In this document: positions 1 through 64,000 of the stretch, one piece after another
Position numbering within the stretch: the first letter of the stretch is position 1
Layout: each line of letters opens with the position of its first letter
DNA from: Guillardia theta CCMP2712
Lineage: Eukaryota; Protista; Cryptophyta
Assembly: GCF_000315625.1 (NCBI RefSeq)
Contig: NW_005434570.1
Location: 11,413 to 75,412, forward strand
Direction: 5' to 3'
DNA: 64,000 nt
Made by a program: the position numbers and the translations under genes
The notes under the pieces: generated by a model
The model's database searches: none
What the model was told of the DNA's origin: nothing
The model's input: the letters and a program-made list of their open reading frames with translations, nothing else

Positions 1-720
1 AGGGAAGGAGGAGTGGGGGTGCGAGGGAAGGGGAGGGAAGGGAGGGCATACAAAGGTGAAGCGCGAGCGGACGCCTCCACAGATGGGTACGCCTCCTCTC
101 TCCTTCATCCCCTTGGTGAACATTGTGATGCCGACGCAGCGGTCACACCTGCAGGTGGGTCAGCAGGAAGAACCGGCTAGCTCCTTGGTTGCTACCATGG
201 CATGTCGCCGGGGTCTTTGCTCGGCTTCTCCCTACGGAACCCCTCGGGTGCCTCACCCTGCCACCATGATGAGCTCGCAATGCAGGCCGGCAGAGCAGAG
301 CGGCACCATCCGATGCTCCTCCTTGCCATGCGATTGCATCCGATCCGAGCTTCTGAAGCCATGGGGTCAAGAGCGTCGCATACTGTTGGGGGAACTCACG
401 ATGACTCCACGTGCTTGTCGTTTGAAGACATCTCTGCCCCTGTACTTCTCGGCAGCAGATCCACACCTCTGCCAAAAATTTCAGAGGGAGGCAACCGACT
501 GAGCAAACAGGCAGGATAAGCAATGACATTCAACGATGCCCTGACTATCTCCAACAGTTGCTCGCACACTATTGTAACACATCAACTCTTGATGATGATT
601 CAGACAACCAACAACCTCATTCTCAACTGTGTACTGAGTAAAGGTGTACTGACAGGGCGGCAATCCTTGCATGCAGGTCATAGCTCCATTCACTACCGCT
701 TCTTCCACCTCATACCCCCC
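1..720 (-). CDS. Partial multi-exon hypothetical protein (runs off window start)
   Basis: Spliceable minus-strand exon fragments (EHRMVPLCSAGLHCELIMVAG|CDRCVGITMFTKG...; YEVEEAVVNGAMTCMQG) with GT/AG ends; no family recognised. Confidence 0.3.
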
Positions 721-904
721 TAGCACTACTCCATCATGATCTATCAATTCTAAGCCACATGAACTCGTCTCATCTCACCTGAGTGACCTATCACATCACC
801 CCCTCTGCTCTCCCCCCCCTTCCCCTACCTCACATCATTTCCTCTCCTCTCCCAACCTCTACCCTTGCATCCCTCTGGCAATCTCTCTACTCCAGTCCCT
901 TCTC

Positions 905-1210
905 CTCTGGCCACTCCACTCCTCTCCTCTCCTCTCCTCTCCTCTCCTCTCCTCTCCTCTCCTCTCCTCTCCTCTCCTCTCCTCTCCTCTCCTCTCCTCT
1001 CTCCTCCTCTCCTCTCCTCTCCTCTCCTCCTCCTCTCCTCTCCTCTCCTCTCCACTCCACTCCTCTCCTCTCCTCTCCACTCCTCTCCACTCCTCTCCTC
1101 TCCACTCCTCTCCTCTCCTCGCCTCTTCCACTTCCACCACCTCCAATTCCTCCTCCTTGCCTTTTTCCTTCCTCCTCCTCCTCCTCCTCCTCCTCCTCCT
1201 CCTCCCTCCT
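905..1210. repeat. (CTCCT)n pentamer / (CCT)n microsatellite tract
   Basis: Direct tandem repeats visible. Confidence 0.95.
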
Positions 1211-1279
1211 CACACTCCTCCTTCGTCCCCTCTCCTCTTGACACCACCCATCTCACAGGCGTATTTGTGCAACTCCACT

Positions 1280-1379
1280 NNNNNNNNNNNNNNNNNNNNN
1301 NNNNNNNNNNNNNNNNNNNNNNNNNNNNNNNNNNNNNNNNNNNNNNNNNNNNNNNNNNNNNNNNNNNNNNNNNNNNNNN
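1280..1379. other. Assembly gap (100 N)
   Basis: Run of n. Confidence 1.
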
Positions 1380-2163
1380 TCCTCTCCTCCCCGCCCCCTT
1401 CCCTCTCCTCCCTGCATGCCTCTAGCTCTAGCGTGTACCACATCCCCTCCATTGCTCTCCCTTGACTGAGTCCGCCGGGCCCGGGCCACCGACCCGGCCC
1501 TCTGGTTTTACACTGAGATTAAATTTTTTTGGTCGAGCCTTATTGTTTTGGCCTCTTTTTTTCCTTTGGTGTGCAAGCGCCATGCTTGTCGTCCCCCTAT
1601 CGCTCCTCCTCCTCCGCCCCTACTGCCGCTGTCCGCCAGCACTCCCGCCCCTCTCCAGACCTGCTTCTTGTAGCACGTGCTAACATGGTTCTTCCCGCCT
1701 CTGCTCGTGATGGGGCTGCTATGGTCGTGTCGAGGAGGGAAAGGGGGACGTGCTGTTAACATTGCCCGTGACTGTGCTGCGGGTCAGACAGTGTTGCCTG
1801 AGAGGAGGAATGGTGAAATGTGCGTGGGTAGTGGGGCTTGATCAGAAAAGATGAAATAATGCCGGTGAAGATGCGTGATTGCAAACAAAACTCAGGACCT
1901 GGTGCTCGGAAGAAAAGTTGTGTGTGTAGATTGTTAGGTTTTCCAATCCTGGACAATTTGTGTCATGAGATGCTCGTAGTTACCGATAGATGATAGAAGA
2001 CAAGCTTACCAGCTTGATGTCAGTTGCCATGTTGACATTCTGCTGTCTTTCTGCAGCATTCTTTGCCCCCGCCTTTGTCTCGCGATCAATTTTGATTGAA
2101 TTTGAGAGGAGGGGCGTTGAACCCATACAGTACTAAGAGCACGCTGACTCGTTTCTCTCCAGC

Positions 2164-2832
2164 ATGTTCAAGGTCAAGCTCTTCTGCGATAGAGACTCTC
2201 TCAAACCACGGCAAGAAGTCGAGTGCTCGGACGAGGCTCTGAGCTGCTCCACTACCCCTGACTCCTCCCTGGACCCGACGGTCAACCCGGATGGCCTCCG
2301 CCATGCTCACAAACGCGGCCCCAAGGGACTTGTGAACCAGAGCAGCCGGCGAGACTTCTCGGAGCTCCCCTTCGATGACTCGGCGGCAGCTGAGTGCCTG
2401 CTGGACCTCAGCAGCAGCGAGCAGGACATGAGCGACAGCGAACAAGAGGCTGGCAGGCAGGGGGAGTTGTGGCTGCCGGAGGGAGGGCTGTACGAGGCCC
2501 TTTATAACGGCATCACGACGCAGAGCTCGGTAGAGTACATGAAGGATGCATGAGTTGGAGGATGATATTGTTGGACCTTGGATGTTCTTTCTTGACGATG
2601 TCAAGTTCGACATGTTTGTTTCATGTTGTTGTTCGCAATGACTCCGATGTCATCAGTTGTCTAACCAGTTCCGGTGTTGCAGGAGAAACGCAAAGAACAC
2701 CCGGGTGAGATTGCCATAGAAGGACTGATGGAGCTCTGGGAATCCGTGGAGAACGACAGGATCATTCAGGAACTTTGCCAAGCTGCAAGCGTTGCAGCCG
2801 ACGGCTGCTTGGAACATGATCAGAAGGACTAA
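2164..2832 (+). CDS. Hypothetical acidic protein, exon structure uncertain
   Basis: GC3-rich ORF 2164-2553 plus a plausible terminal exon after a CAG acceptor (EKRKEHPGEIAIEGLMELW...KD*, stop 2830-2832); the join between them is unresolved. Confidence 0.35.
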
Positions 2833-3003
2833 TGAGAGACGTGAAATATCCATGAATGTTGTATAGCGAGTGAACCGTTGATGTGTGATAAAAATAAGTC
2901 ATTTTCATTCTTGCAAACTCGCATCCCACAGCAACTGGGGATTGAGTGAACAGCTTGTTCCTCTCGTAGATACGGGAAACAGCAGTGTCCTGTCTCAGCT
3001 CGT

Positions 3004-4432
3004 CTACTTGAAGTTCATGATGCGGGTGAACTTGGCTGGATCTAGTGAGGCTCCTCCAACCAAGCAACCTGGTAAGAACTATCACCACACCTTGATGGCA
3101 CCGCCACCATGTCCCTCACCATCGATGTCAGGCTTGGACATGAGCTCGTCGACAGAGTCAGGGGTAACTGATCCACCGTACTGCAAGCCAAGTGTCAGGT
3201 CTCAAGGTGCATAGCGGCAAGACCTCACCTGGATTCTAATTGTGTCAGCAGTTTCCTGGTCGTACATGTTTGCTAGCCATCCCCTGATAAACTTATGAAC
3301 ATCCTGTGAAGAATCATCAGGTGAGAAAACCAACAAGAGATTCGCATAAATGCAAAAGAGGAGAGAGGCAAACGAACAGAGGGGCAATCTAGTGCTGCGA
3401 AGGAGGAGGGAACAAGATCAAGAGGTAAACAGGAAGACAAGAAGGGACAGAAGGGGAGGAGAAACTGAAAAAGATAACCAACCTGTGCCACGCTGGCATC
3501 GCAAACGAGTCCAGTTCCGATGGCCCAGACTGGTTCATATGCTATGGTGACTTTCTTTGCATCCTCCTTGGACACACCCTTCAATCCCTTCGCTAGCTGA
3601 TAGAAGCTTCAGTGAGCGACAAATAACATTCTTCAGTGCAACGTGAAACACCTGTATAGCACAGATCTGGGTGTTCAATCCACTTTCATACTCTTCCTAA
3701 AAATCCAAGAAAGTAAGACTCTCTCATAGTCACACATCGCCCTCCTCTTGCCTTGGTCTCCCCAACGCACAAGATAGGCAGCATGTTGTCGGCAAGGACC
3801 TTGTGGATCTGCCATGGGTGGTCACGAGCTTCACCGGCCCCGCAGAATTCATCTCACGATCTGGTTGACCATCTCGTCCGTCTGATGGAAGACAGTACGA
3901 CGCTCACTATGGCCAACAATGACATGCTTTGCTCCAACGCTCTGCCAATGAGAAATTTCACTATCCGCCTCCACGTCAGCACTGCAGCCCTCTCACCCTG
4001 ATCATAGAGGTGGAGGTGGCCCCCGTGTATGCTCCCTTCTGCTCAAAGTAGCAGGCCTGAGCCCCAAGATCGATTCCTCCCTTGTCCAGGTGAGGCTTGC
4101 AAGCTGCCAAGAACGGGTGGGGAGTGCAGATAGCTACTTGAGCCTTAGAGCTCCCCTTGCCGTCCGCGATGGCCTTCGCCAGGCTGATGGCCTGAGAGTA
4201 GAGGGTCAAACATGGAATCATTTGCATCGATGACGACCTCTTCCACTGAGGTAGGATTCATCTTCCAATTCCCCGCAATGAAAGGAACGCGAGCGGCCAT
4301 GGTCAGGTCCAAGGGAGTGGACGCAGCACGGAGCGATGGCGCCTTGTTGCCCCCCTTGCCCGCAAGAGGGCCAAACGAGGGCGCAAAGCCATACGCTACC
4401 GCGGGCGATGCTACTAAGAGAAAGTACTTCAT
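3004..4432 (-). CDS. TPI: Triosephosphate isomerase, plastid-targeted, multi-exon
   Basis: Motifs IAGNWKMN, VGHSERR, IAYEPVWAIGTG, YGGSV and GCLVGGASL across short GT-AG introns; N-terminus MKYFLLVASPAVAYG-FAP is a signal peptide plus Phe-starting transit peptide. Confidence 0.97.
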
Positions 4433-5384
4433 GCTCCACATCCTGTTTAGGCCTGCGACCAACTGTCAATCCCAACGCCTCTTGTTTCATCCAGATGGTC
4501 GAAAATGCATATTTGGCCAGCAGTGTTTGTGTAATCATGTTGAAGAAGCGTTTTGGGATTACTATTCATCCTATAAAAGTGAAGGATGCTGATCTGTCTC
4601 TGAAAATGCTTTCTGTTCAGTTCTTTACAAAGATCCTCCTAAACCAGTGTAAAGTGCCAGAAAACTCTCTCACTACCCCACATTCGTCAAAATCATTCGC
4701 AAGAAAGCAGCTTAATGTCAACCATGATTGTTCGGTACGAACATGCTCGATCCTGACCATCTCATGGCTGATTCCATCTTTCGCCACCCCCATCCCCATT
4801 CCCTATCCCCCACTATCTTGTGCCAGCATGCAGCGGCCGCGGCGCTTACAACTACCCCACCCACAAAGCCAAAAGATAATAAGTCTAAAATAACCCGGTA
4901 GTCACCTAAAGGCATTAAGTAGATCGGGCTGACTACCACCCCTCCTTTTGATAGATCACTACCGGTACTCTCTATCCCTCTACAGTATGACCCACATGAT
5001 ACCACCACCGACCCATATCACCCTACCCACCACCTTGTAAAGCTGGGTCATCATTCTGATCCCGTCCTTTAGGCCACCCCGATCAGCAGTCTCTAAGGGT
5101 ACCATTCAGCTTCGATATATTTCGTATATTGCAATAAGTAATTTTGTATATCCTACATACCTGAGTTCACAAGATCTAAACACCCTTGCACCTCACTGTA
5201 ACAACCGGTGAACAAGGCGTACCACCCATACACGAGTGATGGGCATGATCTACCCCCAGGCATGACACCACCCTACCTGGTGGTCACCCCACCTTCCAAA
5301 CTGAGAGGTGTTCACGGGGTACAAAAGAATGAAAAAATGCACCCCACCCCCCTTTCAATGGAATTCAAGCCAGTGGTTCGTCGG

Positions 5385-5975
5385 TCCGGCGACCGTACGG
5401 CCGGGGCGGCACTGCCGCAGTGCCGCACACTGCGGCCCGGGCCGACGGCGGGCCCGGCCGGGGCCGCGGCCGGGCGCGGCCCGTGACTCAGCCAGATCCG
5501 ACGCCGGGGGCAGTCACGCCTGACTCCGCCGGGAGTCCCGGACTCAGGCTCACCCGGGCCCGGCCCGGCCCGGGGAGCCTGTGACGCCGGACGGCGGACG
5601 CCGGTCCTGGACTCGGGACTCCCGGAGCCTCGGACTGGCAGGCTGCCAGTGCTGGGCGGACTCCCGGACCGTGACGCCGGATCGGACGGCGGAACCAGGC
5701 TTTCCGACACCGGCGAGCCGGGCCTCGGTCTCCGAATCGCGGCCGCATCATCATCATCCGGCATCGGATGGCGGCATCATCGGACTGCCTCGGATCCGAT
5801 CGGCGAACCGAATTGAAACCGCCGCTCAGTCCGAGTCCGCCCGGGCCACCCCGGCCCGGCGGCCCCGGGCCGCCGCCGGGGCCCGCCGCGGCGCCGGGCA
5901 AAGCGGCCGGCGGCTGGCCCGGACGACGACAAAGCCAGCCGCTGAGCCAAGTTCAAAATCTGTAGCCACCGGTTC
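5385..5975. other. CCGG-rich intergenic island 1
   Basis: Very GC-rich; dense CCGG/GGCC plus GCCGCAGTG, CGGATCCGATCGG, CATCATCAT, AAGTTCAA words. Confidence 0.8.
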
Positions 5976-8468
5976 GCTTTGGTTTCAGGTACTGGGTGAG
6001 CTGTAAAATAATGGGCCAAGGTAGGGTAGTGACCCACACCCTCCCTGATCTCAGTCGCATGTTGGGTACTTGCGCCGTGACTCACGATCGATCTTGAGAT
6101 TGTTCTATACCTCTGTTTCTTGTTTATTACCGGTAGTTAGTCGCAAGTGTCACGGGTTGATGCCTTGGTTTTTCCCTTATCCTTCTTCTACTATTGTCTC
6201 TTCTAATGAATGCTTGACCTGCATACCAAAGGGCTTCATATGTATTGATTGAGTTCTCACCGAGGGGTAGGGTCTGAACTCTCGGCTCTAACTATAGGAG
6301 CATTTTCTCGCAGTGTGCTTCGAAACTCTGCGGTATCGGAACGCTTGAAAATCTGCCCGGAGATCCGGAGAGCACAAAGCAAAACTGAGTCTAAATTTGA
6401 TGCGCTGTTTAGAAGGAGGAATGTAACAACAGACAGAAGAAGGTCACTCTGTCAGCTTGCCCCTGCACGAGGAAGGAATAGCCTTGATTTCAGTCCACCG
6501 CTGACCAGCCGCATCGCAGAAATAGACGACAATGCATCTCTTGATACTTTCAGTCATGAGGTGCTGATCGAAAAAGAATCGTTTGGGCATCTTGGCGCCC
6601 CGATGACTGTCACGGCCCATCGGAAACCATTTTAAAAAAGGAGACCACCCCCTAAACACCCACATTCTGCAAGGGACCCCTGCAGAGTGGTTGATCGGCA
6701 TGACCTTGTCAAGGCAACCCACGGCGGACAGCTTTCTTATCATGCACCCCTCCTATTACGAGGATTCTTTAGGAAATTGTAGGGTAGTACGTTTCCGATG
6801 GGGGTAGGTAGGTGGAGATCTCGATTTGGATGACTCTATGAACATGTTACATTGTTGTAATTCAAAAACAGATTTAGTAGCCTTGGGTGTAGTCATGGAT
6901 ACGAGAGGTAGGGTCCTGAATGTTCCAGGGGGTAGGCTTTCTTCGTATTGTCCTTGAAATGTACCCAGGCTCAAACGAAGATTCCTGGTAAAAGACTATG
7001 GTGGGGTAGTCTATCAACATCAAGAGACTCATCATGCCTGCACACCACGGGTGGGTGAGTAGATGGAACGGGCTTGAACTTGGGTCCTCTGCAAGTCGAC
7101 TTGGTGATTTTTAACCTTCGTATACCGGGGTGGGTAGGGGACAATCAGGGGTGGAGGTACATGGACAGACCCCCACAGGAACCTGAGTACGTCGTTGATG
7201 GATAGGTAGGGGTAGGTAGTTTTGGAGGGTACCCACGAGGGACTCTGACAACTTGAGAGGAATACACGGGTACCCTCCAACATGTCCGAGGGTTGCAAGT
7301 CCAGGACGACTTTCCCTCCTGTAAAAGAACCGGTGGGGGTAAAATTGTTGTGTCAGGGCTAGGGGTAGCAGCAGCTGTAAAACTTCAGGGTGGGGTGCTT
7401 TCAGCGGGATTTACAAGAACCAGTACAGAGGGTGGGGTAGTAGTTGTTGGGTATTTCTACTAGTACTTTTTGGATTTGACCATCAGTTGACCATCGCGTT
7501 TGGCTGGATTTGGTTGCGGATCCGGGGTTCGATCGAGGACCCCTCACAGAATTTCTCTTTGTGAGTAGGGTAGGGGTACAGTGTGTAGACTTTGGATCCC
7601 TCCGTGGGGTAGGGCTGTTCTTCTCACTCAATGGGTGGTACCTCGATGGGGTGCTCACAACTAGGACGGGTAGCCCAGAGTACCCTTTGATTCCCAGATG
7701 TTTTCAGGGAAACTGACCCATCACATTCTAGAACTGTCATGGAAATATTGACAAGAATGGGGTGGGTCCACACTCAGACTCAGGGCATCAGTGGGGTGCA
7801 AGAGCGGTATGTTGGGGTGCACTGCCCGGCGGGGCACACACACTACACGGTGGAAAAGGGTGGGGTGGTCTTAATTATCTTCTTTTTAAAACCTTTTAGG
7901 GAACATCGTCTCTTTAAGGCCAGTTTGCATCTAAAAACCTGTTTTAATTAAAAATATAGGGTCTTAAAAACATCGACGCCTACCCACCCCGTTCAATTCA
8001 AACAAATCAGCCTTCTCCTGGTACTAATTGAGTACCCCCCACCCCCAAGTGGTTCCCCTACTTCTCCCATATGTTCCCCTCCTTGCAAACCCCCGACATC
8101 ATTGCGTTCTCCTCCTGAAGCTTGCACCCCATCTCCGTCCGCCGCCCCCTCCCCCTCCCCCTCCTCGGCCTCCGCCTTCCATCTTTCCTGCCTCCTTGAA
8201 CCATCACCTGCCTCCACCTCCTCTGATCTCCTCGTGCCTCTCCACTTGCTGCTCTATCCACCTTGCAGCTTGTACTCGTTCTCTTTCCTCTGACTAGTTC
8301 TTCCCTGATCCCCCTCCTCCTGCTTATCCCGGCGTGCCATACCTTTGCCCCCTCTTGATCTGCCTGGGTTCCAAGAATACTGCATTCCGTGCAACTTATA
8401 GCTATCTCGTTCGATAGCGCCGGCTGAATCCCCCATCCGCCTCAGTTACTCACAGAAGAAGGCCCAAT

Positions 8469-9368
8469 ATGTCCACGGACATGATTAGCCTCCATATCCC
8501 CGAAGGCAAGGAGATGGAGGATCTCACCTTGAGGAAACGCCTCTCAAACCTCTGGAGCAGCGGCTCTTTCGAGCTCTCCCGCATGTCTTGCATGCACGGA
8601 AGCGGATCCTTCGACTTCCTCTCGTTGCCCCTGGACGAGGGGTCCTTCCCCGCGGTGACGGATGATCTACAGCACGAAGACGACAAGGACGTGATGGAGC
8701 AGGAGATCTTCGTCGAGAAGCTGTTCTGCCCGTCCCCACCTCTGTTCCCCGAGTCTACCTCCGAGGAGGACAACGATGGGTTCATGGATGATGAGAGCTA
8801 CGCGCAGTCGAGCGTCGAGCTGACGACCGACGACTTGAACCACAACAGCAACAGCCCGTCCGACGAGGACGATGGCGATGTGGAGGTTGACTGCGCAGAC
8901 GATGAGATTATCTCCGCCTTCATCGGCGTCAACGTGAAGCCCAACGCGAGGAGACGCATGCAGGATCTGCAGAGGCTGTTTTGGAAGCTCAACAAGCGGA
9001 AGGTAATCCAGCTGATCTCGCACGAGGAGGTGAATCAGAACTGCGTGCTGGGCTTCTCGGAGATCCTGGTAGATGACCTTGGCGAGTTCAACTCGTCGAT
9101 CAGGAACCTGGTACTCAAGGACGAGTCTCACTGCTGGCTCATGAATGGGCGCGAAAGCATCAAGGAGCCGACATGGCCTGTCTACGAGATCCTGCGACAG
9201 ATCGGCATCAAGCCTGTCAAGGGCATGCGGGGACCCAAGCACGGGGACCCGGGAAAGCGTGATTTCATGTACTACACCAAGTACGAGTTCTGCAGAGAGC
9301 TCATGCTCAAGAACCGCTGCAGGCTGCAAGCAGGGTTCATCGGGAGAGGGCGAAGAAACTATTTCTGA
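8469..9368 (+). CDS. Intronless hypothetical protein, 299 aa: acidic middle, basic globular C-terminal domain (possible transcription factor)
   Basis: Long ORF with strong GC3 codon bias; D/E-rich region followed by a structured-looking domain. Confidence 0.8.
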   Translation: MSTDMISLHIPEGKEMEDLTLRKRLSNLWSSGSFELSRMSCMHGSGSFDFLSLPLDEGSFPAVTDDLQHEDDKDVMEQEIFVEKLFCPSPPLFPESTSEEDNDGFMDDESYAQSSVELTTDDLNHNSNSPSDEDDGDVEVDCADDEIISAFIGVNVKPNARRRMQDLQRLFWKLNKRKVIQLISHEEVNQNCVLGFSEILVDDLGEFNSSIRNLVLKDESHCWLMNGRESIKEPTWPVYEILRQIGIKPVKGMRGPKHGDPGKRDFMYYTKYEFCRELMLKNRCRLQAGFIGRGRRNYF

Positions 9369-9518
9369 AGGATAGAAGTCACATAACCACTATGACATGT
9401 TTGATTACTTTTTTTCTTTTGGCATTCTATGCTCATTAATAAAACAATTGATAGCATCGATGTCATTCGATTCAACACAAACAAATTTTTCCAAACAGCA
9501 TCATCCAACAACTCCTCC

Positions 9519-10096
9519 TCACACCGCCTCCTTTGGAGGCTGCGGTGGCTCGGGAACTGCAACTTCACTCTTGCCCTGCTCCGCAGTTTCTGATGGTGGA
9601 GCTGGAGCGCTCGGCTCTTCGTTCTTGCCGCTGTCGGAATCGTCCTTGTCCTCGTCGTCTGCTTTTCTCTTCTTCCCCTGCCGCTTCTTCGCTGCAGCCT
9701 GTACAGCAGGAGCGGCCAACACCGGCTGTGCTGCGGCTTGACCTCCCAGAGACTGCAAGGTCATGTAGTGCTGCTGCATTTGCCTCTTGTGCGCTTCCAG
9801 CAGGTTGGCGTCTACTTCAGGAGGAGCGAAGTTGGGGATGCCCTGCATCGCCTTCCTCCTCTTGCCTCGCTGAGTCTGCGCGATGTGCTCAGCCTCCTGC
9901 ATCGCCGAGATGGCATTGACAAGCACGTCAAGCTTGTCACTGTTGACACCCTAGAAGGCAGCTGAGGTAAGCGTATGGGAGGGGAGGGGAGGAGGACGAG
10001 GACCTGCTGAGTGCACTTGAGGCAGAGGCGCCTCCACCTTTCCTTCGACTGATGGCCGGGCCTGCCAGGAACGTGCACCTGACAAGTGTGTGAGTA

Positions 10097-10150
<54 letters not shown>

Positions 10151-12126
10151 GGGAAGGGGGTGGGGGGGTGGGGGAAGGGGTTAGAGGCTGGATGGGTGAA
10201 CCACCACAGGAGTAAGGGAGGGGAGGAAGGGTTCTCACGTGCTTCCAGCGGATATCGATGGAGTTGCTGATTTTTCTTACGATGACCTGCAAGCCCATCA
10301 GCAAGGCTGGGGGAAGAGCTGTGGAGGGGAGGCAGGAACCTGCTGCAGGACCTCCTGGGCGAGCATAAGGTCCTCCTGCGGGGTCCACTTCTTCTGTTGG
10401 GAGTTGTGCCGTCTCATCTTGTCCTCTCTGCTATCATCCTTCTTCTCCGATCCATTCTCATCCTTCTTCTCCGAGCTCACAGCGCTCTCCTCAGTAAGCT
10501 GACCCGACGTCTCAGCCTGCCATTTGTGGATGGCCATAACCCTCCAGCGAGAGCGGCACTGCGAGGCATGTGAGAAGGCAGGAACAGGTCAAAGGAGGTG
10601 AGTCGGCAAGGAGACGAGAGAGAAGAACGGAGAAGAGCAGCAAGCAAACAAGACCTGCTCAGGAGTTCTTCCGGTGATGCATTTCGAGACCTTGATCCAA
10701 GAGACATCAACGTCTCCGTATCCCATCATGTACGCGTTGTTCGTCTTGACCGGCTGGTCCTTACCCTTCATCTCTTGGAGCTGCCAAAGCAACTGAGCTT
10801 TAGGGTGCATGCAGCCTGGAGGAGGATCAGCAACCTGCGCGTTTACAGCTTCTTCAAGCTTGATGCTCTCGTCAGTTGACCACACGCCCTTTTTCTGCAG
10901 CAGCGCCGTCAGCCAGCGATTCACCTCCCTGATCAACTCACAATCTGGTCACCAGAGCCTAGGATTCTATGACGATAGATGTCCTTGCACGAGGCAGCTG
11001 GTCTATTCACTTCTTCGCCGATCAACTTCCACTTGCACTTCATCAAACCGTTAGTGAGAGTGTGGGGCAGTGGCAGGGACTTACTGGAGAGTCCTTGTAC
11101 TGGACAGCTAGTGTTGCGATCTTCTCCATCTCCTCCTGTTGAACCACACATCACTTTCTCCTCTACAACAAACGCTTGACTTGCCGGCGTCCATTGACCG
11201 CGTTTTGTGTCCTGCAGTAGCCTTCGGCCACTAAGGCGCAAGAGGCCAGTCAGCATGCAAAGGGTAGGTGTACCATGCATACCGGTCATAGCACGCCGTC
11301 GGTTTTCTTCTTGGAAGTGCCATGCCAATCTACAATCAATCAGATCCAGTCGCTGCCGTACACGACTCCACACCTCTCTCCAGACGTCTCGAACCCAGTT
11401 CTTCCATGTCTTGTGGTTGGCCTGCAAAAGGAGCACAAGTGAGACACGGCGCCGTCACAATCCAATCGAAAGATTACAGGCACAGGCATGTCGATCTTAT
11501 CGCCCGCAAGCACGGATCGCGCTACTTCAAGGGGGACCTGTAGACCAGTCAAGCTCATCCTTAACCGCTCAAGCTGACCTCATGAACTCTAGCATGCAGA
11601 GAAGAATCCATCGCTTGCATGAGCAGGGCATCCTCTTCGGCAGTGAAGCGTCCAACCACCATCTCCTGTGGCGGTAGGACCGTGAAGGGGTTGACTGGGA
11701 AGACAAAGCTGGCAGTTGGCTGTGCTTCGGTGTTCTTCTTGGGCTTCTTCTCTTTCTTTCCTTTCCCCTCCGTCTTGTCCCCGTCAGCCTGTTCCCAATC
11801 AATCCATTAGCGCTCACGGGCCACATCAGACAGATCGACCTTGGGTTCCTCGGGTATCAGGGAGAAGCAGGACTGTTTGATGAGCTCGGACTTTGAGTTG
11901 ATATCCGCCTCCGTGTACCCCGCGGCCAGGAGATCCTCGCGCACTTGCCGCACAGTCACATCAGCTCCTCGCTGTCGGAGTATCGGCGCGACGATGTTCT
12001 GCACCCCGTCCTGGCTGTCGGGCAGAGCCTTGTCCGAGGCTGCTGGAACGAAATGAGGAGAGCAAAGGGCGGGAGTTGCACAGGAAAACCTGCAGGCTGG
12101 GAGGCGGTCTGAGTTTGTCCTTCCAT
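9519..12126 (-). CDS. Reb1/TTF1/DMTF1-type multi-Myb protein with N-terminal DEK-C-like domain
   Basis: Myb repeats GRFTAEEDALL, KWKLIGEEVNRPAASCKDIYR, KKGVWSTDESIKLEEAV, VSWIKVSKCITGRTPEQ|CRSRW, KKWTPQEDLML...DIRW; N-terminal IVAPILRQRGADVTVRQVREDL...KSELIKQ. Confidence 0.8.
10099..10148. repeat. (TG)n microsatellite, intronic
   Basis: Tandem TG. Confidence 0.95.
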
Positions 12127-13214
12127 GGTTGTCGTCGACCTGCAGCCAGATATCAAACAGCAGTGACACTGAGGAGCGATGTCCACTCGACGATGCCAAG
12201 CAAAGCAGCTTCTCAGTACAATCTCCACAGCTCGGTCGTTTGCCAAGGAGAGAATTTTGAGAGCAATCGCAGTTTACATGCATCATCACCACAAACCATT
12301 ACATCACAAACTTTTGAGTCAACAACATATCATGCAAGTGCCTGATCAGCCACTGCGTGATTATTCAAATTCAAATTCAAATATGTAGCCGTGGGGTTGT
12401 CTTGCTTCTTATGAAGCATTCAACCTTCAATTCCATGCAGTTCTCGAAACATGCACGACTCATGCACGACTATTCGCAGCAGGGAGCTCTCTCATGCATT
12501 ATTCATGTTATCCTCCCCCCCTCAATCATCTAACACGCCACTTCCTCCCACGTCCAAATTTCTAACAAGGAATGAGCATCAAATGCGAGCAAACCAGCCA
12601 GCAAGGTTCGTAGAGGTCAACATGGCATGGACCGATAGGAGGAGCAGCGAGGGGGAGCTAGCGGGGGTAAGGCAACGCCGAACGAGCATGTCACTTTCTC
12701 CTCCTCCCCCCTCCCCCCTTGCTCTCTATCAGCACACTTCCTCCATGCCCGCCCCTGCATCACAAGGACCCGCCTCGCCGCTCCTCTGTCGGCCCACAGC
12801 GCCCGCCTCTGACTAATTCACAGGGGGGTGGGTCATCAGATACCGGTACTGGACTGAAGAATATTATGATCAAAAGGGGGGTTCGATATCACACACTTTG
12901 GTAATGGTAGGGTGGTGATTCAAATCCCAAAAGCTCTCAGGACCGAGATTAGTTGAGTAGAGTTGGGTTGAGGTGAAGTGGGTGGGGGTACTCAGAAGCT
13001 TATCTGAGACAGTGATCCTGTATCAATTAGAAACTTATTCGAAAAATACTTTAAGATGGATGCATTCATTTCTAGCTTCTGTTGACATCAGGGGTACTCG
13101 TTATTGCAAGGAGGACCTAACCCTGATGAATTGTGGGATTCTGGGGGGTGATGGTACATACCCCTACCATACCATTTTCCCAAATACTAAACAGCAATCG
13201 GGTGGGTGCAGAGG

Positions 13215-14225
13215 TGGCTCTGGCTCGGACCGGCCCCCGGCGTCCGATCGAGTGACCGTCCGACGGTCGGACCGTTTCACTGAGGCCCTGAGCGGCCTCA
13301 CCGTGGCTGTCACTGACTGAGTCAGTCACGGTGCCAGTTCAGTGAGGGCAGACTCGGGCGGCCAGCTGCAACACTCGCTGGCCCTCCGGCGACTCGATCA
13401 CTGGGCCTACTACTAATCAGGCCGCGCGGGCCCGGGCGTGACTCGAGACCGAGTTTAATGCACACAAAACCGTGGCAGAATCATTGAATTGAGGAGCACA
13501 TGAGAGATAGACTGTATGCTAGGATGTGCCAAACCCAAGCCTGGCATCATCCAGACAGTGCCTGAGAGGACCTTAGCAAGACGGCTAGGAAACTTGGAAA
13601 GCCCCCCCTTCGTTGTCCCACACCGTCTACATTGCCGCCGCCTCGCAAACACGTAACGCCGTCGTCTTAGTTTACAGGAGAGTTTTTGTTAACTCGGCGG
13701 CGCTATCTGACTGGCACGGCTGGCATACGCTCCATCAGCAGCAGCCCCCACAGTTGCAGCCAGGCTGCGGCGGAGGCTCAGTCACTTAACTTATCATTGA
13801 ATGAAGGTTTTTTCTGCCGCAGGATCCGCCGGTCAGCCTGGCCGCCGGCCGGCCGCACTCAGTAGAGCTGAGTACAGTGCGGCTAGACTCCGGCGCGATG
13901 ATCCTAGCACTGCGGCAATCATGCGGGCGGCGGCGTGACTGCCGCCGGCCGGGTACTACCCACCGGGCGTACGCCGGTACGCTGGGCCCGCGGAAGTTGA
14001 ACTTCTGAGTGCCCGCAGCCTCGGAGCCCAGCCAGAGGCGGGCGTCAGAAGTCATCAGGGCCCCGGATAGTCTGAGGCTTCCCGGCCGGGCGGCCTGTGC
14101 CGCAGTGCCCGCGGCCCGGCCGCACTGGCGCGGCGGCCTCGGACGGTCCGGCGCCGAGCCCGGGCCGACCGGCAGTCACTGAGTGCCTCCCGGAGCTCGG
14201 ACTGGTCACAGAGTCAGGTGTTTTT
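13215..14225. other. CCGG-rich intergenic island 2
   Basis: Same vocabulary; between divergent Myb and OTU genes. Confidence 0.8.
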
Positions 14226-14829
14226 ACTCAAAGCTCAAGTATTTTGAGTCTGTGACTGATAAAAGTTCAAATTAAAGGGGAAAGTTTGAAGTTGAGGCTA
14301 CACCAAGTCTACCACCACCAGGTGCTCATTGTACCCCTACCCCTTACCAAATCTAAAGCACCCCTTCAAATGTGATCTTTATTACAACCCTCGGTAACCT
14401 GAACCCTACCCTAGTCGTTACAAACCCCTTGAAAATATATGAAAAGTACCCGTGAAAAGGACGTACTACCCCTACGTGGCACCATGCAGTGTTTACAACC
14501 CCTACCCATGTCGAGACGGACTCTACCCCATCGGTCTAATCAACATGTACCCACCCCTGCTTCCAGCTGTTCCTCATACACAGTGCTTCTGTACCCCCCT
14601 GGACATCATTTTATGGTTCGGGTGCGCCCAGTTCTGGCTCAAAATGTCGGGGGAGACAAGGAGGAGAAAGGCAGCTATCGTAGTCTCCCCTTCCTCCCCT
14701 CAGAGAAGTTTCCCGCTCATCCCGCATGCCCCTCGCTCAGTCTCTTGCTCGTGTTCTTGTTCCCTTTTGAAGCCAATCCTGCTGGCTGCTGGCCTGGGAC
14801 TGACTTTGCCATTTTTGCAGGATAGCACG

Positions 14830-16441
14830 ATGAAGTGTGAGATGGAGAGATGGAGTGAACACCGTATCTGATCACATAGCACGTCGCTGCCTTGCATTAC
14901 ATGATAGACGTTTGAGTGTCTCGTGCCCTATCCAAGTAGGTGGACTGCGAACAAATCTCTGCGACCATGCAGGCCCATGAACTGTCATCAGGGAGGGTCG
15001 AATCTCGGCAGAGACCTCCTGTTGACAGGAGCCAGACCGTTCCTGCAAAGATCCTCATTCCACCAGAACCGGTTGGAGGAGCATGGCTGCGAAGAGAGGT
15101 GGAGAATGCAGGAAGGCCGGTCTCGTTCGACTCCTCAAACATGGGTCATATGGTTGATTACCGTGGGAATCAAGACTTGGATTTCAGGAACACCATCCCC
15201 CCGAGGGCTTCTCAGTTCACATCGTTCAACACTCCTGGGAATGCAGTGATGGGATCGGGCATGCACGGAGCTGCGCAGTCGAGCGCAATCAGGAACGAAC
15301 GATGGCACGAGCATCGCAGTATCGGGGACGACTTTAGGAGGATGGAGCAAATCGAGTACCTGAGGCACCAGCAGCGACAGCAATCGCACCTGTCTTCACC
15401 TCAATCACCTCAATCTCCTCATCCTTCACATCCTGTCCGAGCCGCCACCATCGATGTCGTATCGCTGACTGGAACACGCAGGTTCAGTATTTCCACGAGT
15501 CGTCTCAACTGTTGGGAGCGATACAGCACACTGCCCCAACCGTGCACGCGCCTGCCCCTGTAAAAGCAGAAGATCCGCAGTGAGTGCATGGAGGAGGGTT
15601 TGGTGTTCCTCCTCACGAGCTCCCCCGTCCCAGTCTCAAGGAGCTAGTGGAGGAACTAGACCAGCTCTTTCAGATGTACTGCATGCATCCCGTCGGCAAG
15701 GAGGTACCAGCTAGCATTCTCCTTCCCCGCTGCTCACACTCGATGGACAGGTCTGGGACACTTTGATCCAGGATGCAGACGGGCTGGTGGACAAGGTATG
15801 ACAGCATGTCATGGGGATGAAATAGGAGATTGGATGTCGTGTGTAGTGGATGCAAATGCTGTGGATTTGTTGGTGGTAGCAGTGAATTGTTGGAGGAAGG
15901 GGTGTGAAAACAAGGAGTATCAGGAGAAGAAATAGGAGGGGAAGGAGAAGGGAAAAGGTGGAAGAGGAGGTGGTTTGGTGGACGTGGTGGTAGTAGTGGT
16001 GCCAATGGCGGTGGTAAAGAAGGAGAGGTTGAAGAGGGGTGGAGGAGAGAGGAGAGTAGCAATAGTCGGAGAACTCCTCAAGTTTTGTTTTTAGGTGGCT
16101 GAATATCCCTCGCTGAAGAGTCGTCTGGAGAAGACCCGAGCGCAAATCGAAGCATACACATCGTCACATCAAGTCGCATGCGGCTGAGAAGCTCTGAGCC
16201 GGTTGTGACCGATTGTCTGACAGTTTGAGATGGAGTCTCGTCTACAAGCTTGCGAGCTCGGGTTGCAGCAGGTGAGGGCAAGGGGAGGGTTGGAACTTTG
16301 TCTCCTCAACTATGCCGGTCTTGATCAGGTTCAGCAACAAGTGGAGGAAGGAAAGTTGGAGGACATGTCAATATCGCAGGTGCTCTTGGAGATATGAAAT
16401 GCAGGATGATCATCTCGTTGGTTTTGCTGCCACTGATGCTT

Positions 16442-16524
<83 letters not shown>

Positions 16525-17610
16525 AATGATAATTTATTTTTGGTGTTGGTGCTGATAGTGATGTTGCATATGACTGTTCTCTATTTTCCATGTTCAAGTT
16601 TGTCCAGCCATGAGAGTCCCTGACTCAGTTTGATGTCAGTACGACGACATGATATCAAAAGTCGGAAAACTTCAGGTGATTTGCTCTCACTTCTCCTCGT
16701 CCTCCTCCTCCACCACCATTACCTCCTCCTCCTCCTCCTCCTCCGATCGCTTGACCGATAGTACTACCGCAGGTGGAGTGCGATGAACTGAAAAAGATGG
16801 GCGTCACTTCCAAGAGGAATCCTGACTGTGTTAACGGAGAGTTTCTCATGCAAACGCTCAAGGGGATCAAGCAGAGCGTCTCTGAGAACGCTCTCGTCCT
16901 GGAGGAGATGGCGTATGCCCAGCGGATCTCCGACCAGTTCGTCGTCCTCTCCTCCCCCAACGACGGAGACTGCTTGTTCCACAGCATCTTCATGAGCATG
17001 GTGGCTCTTCAGGCGCTCAAACAGTCGCGCAGCGCGCTGGGCAAGCCGACTATGTCCTACTCGGAGCTGATGGAGAGGGTGCACAGTCTTTACGGCCCGG
17101 AAGCGATCCTCAACGGCACCTACGAGAACCGACTGCTGGCCGTGCAGACGATGCGGAGCGAGGCGGAGGTGTTCAAGCCCGTGATCGTTGACATCCTCCA
17201 CTGCTGCCTGCAGCCGACCCAGACCGACGTGACGTCGCAGATGATGAGAGAGGAGCTGAGGAGGCGATACGGGACCGAGTTCTTCAGCGAGGAGGGGGAG
17301 CTGGTGGAGGGAGCGAACCTGTCTGCACTGTTCTCCAAGGACGACATCGTGGACGTCTACTGCAGCGTCATGGGAACCCCCGGGGTCTTCGGGGAGAAGG
17401 CGGAGATCTATGCCCTGAGCAAGGCGCTGAAGAAGAAGGTTTACTTGTACTACTACCACGGGGAGCGACTCGACTCTAAGGGGAGCCACCTGCCTGCTGA
17501 AGTTTTCAACCCCAAGGCGTCGGGGAAGGAGATCAATCTCTTGCATTCGGTACCCTCAACCCTCCCTCCCCCTTTCTTCCTGCCATTTCTACCCCGCTAT
17601 ATCCAACTTT

Positions 17611-17670
<60 letters not shown>

Positions 17671-17936
17671 CGCTCCTGCTCCTGCTCCTGCTCCTGCTCC
17701 CGCTCCTGCTCCTGCTCCTGCTCCTGCTCGCTCTCTCATGTTTCCTGCTCCCGCTCCTTCCGTCCTGTTTCACGGCTCGCTTCCAACTTTCAACCATTTT
17801 GACCCTCTTTCACCCCCCCCCCCTGCTCTTTCAATTCGACAGTTTCCCCTCCTTTATATTTCTGCGTAGGTTGGTGGTCGACATTATTCGGCTCTTATCC
17901 GCAAGGACTTGCTGAAGAAAGAAACACTCAAGGTGG

Positions 17937-18011
<75 letters not shown>

Positions 18012-18054
18012 CCCTGCCCCTGCCCCTGCCCCTGCCCCTGCTCCTGCTCCTGCC

Positions 18055-18105
<51 letters not shown>

Positions 18106-19647
18106 TCTCTTTCTCCCAGACTCTTCCTCGCGTCGCCCCTCTCTTCTTGAGCTTCCTTGGTGTTTCGTTCTACTTCATCTCCTCCTTCCATGGTGCTCCT
18201 GAGAACTGATGCAGGAAATCTCTATGGATTGGGAGCTCCGGTAATGCTCCTCTCTCTTCCTCCCTCCTTCAACCCCCGTCCTTTCCTCTGTCGCCCTCGC
18301 ACACATCGTCCACTACTCTCTCCCTCCTCCCTCCACCCCCTCCTTGTGTCGCTTTCTCCTGATCTCCCCACCTCCTTTCCCTTCCTCTTGCTCTTGCTCT
18401 TGCTCTTGCTCTTGCTCTTGCTCTTGCTCTTGCTCTTCCTCGTCCTCGTCCTCTTCCTCGTCCTCTTCCTCCTTCCCGCTTCTCACTCTCGTTCATCTTC
18501 CGCCAGGCTCCCCAACGGCTGTGTTGGGGTGGGGATGGGTCTCAAGGTCGCATTCTACGGGGATATGGCCAAAGCGGAGGCAATGAAAGGAGGAGGGGGA
18601 GGAGGAGGAGGAGCAGGGGGAGGATCGTTCAGAAAAGATGTAGGGGGGAAGGAGGGGCAGGAGAAGAGGTACAAATGCCAGGTAGTTGAAGTCTACAAGG
18701 GAGGAGGGTCAGCGCAGCAGGTAACCCTTCCTCCTGCTTCTCACTCCCGTCATCTCCTCACCCCCATGCTACTCACCGCCCTCCTCTCCTCCGACTACTT
18801 TTCCTGTGCAACTTCGTGTGTTTCATGTTTCTTTCTGCTCCTTTCTATTCCACTCGATTTTCCTTCCATCCTCTATTTCAATGAGTGTGTCTACTCTACT
18901 TTTCCCCTTCTCTGCTGATCCCCTTCTTTGCTGATACCCTTTTCTCCTCCTCCTCCTCCTCCTCCTCCTCCTCCCCTCCTCCTCCCCTCCTCATCACTTA
19001 CGATTTGACCAGCACATAGCCAAGAATGATCTCCTTCTCTCAATCGATGGCCAGTCTACCTTTGGTGAGCAGCTTTGAGGAGGGAGAAGCTAGCAGGGGA
19101 GCAGCGGAAGAGGGAGGAAAGGAGGCGGCGGGGATGGGGGAAGGGAAAGTGGAGATGTGATAGGTGGAAGGAGGGGAGGGAGGGAGGGGAAGGAGGAGTG
19201 GGGCAGGAGAAGGAAGAAGGGAGAAAAGGAGGAGGATGCTGGTAGTCGGTGGAGGAGGGAAGAGGAGGGAGCATGGGAGTTCTAAGGTAGAGGAGAGGAG
19301 GAAGACGTGCTGAGGTCGTTTCAGGCATGAAGATGTCTGAAGTCCAGTCCCTGCTCTCGGGTGCACCGGGCTCAACAGTACAGGTGAGGAGGAGGAGGAG
19401 AAGAGGAGGAGGAGGAGGAGGAGGAGGAAGCGGAGACGGAGGGGGGGGGGAGGTGGAGGAGGTCTTACCAACGAGGCAGCTGGAGTTGGAGAGACCAAAG
19501 AAAGGAAGGTATTCGTGCAAAGTCGAGAGAGTCGCTCTGTCCTCCCTAGCACATGGGGTCCGATTAACCTCCGCTCACTCCCGCTTCTTGCTTTCCTTCT
19601 CGGAACAACAACCTGGCTTCCTTCTCTTCCCTTCCCTAACTTTCCTC
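14830..19647 (+). CDS. OTU-family deubiquitinase with C-terminal PDZ-like domain (multi-exon; ends uncertain, 3' end near gap)
   Basis: OTU motifs PNDGDCLFHSI, FGEKAEIYALSKAL, INLLHS|VGGRHYSAL; PDZ-like VGVGMGL...VVEVYKGGGSAQQ|HIAKNDLLLSIDG...MSEVQSLLSGAPGSTV. Confidence 0.75.
16441..18435. repeat. Intronic hexamer microsatellites (CCTGCT)n at ~16441-16525, 17610-17730, 17935-18105 and (CTCTTG)n at ~18385-18435
   Basis: Tandem hexamers inside GT...AG introns. Confidence 0.9.
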
Positions 19648-19747
19648 NNNNNNNNNNNNNNNNNNNNNNNNNNNNNNNNNNNNNNNNNNNNNNNNNNNNN
19701 NNNNNNNNNNNNNNNNNNNNNNNNNNNNNNNNNNNNNNNNNNNNNNN
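19648..19747. other. Assembly gap (100 N)
   Basis: Run of n. Confidence 1.
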
Positions 19748-19850
19748 TGCTCTCCTCTGCCTCCTGCCCAACTCCCTCCACTTCCACGTCTTCGTTCCCC
19801 TCCTCTCCTTTCACACTTGCTGCTGCCCTTCCCCCCCCCCCCCCCACGCT

Positions 19851-22031
19851 TCATTCTGCTCCTTGCCCCCTCCCTTCCCGTCGTTTCATTCCGCATGCCT
19901 GGAAGGCATCGAGCACGGTCTCGACCGACTCAGCGCAAGAGGCCCCGAGCCGCTCCTTCGCGTCCTCTACCCACTGCTGGAGCTCTTGCAGCAGCTGGCA
20001 CTCGCTCACAGCCGGCGAGGAGGAGGAGAGCAAGAGGAGGAGGCTACGCACGGCGAAGAGAAGGGTAAGGGAGCGAGCACGGTCCTTTGCAGCGTCTCCT
20101 CCTCCTCCTCCTTTGCCGGAGAGGGAGCGACTATACTTCACGATGGACCGGAGGAAGGCATTCTGGCTCCGTCCTTTTCTCCTGCCACTCATCCGCAGAG
20201 CAAACGACCCGAAATGTTTGTCCACAAGCTGATCGAAGAAGAAAGCGCGCGCGGACGCGAGCTCTTGCAGCGACAACGGATCTCCTTCGCTTCGTCCTCC
20301 TCCTCCTCCTGCCCCTCCTCCTGCCCCCCCCGCTGGTGCTGGTCCAGCTTGTTCCTCAGTCCCCTTGTGTTCTTGCACGGCTCTGCTTCCTTCGTCAACC
20401 TCCATCGGATCGCGCGCGTCGTCCGCCAGCTTCCCTCGCCCCCATCCTTCCCCTCCTGCCTCTCCTCCTCCTCTCCTGCTGCTCGTCGATTCAGCATGGA
20501 GGCATGACGCCCTCCAGTAGGCTTGCAGGAGGAGAAGCCGGCCTCCTCCCACCAAATATCGCTGTGTGAGGAGCGAGGTCTACAAGACACGTCAGCATGA
20601 GAAGCAAAGCAAGTAGAGGAAGGGAGTGAGAGGAGGACAAGAGGGTGCAGCAGGAGCGGGAGCAGCAGGAGCGGGAGCAGCAAAGCATTTCTCACAGTAA
20701 TGACTTCACGTAGTGAGTCATAGCTGCAGTTCCAATGGAGCAGGAGAAACTCAACTGAGAACAGAAGCATGTCAGTTAGAAGTAGAACATTCGCAAACAG
20801 ACAAGACGGGCAAGCGAGATCAGAATCAATGCAGACGACAACTTTACATTCACCGACAAACGTGTCACAAGAGTCAACAAGCGGAGAGCTTCATCGATCG
20901 TCATCTCAGTGACGACAGAAACATGTCATGACAAAACGTCGTGTCTAGTCACCAAGGAAAGATTCAAGACTTCGCCAGAGTGCTTCGACCGTCACATCCA
21001 AAGTCCTGTGACTATCCTCCCCCATCGTCTCTTGTTTCACTATCACCCCCATAGCCTGGTTTCCGTCTCGTTTCGATTCCGCCTTTCGCTTCCGCTTTTT
21101 TTCTTTCTTCTTGCGATCCTCCTCTTCCTCCTCATCATCGTCCTCGTCCTCGTCCTCGTCCTCATCATCATCGCACAGAGCATCGGCTGTTTTCATGCAG
21201 CACTGAATGATGTTAGCAATAGACAGCCTGACGTTCCTGCACACAACAAGTCAGAAGCCAGCGACAAGTCAAGTCAAGTTTACTCCGAGTGGTACGTCAG
21301 GCAACCGTCTTCAATCGTGCAGAATTCACTGACGGCCCAATGGGAAATCTCCGGCCAGCCCTGGGCCTTGACGGCATTTCGCTCGTTGAGGCTGAGCAGT
21401 CGGAGGAAGCTGAAGAGGAGGCAGCAGCGATGGGCGAAGTCATTCTGTTGGTCACGTTTACGCTTCCTCCCATTGATCAGGCTCTGACCAATCCTATTCT
21501 GCGTCTGACTTCTGTTGGAGAACATCTCCTGCAGCTGCTTGCAGCCGTCTTGAAACATTTTCAACAGCTCCTGTGGCCAAAGTCACTTCTTCAGCATCCT
21601 CGCCAGTCTCTGCGCTCACCTGGCCTTCAACTTGAAAAGACTCGCAAGTCCCTTCCGAGCGGTTGGAGTAGAACTGAAGGCAGCGGACCAGGCTCGAGTA
21701 CCACTCCCTAGCCTGTGACATCGCAGGTCAGTCAGTGTCACTGGCAGCACTTGGCGTGTTCTGACACCTTATACCACCATACTCTCATCTCTCCTCCCTC
21801 TCATTTCATTTCTACCACTCATTGTCATCATGGAGTTTCTTCACCATGACCCCATATCATCCTTCACCAACCAATCTTTCTGCTCCAGCTCCTCCTTCTA
21901 CTCGTCCTCGTTCTATTAAAGTACTACCACCTGCTCCTGCTCCTGCACTTGCGCCTGCTCCTACTCCTGCTCCTACTCCTGCTCCTGCTCCTGCCCCTGC
22001 TCCTGCCCCTGCTCCTGCCCCTGCTCCTGCC

Positions 22032-22064
<33 letters not shown>

Positions 22065-23860
22065 CCTACGTAGCTTACCAGACTTGACGAGACTCGCTCA
22101 GTGTCAAGAATCCGCTTCAGCATTTGACCGAAGCAGTGAGGCGAAGGGCATTTCCCGGACATGAGCAGGCAATGAATCTCCTCACGGATACTGGTGATAC
22201 CGTCCTCGTCTCCATGAGGATCATTTTGATCGCAGCTAGCAATCTGCAGCGAGTAAGCCACTGTCTGCCTTGGAGAAACGTTTACCTCATGAAACTTAAA
22301 AGTTGGCCTCGAGCTCTTGCGTTTCGTCGCCACCTCTTCTTTCCGCCCCTCTGGACGGAGGAAATCCTCCAGGGCCATCCTGTCACCTGCCCCTGTCTCG
22401 TCCCCATCGCCCTCGTTCCTATCGACCCCGTTCCTCTCGGCGAGGACAGATAGGTAGCTCTGCAGCGTCTCCTTGCTCTTCGCCTCAACAGCTGGATTCT
22501 CGCTCTTCTTCTCTTTCTTCACCGTTGCCTGATTCCTCGTCTTCCTTCCAAGGATGACGCTCTCATATGATAACCCATTTCCTCCTCCTCCTCCTCCTCC
22601 TCGTCCTCGTCCTCCTCCTCCTCCTCCTCCTCCACTTGACACCCTCTCCTTGACCTTCGCTGCATCGCCATGATCCAGATGACTGGCGTAGGAACTTCTT
22701 GCAGCGGGTACACTGGGCATGGAAGACGAGGAAGACGCATCGACACCATTCTGCGCCCCATTCCTGCATCCTGTCTGTCTCCTTGCTCCCGAAACCTCCG
22801 GCGGCCCCCCCCTTAGACGGGAAGGCCGTGCACCTTCTTCGTCAGAGTCGATGAAGCTCTGAAACGCATCGATGTCGACAGAAGCAGAGTGGTCGTTCTG
22901 TGGTCACAAGTCACAAGTCACAAGTCACAAGTCACAAGTCACAACAAGTGGACAAGTGGACAAGTGGACAAGTGGACAAGTGGACAAGTGGACAAGTGGA
23001 CAAGTGGACAAGTCACAAGTCACAAGTCACAAGTCACAAGTCACAACAAGTGGACAAGTCACAAGTCACAAGTCACAACAAGTGGACAGGATTACAAGTC
23101 AACGTGTAAAAAAGAAATGGACAGGACAAGAAAACCAAGAAAAGAAAAGAAAAGAAAAGGAGAAAGGAAGAAAGGAAAGCAAGAAAAGAAAAAGAATCAA
23201 CATTGTGTCACTCCAACCACATGTCATGCTCTCAACATCCGCATCTCTCGCCAACGACATCGCAGACTGCATCAAAATCTCTTTCCCCCCAAGTACAACA
23301 CAACACAGCTCAGCACAACACCGCACAACAGCAGGCACCTCAACGCCAACGAAGACGACGTCCGAGTCATCCGATGAGGAGTCTGAGTTGTCGATCGTCA
23401 AGTCAACAACCTCTCCTGCCTCCTCACAGGTTGGTTGCTCCTCATTAATCATCTACAAACCCGCGCAACTGAAACACATGTCGGAGGAGCTGCAATGGAG
23501 GAAAGTGAGGTTGAGAGCAGCACGCGCAAACAGCTCCTCTTGCTTTCTTCACTCCATCCACCTTCACCTCCTCATCTCACTCTCAGATTCCTCATCGCCC
23601 GTTGACATGTCGGCGCTTTCATATGATAGTCTGAAGCTGCCATTTCTCACTAACCGTCCAACACCTTCTAATCGCCACGGCGGGCTGTTTGTACGCATCT
23701 TTGTCATACATGATCATATCCTTCCATCTTCCCCTGATCAGCGAGACCCATGCTTGCATAAACTCAATGGAATTCTGAAAAACCTGCTCGAATTCCCTCT
23801 TCCTCTTGTCAGATTCACTGTTCTCAACCTGCTTCCTCTCTCGACATCTTTCATCATGCC
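19851..23860 (-). CDS. Large multi-exon hypothetical protein with SUMO-interacting-like motifs and a helical C-terminal region
   Basis: Chain of minus-strand exon-like ORFs (19851-20555, 20945-21244, 21857-22720, 23099-23452); VVDLTIDNSDSSSDDSDVVFVG. Confidence 0.5.
22903..23100. repeat. Compound minisatellite of (TCACAAG) and (TGGACAAG) units
   Basis: Alternating blocks of 7- and 8-mers sharing the core ACAAGT. Confidence 0.95.
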
Positions 23861-24069
23861 TCATCGCGGCGTATCTTCTCTCTCCTTCTCATTATCTCAT
23901 CGGCATCCCTCCTTCCATGCTTCCTTCTCATCATTCCTCCTCCTCCCCTCTCTCCGCCCATGTTGTGCATCGCCAGGGCCTTTGTCTTTCTGGTTCCTGG
24001 TCTGAGCTAAGAATGTGGTTTAGCTCTGAGAAAGCTAAACTACCGGCAGGGCAGTTTCAGTTTCCGAGT

Positions 24070-24250
24070 CACGAGTGACCGGACCGGCCCCGCGGCGGGC
24101 CCGCCGGGCCGGGGGTCTCCGGGGCCTGTCCCCAACTTGAACTTCAAGGCTTGCCGCAGTGCGGCGGCCGGGCCTCAGGCTGCCGGGCTCGGAGAGGCAC
24201 GCCGTTCAATGAGGTCCCGTTCATGCCGCAGTGGACCCTTCCGAACTTAG
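24070..24250. other. CCGG-rich intergenic island 3 (short)
   Basis: CCGG cluster, GCCGCAGTG twice, AACTTGAACTT. Confidence 0.7.
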
Positions 24251-27200
24251 GAACATTCTGTAGGATTTCGCCCAGGAAAAACCAAGGAAAAGAAGCTTTT
24301 TGTCAGTTCTCGATCTCCCAGTACCGGTTATGACTAATGACCCGGTGGTTTTCCCTGAATAAGGGGGTGGTGGTACCTGGATTGTTTGAGAGGGGTCGTT
24401 GAATTAGTTTTTAATACAGCGTGTTTTTGTTCAAATATCTGATAGCTATTTTTGTAGGAGTCAGTTAGACATTTGTATCATTTTCGTTTTATTTATTTTT
24501 ATATATATAAACACATACATGATGTTTACATATTGTTACCAGGAACTTCCAATCCCGTACAGAATGTCACAACATACCGGTACTGCTTACCCCAAAATCT
24601 ATGTGGGGTGGGTGGAAATCGTCCCACCGCATCCAAAGACTTTTACTCAAAGTTTTAAGTCAAAGAGGATTTTATGTTTGGAATGGCATCATTCTACAAC
24701 AGAGCATGAGATTGTGATGATTGAGCAGAGTCTCTCGAGATCCCAAGCATTCTCTTTCTACAAGCAACACTGCATGGCAAGCAAGGATGCGAATTTCACC
24801 GTCAATGGGGCTTTGGCATGTTACATGCCGGGAGCAACACAACACAAGGCGTTGTCGTCATGTGTTTGTCTAGGATAAATCGTATCCTCCTCATGTTTGG
24901 AAAGTTTTGAATAGCCTTGAAGATTTTCCTGCAGATGAGCCGCCCAGTCATATTTACCTTCTCAACCCCTATGAAGCACATTCTGAGGTTTACACAGGAT
25001 TTCTGTCAGAACCTGCAACAGTTAACATGGACACATGCAAACGTATGAAGAAGCATGGACACGTGCAAATGTATGAAGAGGATGTTGCTTCTTCGAAGAT
25101 GGTATGGAAAGACTCGTGACAATGAAGAAAGTTTGGGCCAGGAAAAATTTGAGGAAATTTCCCAAATGCGTTAAGCTTTCCTCATAGCTGCATTGTACCA
25201 TCAATCAGATGTAGGTAGCCTCATTTTAAATGTTCTAGGCAGGTGCGAAGCGGATGTTCTCCTATAAAATTTATGGTCTACGATACTGATTCATGCAACA
25301 CTTGTGATTTTCTGATCGTAATAATCAGATTGTCAGAGTGTGTTTCCATATGTTAGATAACCTCCTCCACTCAATATGGTAGATTGAATTTGAGCTTAAT
25401 GATAGTTTACTAAACCAAAGTTGAGGGTCCTCTCAAATAAAGCTTGGTTTAACATCTCTGCATCTGAGCAGCAAGTGTGCTGCTTTTCGCTGCAAGTCAG
25501 ATGTCAAGCTTTGCATCAACAATAATTTTCTGCGACAGAGCAAGTATTCATTTGAATCCAGGAATATATATGTCAAAATCAAGCCTGCATGCTTTTCTTG
25601 CTGGAATTCTATCTGAAAGTCTCTTGAGAAGCTAGTCATCTCTGCAGAGTATCTGTGAACTCTCCAGCGCGCAGTGTTGTAACAAGGGAAGTGAAACACG
25701 GAGATTATCCGTTTGAATGCTCTCACAACGATCATTGGGCTGCATGCCTTCCAGATATCTGCGATACCTTCTGTGTCATTGTCTCTCTCAACAGCTTCTC
25801 ATCCAATGGTCCGCATCAGCAAAGGACAAGGAGGCAGCAAAATAAAATATTTTGGAGGAAAACTCTCATTGAAAAACTCAAAGCACATGTGTAAGCTTCC
25901 GAATCACACATCCGTCGCAAGCCTTCAAGCACACATGCATGTTGGGCTTCTGATTCACCTGTGTCATTGTCTCTCTCAACTGCTTCTCATCCAATGGTCC
26001 ACATCAGCAGATGGTTTGCATCTATGCCAGCATCAAGGAAGGGTAAAGGACAAGGTGGCAGCAAAATAAAATATTTTTCATTTTGTACTGTTATCGACAT
26101 ATAAAAATTATTCTAGTGAACATTTCAAATCAATTTCGTAAGGTCTCAAATTACCTGGTACATCCGACGGCTCCGAGTCAACAACGGTTGATGTCAGGGT
26201 AGAAATTCATTGGTATGAAAAGACTACTTCCGTCATGCTTTCCCTGCTTTGACACTTGACTGTCACGGAAGAACGGTGGCACTCCGGCGCACACTGCCAC
26301 GTTGCGTCCAACATAGCAGTCGGACGCTGATTCATACCTGAGGTACGGGTGTGCTCCCACTGGAACAGAATGTCGACGCTCCTTTCCGAATAGAGTGACT
26401 GCCTGCACAAACGTATACTCGATTCATCATGTGCTTTGAGATGAAGCGTGTTACCGATTTCGTTTGCCACATTGAAAGCCTTCCCATGAATTGCAGCTAC
26501 TACTTCCTCATCCGCAATCAGAATTCTGTTGCAGAAAAGCTTTCGAAATCGCTCATATTTTTTTCACTTGCAGTGTGTGCCTGATACTCGTGATCACTGG
26601 CAGCACATGATGACCACAAGGCAACCTCACCTGGAGACAGACGCCCACCGCTAGTAGCAGTATGATTAAACCCATAACAGCACAAGTAAATGCCTGTGAT
26701 ATGTCATTCCACTGAAAGATTCCCTACCCCCTCCTCCCCAACTCATACTTACTCAGTGCAGGACATACTTCAGGTGAACGCACGTTGCTATAGACATGCT
26801 TTGGATCCAGCGGTTTCTTACCAGCCTGATCATTTTTCTAGTGAATTACGTAAATCGCAAGGCATCCCCGACAAATTCCATGTGATTGTACAAAAATGCG
26901 CATACGCTTCCGGATCTCGACATCAACTTCCAAGCCAGAATCAAAAAGGTTCTGGCCCAAACAAACATATTCTCTTTCTAGTTTCTGTAGCATAACCTTG
27001 GCGAATACTGAGTTCAAATCGTATGACAGGGGAACCTTTGATCACTTTTGCATCTTGGTTGCAAGACCAATAAAGTTTCAATGCTCGCTTACACTTTGCA
27101 CGCGGCGTCGACCGCAGCTTCGAACCTCTTCAGGTAGCTCAGTGAGAACGGCACTCTCTGCAAGCTTGCATCCCATGAATGCAACAATGCCTGCAAGGGA

Positions 27201-28356
27201 TACAGGATATATTGTAGGAGGTGAACAGGCTCTATCAAGGGATTGAAAGAAGGCATGAAAGATGAGATTGAAAGAGCGGTAAGTCTTTCACTGGCGAGTA
27301 CGGGTGTGCGCAGGAGAATGGTTGTAAGGCATGGAAGGGACACGGGAAGGGGATCTTGCAGAGTGACGGAGGATGGGATGGAAGGTGCTGAGGACAGTGA
27401 TGTTGGCGAGGTGGATGACGGAAACAGGCAAACGGTGAATGACAATACAGTGAAAGGGGACGAGAGCAGCTTGATTCCCACCAGTTTGAAATGGGTGGAG
27501 GCGAATACAAGAGCAATTTATACAACACACAATGGCATTTCGGAAACAGAGAGAAAGGATATCCTGTTTACAAAACCTTGAAGCCTCGCCATTTCTACAC
27601 CAAAGATCATTAGAAGAGATGAAGTGAACTGCGGTTTCTTGTGAGGGAAATAGAAATAGAAGCCAGATTACTGGGGGTATGTGGAGCGGGAAGGTCATTG
27701 AGAAGCTGTTCCAGGTCAATCGGCTGTACAATGTATTGAAGGACGACATGATTGGTCAACACAAAGATCGTAGCGACGGGCCTGTTGAGATAGTCAGTTT
27801 GTGTATGAGGAGTTCTTTTCTCTAGCTTCTGACACCGAGTATGGTTTTGCACCGCTTGTGACCAGCCAGGATACCGTTCTTTCTGGTGTACGCTCCGTAC
27901 AGGAATATCTTTGGAGTCAGGCAGGATCGGAAGAGCACGGTCGGCAGGGAGTAGGATAAAGTCAACAGCAAGCTCGACGAGGTCAAGAGCAAGTTCGATC
28001 AATCGAGTAGGGCGATGGGGCTCGTACTAAAGCATCTTAATGTCAACCCGTAATTGGGTTTTGTCAAGTGACTCTTACTGCAGACAGTGGCCCATGCCTG
28101 TCAAGACCTGTTGCATGCTTGTTGATGAGCGCTGCCATGTTTGTGTATTCAATGGTTACAGTGGCTCACCGAAGCGAGAGAGGTCAATAGAGTTGAGTGA
28201 GAGAGCCTCGGACTGGACTCATTGCAAGAACCCACGCGACTAACTTCGGACATACGATGATCTTTGGCACGCCGATGGATATGCTTTTGCGACTGAGTTC
28301 AGTTACTGCTATCGGAGTCACGCTCAGTGAAGGTGCTTCAAGTCTTCAGCGGTTGC

Positions 28357-30379
28357 TTAGCTCTGCTGCCATGGTAGCGCATCGATGTCCACGTTGCCTC
28401 CGCAAAGAACTACGCCCACCCTCTTAATGCCCTCCCGGTCCTTGAAGCTCTTGGAAAGAGCAGCAGCCTGAGGTGAAGGAGGATGAGCAAGAGCAAGAAC
28501 AGGAGCAGGAGCAGCAAGCACAAGCAACTGACCACCCCAACGGCAGCGCTGGGCTCTATCACAAGCTTCATCCTCATCCAGACCAGCCGCATGGCCGAGA
28601 CGATCTCCTCCTCCGTTACCGTGATGACCTCAAGGTGGGTCAGCCGCAACCCGTCCGATCTTCCTCCCTCATCCCCTCCCTCACATCGGTGATGTGATCT
28701 TGGATGATGGGCCATGTCAAGTCCCCCATGCTTGTCAGCAGCCCGTCTGCGATGGTCCGCGGGTCGGTTTGCTCGCAGAAAGTTCCCGTCCTGCCCCTGA
28801 GTCAAAGGCGCTGCTGTTCCCCTCCTGCTGGACCTGAACGACTTTGCGCAGTCATCAGCCCCAACGGGCTCAGCCGCGTACACTCGAATGTCTGCTAACA
28901 CATCAGCACTACTCGCCTTGTCCACTCCCCTCGGCCTGCCCGCAGGCTGCCTGCCTTCCTCTCAGGCTGCCCGTGTCCCTGCCTTCAACCCGCTCTCACT
29001 ATCTGGTTTACCTGGCTGAAGCCCCTTGGCAGCGATGCAGCACCCGGAGAGCATCCCTCCTCCTCCAACGGGGATGATGATGGCGTCAAGCTTGTCTTCC
29101 CCGATCTGTAGGAAGCAGGGTCATGCTACTCCGATCATGCTGCCGCGTCCTCTGCCAGGCACCGTCAACCTGAGTGAGAAACTCGAGGGCGAGAGTTCCT
29201 GCAAATGGGTAATGAGGGATCGACCTCGCCTGCCATCTGCATGCACCTGCTCCACTGATGATGTCCGGATGGTCGTAAGGTGGGACGAACACAGATCCAG
29301 GGTTCGCAGACAAGATCTCATCCGCTGCCCTCTGCCTGTCTGCTACGATGGGCTGAAAAGGGATGATAGTGATGAGTGTTTATCGAGGGAAAGACTCGCC
29401 GGGTTACCTCACAGAAGACAACCTTTGCACCATATTCCTTGACGGCATCAACCTTGGGTTTGGATGCGTTGGAAGGCATGACAATATGAGCTTCCATGCC
29501 TGCTTGCTTCGCTGCAAGGGCGAGCGCCTGGCAGGCGTAAGCCAAGGATACACCGAGGGAGAGCATGGCGTTGAGGAAACGAATTATGTATGTTGAAAGA
29601 AGACAGAGGATGAAAGAAGGAAAACACAGCATCTGAGACGGTGACAGAGTCCGCGAGGGAGTTGGAGAGAGAGAGGGGCAGGAGGAGACAAATCGAGCCT
29701 GGAACCTGCGCATGATTGCCGGAGCTATGAGTAACCAAGGGTCCCTTCCCTCCTGCAACGCCCATCAGACACATGCACACATGGCTGCACACTCATGACC
29801 TGCTTGTTTGTACTTGCGAACAGCATTGGTAGCTCCTCTGAACTTGAAAGCTCCAACTTTCTGTGACCATCTTCGTGAGCAAACTACATCTAAGGGAGAA
29901 GCAAGCCCGCCTGAAAGTTCTCACACTTGAAGAGGATCTGGAACCCTGCTATCCTGTCTATCGCCCCACACGTCATCACCTACTGTCTGGTCAGTCGCCT
30001 CTTGCTTTCATCTCTCGCGGAACAGCCAACAGGAGTCAGGTTGACTGCATCCTTGATGTTTTCGTAGGCCTCTTTGACGCTGTCCAGCGTTGCTGCATAG
30101 CTTCTGTAGCAACCAAACAAAAAAGTATCACTGATCGACATGACGAAATAAGATTGATCTCCTCTCCTTCCTTCTCAGAACCCCTCTGATTCTTCAATCG
30201 CCTTGACCCTAGTTACCTCCTGCCTCCTGCCACCTCCATCACTCTCCTCATGTCTCCTGTCGCTCATGTCCACTGTCTCACCATCCCACATTGCATCCTC
30301 CTCGCCTTGTCTCCCCCCCTCCTCCCCTTCCCTCATCGTCACAACATGACGAAGCTTACCTAGCGCCTTGTGATGCCAT
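28357..30379 (-). CDS. SRR: Serine racemase / PLP-dependent Ser/Thr dehydratase family protein
   Basis: FKCENFQ|KVGAFKFRGA (PLP lysine), THSSGNHAQ, PPYDHPDII, PVGGGGMLSG, TIADGL, IEPSAAVG, VLCGGNVD; first exon MASQGAR splices in frame. Confidence 0.93.
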
Positions 30380-30439
30380 TGTGACGACAACCTTATTAGC
30401 TCAATCAATTACCATACAAAAACTTTTCCAGCTCATTCT

Positions 30440-30965
30440 TGATCCGATCGGGCTCGGACCCGGTCACCGGGTGATCGGACCAGTGACTCGGCCGTGGCGC
30501 CGCGCCGCAACTTACGAAGTTACTAGCTACAGTGCCGCACCGCGAGCACCATTGCTGCAAGACTGACCAGGTACTATCGCGTCCGCCGACTATGCTGATT
30601 TGGAAGTTCAACGGACCGTGACTCCTAGTGATTCCGGAGTACGGTCCGAAGCTCCGGATAACTCCCGGCCGGGGCCAGCCGCGCGGCCACCCCGGCCCTG
30701 CCATGCATGGGCTGGCATCCGATGAAGCCTAGGCTCGTCGCTCGGACCGTGTTGCCCGCCGGTGGCCGCGACCCGGACTCCCGTCGACTCAGCGGGGCCC
30801 TTACTAAGTTAGGCCCTGACCGTCGGACCATTCGGAAGTTCAATGGCAGTGCCATCATCATGTCGGATCGGATGATGACGGTCACTGAGTCACTGGCCGG
30901 GCCAGGCCTCTTCTCAGTTCGGAGCAGTGCGGCGGGGGCGGCCGCCGCCCGGCTCGGGTCCATGC
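30440..30965. other. CCGG-rich intergenic island 4
   Basis: Same vocabulary; between divergent SRR and RWP-RK genes. Confidence 0.8.
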
Positions 30966-31476
30966 AGTGTGAGAGGGTTATGAGCCTCCTGACTTCTTGG
31001 AAGGACGTGATCTCCAATCGAAGCTCAAAGATTGCATATAAACAACGATTCGTCTAAAATAATTCTTTTATGGTGATCTCGTGCTCCGAAATCTTCGTTG
31101 GTCCCCTACCCCCTTTTTCACCCTCTGCTCTTCCTCTGCCCTGGTCCCTTGGCTTGCAACTTCTTGTTCCCCAAGATCTCCCTCGTGTCACATCACTGGA
31201 GAAGCACGTTGTTCGCAGAGCGTTTCCATGTTGCGCCATGATGGAAGATGTTTCATGTGCACAGTTCCCCTTCGATGTTGTCTTGATGGTTGTGAATTAC
31301 ACAAAGTGGATCTCCTTGATTCTCTCTGCACAGTCTCAAGTTTGAAAGATTGTATTTTTGTGACTGATTACCAAGGATTGCATGCATTTCTGTTGTGACG
31401 AGTCATTTTGAAACTTTCATTCACAGGGTTTCGTGCGAGCCAAGGATACAGAGGGACTTGAAGGAAGCACGTTGAG

Positions 31477-32143
31477 ATGTCGGTGGTGTCCGAAACATCC
31501 CAGAATCGGCCTGATTCCCCTCCAGTCGTTGTCAACGACAACAACACAGTAACTGTCCATCCCCGCAGAAAGTCGGGGTCCTATCGCGATTCACCTGTAG
31601 TGACCGTGACACTTGAGAGACTTTCCAAACTGTATGGTCATAGCGTTGAGGAGGCAGCGAGGCAGCTGGTATGTAATCCCTCCCATCTGTACACGATCCT
31701 TGTCATGACCTAACAGAGTCGCTGATGTATTGTATGTGCAGGGACTATCAGCGACGGCGTTGAGGAGGGTCTGTAGAAAGCTCGGCATCAACAAGTGGCC
31801 ATATGAACGCAAGCAGGTGACCCCCAGCCAACTTGGAGAAGACGAGTTTGAGCTCGACGACGACGATAAGATTCAAGAGGACTTCGATTTCTGTGCATCG
31901 AGTGGGACGACGAGTTGCAGCCATGACGACCAGGAATACATCCAACGTGCTATATTGTTTCATATGAGCTCACAAAGAGTTTCCGGCCACAATGCAAAGA
32001 AGGGAAGCGAGAGCGTTGATGCGGAGGACCTTGCTGAAGGATCAGGGGAGGACAGCAGCTCGTCCGAGGAGCTGGCGTTAGACAAACACTTTATTGCAGA
32101 ATTTATCAGAGGTGACGAAGGGAAGTGGGCCGAACAATCGTGA
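31477..32143 (+). CDS. RWP-RK domain transcription factor 1 (intron 31669-31741)
   Basis: VTLERLSKLYGHSVEEAARQL|GLSATALRRVCRKLGINKWPY. Confidence 0.92.
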
Positions 32144-32329
32144 AGCAGTGTTGGGTTGAACTGCTCTGCCCTGATCGATGTTGTTACGAGAAGTCACGAT
32201 CGTGCTGTCGTAAGAACTCAAAGTGGTATTCTACTCAATTCATGCGAATTGATTAGATGAATTCTTCAACTTGACGTGTTTGTTTGCCACCAGTTTGCAG
32301 CTTATTTATTTTGACTGTAACTGAGCTTG

Positions 32330-32930
32330 TCAGCGGCCTTTACCGTGCGGTCAAGCTGCTCAGTTTGCGAGCCTGAGTGCCGCAGTGCGCACGACGGTGC
32401 GGCTAGGCTACGGCACTGACTCATGTGAAAAAGCACGGCATGGTCCCGGCTAGCGGTTGATCAGCCGCACCGTCATGATGATATGAGTGATGAAGATGAA
32501 AATCATAGGTACTTTAGTAATGATTGAATAAACTCCGAGACACACTGTGACTCAGGCGCGGCTTCTTTCGAGTCGCCGGCGGCCGCGCTGGGCCGCCGGA
32601 AGTTCGAAGTTCCGGGCCCGGGCCCGCCGGCGGATGCCGGGCTGTACCGTCCGGAGTCCACTACTCGGTGCCGCCGGCGGCCCGGCGGCCGCCAGTCACA
32701 GGCTCCGAGTCTCTGAGGCGGTTGGCGGCGGGCGGCGTACTAACGCCGGGACGGTACCGTGCCGCAGTGCCGGAGTGCCGCGAGTCTGCACCACTGAGTC
32801 TGTGCCAGTGTGTGATCGGACGGTGCAAGTACGGTCTGTGCCTGTGCAGACTCCGATGCTCGTGGACACTCAGTGACAAGGCCGCGAGTCTACTAGGCTA
32901 TCATCATGAGTCCGAGTCCGAGTGACTGGC
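32330..32930. other. CCGG-rich intergenic island 5 (resumes at ~35565-35670 after the TIR element)
   Basis: Same vocabulary on both sides of the element. Confidence 0.75.
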
Positions 32931-32931
32931 A

Positions 32932-35564
32932 CCATTCCATGGCATTTTCTAATGCTCGCTTTTGATCATTTTCGAGCGGGGTACCTCAGCCTAGCTAGTA
33001 GGATTTTTGAATGGTCGGCGCACTGAAAATTTGTACCAGAAACTTCGATAATGGTTGAAAGTATGTTTGAATCGGGGACCGTGTCGAGCAGTTTTAGGTT
33101 TACAAGTATTCTTGCTTCCTCCAAACAACAAGGTTTCAAACATTAAAACTATTTTTGACCTTACACGCTTTTACACGCCTGGGGGGTGCATATACAACCA
33201 AATCGCCTGCCCTACCCTTCCCCCATTGCTGCATCCGCACCCGCCGGCGCAGGCGGCGTTTGTTTGAATCCGAGATGGCTCTCAGCCAATGGCTCTTTCA
33301 TCGTATTCAAGCTCCAGGCCATCCAAGGTTGGATCATGTGTGAATGTTTGTACTTTTTGCGACATACTGCAAGACGACGTTTCAAACAGCTCGAGCTTGT
33401 TTTTCAAAGGAAGCTGTAGGAATCAGCATCGCCATGGATTCCAGAGCCTAGGGCTGTTTTCGAATCCTTTTGATGCTCATTGCAAGATGGAGAATTGCTC
33501 GTTTTTGGTGATCAAGCATCCACAACCCTTTTTCGTATGATTGAGCTTCGAGCACATCTCTGACTGTAGAGTTGTTTGGTGTCAAGATTGTTTCTCGTAA
33601 AGGATCTCTCTGATTAGGCAATTGATTGTTGTTTTGGTTGGCATTCTACAAGACCCATACTTCCTCCTGTCTGTGTCAACCAAGCACATAAGCATAAGGC
33701 ATGTCAGTCGTGTAGGCAACTTGATTGCAAATAGATCGCAAGTGTAAGATCGATGAACTATTCAACGCCATGAATGCCGGATGTGAATGGACTTCCCTCA
33801 GGACTTCTCAGTATCAGAACCAGCGAGCTAAGACATAAGGTAGAGTCTCCATTGAATATCATTCCTGCGAATGTAATGTTTTTATCAGTTGTGGGGAAGA
33901 GAAGCATGGAGACAAGCGGGTGCCCAAGCGAATAGGAACATCTTGCGGATGTAGGTTTGGACAAAGACGGCGATGATTCCGAGGTTGTGAAACAGGCAGC
34001 GAAAAGATGCTGAGGTTTTCGGAGTTCATAAACATGGCTTGTGACGAGCATGTCACACGTAAAGCGATGGAAAACAACAAACAAAAATTGTAAAGCAATC
34101 GAAAGCAACGAAAATCAATGGAAAACAACAAACAAAAATTCTTCTCAAAGGTCTCACTCCTTGACTTCAACCACTGATTGAACATCTTTTTGACCTCGGT
34201 CATATCTCGACAAATCCGATTGTACTCCGCCGCTGAACAGAAAGTTGTTTGCGCCATCTTTTCAACGAGTGGTGCCGGGTTTGCAATCGAGAAGTGAGAG
34301 ATTTCACAGAATTTATTATTTTCGATGTCGTCTTCATGAAAAAATATATACCCATGCACTCTGAAATTATCGTGGAGATCATCGTTGGCATGCTCCAACA
34401 TGCAAGGAAAGCTGAAGAAACACATTTTTGGTATAGCATTTATTTCATCCGTATCCTTGTAAATTGATTGATAACAATCACGGTTTCCAACTTTGTTCAA
34501 AATTCTTTTCAGGGCCACACAGTGCACTCAATTAGTTATAATGGTTTCGTCTACATGTTCCAAGAGGACTCCATTGTACATAATGTACACTTCGACAACC
34601 TGTGCATCTGAGTGCAGCGATTTGATCACGCCCAGTCGATTCACTTCAACGCCCCTGTGATCTTCACACTGATATTGAACCCCTGTGCCAGGCTCAAGTA
34701 TGATATTCAAATTAAGCCTGGCTTTTTCCAGTACATCCTGGGCAAGTCTCGATCATCAACTGACGTATGCAGGATCATTCGAAGCTTCAAATCTTCAGGT
34801 GTCTTTGACTCATCACAAGTCTCTTCCTGCTCCAAGAATGTATCGAAATCTTCCTGCCTTCGCCTTCTCTGAATTCCATTTGTTGCTGATACACGACGGT
34901 GAAGATTCATTTGTTTGGTGTCTGTAACTGGAGCGCAAGGGAAAGGGAAGCAACGGGGAGGGAGGGGAGCAGGGGGGAGGGAGGGAGCAGGGAGGAAGTG
35001 AGGGGAGCAGGGGGGGAGGGAGGGAGGGAGAAGAGCATGGATGGAGGAGGGGAGGGATACTTGCAATGGGATCTCAGGATTTTTAATGAAAATTATTTGC
35101 TCTTTGATCGGGGGCAAGGGGACCTGTGTTTCGGTGGCACCCTATAGACATAGGGTAGGTATCCATATAAAACAACCGGTGTAGAAAAAAAAGATTGCCG
35201 TTGCTAGCTGGCATACGACTCCTTGATTTGAAAACAAAAATACTTATTGGCTGGATTTACTACACTCGTCAATGGCTGACACTAATAAGATTTCATGAGC
35301 GTGTATCGAAATACTAGTGATACGAATAACCCTACCCCCTCCATATCAGATAAACATACCGGTACACAGGGTAGAGAGCAGCTAAGAGGCGTGTAAGCCG
35401 GAACTCAAATGCTTAAAACGAATATAAAAGAGTACTGAGTGGTACAAATCATTCTGGTACAAAATTGACTAAAACCTGTGCTCTTATGATCAAATTAACA
35501 GGTACAAGTGTTTGTTAAAAGGATATTAATTTATAATTGGGCATTAGTAAATGCCATGGAATGG
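32932..35564. mobile_element. Putative DNA transposon (TIR element), probably non-autonomous/decayed
   Basis: Left CCATTCCATGGCATTTTCTAATGC (32932-32955) vs reverse complement of 35541-35564 CCATTCCATGGCATTTACTAATGC: 23/24 match; AT-richer interior; no clear TSD. Confidence 0.75.
33859..34909 (-). pseudogene. Disrupted ORF inside the TIR element
   Basis: ORFs 34710-34528 and 34527-33859 are in frame but separated by a TGA; a further upstream piece is frameshifted near 34707. Confidence 0.55.
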
Positions 35565-35976
35565 GCGCGGCTGGCCCGGCCGGGCCGGGCACCGGGCATC
35601 ATATGCGATCACTGCCGATCCATCATGCGCGCCGTCCCCGGCCCGGTCCGGCAAGTTCAACGGGGAACTTAGGACATCCGAGATGCCAGTGCTGCCGCAA
35701 GTATCTTCTTGCCAAGTTGTTTCCTTTTGCATGGAACTTGAACTCAACAAACAGCAAAGGCCTCTCCAACAGTGGCACCCGATCTGTTGTCTAGCCAAAA
35801 GTCTAGCCAAAAGATCTAGCCAGGGAATATCCTGGCTATATCTAGACATCCCAACATAGATGTAGATGTTGGGATGCAATCCGACTCAACGAGCAGCACT
35901 CACCGCCGGTTTGAAAATGGCGGGGTAATTTGTGTTCAAACAATTACCCGGCTTGAGTGACTCATATTTTGGGGAT

Positions 35977-36693
35977 TTATTCGACACAGCACATCTTTGG
36001 CCTTGGAACATCAAAGTCACTGAAGCGATTCTGATCCTCTACATGTTCCAGCGCTTCTTCCATCCAAGCGTCTGCTCCCAACCAAGCCTTTGAAGTTCTT
36101 TGCTTGATTCCGCCGTACTGGCGCTGGTAAGGCCAACGGTACACTCCAATCTTTCTACACACATTCTTCAATGTAGACAAGGATATTCCCTGAGGTTAGT
36201 GAGTTAAAAATCAATGTTTGTAGAGAGGAAAATGAAGAGCTTACAAGAGCAACAGCTGCGTCCGGTTGTGGCATGTCGAAGAATTTCTCGACATCCTCTC
36301 TAGAAATTTTCAGTTCTTCTCGCATGTTCAAGGAGGATTCTATGCTGCTATCTCCTTGTTTCCTTTTGCGTGGAACTAAACGAACAGCAAAGGGCTCTCC
36401 AACAGTGATCTTTCGACTAGGTGTTGGGATGACAGAGCCACTCGCATTTGGAAATGGTGTGGTAACTTGTGTTGAGGGTTCATGGTTATCCGTAGTTTTG
36501 CGATGTTCTGGCAATAAAATGTTGTCAAACATCGACATGACTTGAACACAAAATACTCACCAGTGACATATTTCCTAATTTGAAGATCCAAGGATGGGTT
36601 GAACATGGGCTGACCGATGGCCTTGATCGGAGTAACCATGGGACCAGTTGTCATGCTGATTGCAGGATTCACAGCTGCAATAGAAAATTGCAT
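35977..36693 (-). CDS. RWP-RK domain transcription factor 2 (introns 36559-36508 and 36244-36190)
   Basis: ISREDVEKFFDMPQPDAAVAL|GISLSTLKNVCRKIGVYRWPYQRQY. Confidence 0.92.
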
Positions 36694-37749
36694 GTTCCGC
36701 AGGAAAGACGAATCGGTTTTTGAGCTATCTCTTGTCCAGTCAAGTCCTTTTGATTACAACCACCCTAGTGAATGAGTTGGGGACTATTGATATACCGATG
36801 GAGATGTAGTGGATAGCTGAGAGAAAGGGTTGCAACCAAATTTGTGACAGGCTATTGTGTTTTTGATGGAGAGCAATGTGGATTGTGGTTTTGACACGAG
36901 CAAACAGGCGATCTGTTTGCACGACAACGAAGGTGCGGAGCCAGCGCGTGGATGCCGTACATCTGCCTTTTTAAAACCCTGCTAGTACACCATTTATAAG
37001 TAGTATTTTAATTCGACCTCCACAATAGCGAATCGTTGTCTTTGAACCTGATACACCCTCTTAGAAAACTTTGAACACCCCTTCCAACTCATTATTGATT
37101 GACCCGTCCATATTGACTACCATGGTTCACGGATCTATACCCGTCTATATACATGTAAATTTATTTTGTTTTATACAGTTTAGTATGAGTGGATCTTCGT
37201 TGAGTATGTGCATCTACCGGTACCATCTCCTTCGGACCCAAGGGTCCAAGCTGCTTACACAGGGACAAAATTAAAAAAGATTTATTCTAAACGAAGCCAA
37301 GAAGGTAAATCTATTTTTAAAAGATATGAACAAAAGAGTTTTCCCCTGTCTGTGTCAAACCTGTTACGTAGGTCTCGAAAGCAAGCATGGACCCTTCATG
37401 AACTGAACCCCACTTTTCCACCTCAAAACTACCCTTCCCTCTTGGCAGTCTCCCCAAGTGCGGAGTCTGCCTCCTTGCTGACTATCTCCTCCCTCCACTT
37501 TAACCCCTACTGCCAAGGGATGCTAAAGCTTAAAACAACCAGGTGGTGTCCATGGGCTAGAACCGCGTGACTGTTCATGGGCAAATCGATCTATCTATGC
37601 GTTACAGACGGTTACAAAAACAAGCTCGCCTCATACTCTGAAACTACTGCGAAGAAAGAGATCATGTTCCATCGATTTGATAAATAGCTGTTCTATTTCA
37701 TTGTGACTTGGAATCTATTGATGTATATATTTCAATGAACACAATAAAT

Positions 37750-38325
37750 CTAGCAGCTTGAGGCAGACATCTCTTCTGGAAGGGAGGATCTGCGCTGATA
37801 TTTGCCACAACGGCGTGATAAATTTCCTTCTACGTGCATCAAGGCCTCTTCGAACAATGAGAAATCCATAACTTCTGAGTCACTGCTCGATGAAATCAGA
37901 GTATACTGACGCTTGTATGGCCATCGCGAAAGACCGACTCTTCTACACACTGACTTCAGTGCGGACAATGAGATGCCCTTGCAATAAAACACGTTAAGAA
38001 AACCCACATTTGGCCACATGAATATTACCAGCTTGTGTGCTGCTTCAGCCTGTGGTAGATGGATATACATGTTGAGCGTATCCTTGTCAACAACAAGCTC
38101 GCGGACGTTAGGGGAGGTACAACCCTTTTTCTTCCGAGGGAAAAGCCTGACTGTTTGATTTGTTGGTGATTGTTCAGGACTCACATCAGCTGAACTCTCT
38201 TGCAATTGCTGTCTATGCTGTCCAAAGAACAATCCAGTTTCTTCTGTTGATCGTTAGCAGTCAGCAAAGATAATGTACGAAGATTGATTGTACACGCCTG
38301 TAGAAAACGAGGGAAGATGCTCCAT
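37750..38325 (-). CDS. RWP-RK domain transcription factor 3 (intron 38028-37978; first exon uncertain)
   Basis: VDKDTLNMYIHLPQAEAAHKL|GISLSALKSVCRRVGLSRWPYKRQY. Confidence 0.92.
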
Positions 38326-38774
38326 ATGTACTGCTCAAAATCAGTTGCTTGTTGTTGCTGAATGAATCGGCTTGTTGGGGTGATAAAAGCTGAAATGAGC
38401 GCTAGAGCGGAGGTGGAGTTTGGCGCAAGGGAAGTACGTACTCAAATACTAGTATACTGCGGCAAGTGAAATGACTGAAGGGGAATGATGACACCAAAAA
38501 CTTCAGTTTTAGAGAGTTTGATGACTCTAAAACCTTATATCCAATAAAAAATTATTGTAAATAGCGCATTGAAACTGAAAACAATCATATTGCCGACTCG
38601 TAGATGCAAGTCACGGTTTGAAGGGTCCAATCTGACCACCCTGGATCATGACCAAATCGGAGACATGCTAAATGGTATCATGACCGCACGTCATCTTCAT
38701 ACGGTGATGTCGCCTAATCGAATACTAAAAGATGTGGCAAAGAGGTCACCCCTGTCAGCATGTAGTCAGCACAT

Positions 38775-39260
38775 CATGCCAGTGCCCGCTCCGGCCGGCG
38801 GCCGGCGTGGCCGACCATGCCAGACCGTGCCAGCTGCGGCAGTGGCAGGCGCCGGCGCGGGTCCAGTTCCGGGCCACCGTCTCCGCACTGGCTCGGCTGA
38901 GGGCCGGGGCCACCCGGCGGCGGCGGCGGCGGCGGCGACGACGGTCGACCGGACCGGGGGCCACTGCCGTGACGTTGCGGGCGCCGGCCGCCAAGTTGGC
39001 CGGCGGTAAAACCGACGGTTCGCCGGTCCCGGCCCGGCCCCCCGGTGACCGCCGTCTGAAGCAAAGTACGGTCAGTGCCACGGAGTATTCCGAGACGATT
39101 GAGAAGTAAGGCCTTCGGCGGACTCGGGCCGCTGATACCCTACGTTCGGCGTGCGTCAATCACTGACCGTAACGTACCGTACATTATTGAGGCCCGGCCG
39201 GGCTCGCAAGCGGTGAGTACCGTGACTCCCACCGTACGGTACCGTGACAATCTCACAATC
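38775..39260. other. CCGG-rich intergenic island 6
   Basis: Same vocabulary; between divergent RWP-RK 3 and 4. Confidence 0.8.
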
Positions 39261-39964
39261 ATGTAATACTATCATATCGTTTACTCAAAGCTAAGTTAAA
39301 AATCAGTACGAGGACAATCAGGAGAGTCGAGGTGACCCTGACTACAGTAGTCCTTTACTTTTACAGTAACTGTCGCACTGGCCAAACGGCGAGAAGAGAA
39401 AAGACAGCGAGTGGCAGTAGTTGCCTCAGGCAGGCCTGGCCGCCGAGTGAAGTCGAGTGCCTCACGGTTACCACCCCATGGATTGACCACCATGTTTTTT
39501 ATGGAGAAAGAAGGGGTACGGGGGACGGGGGTTTGATCCGTGAGCCACCTATTTTTTCTTTGTCAGCTGTGCCCCTGACATTCAAAGGTTGCGGTTTTTG
39601 GACGCCTTGAAACACCCAATGAAGTCTGTCAGCAAGCTTTTGGCCATGCTCTCTCGTGACCGTCACATAAACACACCGTTTCACGTGAGAGTTGCAACAG
39701 GACCCGTTAATAAAAGTGGAAAAGGTACGGGTGCTAGTCGCTCTGTGGTAATGTTGCCTTGTGATTTCCTGTGTGATCAGCGACTCCTTGGCGGCCTCGA
39801 CCGGCCCCTTCCCTCTCTAGCTTGGTTATTTGTGTTGCTAGTCGAAACATCGGTCCATCCTCCGTCCACACCACCGTTGCTTCTGCCTCCTCTTCGCCCA
39901 GCCTATCGCTCTCTTCAAGCTCCTTGCCCCTCCCCCTTCCAACCTTGTGTAGAGATTGATCAGC

Positions 39965-40585
39965 ATGGCCGGAGCCCTCGCAGTACTCACAGCCAACAGC
40001 CTGGAAGCCAACGGGGCCTACTGGGTCAGCGGTGACCGTTTGAGCGACTTGATGGACTTGATGTACAATAACAAGCACGTTTCACCGGTTGAGTACCGTG
40101 CGGCTCCTTCTACCCATCAGCATCGGGAAGATCGACCAGGGCCGCCCGAACGCCACCTAGACTCTAAGGGAGCCAAGGGTGCCGTGAGGCTTTGTCCAAG
40201 GAGGAAGAAGTCCAGGACCTTGTCTCCTAGGGAAATCATCATTGATGCGAACTACTTGTCTACTTTCTTTCACCTACCACAGCCTGAAGCTGCTGTCAAG
40301 ATGGTAAGATGATCACTTGCTGCTGGGTGCGCTTGCTGACATGGGCCATAGGGGATTTCTTTGTCTGCCCTCAAGTCAGTGTGCAGGAGGGTAGGTGTTC
40401 CGCGATGGCCGTACAAGCGCCAGTACACGACCAACGACTCTCCCTGTGAGGAGGAGGAGGAGGAGGAGAGGGAGGAGATGGAGATTCATGATGCGTGGGA
40501 GGAGGAGATGATTGATGAGTTCGAACTCTTCGAGGAAGCCTTGCGGCATGTAGAGGGAAGAGCCTTTAAGAGGAGACGAAGTTGA
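39965..40585 (+). CDS. RWP-RK domain transcription factor 4 (intron 40304-40351)
   Basis: IDANYLSTFFHLPQPEAAVKM|GISLSALKSVCRRVGVPRWPYKRQY. Confidence 0.92.
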
Positions 40586-40899
40586 GCCTGACGGGCCTTC
40601 TGGACCCCTTCATCTCTCCCTCTCCTTCTCTCCCTCTCCTTCTCTTTCCATCTCTTCAACAATCAAGATGTAAGTGTAAAAATAAAGATGCTCTGTTTTC
40701 ACGATGGATCGTACAGTTTGTTTACCCGAATTTCCACCCGACGGATGAGAAGGTCGGTTATGGGGGGCAGCGAGTACATGTTGCTTGCTACAGGCAGTCT
40801 GATATCATTTCTTGGCCTCGTGCTGACATGCTTGCTGCTGATGATGCTCCGATGCTCATGCGGATCGATCTGTGTCAGCGGGTCAGAAAAGAAGAGACT

Positions 40900-46648
<5,749 letters not shown>

Positions 46649-47359
46649 GGCAGGGGAGGCTTTTTTGCTACCTCAGAACCGCCCCCTGCAACCACTCCCC
46701 TCCTTCCCACTATTCCTATCACTCTTCTCCATTCTCCGACCTCTCCCTCTCCCTGTCATCCCTCTCCTCCTCCCTCTTCCTCTCTACAACTGTCTCCTTC
46801 CCTCTTTCCTGCACTCCTTCACTTTCTATCCTCCTGACATCTCCTATCTCGTTTGACCCTGCCCGACTGCTCGCTCTCCTTAGGGAACGACCACCGGTGC
46901 TGATTACTACCCTACCCGGTTCATAAAGCGAGTTTACTATTTTGAGGGCGGGTACTGCATCCGATGCAAACATACGGTACCCCCCTTAATCACCAGAGCA
47001 CTCGAAATTTGTCGGGTACAGCAGGAGCAGTAGCAGGAGCAGGAGCAGGAGCAGGAGCAGTAGCAGTAGCAGGAGCAGTAGCAGGAGCAGGAGCAGGAGC
47101 AGGAGCAGTAGCAGTAGCAGTAGCAGGAGCAGGAGCAGGAGCAAGGCATGAAACCGAGCAGGAGCAGAACGAGCAAGACGCAATTAGATGCCTCTGTTTG
47201 CTCAAGGTTGAACAACAGTTCAAAGTCATGTCAACCTTCTATGTCGACGGCTGCTCCGAGGCTTTATCAACCAAGGAGGCCGAGCATGCAAGACAGGATG
47301 CGAAACGGTTTACTGACAACAATCACTGAGAGTAATTTGGTGTATCTTACAATCATCTG

Positions 47360-50129
47360 TCAAGGAAGTTCTGTACCTGAGAAAAGCTTGTCAGCCTTGC
47401 AAGCTTCGTCGCTCGCCCTCACATTCTGCAAGGTCGTCTCCGGATCCTCCGAGTGTACCCAATGCCCAGCATTCCGAATCGTCTGTGATATCCATGTTAT
47501 CCCCTCCTCCACCCGTCCACCCCTGCTCTCTACCCCACCTCCTCTCCCGTCCACCCCTGCTCTCTATCCCACCTCCTCTCCTGCTTTTCCTGTCCACTAC
47601 CACCTCCTCCCCTGCTCCCCCAGCACTCTATCCCACTGTTCCCCTCCCCTGACACCCTCCCTCCCTCGCTCATCCCTTCCCTCTGCTCGGCACCCCCTCT
47701 ACCTCCATTCACCACCTGCAGGGTGAAGTTTGGGAACAGCCGCATGATCTCTTCGAGATGCCTTGACCTGTGGCAGCACGTTGGTAGAGAACAAGGACGA
47801 GGCAGAGCCAAAGGGGGAAGAGGAGGAGACGATGCGAGGGGAAAAGAAAGAGAGAAGGAGAGGAGGACAGGAGGACAGGAGAGAGGTGAGGTGAGGAGAG
47901 GAGGAGGAGAGCAGGAGAGCAGGAGAGCAGGAGAGACGAGGACGAGAGGACGAGAGGACGAGAGGAGGAGAGACGAGGACGAGAGGACGAGAGGAGAAGA
48001 GGAAGGGGTTATTGAGCCACCTGATAAAAGGAGACTTCCCTCCTTGCACAAAGAACGCATCACCAGGAAACGAGAGACCTAGGACGGATGCGGGTTGCTG
48101 CAGCCCCTGGGAAAGATGGATGTGAGAGTGCGAAGTGATGTAGAGGAGGAGGCAGGAGAGGAGGAAATCAGGATGAGATTGGAGAGGAGGGGGGGGGGAG
48201 GGGGGGAAGGGGAAGAAGAGGATAAGAAATTGAGGATACTGACCTGGCCAAGATCGAACCCCCCAATAATGCCCATATTCCTTTTGATGTTTTGAATCCC
48301 GATACGCCACTTCCATGCTGAAGGAACCAACCAAGTCAAGAACTTCGTCCGGCCTCCTCCGCTCCCATCCTCCAATTCGCTTCTTCTTTGCTTCTCACCT
48401 CCTCCTGCTCTAACCTTCTCTCCTCCTCTCCTCCTCTCCTTCTCTCCTTCACCCTATTCTCATGTCACAACTTGCTGACACACCTTGGTCCTCCTTGACG
48501 AGGTTTGTAAGAGCGAAGGCCCTCAACAACTGCAAGCATGTGGGCACACGATCGACGCACAAGACAAAGGAAACACTCACGGGGTCCTGGATGGAAGCTG
48601 CCAGCAGCTCGTCTGCGTGCCTCTTGTCCTTGACTGAGAGGTTGTACAGTCAAACTTTGACCGTCAACGGCGGTAAGAGGCTAGAAACGGATATGCACTT
48701 CCGACCAAGGAGTGGGAGGAGGGGTGCAAAACGAGGAAGTGTTGGAGGGGGAGGACAAGAGCGGCGCGGGGGCGCGAGGGGGGGGGGGGAGCAGGGAAGG
48801 GGAGGGGTGGTGGTAGGGGGTCACCTTCTTCAAGAGGGAGCCCGTACAGGGAGTTGATGGTAACGGCGATGTCCCTCCAAGTTTCACTCCCCTTCACATG
48901 GGGACGTAAGAGTTGAGCAAGGAAGAAACAGGTGTGAAGCGAGTGCAATACAGAGACATCCGATAACAAAGTTACAGCAGACAGCAGACAGCAGACATCG
49001 TAGCGTGGAGAGTGGAAGGGTGGAGGAGGAACAGAAGAGAGAATGTGGAGTGGGAGGGGCAGTTGACGGGAGGGGCGGGGGTTCACCTTTCCTAGAGCCT
49101 TTGAGTAATCTGCAGGAGCAATGTCGAGGATGGCAACAGATTCAACCCTGGAACCCTCCGTAAGATCCTCCTCCTCTTCTCTCTCAGTCGCCGTACAAAC
49201 CTGGTAGGGTGCAGCAGAGCAAGAGTAGCAGCAACCTAATCGACCACAGTGAGCTGTGGGGGCAGACGTCGCTCCAAGGAACCTTTCCTCCCATGGAGTG
49301 GCCGATGACGCAACACCTCTCTATCCCCATTCGATCAAGCAGGCTGATCACATCTTGGGCCATGCTGACGTACCCCATGCTCCTGCTCAGCCAACTTCAG
49401 GCACACCGGACTATCCATGTAGTGCTCACCGTGTGTGAGGACTCTCGCCATGGTTCCGCAAGTCCGGGATGATGATTCGCCGTGGCTTCGCCAGCCTCTC
49501 TGAAAGAGTGTTGGCCCATCCCAAGAAGTTCCTTCACCGGCAAAGGTCATCAACAAGTCCTCGAGCCCTTGCCCCGCAGCACCTAGAAGAGCCGAGCAGG
49601 CCATGGAGAATGAGAACAGGGCAGGCAGCCTCTGGGGACTTGGATGCTGGGTAGAGAAGCGTCAGTGGAGCTGAGCAGGATCGGAGACTTAGAGCGCTGA
49701 CGTATGTCGATGTAGGTGAGATCGACGTATCCTTTCTCTGCTGCGAGGTGGAGGCCTTTGACTCGTTTGATCCGCCAGTAGCTCTTACTGGCCATCACCA
49801 TGGAGTTAGAACCAACTTCACCTCCACATGAGAGGTAAGAACCTGTCGGTCTGCTGCTGCTCGGCCACGTTACTCAACACTTGGCTGTCGGTCCTAGATG
49901 CGACCATTGACAGGTTGATGGGAGAATTGCGGGTCGCTGTGAGGATGTTGTGAGAGGATCTTCTGTAAGAGGGTCGAAAGGACGAGAGGGAATTCTGTGC
50001 ATGAAGCGCTGCTGGAGATGTACTCGGGCTCAAAGTGTAGCCCAACGAGCTGGGCCAACTTGCCAGGAAAGTGACAACTAGCAACACAGCGCCGTATTCG
50101 TATGTTTGCCTGTGAACCGGCGAAGACAT
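47360..50129 (-). CDS. Alpha/beta hydrolase, ABHD11/YbfF-like esterase, with predicted bipartite targeting peptide
   Basis: VLILHGLLGSSR, PDLRNHGES, VIGHSMGGK (GxSxG), LDIAP, AGHWVHSEDP; hydrophobic N-terminus AVLLVVTFLASWPSSLG-Y followed by a Ser-rich transit-like region. Confidence 0.88.
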
Positions 50130-51276
50130 CCTTGGAGGTGCGGTAAGAGTTAGAATCAAGCTTTCTCACTCACAAACTTGACCGACTGTAAAATCCCACA
50201 TGTCAAACCAGCAGCATCCCAACGATAGCCCGACACTTACCAGCGTACCCTTCGAGCGATCCAGAATCCTTCTTGGCCGCACTTGACCTTCACTCTGGTT
50301 TGGAGCGGAGCAGGGAGTACCAGTTGGTCTTGAGGATCACTCTATCAGTCGGTTCGTCTCATCCTCAAGCTCTTTCCTCGCCATCCCGCGACGCCTTCGC
50401 CGACTCCATCGCTCGATCTCCCGCCATGTCCTTCCGCGGCCGCGGGTGGTCTTGCAGCAGGGGTCCACCCCTACCTTTCGAATTTCAAGATTCTGTACCC
50501 CTGGACTTTTCACCCCTACCCCCCCGAAATAAAGCTTTCTGGAACAAGTTTAGCTATAACAATACCCTACCCCATCGAGACAGTTTAACACCCCCTCCCC
50601 CCCCACCTGGATCTACCCCTTGCTAAACCCCTGGGCTGAAAAGTACCCAGAGCCCCACCCCTACCACTCCCAAAGATAGACTGAACAAGGGGTGGTGACA
50701 CAGGATCCTCGCAAGATGTGTAAACTGAGATGGTGGGCAAGGTCGGTAGCGGGATGGTAGGATGGTACCGCAGAAGAGAAGGATTGGGAATGAGAGGAGA
50801 TGGGAACTTTGACAACAGAAAGATAGGATAGTCTGAGGATAGTTGGCTGACGAGAATGTAGCGCGCGAAAAGACAAGTTTCAATGTTGATATGTCCGAGG
50901 TAGTCTGAGATGCGCAGGGTAGGCAATGAACGTAGAAGAAAGATGTTGAAAACATTCAGAGGTTTCAGAACTTTTCGTTTTATTCATCTGGAACAGATGA
51001 GGGCACGAGATCACGTTATGTAATGAGCATGTCGTACCCGATCACCAGTTAGTGCCGACAATCGTTGACTACAGGCTTCTCCGCATTACTGATGAAATCG
51101 AAGAACTGGACAAACTTTGTGTGTTCCGTTCGTACCGATCGAGATGACTGTAAGCATGCAAATTATGTATGTATGAAGACGAGAAAGCAAGCAAAATATG
51201 TGTGAGTAAACATCATGAACTCGCGCATGATTTGACCTCTTGGCCCTTACTTGAGACTCTCTACCTTCTCTCAGCC

Positions 51277-53120
51277 TCATGGTGTCGTCGTCCCCCACCG
51301 CCGATCGACAGAGACAGGCATGATCTTGAAGTGCCCTGAGACGCAGCCGAGCTCGGCGATCAATCGGCTGACGCCGGACGAGAACTTCCCGATGAAAACA
51401 TCCGAGTCGACGAGTCTGGATATCACATGGAAGATATCCACAATCTCCTCGTGCCCATGAGCCCTGGAGTGAGTTCCCCTCCTCCGCATCCTCCCTTCCT
51501 CCCTGAAGACTCTGATCTTGACAGCTGATTTGGCATTGTGAGCTGCAATGTACCGGATGACCTCTGTCTCTGTCTCAGGGGTGTCAGTAGCCAGGAAGAG
51601 AGAGATCTCTCGCAGAGACTCGTTGTCCTGCCGCTCCATCCCTAGTGAGACGTCGAGGGATCGGAGCATGGCTGCTGCGACGCTGGCCTGGCTGGTGTAG
51701 GAGCTTGTGGGGATAGGGTCTGCCTCCGCCGTGTTGTCGTGCCTGACGTGCATACTGATCCGGAACCGAGGGCCAGGAGACGGGCGCATGTGGGGCTTGG
51801 GCCGAAAGAGGAAGCTAACAAGCTGCGCCCTCCACCAGAAGAGCCCCCTCCATGCAAACCGCCGAGGGACCGTCTTGTAGTACAGGGTCAACTTGTGCTG
51901 CTCGATAGTCGTCTGGTTTACTCGCATGACGCGGTGGGGGTACGTCACCAGGGAGTCGTTCATGTAGCAGCACCTTCCCAGCAGGACCTCCGGGCTCTCC
52001 TCCCCGGCGTCCTCCTCCTTGCACCACGTGTTGAGCTCTTGCATGTGGCATGTGACAGTCCTGTTGCCGCACACCAGGGGGTCAGCGTAGCCCCAGCCGG
52101 AGCTCTCTGCGACTACCAGCGTCCGGTTTGTCATCAGAGCCATGGAGAGCGCCAGTGCAAGTTTGTGGACCTCCGAGGCTAGGCCGGACACATGATGGTA
52201 GTACACCATCAGGCGAGCGCGTTTGCAGTCGCGCGGCCGCTGCAGCTTTCTGAGCCTTTTGTACAGGAGCGCCGCGTCACCGTCCTGTCCTTGGAAACCC
52301 TTGCCGCAAGCATGCTTCGTCTCGTCGACGGTCGGGGGAGGGAGAGGGGGAAGGGGAAGGAGACTCTCCGAGTCGATTGGATGCTTGGGGAATTTCTTCT
52401 CCTTGTGGCATTCAGGGTAGACGCGACCACTGTGACAACCCTCCAGGTTACAAGACTCAATCTGACCTTGGTAGTAGTTGCACTCCGCTACCCCGTAAGG
52501 CATCAGCGTGACTTTGATGCGAGGACTCTCGACTTCCGTCCAGCCCGGGAGAAATCCGACGAAGCGATCGGCAACGTCTGAGTGCTTCTTCGCTCCCCGT
52601 GAGATACCCGGGTCGGGACTGCCCTCAGACCGTAGGGTTACTTCCCGCTCGCCGCTTGCTGGAAGATCGGTTTGCTGATGATTCGCTACGTGCTGTCCGC
52701 CTGTTTCAGAGACCTCCTCCGACGCTGCCAAGACTTCATGAGCGGCAACGGTCTGCTCCGATCCCTCCAGGAGCTCGACGAAAGTTTTCAGCTTCTCAAG
52801 CTCCGCTGTGAGGATGCGCCTGTACCGAGGACGGTGATATGGAGGAAGCAGTCAGTCATAAAGGCAAGTACAGTCGCTGACCCTCACCTCACTCTTGGAC
52901 TGGTCGAGACAGCCACCAACGACTCGAGCTCGCTCACGTCCTCCTGCTCGCAAAAAGAAACCGTCAAGTTTGCATGCTGGGCAACGCAGACGGAGGTTCT
53001 AGACTCCCGGACCTGTAGCCCCGCCAAGACATGGTCTGGATCAGCACCGGCCGTTCCGCAAACAGCAGAACATGCATATAAGAGGAAAATGCTGACGATC
53101 ATTAGTCCTGTCCTCAACAT
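51277..53120 (-). CDS. FUT8/GT23-like alpha-1,6-fucosyltransferase-family protein with N-terminal signal/anchor
   Basis: LQRPRDCKRAR, GLASEVHKL, NRTLVV, WWRAQLVSFLFRP, ISMHVRH, LFLATD, SDVFIGKFSSGVSRLIAEL, VSVD. Confidence 0.8.
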
Positions 53121-53174
53121 CCCTGTCGTCCCCTGGCTGAACAAGGGCTTTCCGAGTTCCTAACCTCTCTCCAG

Positions 53175-53940
53175 CGGCGGCCCAGCAGCAGCCCAGGATC
53201 CGGCTCACGAGTCAGGGGGTCACCAATGTCAGGGGGTGACTCAGTGACGTGTGACGGCACTGAACGGTGCCACACCGTCAGGGCCGCTCAGCCGCTCCTC
53301 AAGCTCACGGGCACTGAGGCTGCCGCCGCCATGGACTACCGATCCGTGGCATCAAACTTGTCAAGAGGTAATACTTCAAATACTCTACTGAGACAATCTC
53401 GGAGTTTGTGACAGTGGCAGGCTATCGCCCGGCGCCCGGCCCGGGACGGACAACCGTCCGTCACACGGCGGCCGCCGCGGCCCGCGGCGGGCCGGGGGCG
53501 GCCCGGCGCGGCGGGCCGGGGGCGGCCCGGCGGTGGGTGAGCGGCGCGGCAAAGTTTGAACCCGCCGTCCGATCCGACGGTCACTGCCCCCGGCCTTCTT
53601 TCACTCAAAGTCACTAGTACCGTCTATCATTCAATGACTAGTTATTATGCCGGGAGCCAGGCTGGCTGCCCATAAGTAGTAAGTACTTGAACTTGGCTCC
53701 AGTGGCCAGGGGCCGGGCCCGGGCCGGCGGCATGGGTCACCGCGGTTGTTCGAGTCTAAGTTTCAAGTTCTCGAGTCTCGCCGGCAGGCCGCGCTGTCTT
53801 CTGAGTCTGGCACCTTGAGTAACTTTAGCCTAGTAAGAGCCTCCGACTGGGCACTGCGGCAGCCCCGGGGCCGCCGCCCGGCCCGGGGGCGGGCCAGGCC
53901 GCGCCTGTACGGTACCGTGCGGTACAGAGCCGGGCTATAG
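53175..53940. other. CCGG-rich intergenic island 7
   Basis: Same vocabulary; between divergent fucosyltransferase and small-protein genes. Confidence 0.8.
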
Positions 53941-54603
53941 TCTTGTCTTCAGTGTGGGCCTGGCTGGCCCTTTTTTGGAGCCGCCTCCGAGTGTTAACAA
54001 ATCTTCTGCCCTCCTCGATTATAGAGAGATCTTCTGCCCTCCCCTGGGTCATTATCAGTATCTTTACTCATTCTATTTAAAATGGGGTAGGTTTTAAAAA
54101 TCGCTGGTCTTTTTTTAATTACGAAGATCTAAATCGGGCACTGCATAAACTCGAGGTAACTGCATGGAAGTTCGATGGCTGTGCTTGCGGCAACTCCTCC
54201 CTCCTATGCTCGCCCTTCATGCTCATGCTGCGTTCTTATCGATGTATCATGATTATTCGACCATGACTGACTGAAGTTTTTTTCTGTTGTGTATATTTCT
54301 ATTCGGTGTGAGAATACCATTGCCTTTGCTGCTTTCGATTTGTTCGTTGCGCGTTGATTCAATTCCTTGGGGCAGTATCAATGAAAGGAATCTTTCGTCT
54401 TTTTGAATTCTACATATTGTGATGTGATATATTGTGCCATTGTTTCAAGTTTTTCCTGATTGCGTGTGGCGTGGACTAATCTTTTCCCATTTCTTTCCCA
54501 TTCGCCTTGTGTGCATGAGTTGTGTTTATATGTTGCATACAAGAAAGAGGAATATATCATTTCCATGGTATGTAGTTATACCCAGCTGATGTTAATTTTC
54601 CAG

Positions 54604-54886
54604 ATGTTTGAGCTCCTCCATATCAAGAACAAGAACAACACTGGATCCCTCCCTCAGTTCTCGACCGAGGCTGGCGTTCCCCACTTTGCCTGGAAGTTGG
54701 CTCTTGCTGCTGGCCCTGTTGCCAACAAGGACAACATCACCAAGATCGAGCCCATCCGGTAAGACAACTTCTGACATTTGCGATCGTGCTTGTTCTCCTC
54801 CTCACTCTGTTTCAAATAGCTTCGGTGGACAGAACACCGTTGAGATGGCTGATGCTATCAACGGCCAGGGCAACTTTTCCTCTTAA
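54604..54886 (+). CDS. Small 73-aa orphan protein (exons 54604-54758, 54820-54886)
   Basis: GTAAG...ATAG intron joins in frame to MFELLHIKNKNNTGSLPQFSTEAGVPHFAWKLALAAGPVANKDNITKIEPIRFGGQNTVEMADAINGQGNFSS*; strong codon bias. Confidence 0.75.
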
Positions 54887-55031
54887 ACTTTTAAAACCTC
54901 TCCGTTTATGCCTGAAATAACAAATGAAAAGTTAAACTGACGATCTCACCCTTCTATTTTACATCTTGTTCTCCGGCAGGGAACCACTCTTCTCTCCCTC
55001 ATCTCATCTCATCTCATCTCATCTCATCTCA

Positions 55032-58000
55032 TCATCTCATGGTACTCTTCCTCCTCACAGGTTTCGGCTTCCAGTCAGGATCAAAGCTTGACTCCTCCTT
55101 GACTTTGCTCGACCACTCCCTGTCAATATCCATTTCTTCCTCTCCGCCCGCTCCTTCCATCGTGTCCTTCCCTGCCACCGTCCCATCACCCGCTGCCGTC
55201 TTGCTCGTGTTAAAATCTTCTTCAATCGGATTGGACTCGCCGTCTCTTTTCAGCAGCTCATCGAAGCTCATATGCACTTCCTGCAAACAAACCTGGTTGA
55301 GCCAACGATGGTATGCTGCCTTCCCTCGCGGCTCCTGCGGATGCAGCGGAAGCCCCATCTTGCGTTCTACCTTCTGCAGCAACTTTCTATCCCTGGGGAT
55401 CGGGATTGGGCACAGGGTGGAGCGAGTGTTCTGATCCAGATCCGTGTCCAAGAGGAGGGGCGAGTCGTCGGGGTCGGGCAACTTGGGATAGAGATTTTCC
55501 TCCAGGGTGCGAGACATAATCTTTTTGTCATCCTCTGTCCGATCCTTGACCAAGTGATCCCACTCAGTGCGGATGTGCCCCCACGCCCAGAGCTCTCGCT
55601 TGTAGACGTTGTCGGGGTCGAAGATCGGATCAGGTCCCTGTCGCCTCCTCTCCAACTCCTTCAGATGAGCCATGTACAGGTCCACCCACTTGCGGATACG
55701 CTGCAGCGTCTGCGTGGAGACGTATTTCTCCTGCTCTGACTTCAACCTTGCCGCTGTGTAGTTGAGCTTGCCCCGTACGCGCAATCCTCCCGCAAGTTCG
55801 TACTCCAAAGGCTGCTTTCCGTCACTTTCCATCCTTGCATCCTCTATAGCTGCACAGTAGAGGTCATCTTCGTCCGACACGTCGGGCTCGAAGTACAAGT
55901 TCCCTTCTGAGTCAGAGACGAAGTTGTCAAGCGGATGGTTGGCCCAGGCAGGGAGATCCTCTTCTTCACCCTTGAGACCGCTATGTGAAAGGAACTCGTT
56001 GCTCTCGTTGATGAAGACCGACGGGCGCAAGATGTAATATCCCACTGCGTGATACAGTCTCTCCGACTCCGGCAGATTTTGATCGTTGTCCGGTGGGAAG
56101 AAATCGAACATCACGGGTGTTCCGAGGAAACTGCAGGAGAATAAGTCGAGAATCATGGGCAGGGTAGAGACGAGAAGGAAAGGAATAGAAAAAGAAGACG
56201 AAAACTATCTTGAAAGCGACGTGTGCACAGAGGGAAAGAGTAGGGGAGGGCAGTACGTGGGAACCACCAAGTAGGACCAACCTGTACTCTTTACGCCGTT
56301 GTTGCCGCACAGTCTCGTTGCGGTTTTCAAATACGATATCTTCGAAGACAACCCCCCTAATCGTCGAGTTCCTGATTTCCAAGTAAGTTTGGTTCTCTGC
56401 CCCGATCCAGATAGCGGCTGATTGCTGTTGCAGAAGCTTGCAGTTCAGCACCTGACAGGAATCGGTAAGCTTCCTGCTATCATGGTACAGAGGCATGGAA
56501 GGGACAGAACCTGCATCTTGGCCTTGCATGTTACCCCGACAGCGTATACATTGTCCCGGAACAAGCAATCTTTCAATGTCACGTAACCCTTGTCCTCTGC
56601 TCGAACCCCGATTCCTCCCAGCAGCCCTGTATGGAACACAGAAGTCCTCTCCATGATCAGCCGAGCTCCGAGGCTGACCGTCACTCCATCTCCTGCCAGC
56701 TCGAACATGTCCATCCCTTCGCCTCCGATGGTACAATCCGACACCCACGCTGCGCCGAGTCGGAACAACTTGATCGCGCTAGCAGAGATTGTGATGACCT
56801 TGCACTTGAAGGAAGGAATGAGTTCCTAGGAGTTAATATTCTCATTCACCTCATCAATAGTCCACGGCCCTCCCCAAATGCTAAGACATGCGTCCTCCAG
56901 TGCCTGATCCTGCAAAAGTTTTCACTGCTCCGCCCAAGCGTTCAGAAAGCAAACTCATGTACGTAAGGATTTCGTTGGACAGGAGGATAGAATTGACACC
57001 GAAGCTTCTGGATCGTTCCATTCGTCCCTTCCTGTAGAGTAAACGATTATTCTACAGGCGACAGACAAAGTTCTCAAAACTTACTTGCAGGTCCCATGAG
57101 CCATTAACGACAGCGGAATCACTCACTCCCTTCACAGACAAGGTGAAGCCAATAGGGATCAATGCCAGTTGCGTCTCAATCTCGTGCAATCCATCCTCGA
57201 CATCAATGTTTCCATGTGTGCCATGTTCAGTGAAGACTGACTCCATATATTCCGTTCTGGTACAGTTGAAAGCTGCACTAATCGCAGACAACATGTCATA
57301 TGCCACGAGGCTTCCCTTGCCTTTGATGACATCGTACTCTCTGACGTGATTATCTGGCGGATTTTTCAACAAGACATGTCGACTGACCTGCTTTTGTAGC
57401 AAACGTTTCACTTCACCGGAGGTATGGCTTCCTGCTACAGCGAGAGAGAAATTGCTCTCGTTGAACATACAAGGAAAATACCCTAGCAAACCTTGTTGCT
57501 GTTCCTGAACGTCCTCATAGCGGATCTCCTCATTGCAACAGAATTCCACCAGACTCCTTGCAAGTTCATCCCATTTCTCTTCCATCTCCCCTTCCATCTC
57601 CCACCATTCCTTGTCAAGTGCCGTCATCGACTCAGCGCGGGTTGACTCCCTCTCAACTTGAGACTTCATGCTCTGGGACTTTACGCCCTGCGAATCTTTC
57701 TGTTTATCCGTCTCCTCCAGTCCGAAGAAGTGCTCAGCGTCCAATGAAGCTCTACTGTCCAGCGCTCGATGTCGCTCCACCAGTTTGGGGCTCATCAGGC
57801 TCGATACTTCTGGAATCTTCTCACCCTTGGCAGCCATACGCGTGAGGTTCATGTAGAACTCCGTCGCGTCCTGCACGGAGAGGGAGTCTAGCTGTGGTCT
57901 AGCATACCTTGCTGATCCTGAAGCACAAGAAAACAACATGGGTTGGTAAGGTGCGCAAGCATCGTCGGAGATCCATACCTTCGGCTTGACTATCATCGCT

Positions 58001-58351
58001 TAGGTCCTGCATCATCCCCGGAACGTACTTGTCGTCGCCATCGGTCAAGCCTCCTCGAAGAGCTCTCAAGCGCAGCATTTCGCCTGCTCTTCGATGCCTC
58101 AGCATCACTGCGAGCTCTAGGGCTCCCAATCCGCGCTCATGCATCCGCCCTGACCTCATACCTCCACACCCACACCTCCTCCACAATCTCGAACCGACAT
58201 CGCCCGGCAACCAGCGGCGCCAGCCTTGCTCCTTGGCTGCTCGCAGCAGCATGGAGACTGGCTTACTGTTCTCTTGAGAGTTGATGACGACATGATCCCC
58301 CACGTGGCAGACCCAAACAAGCAGCGCCAGGGCCCAGCCCCTGCCCGCCAT
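55032..58351 (-). CDS. Signal-peptide protein with right-handed beta-helix (pectin-lyase-like) domain, multi-exon
   Basis: Beta-helix-like repeats VSDCTIGG, GDGVTVSLGARLIMERTSV, GVRAEDKGYVTLKDCLFRDN, LEIRNSTIRG; hydrophobic N-terminus; long exons 57996-57080 and 56130-55032. Confidence 0.7.
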
Positions 58352-59322
58352 TGCGCCCTGTCTTCGTATACGGCAGGTTATGAGCCTGATAGATTTTACA
58401 CAGAAAAAAAACAAGTATTTTAATATAGGTTTTTATATTTCATTTTCGATGTGTAAAATATTCGCCCCCCTCAATCTCATGGGTACCCCCTCTTTCCTGA
58501 TGGTATACCCCCACCTATCACATATGTTGACAATGTCCTTTGAGTCTTTTCAACCCAATGTTAGTGACTACCCACCTTTCGAACGAATCCTGATACCCTA
58601 CCACATAAATACCATGAAAATCAATAGAAAATATGGGTACTACATGGACCCCACCCTCCAAATTGTTTCTAGTCATGTGACCCCGTATTTCTCTATCGGA
58701 GCATGGCTTCCGAACCTTAGGAGGACCCTACCACATGGAAGGAAATGACCACTACCCTTTAATATCCTGTAAAGTACCCGTCATCAGAACCATGGCTTGA
58801 TCAAGGACCCCTCCAGGGACATATTTCGGCAGAGGAGGAATCACCCAAACTACCCCTACCCCCAGCCCGGCCCCGGAAGCCTATGAAAACTCCGAGGTAC
58901 AGCCATATCAGGACCCTCTTCCTCCCTCCTCCCTCCCTCCCTCCCTCTTTTTTTCCCTCCCTCCCTCCCTCCCTCCCTCCCTCCCTCCCTCCCTCCCTCC
59001 CTCCCTTCCCTTTATCGATTTTCCTCCCTCCATCTCAGCTCTCTGCATCTTGTTTCCGCCACTTCATTCGTGCACGCCCGTTTTTCAGCAACTTCTTACA
59101 TCGGCCAGGCTGTCAACGTCGTACGGATTCCAACCTTTCGCAACTATTGCGAGTCCAACTACACTTGTTGACCTCCATATCCACAGTGTGGGAGTGTAAG
59201 ATCCGCTCACGATCGTGGACCGCCGGTGTTGAATCGTCCGTAAGTTCTAGACTGTGTTTCTCGGCCTTGGTTCTTTCACAGGGAAATCAAAACTTCATGC
59301 AATATAGCTGAACTACGAAAAA

Positions 59323-59745
59323 ATGGGAGCTACGCAAAGTCTGGACTTTGACATGGACTGTCAGAAACCTATTTCAAACATGTGCTTGGCAAAGCCCGAC
59401 AAAACTCCTGAACAACCGCAGGAAATGTTGAGGAAAAATCGAAGTTTCAAGAAAGAAATTGGGAGAATAGACTCGCGGCTTGCCGTGCTAAGAACGGAGT
59501 TGGGATCAATTAATAATAAGATAGAGAAAAACGAGGCCAAAGTATCCAAGTCCGTCTTGCCGAGCGACCAGAAGATTATTGACACGACTCTGAAGCAGAA
59601 TAGTGTGCTTCTTGACCGACAAAATAGTTTAATCTTCGAGATCAAGGAGCTAGAACTAGCTCAAAGTCGACTGAGGAGAACATCTGAAGACCTGAGAGAG
59701 GAAATGAGCAAGTACGGCGCCTGCAATGTCAGATTCTCTGATTAA
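59323..59745 (+). CDS. Intronless coiled-coil protein with N-myristoylation motif
   Basis: MGATQS fits MGxxxS; heptad-like IDSRLAVLRTELGSINNKIEKNE...IKELELAQSRL. Confidence 0.7.
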   Translation: MGATQSLDFDMDCQKPISNMCLAKPDKTPEQPQEMLRKNRSFKKEIGRIDSRLAVLRTELGSINNKIEKNEAKVSKSVLPSDQKIIDTTLKQNSVLLDRQNSLIFEIKELELAQSRLRRTSEDLREEMSKYGACNVRFSD

Positions 59746-59839
59746 TGTTAATGTTAAAAATGAAATGATATTATTTGTAATCATCCGAGGACGGTGAAAG
59801 GATATAACTTGGCTTAGTAACGATTTTCACCTCAAATAG

Positions 59840-60390
59840 ACTCGGCAGTGCCGTGTGGCCTGGGCAGCTATCGTCACGGATATCTTCAGTCATGTATAAT
59901 CCAGCAATCCGACATTGAATGATGACTGATTATGCTGGATGACCGCCGGGGTCCCGTCCCGGATCATCGCCGCCGGATCACGGCGGCCGGGCACTGCCGC
60001 AACTCAGTGACCGTTGCAACTTGCCTTGCCACCGGCAAGGCGCCCCGGCGGTTGTCGTTGCCGCAGTGCCCTGGCAGGAACATCGAATTCCTTGGCTGTG
60101 CAATCATCGCGGCCGTCCTCCGACTCGCCCGGCCAGTACTCCGGACTGGAGTCCGGCCCGTTCACAGAGTCATTCGGAAAACTAAGTTGAAACTTTTAAA
60201 GATTCCCCGCGGCCAGCCCGTCGAGTCGGAGTGACTCGGCCCCCGCGGACTCTCGCCGCTGCCCGGCGCCGGCGCCGGCCCGGATCACCGACAATCGGAT
60301 CGGTGACTGGGGGGCCTCAGCCTCGAAGTTACTCAGTAGTCTGATTAGACCAATCGGCGGACAGCCGGCCCCCGAAATGCGGCCCCTGGT
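59840..60390. other. CCGG-rich intergenic island 8
   Basis: Same vocabulary; upstream of the YkgJ gene. Confidence 0.8.
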
Positions 60391-60669
60391 CGTTGAGGTG
60401 TATCACCGTCAGGTGCAAGCAAGACAACAAGTACCAAGCCTTGAAGAGCAACGTGAGATTGAGGAGACCCACACGTTACTGCGAACTAATCAAGACTTCC
60501 TGATCTCCTCTTGGTATCTCATCAGTGTTGAATCTTTGCTCGATCTTGTTTCCAATCCTCTCGTGACCTTCTCTTGCAAGGGTGTACATAGATATCCCTG
60601 TGGCCCGCAGGTCTGTTCTGCCCCCAGTCCTTGCATACGTTCTCAAGAATGTTCTCGAGCAGTGCTACC

Positions 60670-61589
60670 ATGTACTTGTCATTCAACGTTCTTGCCGTCC
60701 TGTCACTTGTAGCCTGCCTGCTCCAGAATTCGTTGGGGTTTCAAACGCTCACTGCAAGAGGTTTCCTTCGTGGCTCCAACCAAGTGAGATGTCGGCGCCA
60801 AGCTTACTGTCGCAAAGTGAACATCTTTAAGCTCAGATGTAGCAATGCTGAAGGGTATGTATGATCTTGTTGTTTGCGGCTGTTTCCTCTCAAGACCTTA
60901 CAGTCTCAGGACACTCTTCAGCCCTCCTTGGTCGTGTCTAGAGAAGTGTGGGGCTTGCTGCTACCTCCTCCCAGAGGAAAGGGATCTAGACTGCTTGTCC
61001 CCTGAGGATCGAAAGATATACATCGACATGGCGGGGGAGGACGGATGGTGCAAAAACTTTGACAAGGACAAGCACCTGTGCAGGATCTACGATGAACGGC
61101 CAGGGTTTTGCAGGATGGAGGTAAAGATGGGCATGACTTGATTTTACCTCATGAGATGGGCAGAACATCCAGATGATGTACAGCATTGAAGAAGAAGAAC
61201 TGGGAGACTTTGCTGCAGACGCTTGCAGGGACCACATCGATGAGGTGTTTGCGAACGTGCGACTTGACTGTTCATCACCGATTCATTGCAGCTGTACGGA
61301 GAGGACTCAATCACCCGGATCAAGTTCGACATGCTGCAAGAGAAGGTTAGAGAATCTAGTGGATGGAGCACTCCGCCGAGATCTGAGGAGGGTGACGTTG
61401 ACTTGGAAGAGTTGTTGAGAACAAGGGAGGAGGTGAGATCGGTCATGCTAGCTTCTCCTCTCTCTTACCCATGGTCATCAGCTGCACAAAGTGATCGAGT
61501 CTGGAGTCCCCGACGATGAGAGAACGGGGATGAAGGAGATCTTAAGGGTGCTGAACGAGGCGATCGATGCAAAGAGGAAGGAGACGTAG
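60670..61589 (+). CDS. YkgJ/UPF0153 family Cys-cluster (CxxCxxCC) protein, predicted plastid-targeted
   Basis: WSCLEKCGACC, GWCKNFD, CRIYDERPGFCR; signal peptide ending SLG-F; spliced to stop at 61587-61589. Confidence 0.85.
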
Positions 61590-62155
61590 CGAATGCCCGA
61601 TCACTGGATCCGGGAGCGCAAGGTCGGTTGCCCTTTTTTTCGGAACCCTAGAACTAGCCTTGAGTCCAATTACCAGATCCATCTTGCATGATAAGAAGAA
61701 AGACCACTTGTGATGGCGTTGGCAACAATGCAAAATGGAGAGTTGGTTCTAAATCTTGACTTCATGCAGAGGAATAAAAGATAGATAAGAATACTGCGCT
61801 CAAAGAGTCAAAGCCTCTTCGATGAATCGTGGATGCCATGGACAAGATTCAAGAATAACAAAAGGAGGGATAGGAGCTGATGCATCTCATTCATCGAATA
61901 AAAGTTCTCACTAATAGACGAGCAAACTAAATATACAAGAACCCGTTGACGCACCATCAACACAAGCAATCAAGCACGAAAATGCATTTACACTATAAAG
62001 GCTCTTGAATGCCCAGACACCTTCGCCCGGTCTTCATGAACTCAACAGATTCTTCTCACACCGCTCTGGTGGTTTCGAAAGTGTGAAAACGCAGAGGCGG
62101 AGCAAAGACTGCTCCATGAAAGTAACAAAACAAGTCTTCACTTTTCACACGATAA

Positions 62156-62899
62156 TCAGCCCAAACCTCGCTGAGCTTCTCTTGGTTGTAGGCACCACTC
62201 ACTTGTGTCTTCAGGCATACAGAATTCCATCGAGCCAACCGCAATCTCCTCCATCTCGTTGGGGCCCTCTTGGCTGGATTGATCCAAGCACTCGCAAGTG
62301 CTCTCCTCCCGTGACCACCGGGTGGGTCCGAAGCTTGCATCACTCTCGTCGCAGGAGGAAGAGCTCCGCCGCACATTTGATCTCGACAAACAAGATTCGA
62401 CGTAAGGCGCGCTGGAGCATGCAGACTCGCCTCCTCCTTCACCTTGCTCACATTTTTCGCTCACCAAGAACCGCATGCAACTATCCTGAGGATTCTCGTG
62501 GGTCTTATCCGTTTGCGACGGCGACGGTTGGTTGGGCTCTGATTTCTGCCTTTGTGCCTGCGGAAGCTCCTTGAATGTATGAACCAAGTTCTTTGTGTGT
62601 CTTGCCCACGATTTCCTATCCCATACGTCACGGACGGTCTTGGAGCTGATCCCATAGAACTTGGCGATCACCTCGCTCTCCACATACTTGCTCGTTGGAT
62701 CGGATGTTCTTTCTTGAAAGATTTTTGCAGCCAGATCGGCACTCAGTTTCCGTTGACGCACCTGGATGTTGCGTCGTCCTGCAACCGTCCCGGTCAAGGG
62801 GCCAGCGACTGGATAGGCAGATTCTTCCTTCGCCACCTGCTGGTCGAAAAAGACCCTGCGATAGGGGAAGAAGTGGGGCCCCGATAGTCTCTCGCTCAT
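62156..62899 (-). CDS. Helix-turn-helix putative DNA-binding protein
   Basis: KLSADLAAKIF...SEVIAKFYGISSKTVRDVWDRKSW followed by a low-complexity acidic/Ser tail. Confidence 0.7.
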   Translation of the reverse strand: MSERLSGPHFFPYRRVFFDQQVAKEESAYPVAGPLTGTVAGRRNIQVRQRKLSADLAAKIFQERTSDPTSKYVESEVIAKFYGISSKTVRDVWDRKSWARHTKNLVHTFKELPQAQRQKSEPNQPSPSQTDKTHENPQDSCMRFLVSEKCEQGEGGGESACSSAPYVESCLSRSNVRRSSSSCDESDASFGPTRWSREESTCECLDQSSQEGPNEMEEIAVGSMEFCMPEDTSEWCLQPREAQRGLG

Positions 62900-63569
62900 A
62901 TCGCAAAGAATGCTCTTCGACAGACCGGCTGATCGCTGTAGACGACGCTGTAGGGAACAGAACCGGGTCGAACGAAGAAAGTTGCCGTGGAACAAGAAGA
63001 AAGATGTTATGAGAAGATGGAAGCTCAGCAAGAATGAGAGAAGAGGGAAAGTCAGTAGTCAAGGCGATCAGTGGAGGGCGGGGAGGAGCACATACAAGGG
63101 ATGCGTGGCGTAGTTGTATACTTATTATTGCTTCAGGAAAGAGCCCCCAGAGGGGGTCCTCAGTGTCTCATGAGTGGACGAAGCTCAACGAGATGGAATT
63201 GGTTTGTGACTTAGGTCGGGACTTAGGAAATCGACGAGCCTGGCTCAGGGGTCAGGCAGAGAAGAGGGGTTTAGGGCTAATAACCGCTCGAGGTCGCGCC
63301 TGCCATGGGTATAATTGTAATTGGATATTTGATGTTTTATATTTATTTACTCACCTGCGAACTTCATGAAAGCTTGTTCTGTGCAACTACACCGACAAAA
63401 ATTTCCACACCCAAGACAGCCAGGCAGAAATTATCGAGAGCAGACAAGGAAGTGTTTTACTTCGAGACAGAGTTGATCTCTGCTTGAATGATGATTGACT
63501 CGCTGTTAATGATTGTGACCAGACTGAAAAAGCCATTCCATCGGAACGAGTAATAGATCTCAAAGCATT

Positions 63570-64000
63570 TCATCCTTGCGCAGGGCTTTTCCTTGAAAAC
63601 CCCCCGGAGAAGTACGGGATGGTACGTTCACAAGCATCTTCTAGCCTCGTCGGAGCATTCTGCAACTTGTTTACTTCCTGTCTGTCAGCATTCATTCGAG
63701 CTGTACTCTTGTCGTCCCTTGTACTATGACGTTCGTCGTTTAAGTCATCTATATTCACTCCGCTGTACTTCAATATCTCAGTCTTCACAATCTCTCGCTG
63801 ATTCTCTGCAACCAAACTTGGTCACATGTTGATGCATACTTGGCTCTCTGTCTGCGTTGTCAGAGTGAGAGGCTTGAGGTCAGACATTCTGAATCACCTT
63901 CAACGCTGCCATTTGTGACATGTTGAGGAAGATCATGAGGGTGATCTTGATGGTCGCTTACAATGGTGATGTTTGCTTCAGAACGTAGAGAAACATCGTC
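63570..64000 (-). CDS. Partial hypothetical gene entering from window end
   Basis: Exon-like ORF 63815-63570; no family recognised. Confidence 0.25.

Follow-up and report, generated by a model that had tools for sequence, protein, structure and literature searches.

The window analysed here, the whole stretch of 64,000 nucleotides from Guillardia theta CCMP2712 (contig NW_005434570.1), contains two kinds of unusual DNA: zones of G/C runs (type B, 11 in all, covering 8% of the window) and islands of odd palindromes centred on C or G (type A, 10 per 64 kb). Eight zones had been pointed out in the original prediction; segmentation adds 5949–6069 and 35065–35565 (the latter with a GpC O/E of 0.97), and 46880–47000, where segmentation makes no call, was added by eye. 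The features, to none of which a strand is assigned, are as follows.

4847–5381: type B zone, C-rich on the plus strand; abuts an island; one TACCGGTA at 4960
5382–5948: type A island; longest palindrome arm 10 nt, centre 5416
5949–6069: short type B zone; right flank of island 5382–5948; from segmentation
6631–8061: longest type B zone, G-rich on the plus strand to about 7950, then C-rich; upstream of the transcribed ORF 8469–9368
6945–7691: part of the longest zone with an aligned orthologue in run X20; 745 nt with 99 substitutions and 14 gaps
12810–13217: type B zone, G-rich on the plus strand; abuts an island; TACCGGTA at 12841
13218–13454: type A island; nested chain of C/G-centred palindromes at 13254–13275
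13693–14217: type A island; segmentation
14218–14624: type B zone; 15 of 16 GGGT/ACCC motifs share one orientation
24037–24233: type A island; segmentation
24234–24684: type B zone; TACCGGTA at 24575
30442–30961: type A island with no adjoining type B zone
32331–32932: type A island; flanking genes apparently convergent; type B zone absent
35065–35565: weak type B zone; motifs present, GpC O/E 0.97; TACCGGTA at 35357
35566–35697: type A island; segmentation
36967–37434: type B zone, C-rich on the plus strand; TACCGGTA at 37215
38775–39248: type A island; segmentation
46880–47000: short B-like patch, picked by eye only
50461–50769: type B zone, C-rich on the plus strand; segmentation
53174–53970: type A island; segmentation
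58386–58916: type B zone, C-rich on the plus strand, between divergent ORFs
59841–60385: type A island; segmentation

The zones stand out from simulated sequence. GpC O/E falls below 0.5 in 7 of 211 tiles (one of them a tandem repeat at 22801) and TACCC/GGGTA occurs at least four times in 7 of 211, against 0–2 and 0–1 tiles, respectively, in 20 order-2 Markov simulations; moreover, a model trained each time on the other seven zones scores every zone at +19 to +99 nats. The original prediction placed the zones mostly 5′ of genes and often beside CCGG islands. The first placement agrees with ORF orientation and, for the first three zones only, with RNA; the second applies to the 6 of 11 zones that directly adjoin a type A island and fails for the 5 that touch none, and an island without a zone occurs at several divergent gene pairs. 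An intron-signal heuristic for gene orientation was too noisy to be used. The zones are not copies of one another, and same-strain read depth is flat across most of 6631–8061. A dispersed repeat was rejected, homology being limited to short island–island matches (at most 93 nt at 76%), and a search for RNA genes gave no Rfam match.

Composition and motifs of the zones

The GpC counts made by hand in the original prediction are exact (5, 6, 7 and 17 in zones, 8 in an exon line); the exon line has about 63% more G+C in its context and is no matched control. When compared with 19 hand-picked non-coding stretches of the same G+C (46%), GpC is depleted in all eight zones (O/E 0.35–0.61, pooled 0.41, against 1.01; Mann–Whitney p = 2e-5). 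The abundance claimed for TACCC/GGGTA (56 seen, 4.8 expected) and GTAC (70 seen, 22.5 expected) is borne out, as is the dissimilarity of the zones, with no zone–zone pair among the best 40 blastn matches between zones and islands. The depletion is not, however, particular to GpC. CpG is as scarce (99 CpG and 92 GpC; O/E 0.44 and 0.41; p = 2e-5 for CpG against controls), GpC falling further relative to controls (1.01 to 0.41, against 0.79 to 0.44 for CpG). Steps between two strong bases have, as a class, an O/E of 0.99 in the eight zones, with CC/GG at 1.55 and AC/GT at 1.10. Since the class is undepleted, the lost GpC and CpG appear to have become CC/GG, a change that the original prediction had raised, for GpC, as a side remark, and not GT/AC. 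Two strong bases in the zones are identical in 78% of cases when adjacent, 63% at distance 2 and 52–58% beyond; this decay points to a neighbour effect and not to block skew, and block strand skew was rejected as the cause, the correlation having dropped by distance 3.

These figures bear on the cause first proposed, namely that a GpC methyltransferase marks promoter DNA whose methylated C then deaminates, or that a RIP-like process is at work. M.CviPI, a GpC methyltransferase, would lower GpC, and fungal RIP, which requires repeats, would raise TpA; both yield transitions, those of RIP being C→T only, and, unlike the zones, neither gives a CC/GG gain or a C↔G excess. The greater loss of GpC fits that proposal, as do the run-collapsed zones (GpC 0.60 against 0.92 in the rest of the window, CpG 0.64 against 0.70), the raised AC/GT and TA, GCA as the most depleted 3-mer, a RIP-type index of 1.05 against 0.64 (TpA/ApT), and the base 5′ of CCGG, which is A in 23 of 36 cases in zones, unlike in islands, where G is commonest (116 of 272). 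The equal scarcity of CpG and the intact strong–strong class weigh against it, as do a gain of GGT (about 18/kb) three times the loss of GGC (about 6/kb) and the apparently single-copy state of the zones, unlike RIP targets. Moreover, simulated deamination raises CC/GG only to 1.14–1.25, lowers the strong–strong class to 0.85–0.89 and lifts AC/GT to 1.33–1.35 (observed 0.99 and 1.10), with 75% transitions and 4–7% C↔G. A simulation of C↔G swaps only gives a CC of 1.49, a class O/E of 0.99 and 26% C↔G; with GC→GT added to the swaps, r for the 3-mer fit rises from 0.80 to 0.85, so that GC→GT may have a minor share.

The zones also carry an oriented motif, GGG(G)TR. The base after a run of at least three G is T in 160 of 210 cases (41 of 129 in controls) and the next base a purine in 120 of these 160; neighbouring motifs share their orientation in 110 of 152 pairs (p = 3e-8). 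Five zones each hold one of the six copies of TACCGGTA in the window, and 11 of the 15 copies of ACCGGT lie inside zones. GGGT reaches 15.6/kb in zones and at most 9.9/kb in any simulation; mutation models do not match this density, and the motif needs an extra cause. Poly-G runs may exclude nucleosomes, and the zones could be promoter regions under selection, with GGG(G)TR and TACCGGTA as candidate sites for a general DNA-binding factor, stiff G-runs that would repel nucleosomes, and GpC/CpG loss as a by-product, a reading also favoured by the siting of zones at gene 5′ ends (ORF orientation). We consider this unlikely, although it is a serious possibility. The G/C bias survives masking of the motifs (0.71 against 0.51 in controls) and of all runs of at least three (0.61 against 0.40), and promoter selection leaves the palindromes of the islands unexplained. 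GGG(G)TR and TACCGGTA are the first candidate promoter elements in this alga.

Canonical G-quadruplex motifs do not cluster in the zones (zones 3, islands 3, coding controls 2). Telomere-like repeats were also rejected: TTTAGGG, described as possibly the ancestral telomere repeat in cryptomonads (PMC3622300), occurs once in the eight zones, and GGGTT is the rarest GGGTN (13, against 56 for GGGTA).

An orthologous zone in a wild relative

The longest zone could be compared with that of a wild relative, represented by metagenome contigs from one run (X20); the comparison covers this one zone and is unpolarised. The aligned core differs at 99 of 745 positions (13%), no more than synonymous sites (15 of about 124; p = 0.78), and a stretch of normal composition (6175–6630) has diverged equally. 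Neither hypermutability of the zones nor their absence from the relative, where cover is lacking at 85%, is therefore supported: the zones align at 80%, with about synonymous divergence. Among the runs listed, none is registered as RNA, bisulfite or nanopore; as to expression, missing cover over the zones is uninformative, the reads of X21 being concentrated close to gene ends and X15 having little depth.

The spectrum of change, by contrast with its rate, sets the zone apart. C↔G swaps make up 21 of 94 listed zone differences (22%) against 16 of 270 elsewhere (p = 3e-5) and 1 of 39 at the non-coding and four-fold sites listed (p = 0.004); positions are available for only 5 of the 94. Transitions number 40 of 94 (43%) against 175 of 270 elsewhere, leaving 57% transversions in the core. 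Gaps are 2.6-fold commoner in the zone (14 in 745 nt against 24 in 3309 nt; p = 0.006), and at the edge segment 6441–6735, which lies half outside the zone, 18 of 34 spacings between listed differences are at most 3 nt (10.4 expected; p = 0.0008).

Deamination, as simulated, predicts 75% transitions, far from the 43% seen (p < 1e-5). Change is not in excess at GpC, 4 of 35 listed edge differences touching GpC where 7.6 are expected; the three GpC-touching differences inside the zone all carry GpC in the relative, as deamination would have it. Taken together with the CC/GG gain and the C↔G share, the spectrum makes GpC methylation with deamination, or RIP, highly improbable as the main cause, and a nuclear GpC methylation system in this alga thereby loses its chief support; the broader idea that the zones carry a local mutational scar is upheld. 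The same alignment speaks against selected promoter sites. The zone has diverged at the synonymous rate, each of the four bases to a similar extent (11–14%), though 107 of 236 G lie in runs; at least three of eight listed deletions strike GGGT motifs (7230, 7365 and 7391); and C↔G change above the mutation rate is something that purifying selection is unable to cause.

It could also be that slippage has let low-complexity DNA in the zones drift free of constraint, their odd spectrum being an artefact of alignment. Neutral-like divergence and the frequent gaps agree with this, and a mixture of misalignments absorbs much of the transition deficit and explains part of the spectrum, C↔G exceeding it modestly (21 against 13.5; p = 0.03). 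Expansion of runs should, however, cluster strong bases, and strong and weak bases follow one another in random order (1.00 at distance 1). AA/TT, at 1.05, is not elevated, direct 10-mer repeats in close proximity are about as frequent as those between zones (8.2 and 7.0 per million pairs), and matched non-coding controls are without the pattern. We therefore regard slippage as quite improbable.

The palindrome islands

The islands obey one rule: they are built of odd palindromes centred on C or G, 3–7 times more frequent than in shuffled sequence. All 16 palindromic five-mers with a C or G centre are enriched, and those with an A or T centre are not. C/G-centred palindromes with arms of at least 2, 3, 4 and 5 nt number 765, 296, 112 and 44, against 249, 72, 21 and 6.3 in dinucleotide shuffles, whereas A/T-centred palindromes are as frequent as in shuffles (124 and 123). 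The excess, about one palindrome per 9 nt, is also seen above order-3 Markov nulls, and a simulation with this one rule recovers much of the island profiles (r = 0.82 for 3-mers, 0.73 for 4-mers). As a simple statistic, the rule can be applied to any genome to gauge the extent of the process. Type B zones show no excess of odd palindromes (0.95–1.0), and the idea that they are decayed islands was dropped, as they hold no residual signal of this kind.

Palindromes centred on one base are also left as footprints by Ac/Ds (PMC5873905), and MULE, hAT and Transib transposases create hairpins at the flanks (PMC5499845). A hAT- or MULE-like transposase, or a tamed relative of one, might have broken both strands again and again, leaving hairpin ends; P-nucleotides would then have accumulated into islands, and the zones would be flanks altered by mutation during repair; REV1-dependent C→G changes are abundant in yeast break-associated clusters (PMC3628087), and 6 of 11 zones adjoin islands. 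We hold this to be rather improbable. In footprints the flanking base determines the centre, which can be other than C or G, yet A/T centres are not in excess at short arms; an excess of about one palindrome per 9 nt across the 10 islands in 64 kb would require a very large number of events; the window showed neither terminal repeats nor, among the 22 of its 97 ORFs that were scanned, a transposase; and the G/C skew flanking islands has opposite signs at 5382 and at 13218–14217.

Origin of zones and islands, and known systems

We lean, tentatively, towards error-prone copying: the zones would be single-copy DNA between genes in which mixed G/C steps have been turned into runs by recurrent local synthesis of a REV1/Pol zeta-like kind. 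A dCMP transferase would insert C at a stalled or damaged template position. Extension of the inserted C in register would give C:G→G:C, and a preference for C beside G would turn GC and CG into GG or CC; this preference might stem from excision of a modified C in GpC and CpG. If instead the strand were switched, the terminal C could pair with the G that occupies the same position on the opposite strand, be extended and then realign, which would create a C/G-centred odd palindrome, the unit of the islands. An excess of GC→CG transversions was found in one zone, and closely spaced complex changes at its edge. The swap-only model overpredicts transitions (53% against 43% seen; p = 0.02). Because type B zones lack a palindrome excess and 5 of 11 touch no island, the link between zones and islands is one that we infer. 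That one process of C insertion and strand switching writes much of the intergenic DNA, giving G-runs in register and islands about every 6 kb by switching, is a bolder proposal and a doubtful one. If true, a genome-wide, position-targeted mutator would have become the source of promoter sequence. Should the error-prone copying reading itself hold, a copying route known from yeast reporter assays would leave fixed, kilobase-scale marks and shape the promoter regions of a eukaryotic genome.

In the papers searched, the zones, the islands and GpC methylation in cryptophytes are undescribed; the main texts of PMC12695648, PMC12344493 and PMC11244446 do not contain "GpC", nor those of the first two "Guillardia". 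Among 23 candidate metagenome loci related to ORF 8469–9368, one matched (35% over 62 residues, with neither zones nor islands), which we ascribe to chance. Viral contigs were uninformative: the 22 loci with a 16-base G-run motif have at most 7 palindromes per 300 nt (10–28 in island tiles), and their best zone score is 21.0 (L005), the others reaching at most 14.4.

Deaminase systems share with the zones a richness in C→G and a siting at promoters. The clusters that depend on a deaminase, UNG and REV1 are, as described in PMC3628087, C→G-rich; they and promoter-focused deamination (PMC4359381) are coordinated by strand, confined to C:G pairs and in need of an introduced deaminase. In the zones, differences fall on A and T as frequently as on G and C, and correlation along a strand is short-ranged. 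Hydroxymethylcytosine offers another likeness, as a modified C can give C→G instead of C→T, but the rate reported at mammalian sites is raised 1.2–1.4-fold (PMC4161303), compared with about 4-fold here, at both GpC and CpG. The footprints of hAT elements (Ac/Ds) resemble the islands in being odd palindromes with a one-base centre and arms of a few nucleotides; they arise, however, one per excision and around any base (PMC5873905), whereas the islands consist of densely nested chains centred on C/G and lack element ends. Closest to the copying route that we favour is Pol zeta/Rev1 mutagenesis in yeast. The model set out in PMC3874155 requires a hairpin and a mutant replicative polymerase (polymerase delta), does not, in the account given there, include single-base pairing on the opposite strand, and concerns rare reporter mutations at hairpin bases; here the marks are fixed zones and islands. 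Yeast nevertheless shows the same combination of many GC→CG transversions and close-set complex changes, within 6 nt, and there Rev1 inserts C, after which synthesis switches to the opposite strand (PMC3874155); this resembles what we propose, C insertion for the zones and islands and the strand switch for the islands.

Composition and position of the zones

Segmentation, trained on the window itself, yielded ten type B zones (non-coding stretches poor in GpC and CpG, with G/C runs and abundant TACCC/GGGTA) and ten type A islands (CCGG islands); every count here refers to this 64 kb alone, not to the genome. The hand counts of GpC in the original prediction were exact on recount, and the motif enrichments it described are real by computed count. 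The depletion, taken there as specific to GpC, extends to CpG, which is similarly scarce (92 GpC and 99 CpG in total): against 19 non-coding stretches of the same G+C, chosen by eye, GpC O/E is 0.41 versus 1.01, CpG O/E 0.44 versus 0.79, and CC/GG O/E 1.55 versus 0.98. The four strong-strong steps pooled give an O/E of 0.99 in the zones, where strong and weak bases follow one another at random. Neighbouring strong bases are identical in 78% of cases at distance 1, 63% at distance 2 and 52-58% farther, a preference that persists with motifs and runs masked. Moreover, the eight zones originally described share a vocabulary, each scoring +19 to +99 nats when left out.

The DNA is eukaryotic, with many introns. 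Annotated features are:

16797-17915, + strand, OTU-like protease (Pfam match)
29318-29713, - strand, PALP enzyme (Pfam match)
31742-32143, + strand, RWP-RK-like short gene (translated motif resembling RWP-RK genes)
37750-38070, - strand, RWP-RK-like short gene (Pfam RWP-RK, E 6e-9)
40352-40586, + strand, RWP-RK-like short gene (translated motif resembling RWP-RK genes)
51277-52503, - strand, fucosyltransferase-like domain (Pfam match)

The product of ORF 8469-9368 has a paralogue in Guillardia theta CCMP2712 and clusters at 90% with a protein of Hanusia phi. Two blocks (24700-27250 and 33300-38300) are richer in A+T, at 37-47% G+C. Their ORFs are short and possibly represent decayed or newly acquired genes, and short stretches are duplicated locally near 25760/25950 and 35700/36340.

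The apparent placement of zones 5' of genes is based on ORF orientation, and RNA confirms that orientation at the first three. Within zones, 110 of 152 neighbouring GGG(G)TR motifs agree in orientation, and GGGT density exceeds that of every simulated model. The palindrome TACCGGTA, a candidate protein-binding site, occurs six times in the window (4960, 6128, 12841, 24575, 35357, 37215), five copies lying inside zones, one per zone. Together these features point to a second layer, possibly selected; selection on motifs as the explanation of the whole pattern is a serious alternative that we consider rather unlikely.

C/G-centred palindromes of the islands

The window's most specific signal is the C/G-centred palindromes of the ten islands (5382-5948 and nine others). 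All enriched words consist of an arm, a C or G, and the reverse-complement arm. Such palindromes with arms of at least 2, 3, 4 and 5 number 765, 296, 112 and 44, versus 249, 72, 21 and 6.3 in shuffles, whereas A/T-centred ones number 124 versus 123 at arm 2 and 16 versus 8.6 at arm 4. All 16 C/G-centred palindromic five-mers are enriched 2-12-fold, and centres make up 19-29% of strong bases in each island. No excess of odd palindromes was found in the window outside the islands, including the zones themselves, yet six of 11 zones (46880-47000, picked by eye, included) adjoin an island. Compared with each other, the islands are not copies of a single repeat; a simulation with a single rule, reflection around C or G, correlates with them at r = 0.82, 0.73 and 0.55 for 3-, 4- and 5-mers. 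The palindromes are often nested (for example, 13254-13275), and it is improbable that they and the zones are scars of hairpin breaks. Within the window, the compositional facts of the zones and the palindrome rule of the islands are solid.

Island words recur in loose ends of other contigs of the same-strain run, and a 35-base mini-island of type A words, under the segmentation threshold, lies directly upstream of a gene (1465-1500). Viral loci picked up with a 16-base G-run motif include one (L015 1-6016, from a 316-kb contig) with GpC O/E of 0.25 across the locus, and two (L011 and L012) with GpC and CpG both near 0.6 throughout. A literature search, confined largely to the main texts of open-access papers other than the genome paper, found no published description of zones or islands; the island palindromes merit a separate genome-wide study.

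Divergence from a wild relative

Sequence of a relative came from X20, a freshwater metagenome per its listing; seven gene-region pieces, 3309 nt in all, show 125 differences from the window, ranging from 2 to 7.5%. Between the window and the closest DNA run, 8.5 kb contain an insertion of 2 bases and a single substitution (1518 and 6172). The relative's orthologue of the largest zone (80% likeness; 6945-7691) carries 99 substitutions and 14 gaps over 745 nt, and its 30-letter loose end has GGGTAC and GGGGGTAG words as in the window zone. Because listed coding differences (15 of 16 synonymous) give about 0.12 per synonymous site, the zone's 13% divergence is roughly neutral (p = 0.78 versus synonymous); a stretch of normal composition (6175-6630) diverges equally.

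The 94 changes of the zone core (129 counted, less 35 listed for the edge piece, 6441-6735) comprise 40 transitions, 21 C<->G, 13 A<->T and 20 others. The 270 of the background (305 less the same 35; some stray short matches are among them, as are about 28 changes located in 6175-6399) comprise 175, 16, 22 and 57, respectively. The C<->G share, in this unpolarised comparison of a single zone and relative, is thus 22% versus 6% (p = 3e-5) and, among differences listed for non-coding and four-fold sites, 1/39 (p = 0.004 versus core). The excess is reduced but still present under a misalignment mixture (p = 0.03); drift combined with artefact is, in our judgement, slightly more doubtful than hairpin scars. 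Differences in the edge piece are clustered (p = 0.0008), and GpC is touched by four of its 35 changes, versus 7.6 expected, and by one of five listed in the core.

At 6645-6695, 11 changes cluster and, by eye, the window copy forms a near-perfect palindrome with 10-base arms, absent from the relative, as a template switch would leave. Unlike zones and islands, the non-coding controls have less CpG than GpC, and CpG is touched by seven of 28 listed background transitions (8940-9773 and 4195-4364); gene regions may be CpG-methylated, and zones and islands not.

Mutational models and a possible mechanism

Simulated deamination at GpC or at GpC and CpG, tuned to the depletion, gives CC/GG of 1.14-1.25, class O/E of 0.85-0.89, 75% transitions and 4-7% C<->G, missing the observed values and spectrum. 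When C<->G swaps at GC/CG are simulated instead, these values are 1.49, 0.99, 53% and 26%. The 3-mer profile of the zones is fitted at r = 0.63 by GpC deamination, 0.74 by both deaminations, 0.80 by swaps and 0.85 by swaps with some GC->GT. Therefore, GpC methylation with deamination fails as the main mechanism originally proposed, and is the least probable explanation, while the accompanying remark on GC->CC/GG changes is borne out. A small share of deamination in the zones is possible.

We tentatively favour, at somewhat below an even chance, an origin of both zones and islands in C insertion resembling that of Pol zeta/Rev1. Where copying stalls or the template is damaged, a C would be inserted; extended in register, it would leave C and G swapped, or it might instead pair with a G of the opposite strand and, once extended, yield a C-centred palindrome. 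Yeast Pol zeta/Rev1 mutagenesis produces GC->CG transversions and complex changes, inserting C and then switching to the opposite strand (PMC3874155); REV1 is also responsible for C->G at abasic sites (PMC3628087), and promoters are deaminase targets (PMC4359381). The likeness of the proposed process to Pol zeta/Rev1 mutagenesis is by analogy, and the proposed pairing of the inserted C with an opposite-strand G is our own extension of the processes described in these three papers.
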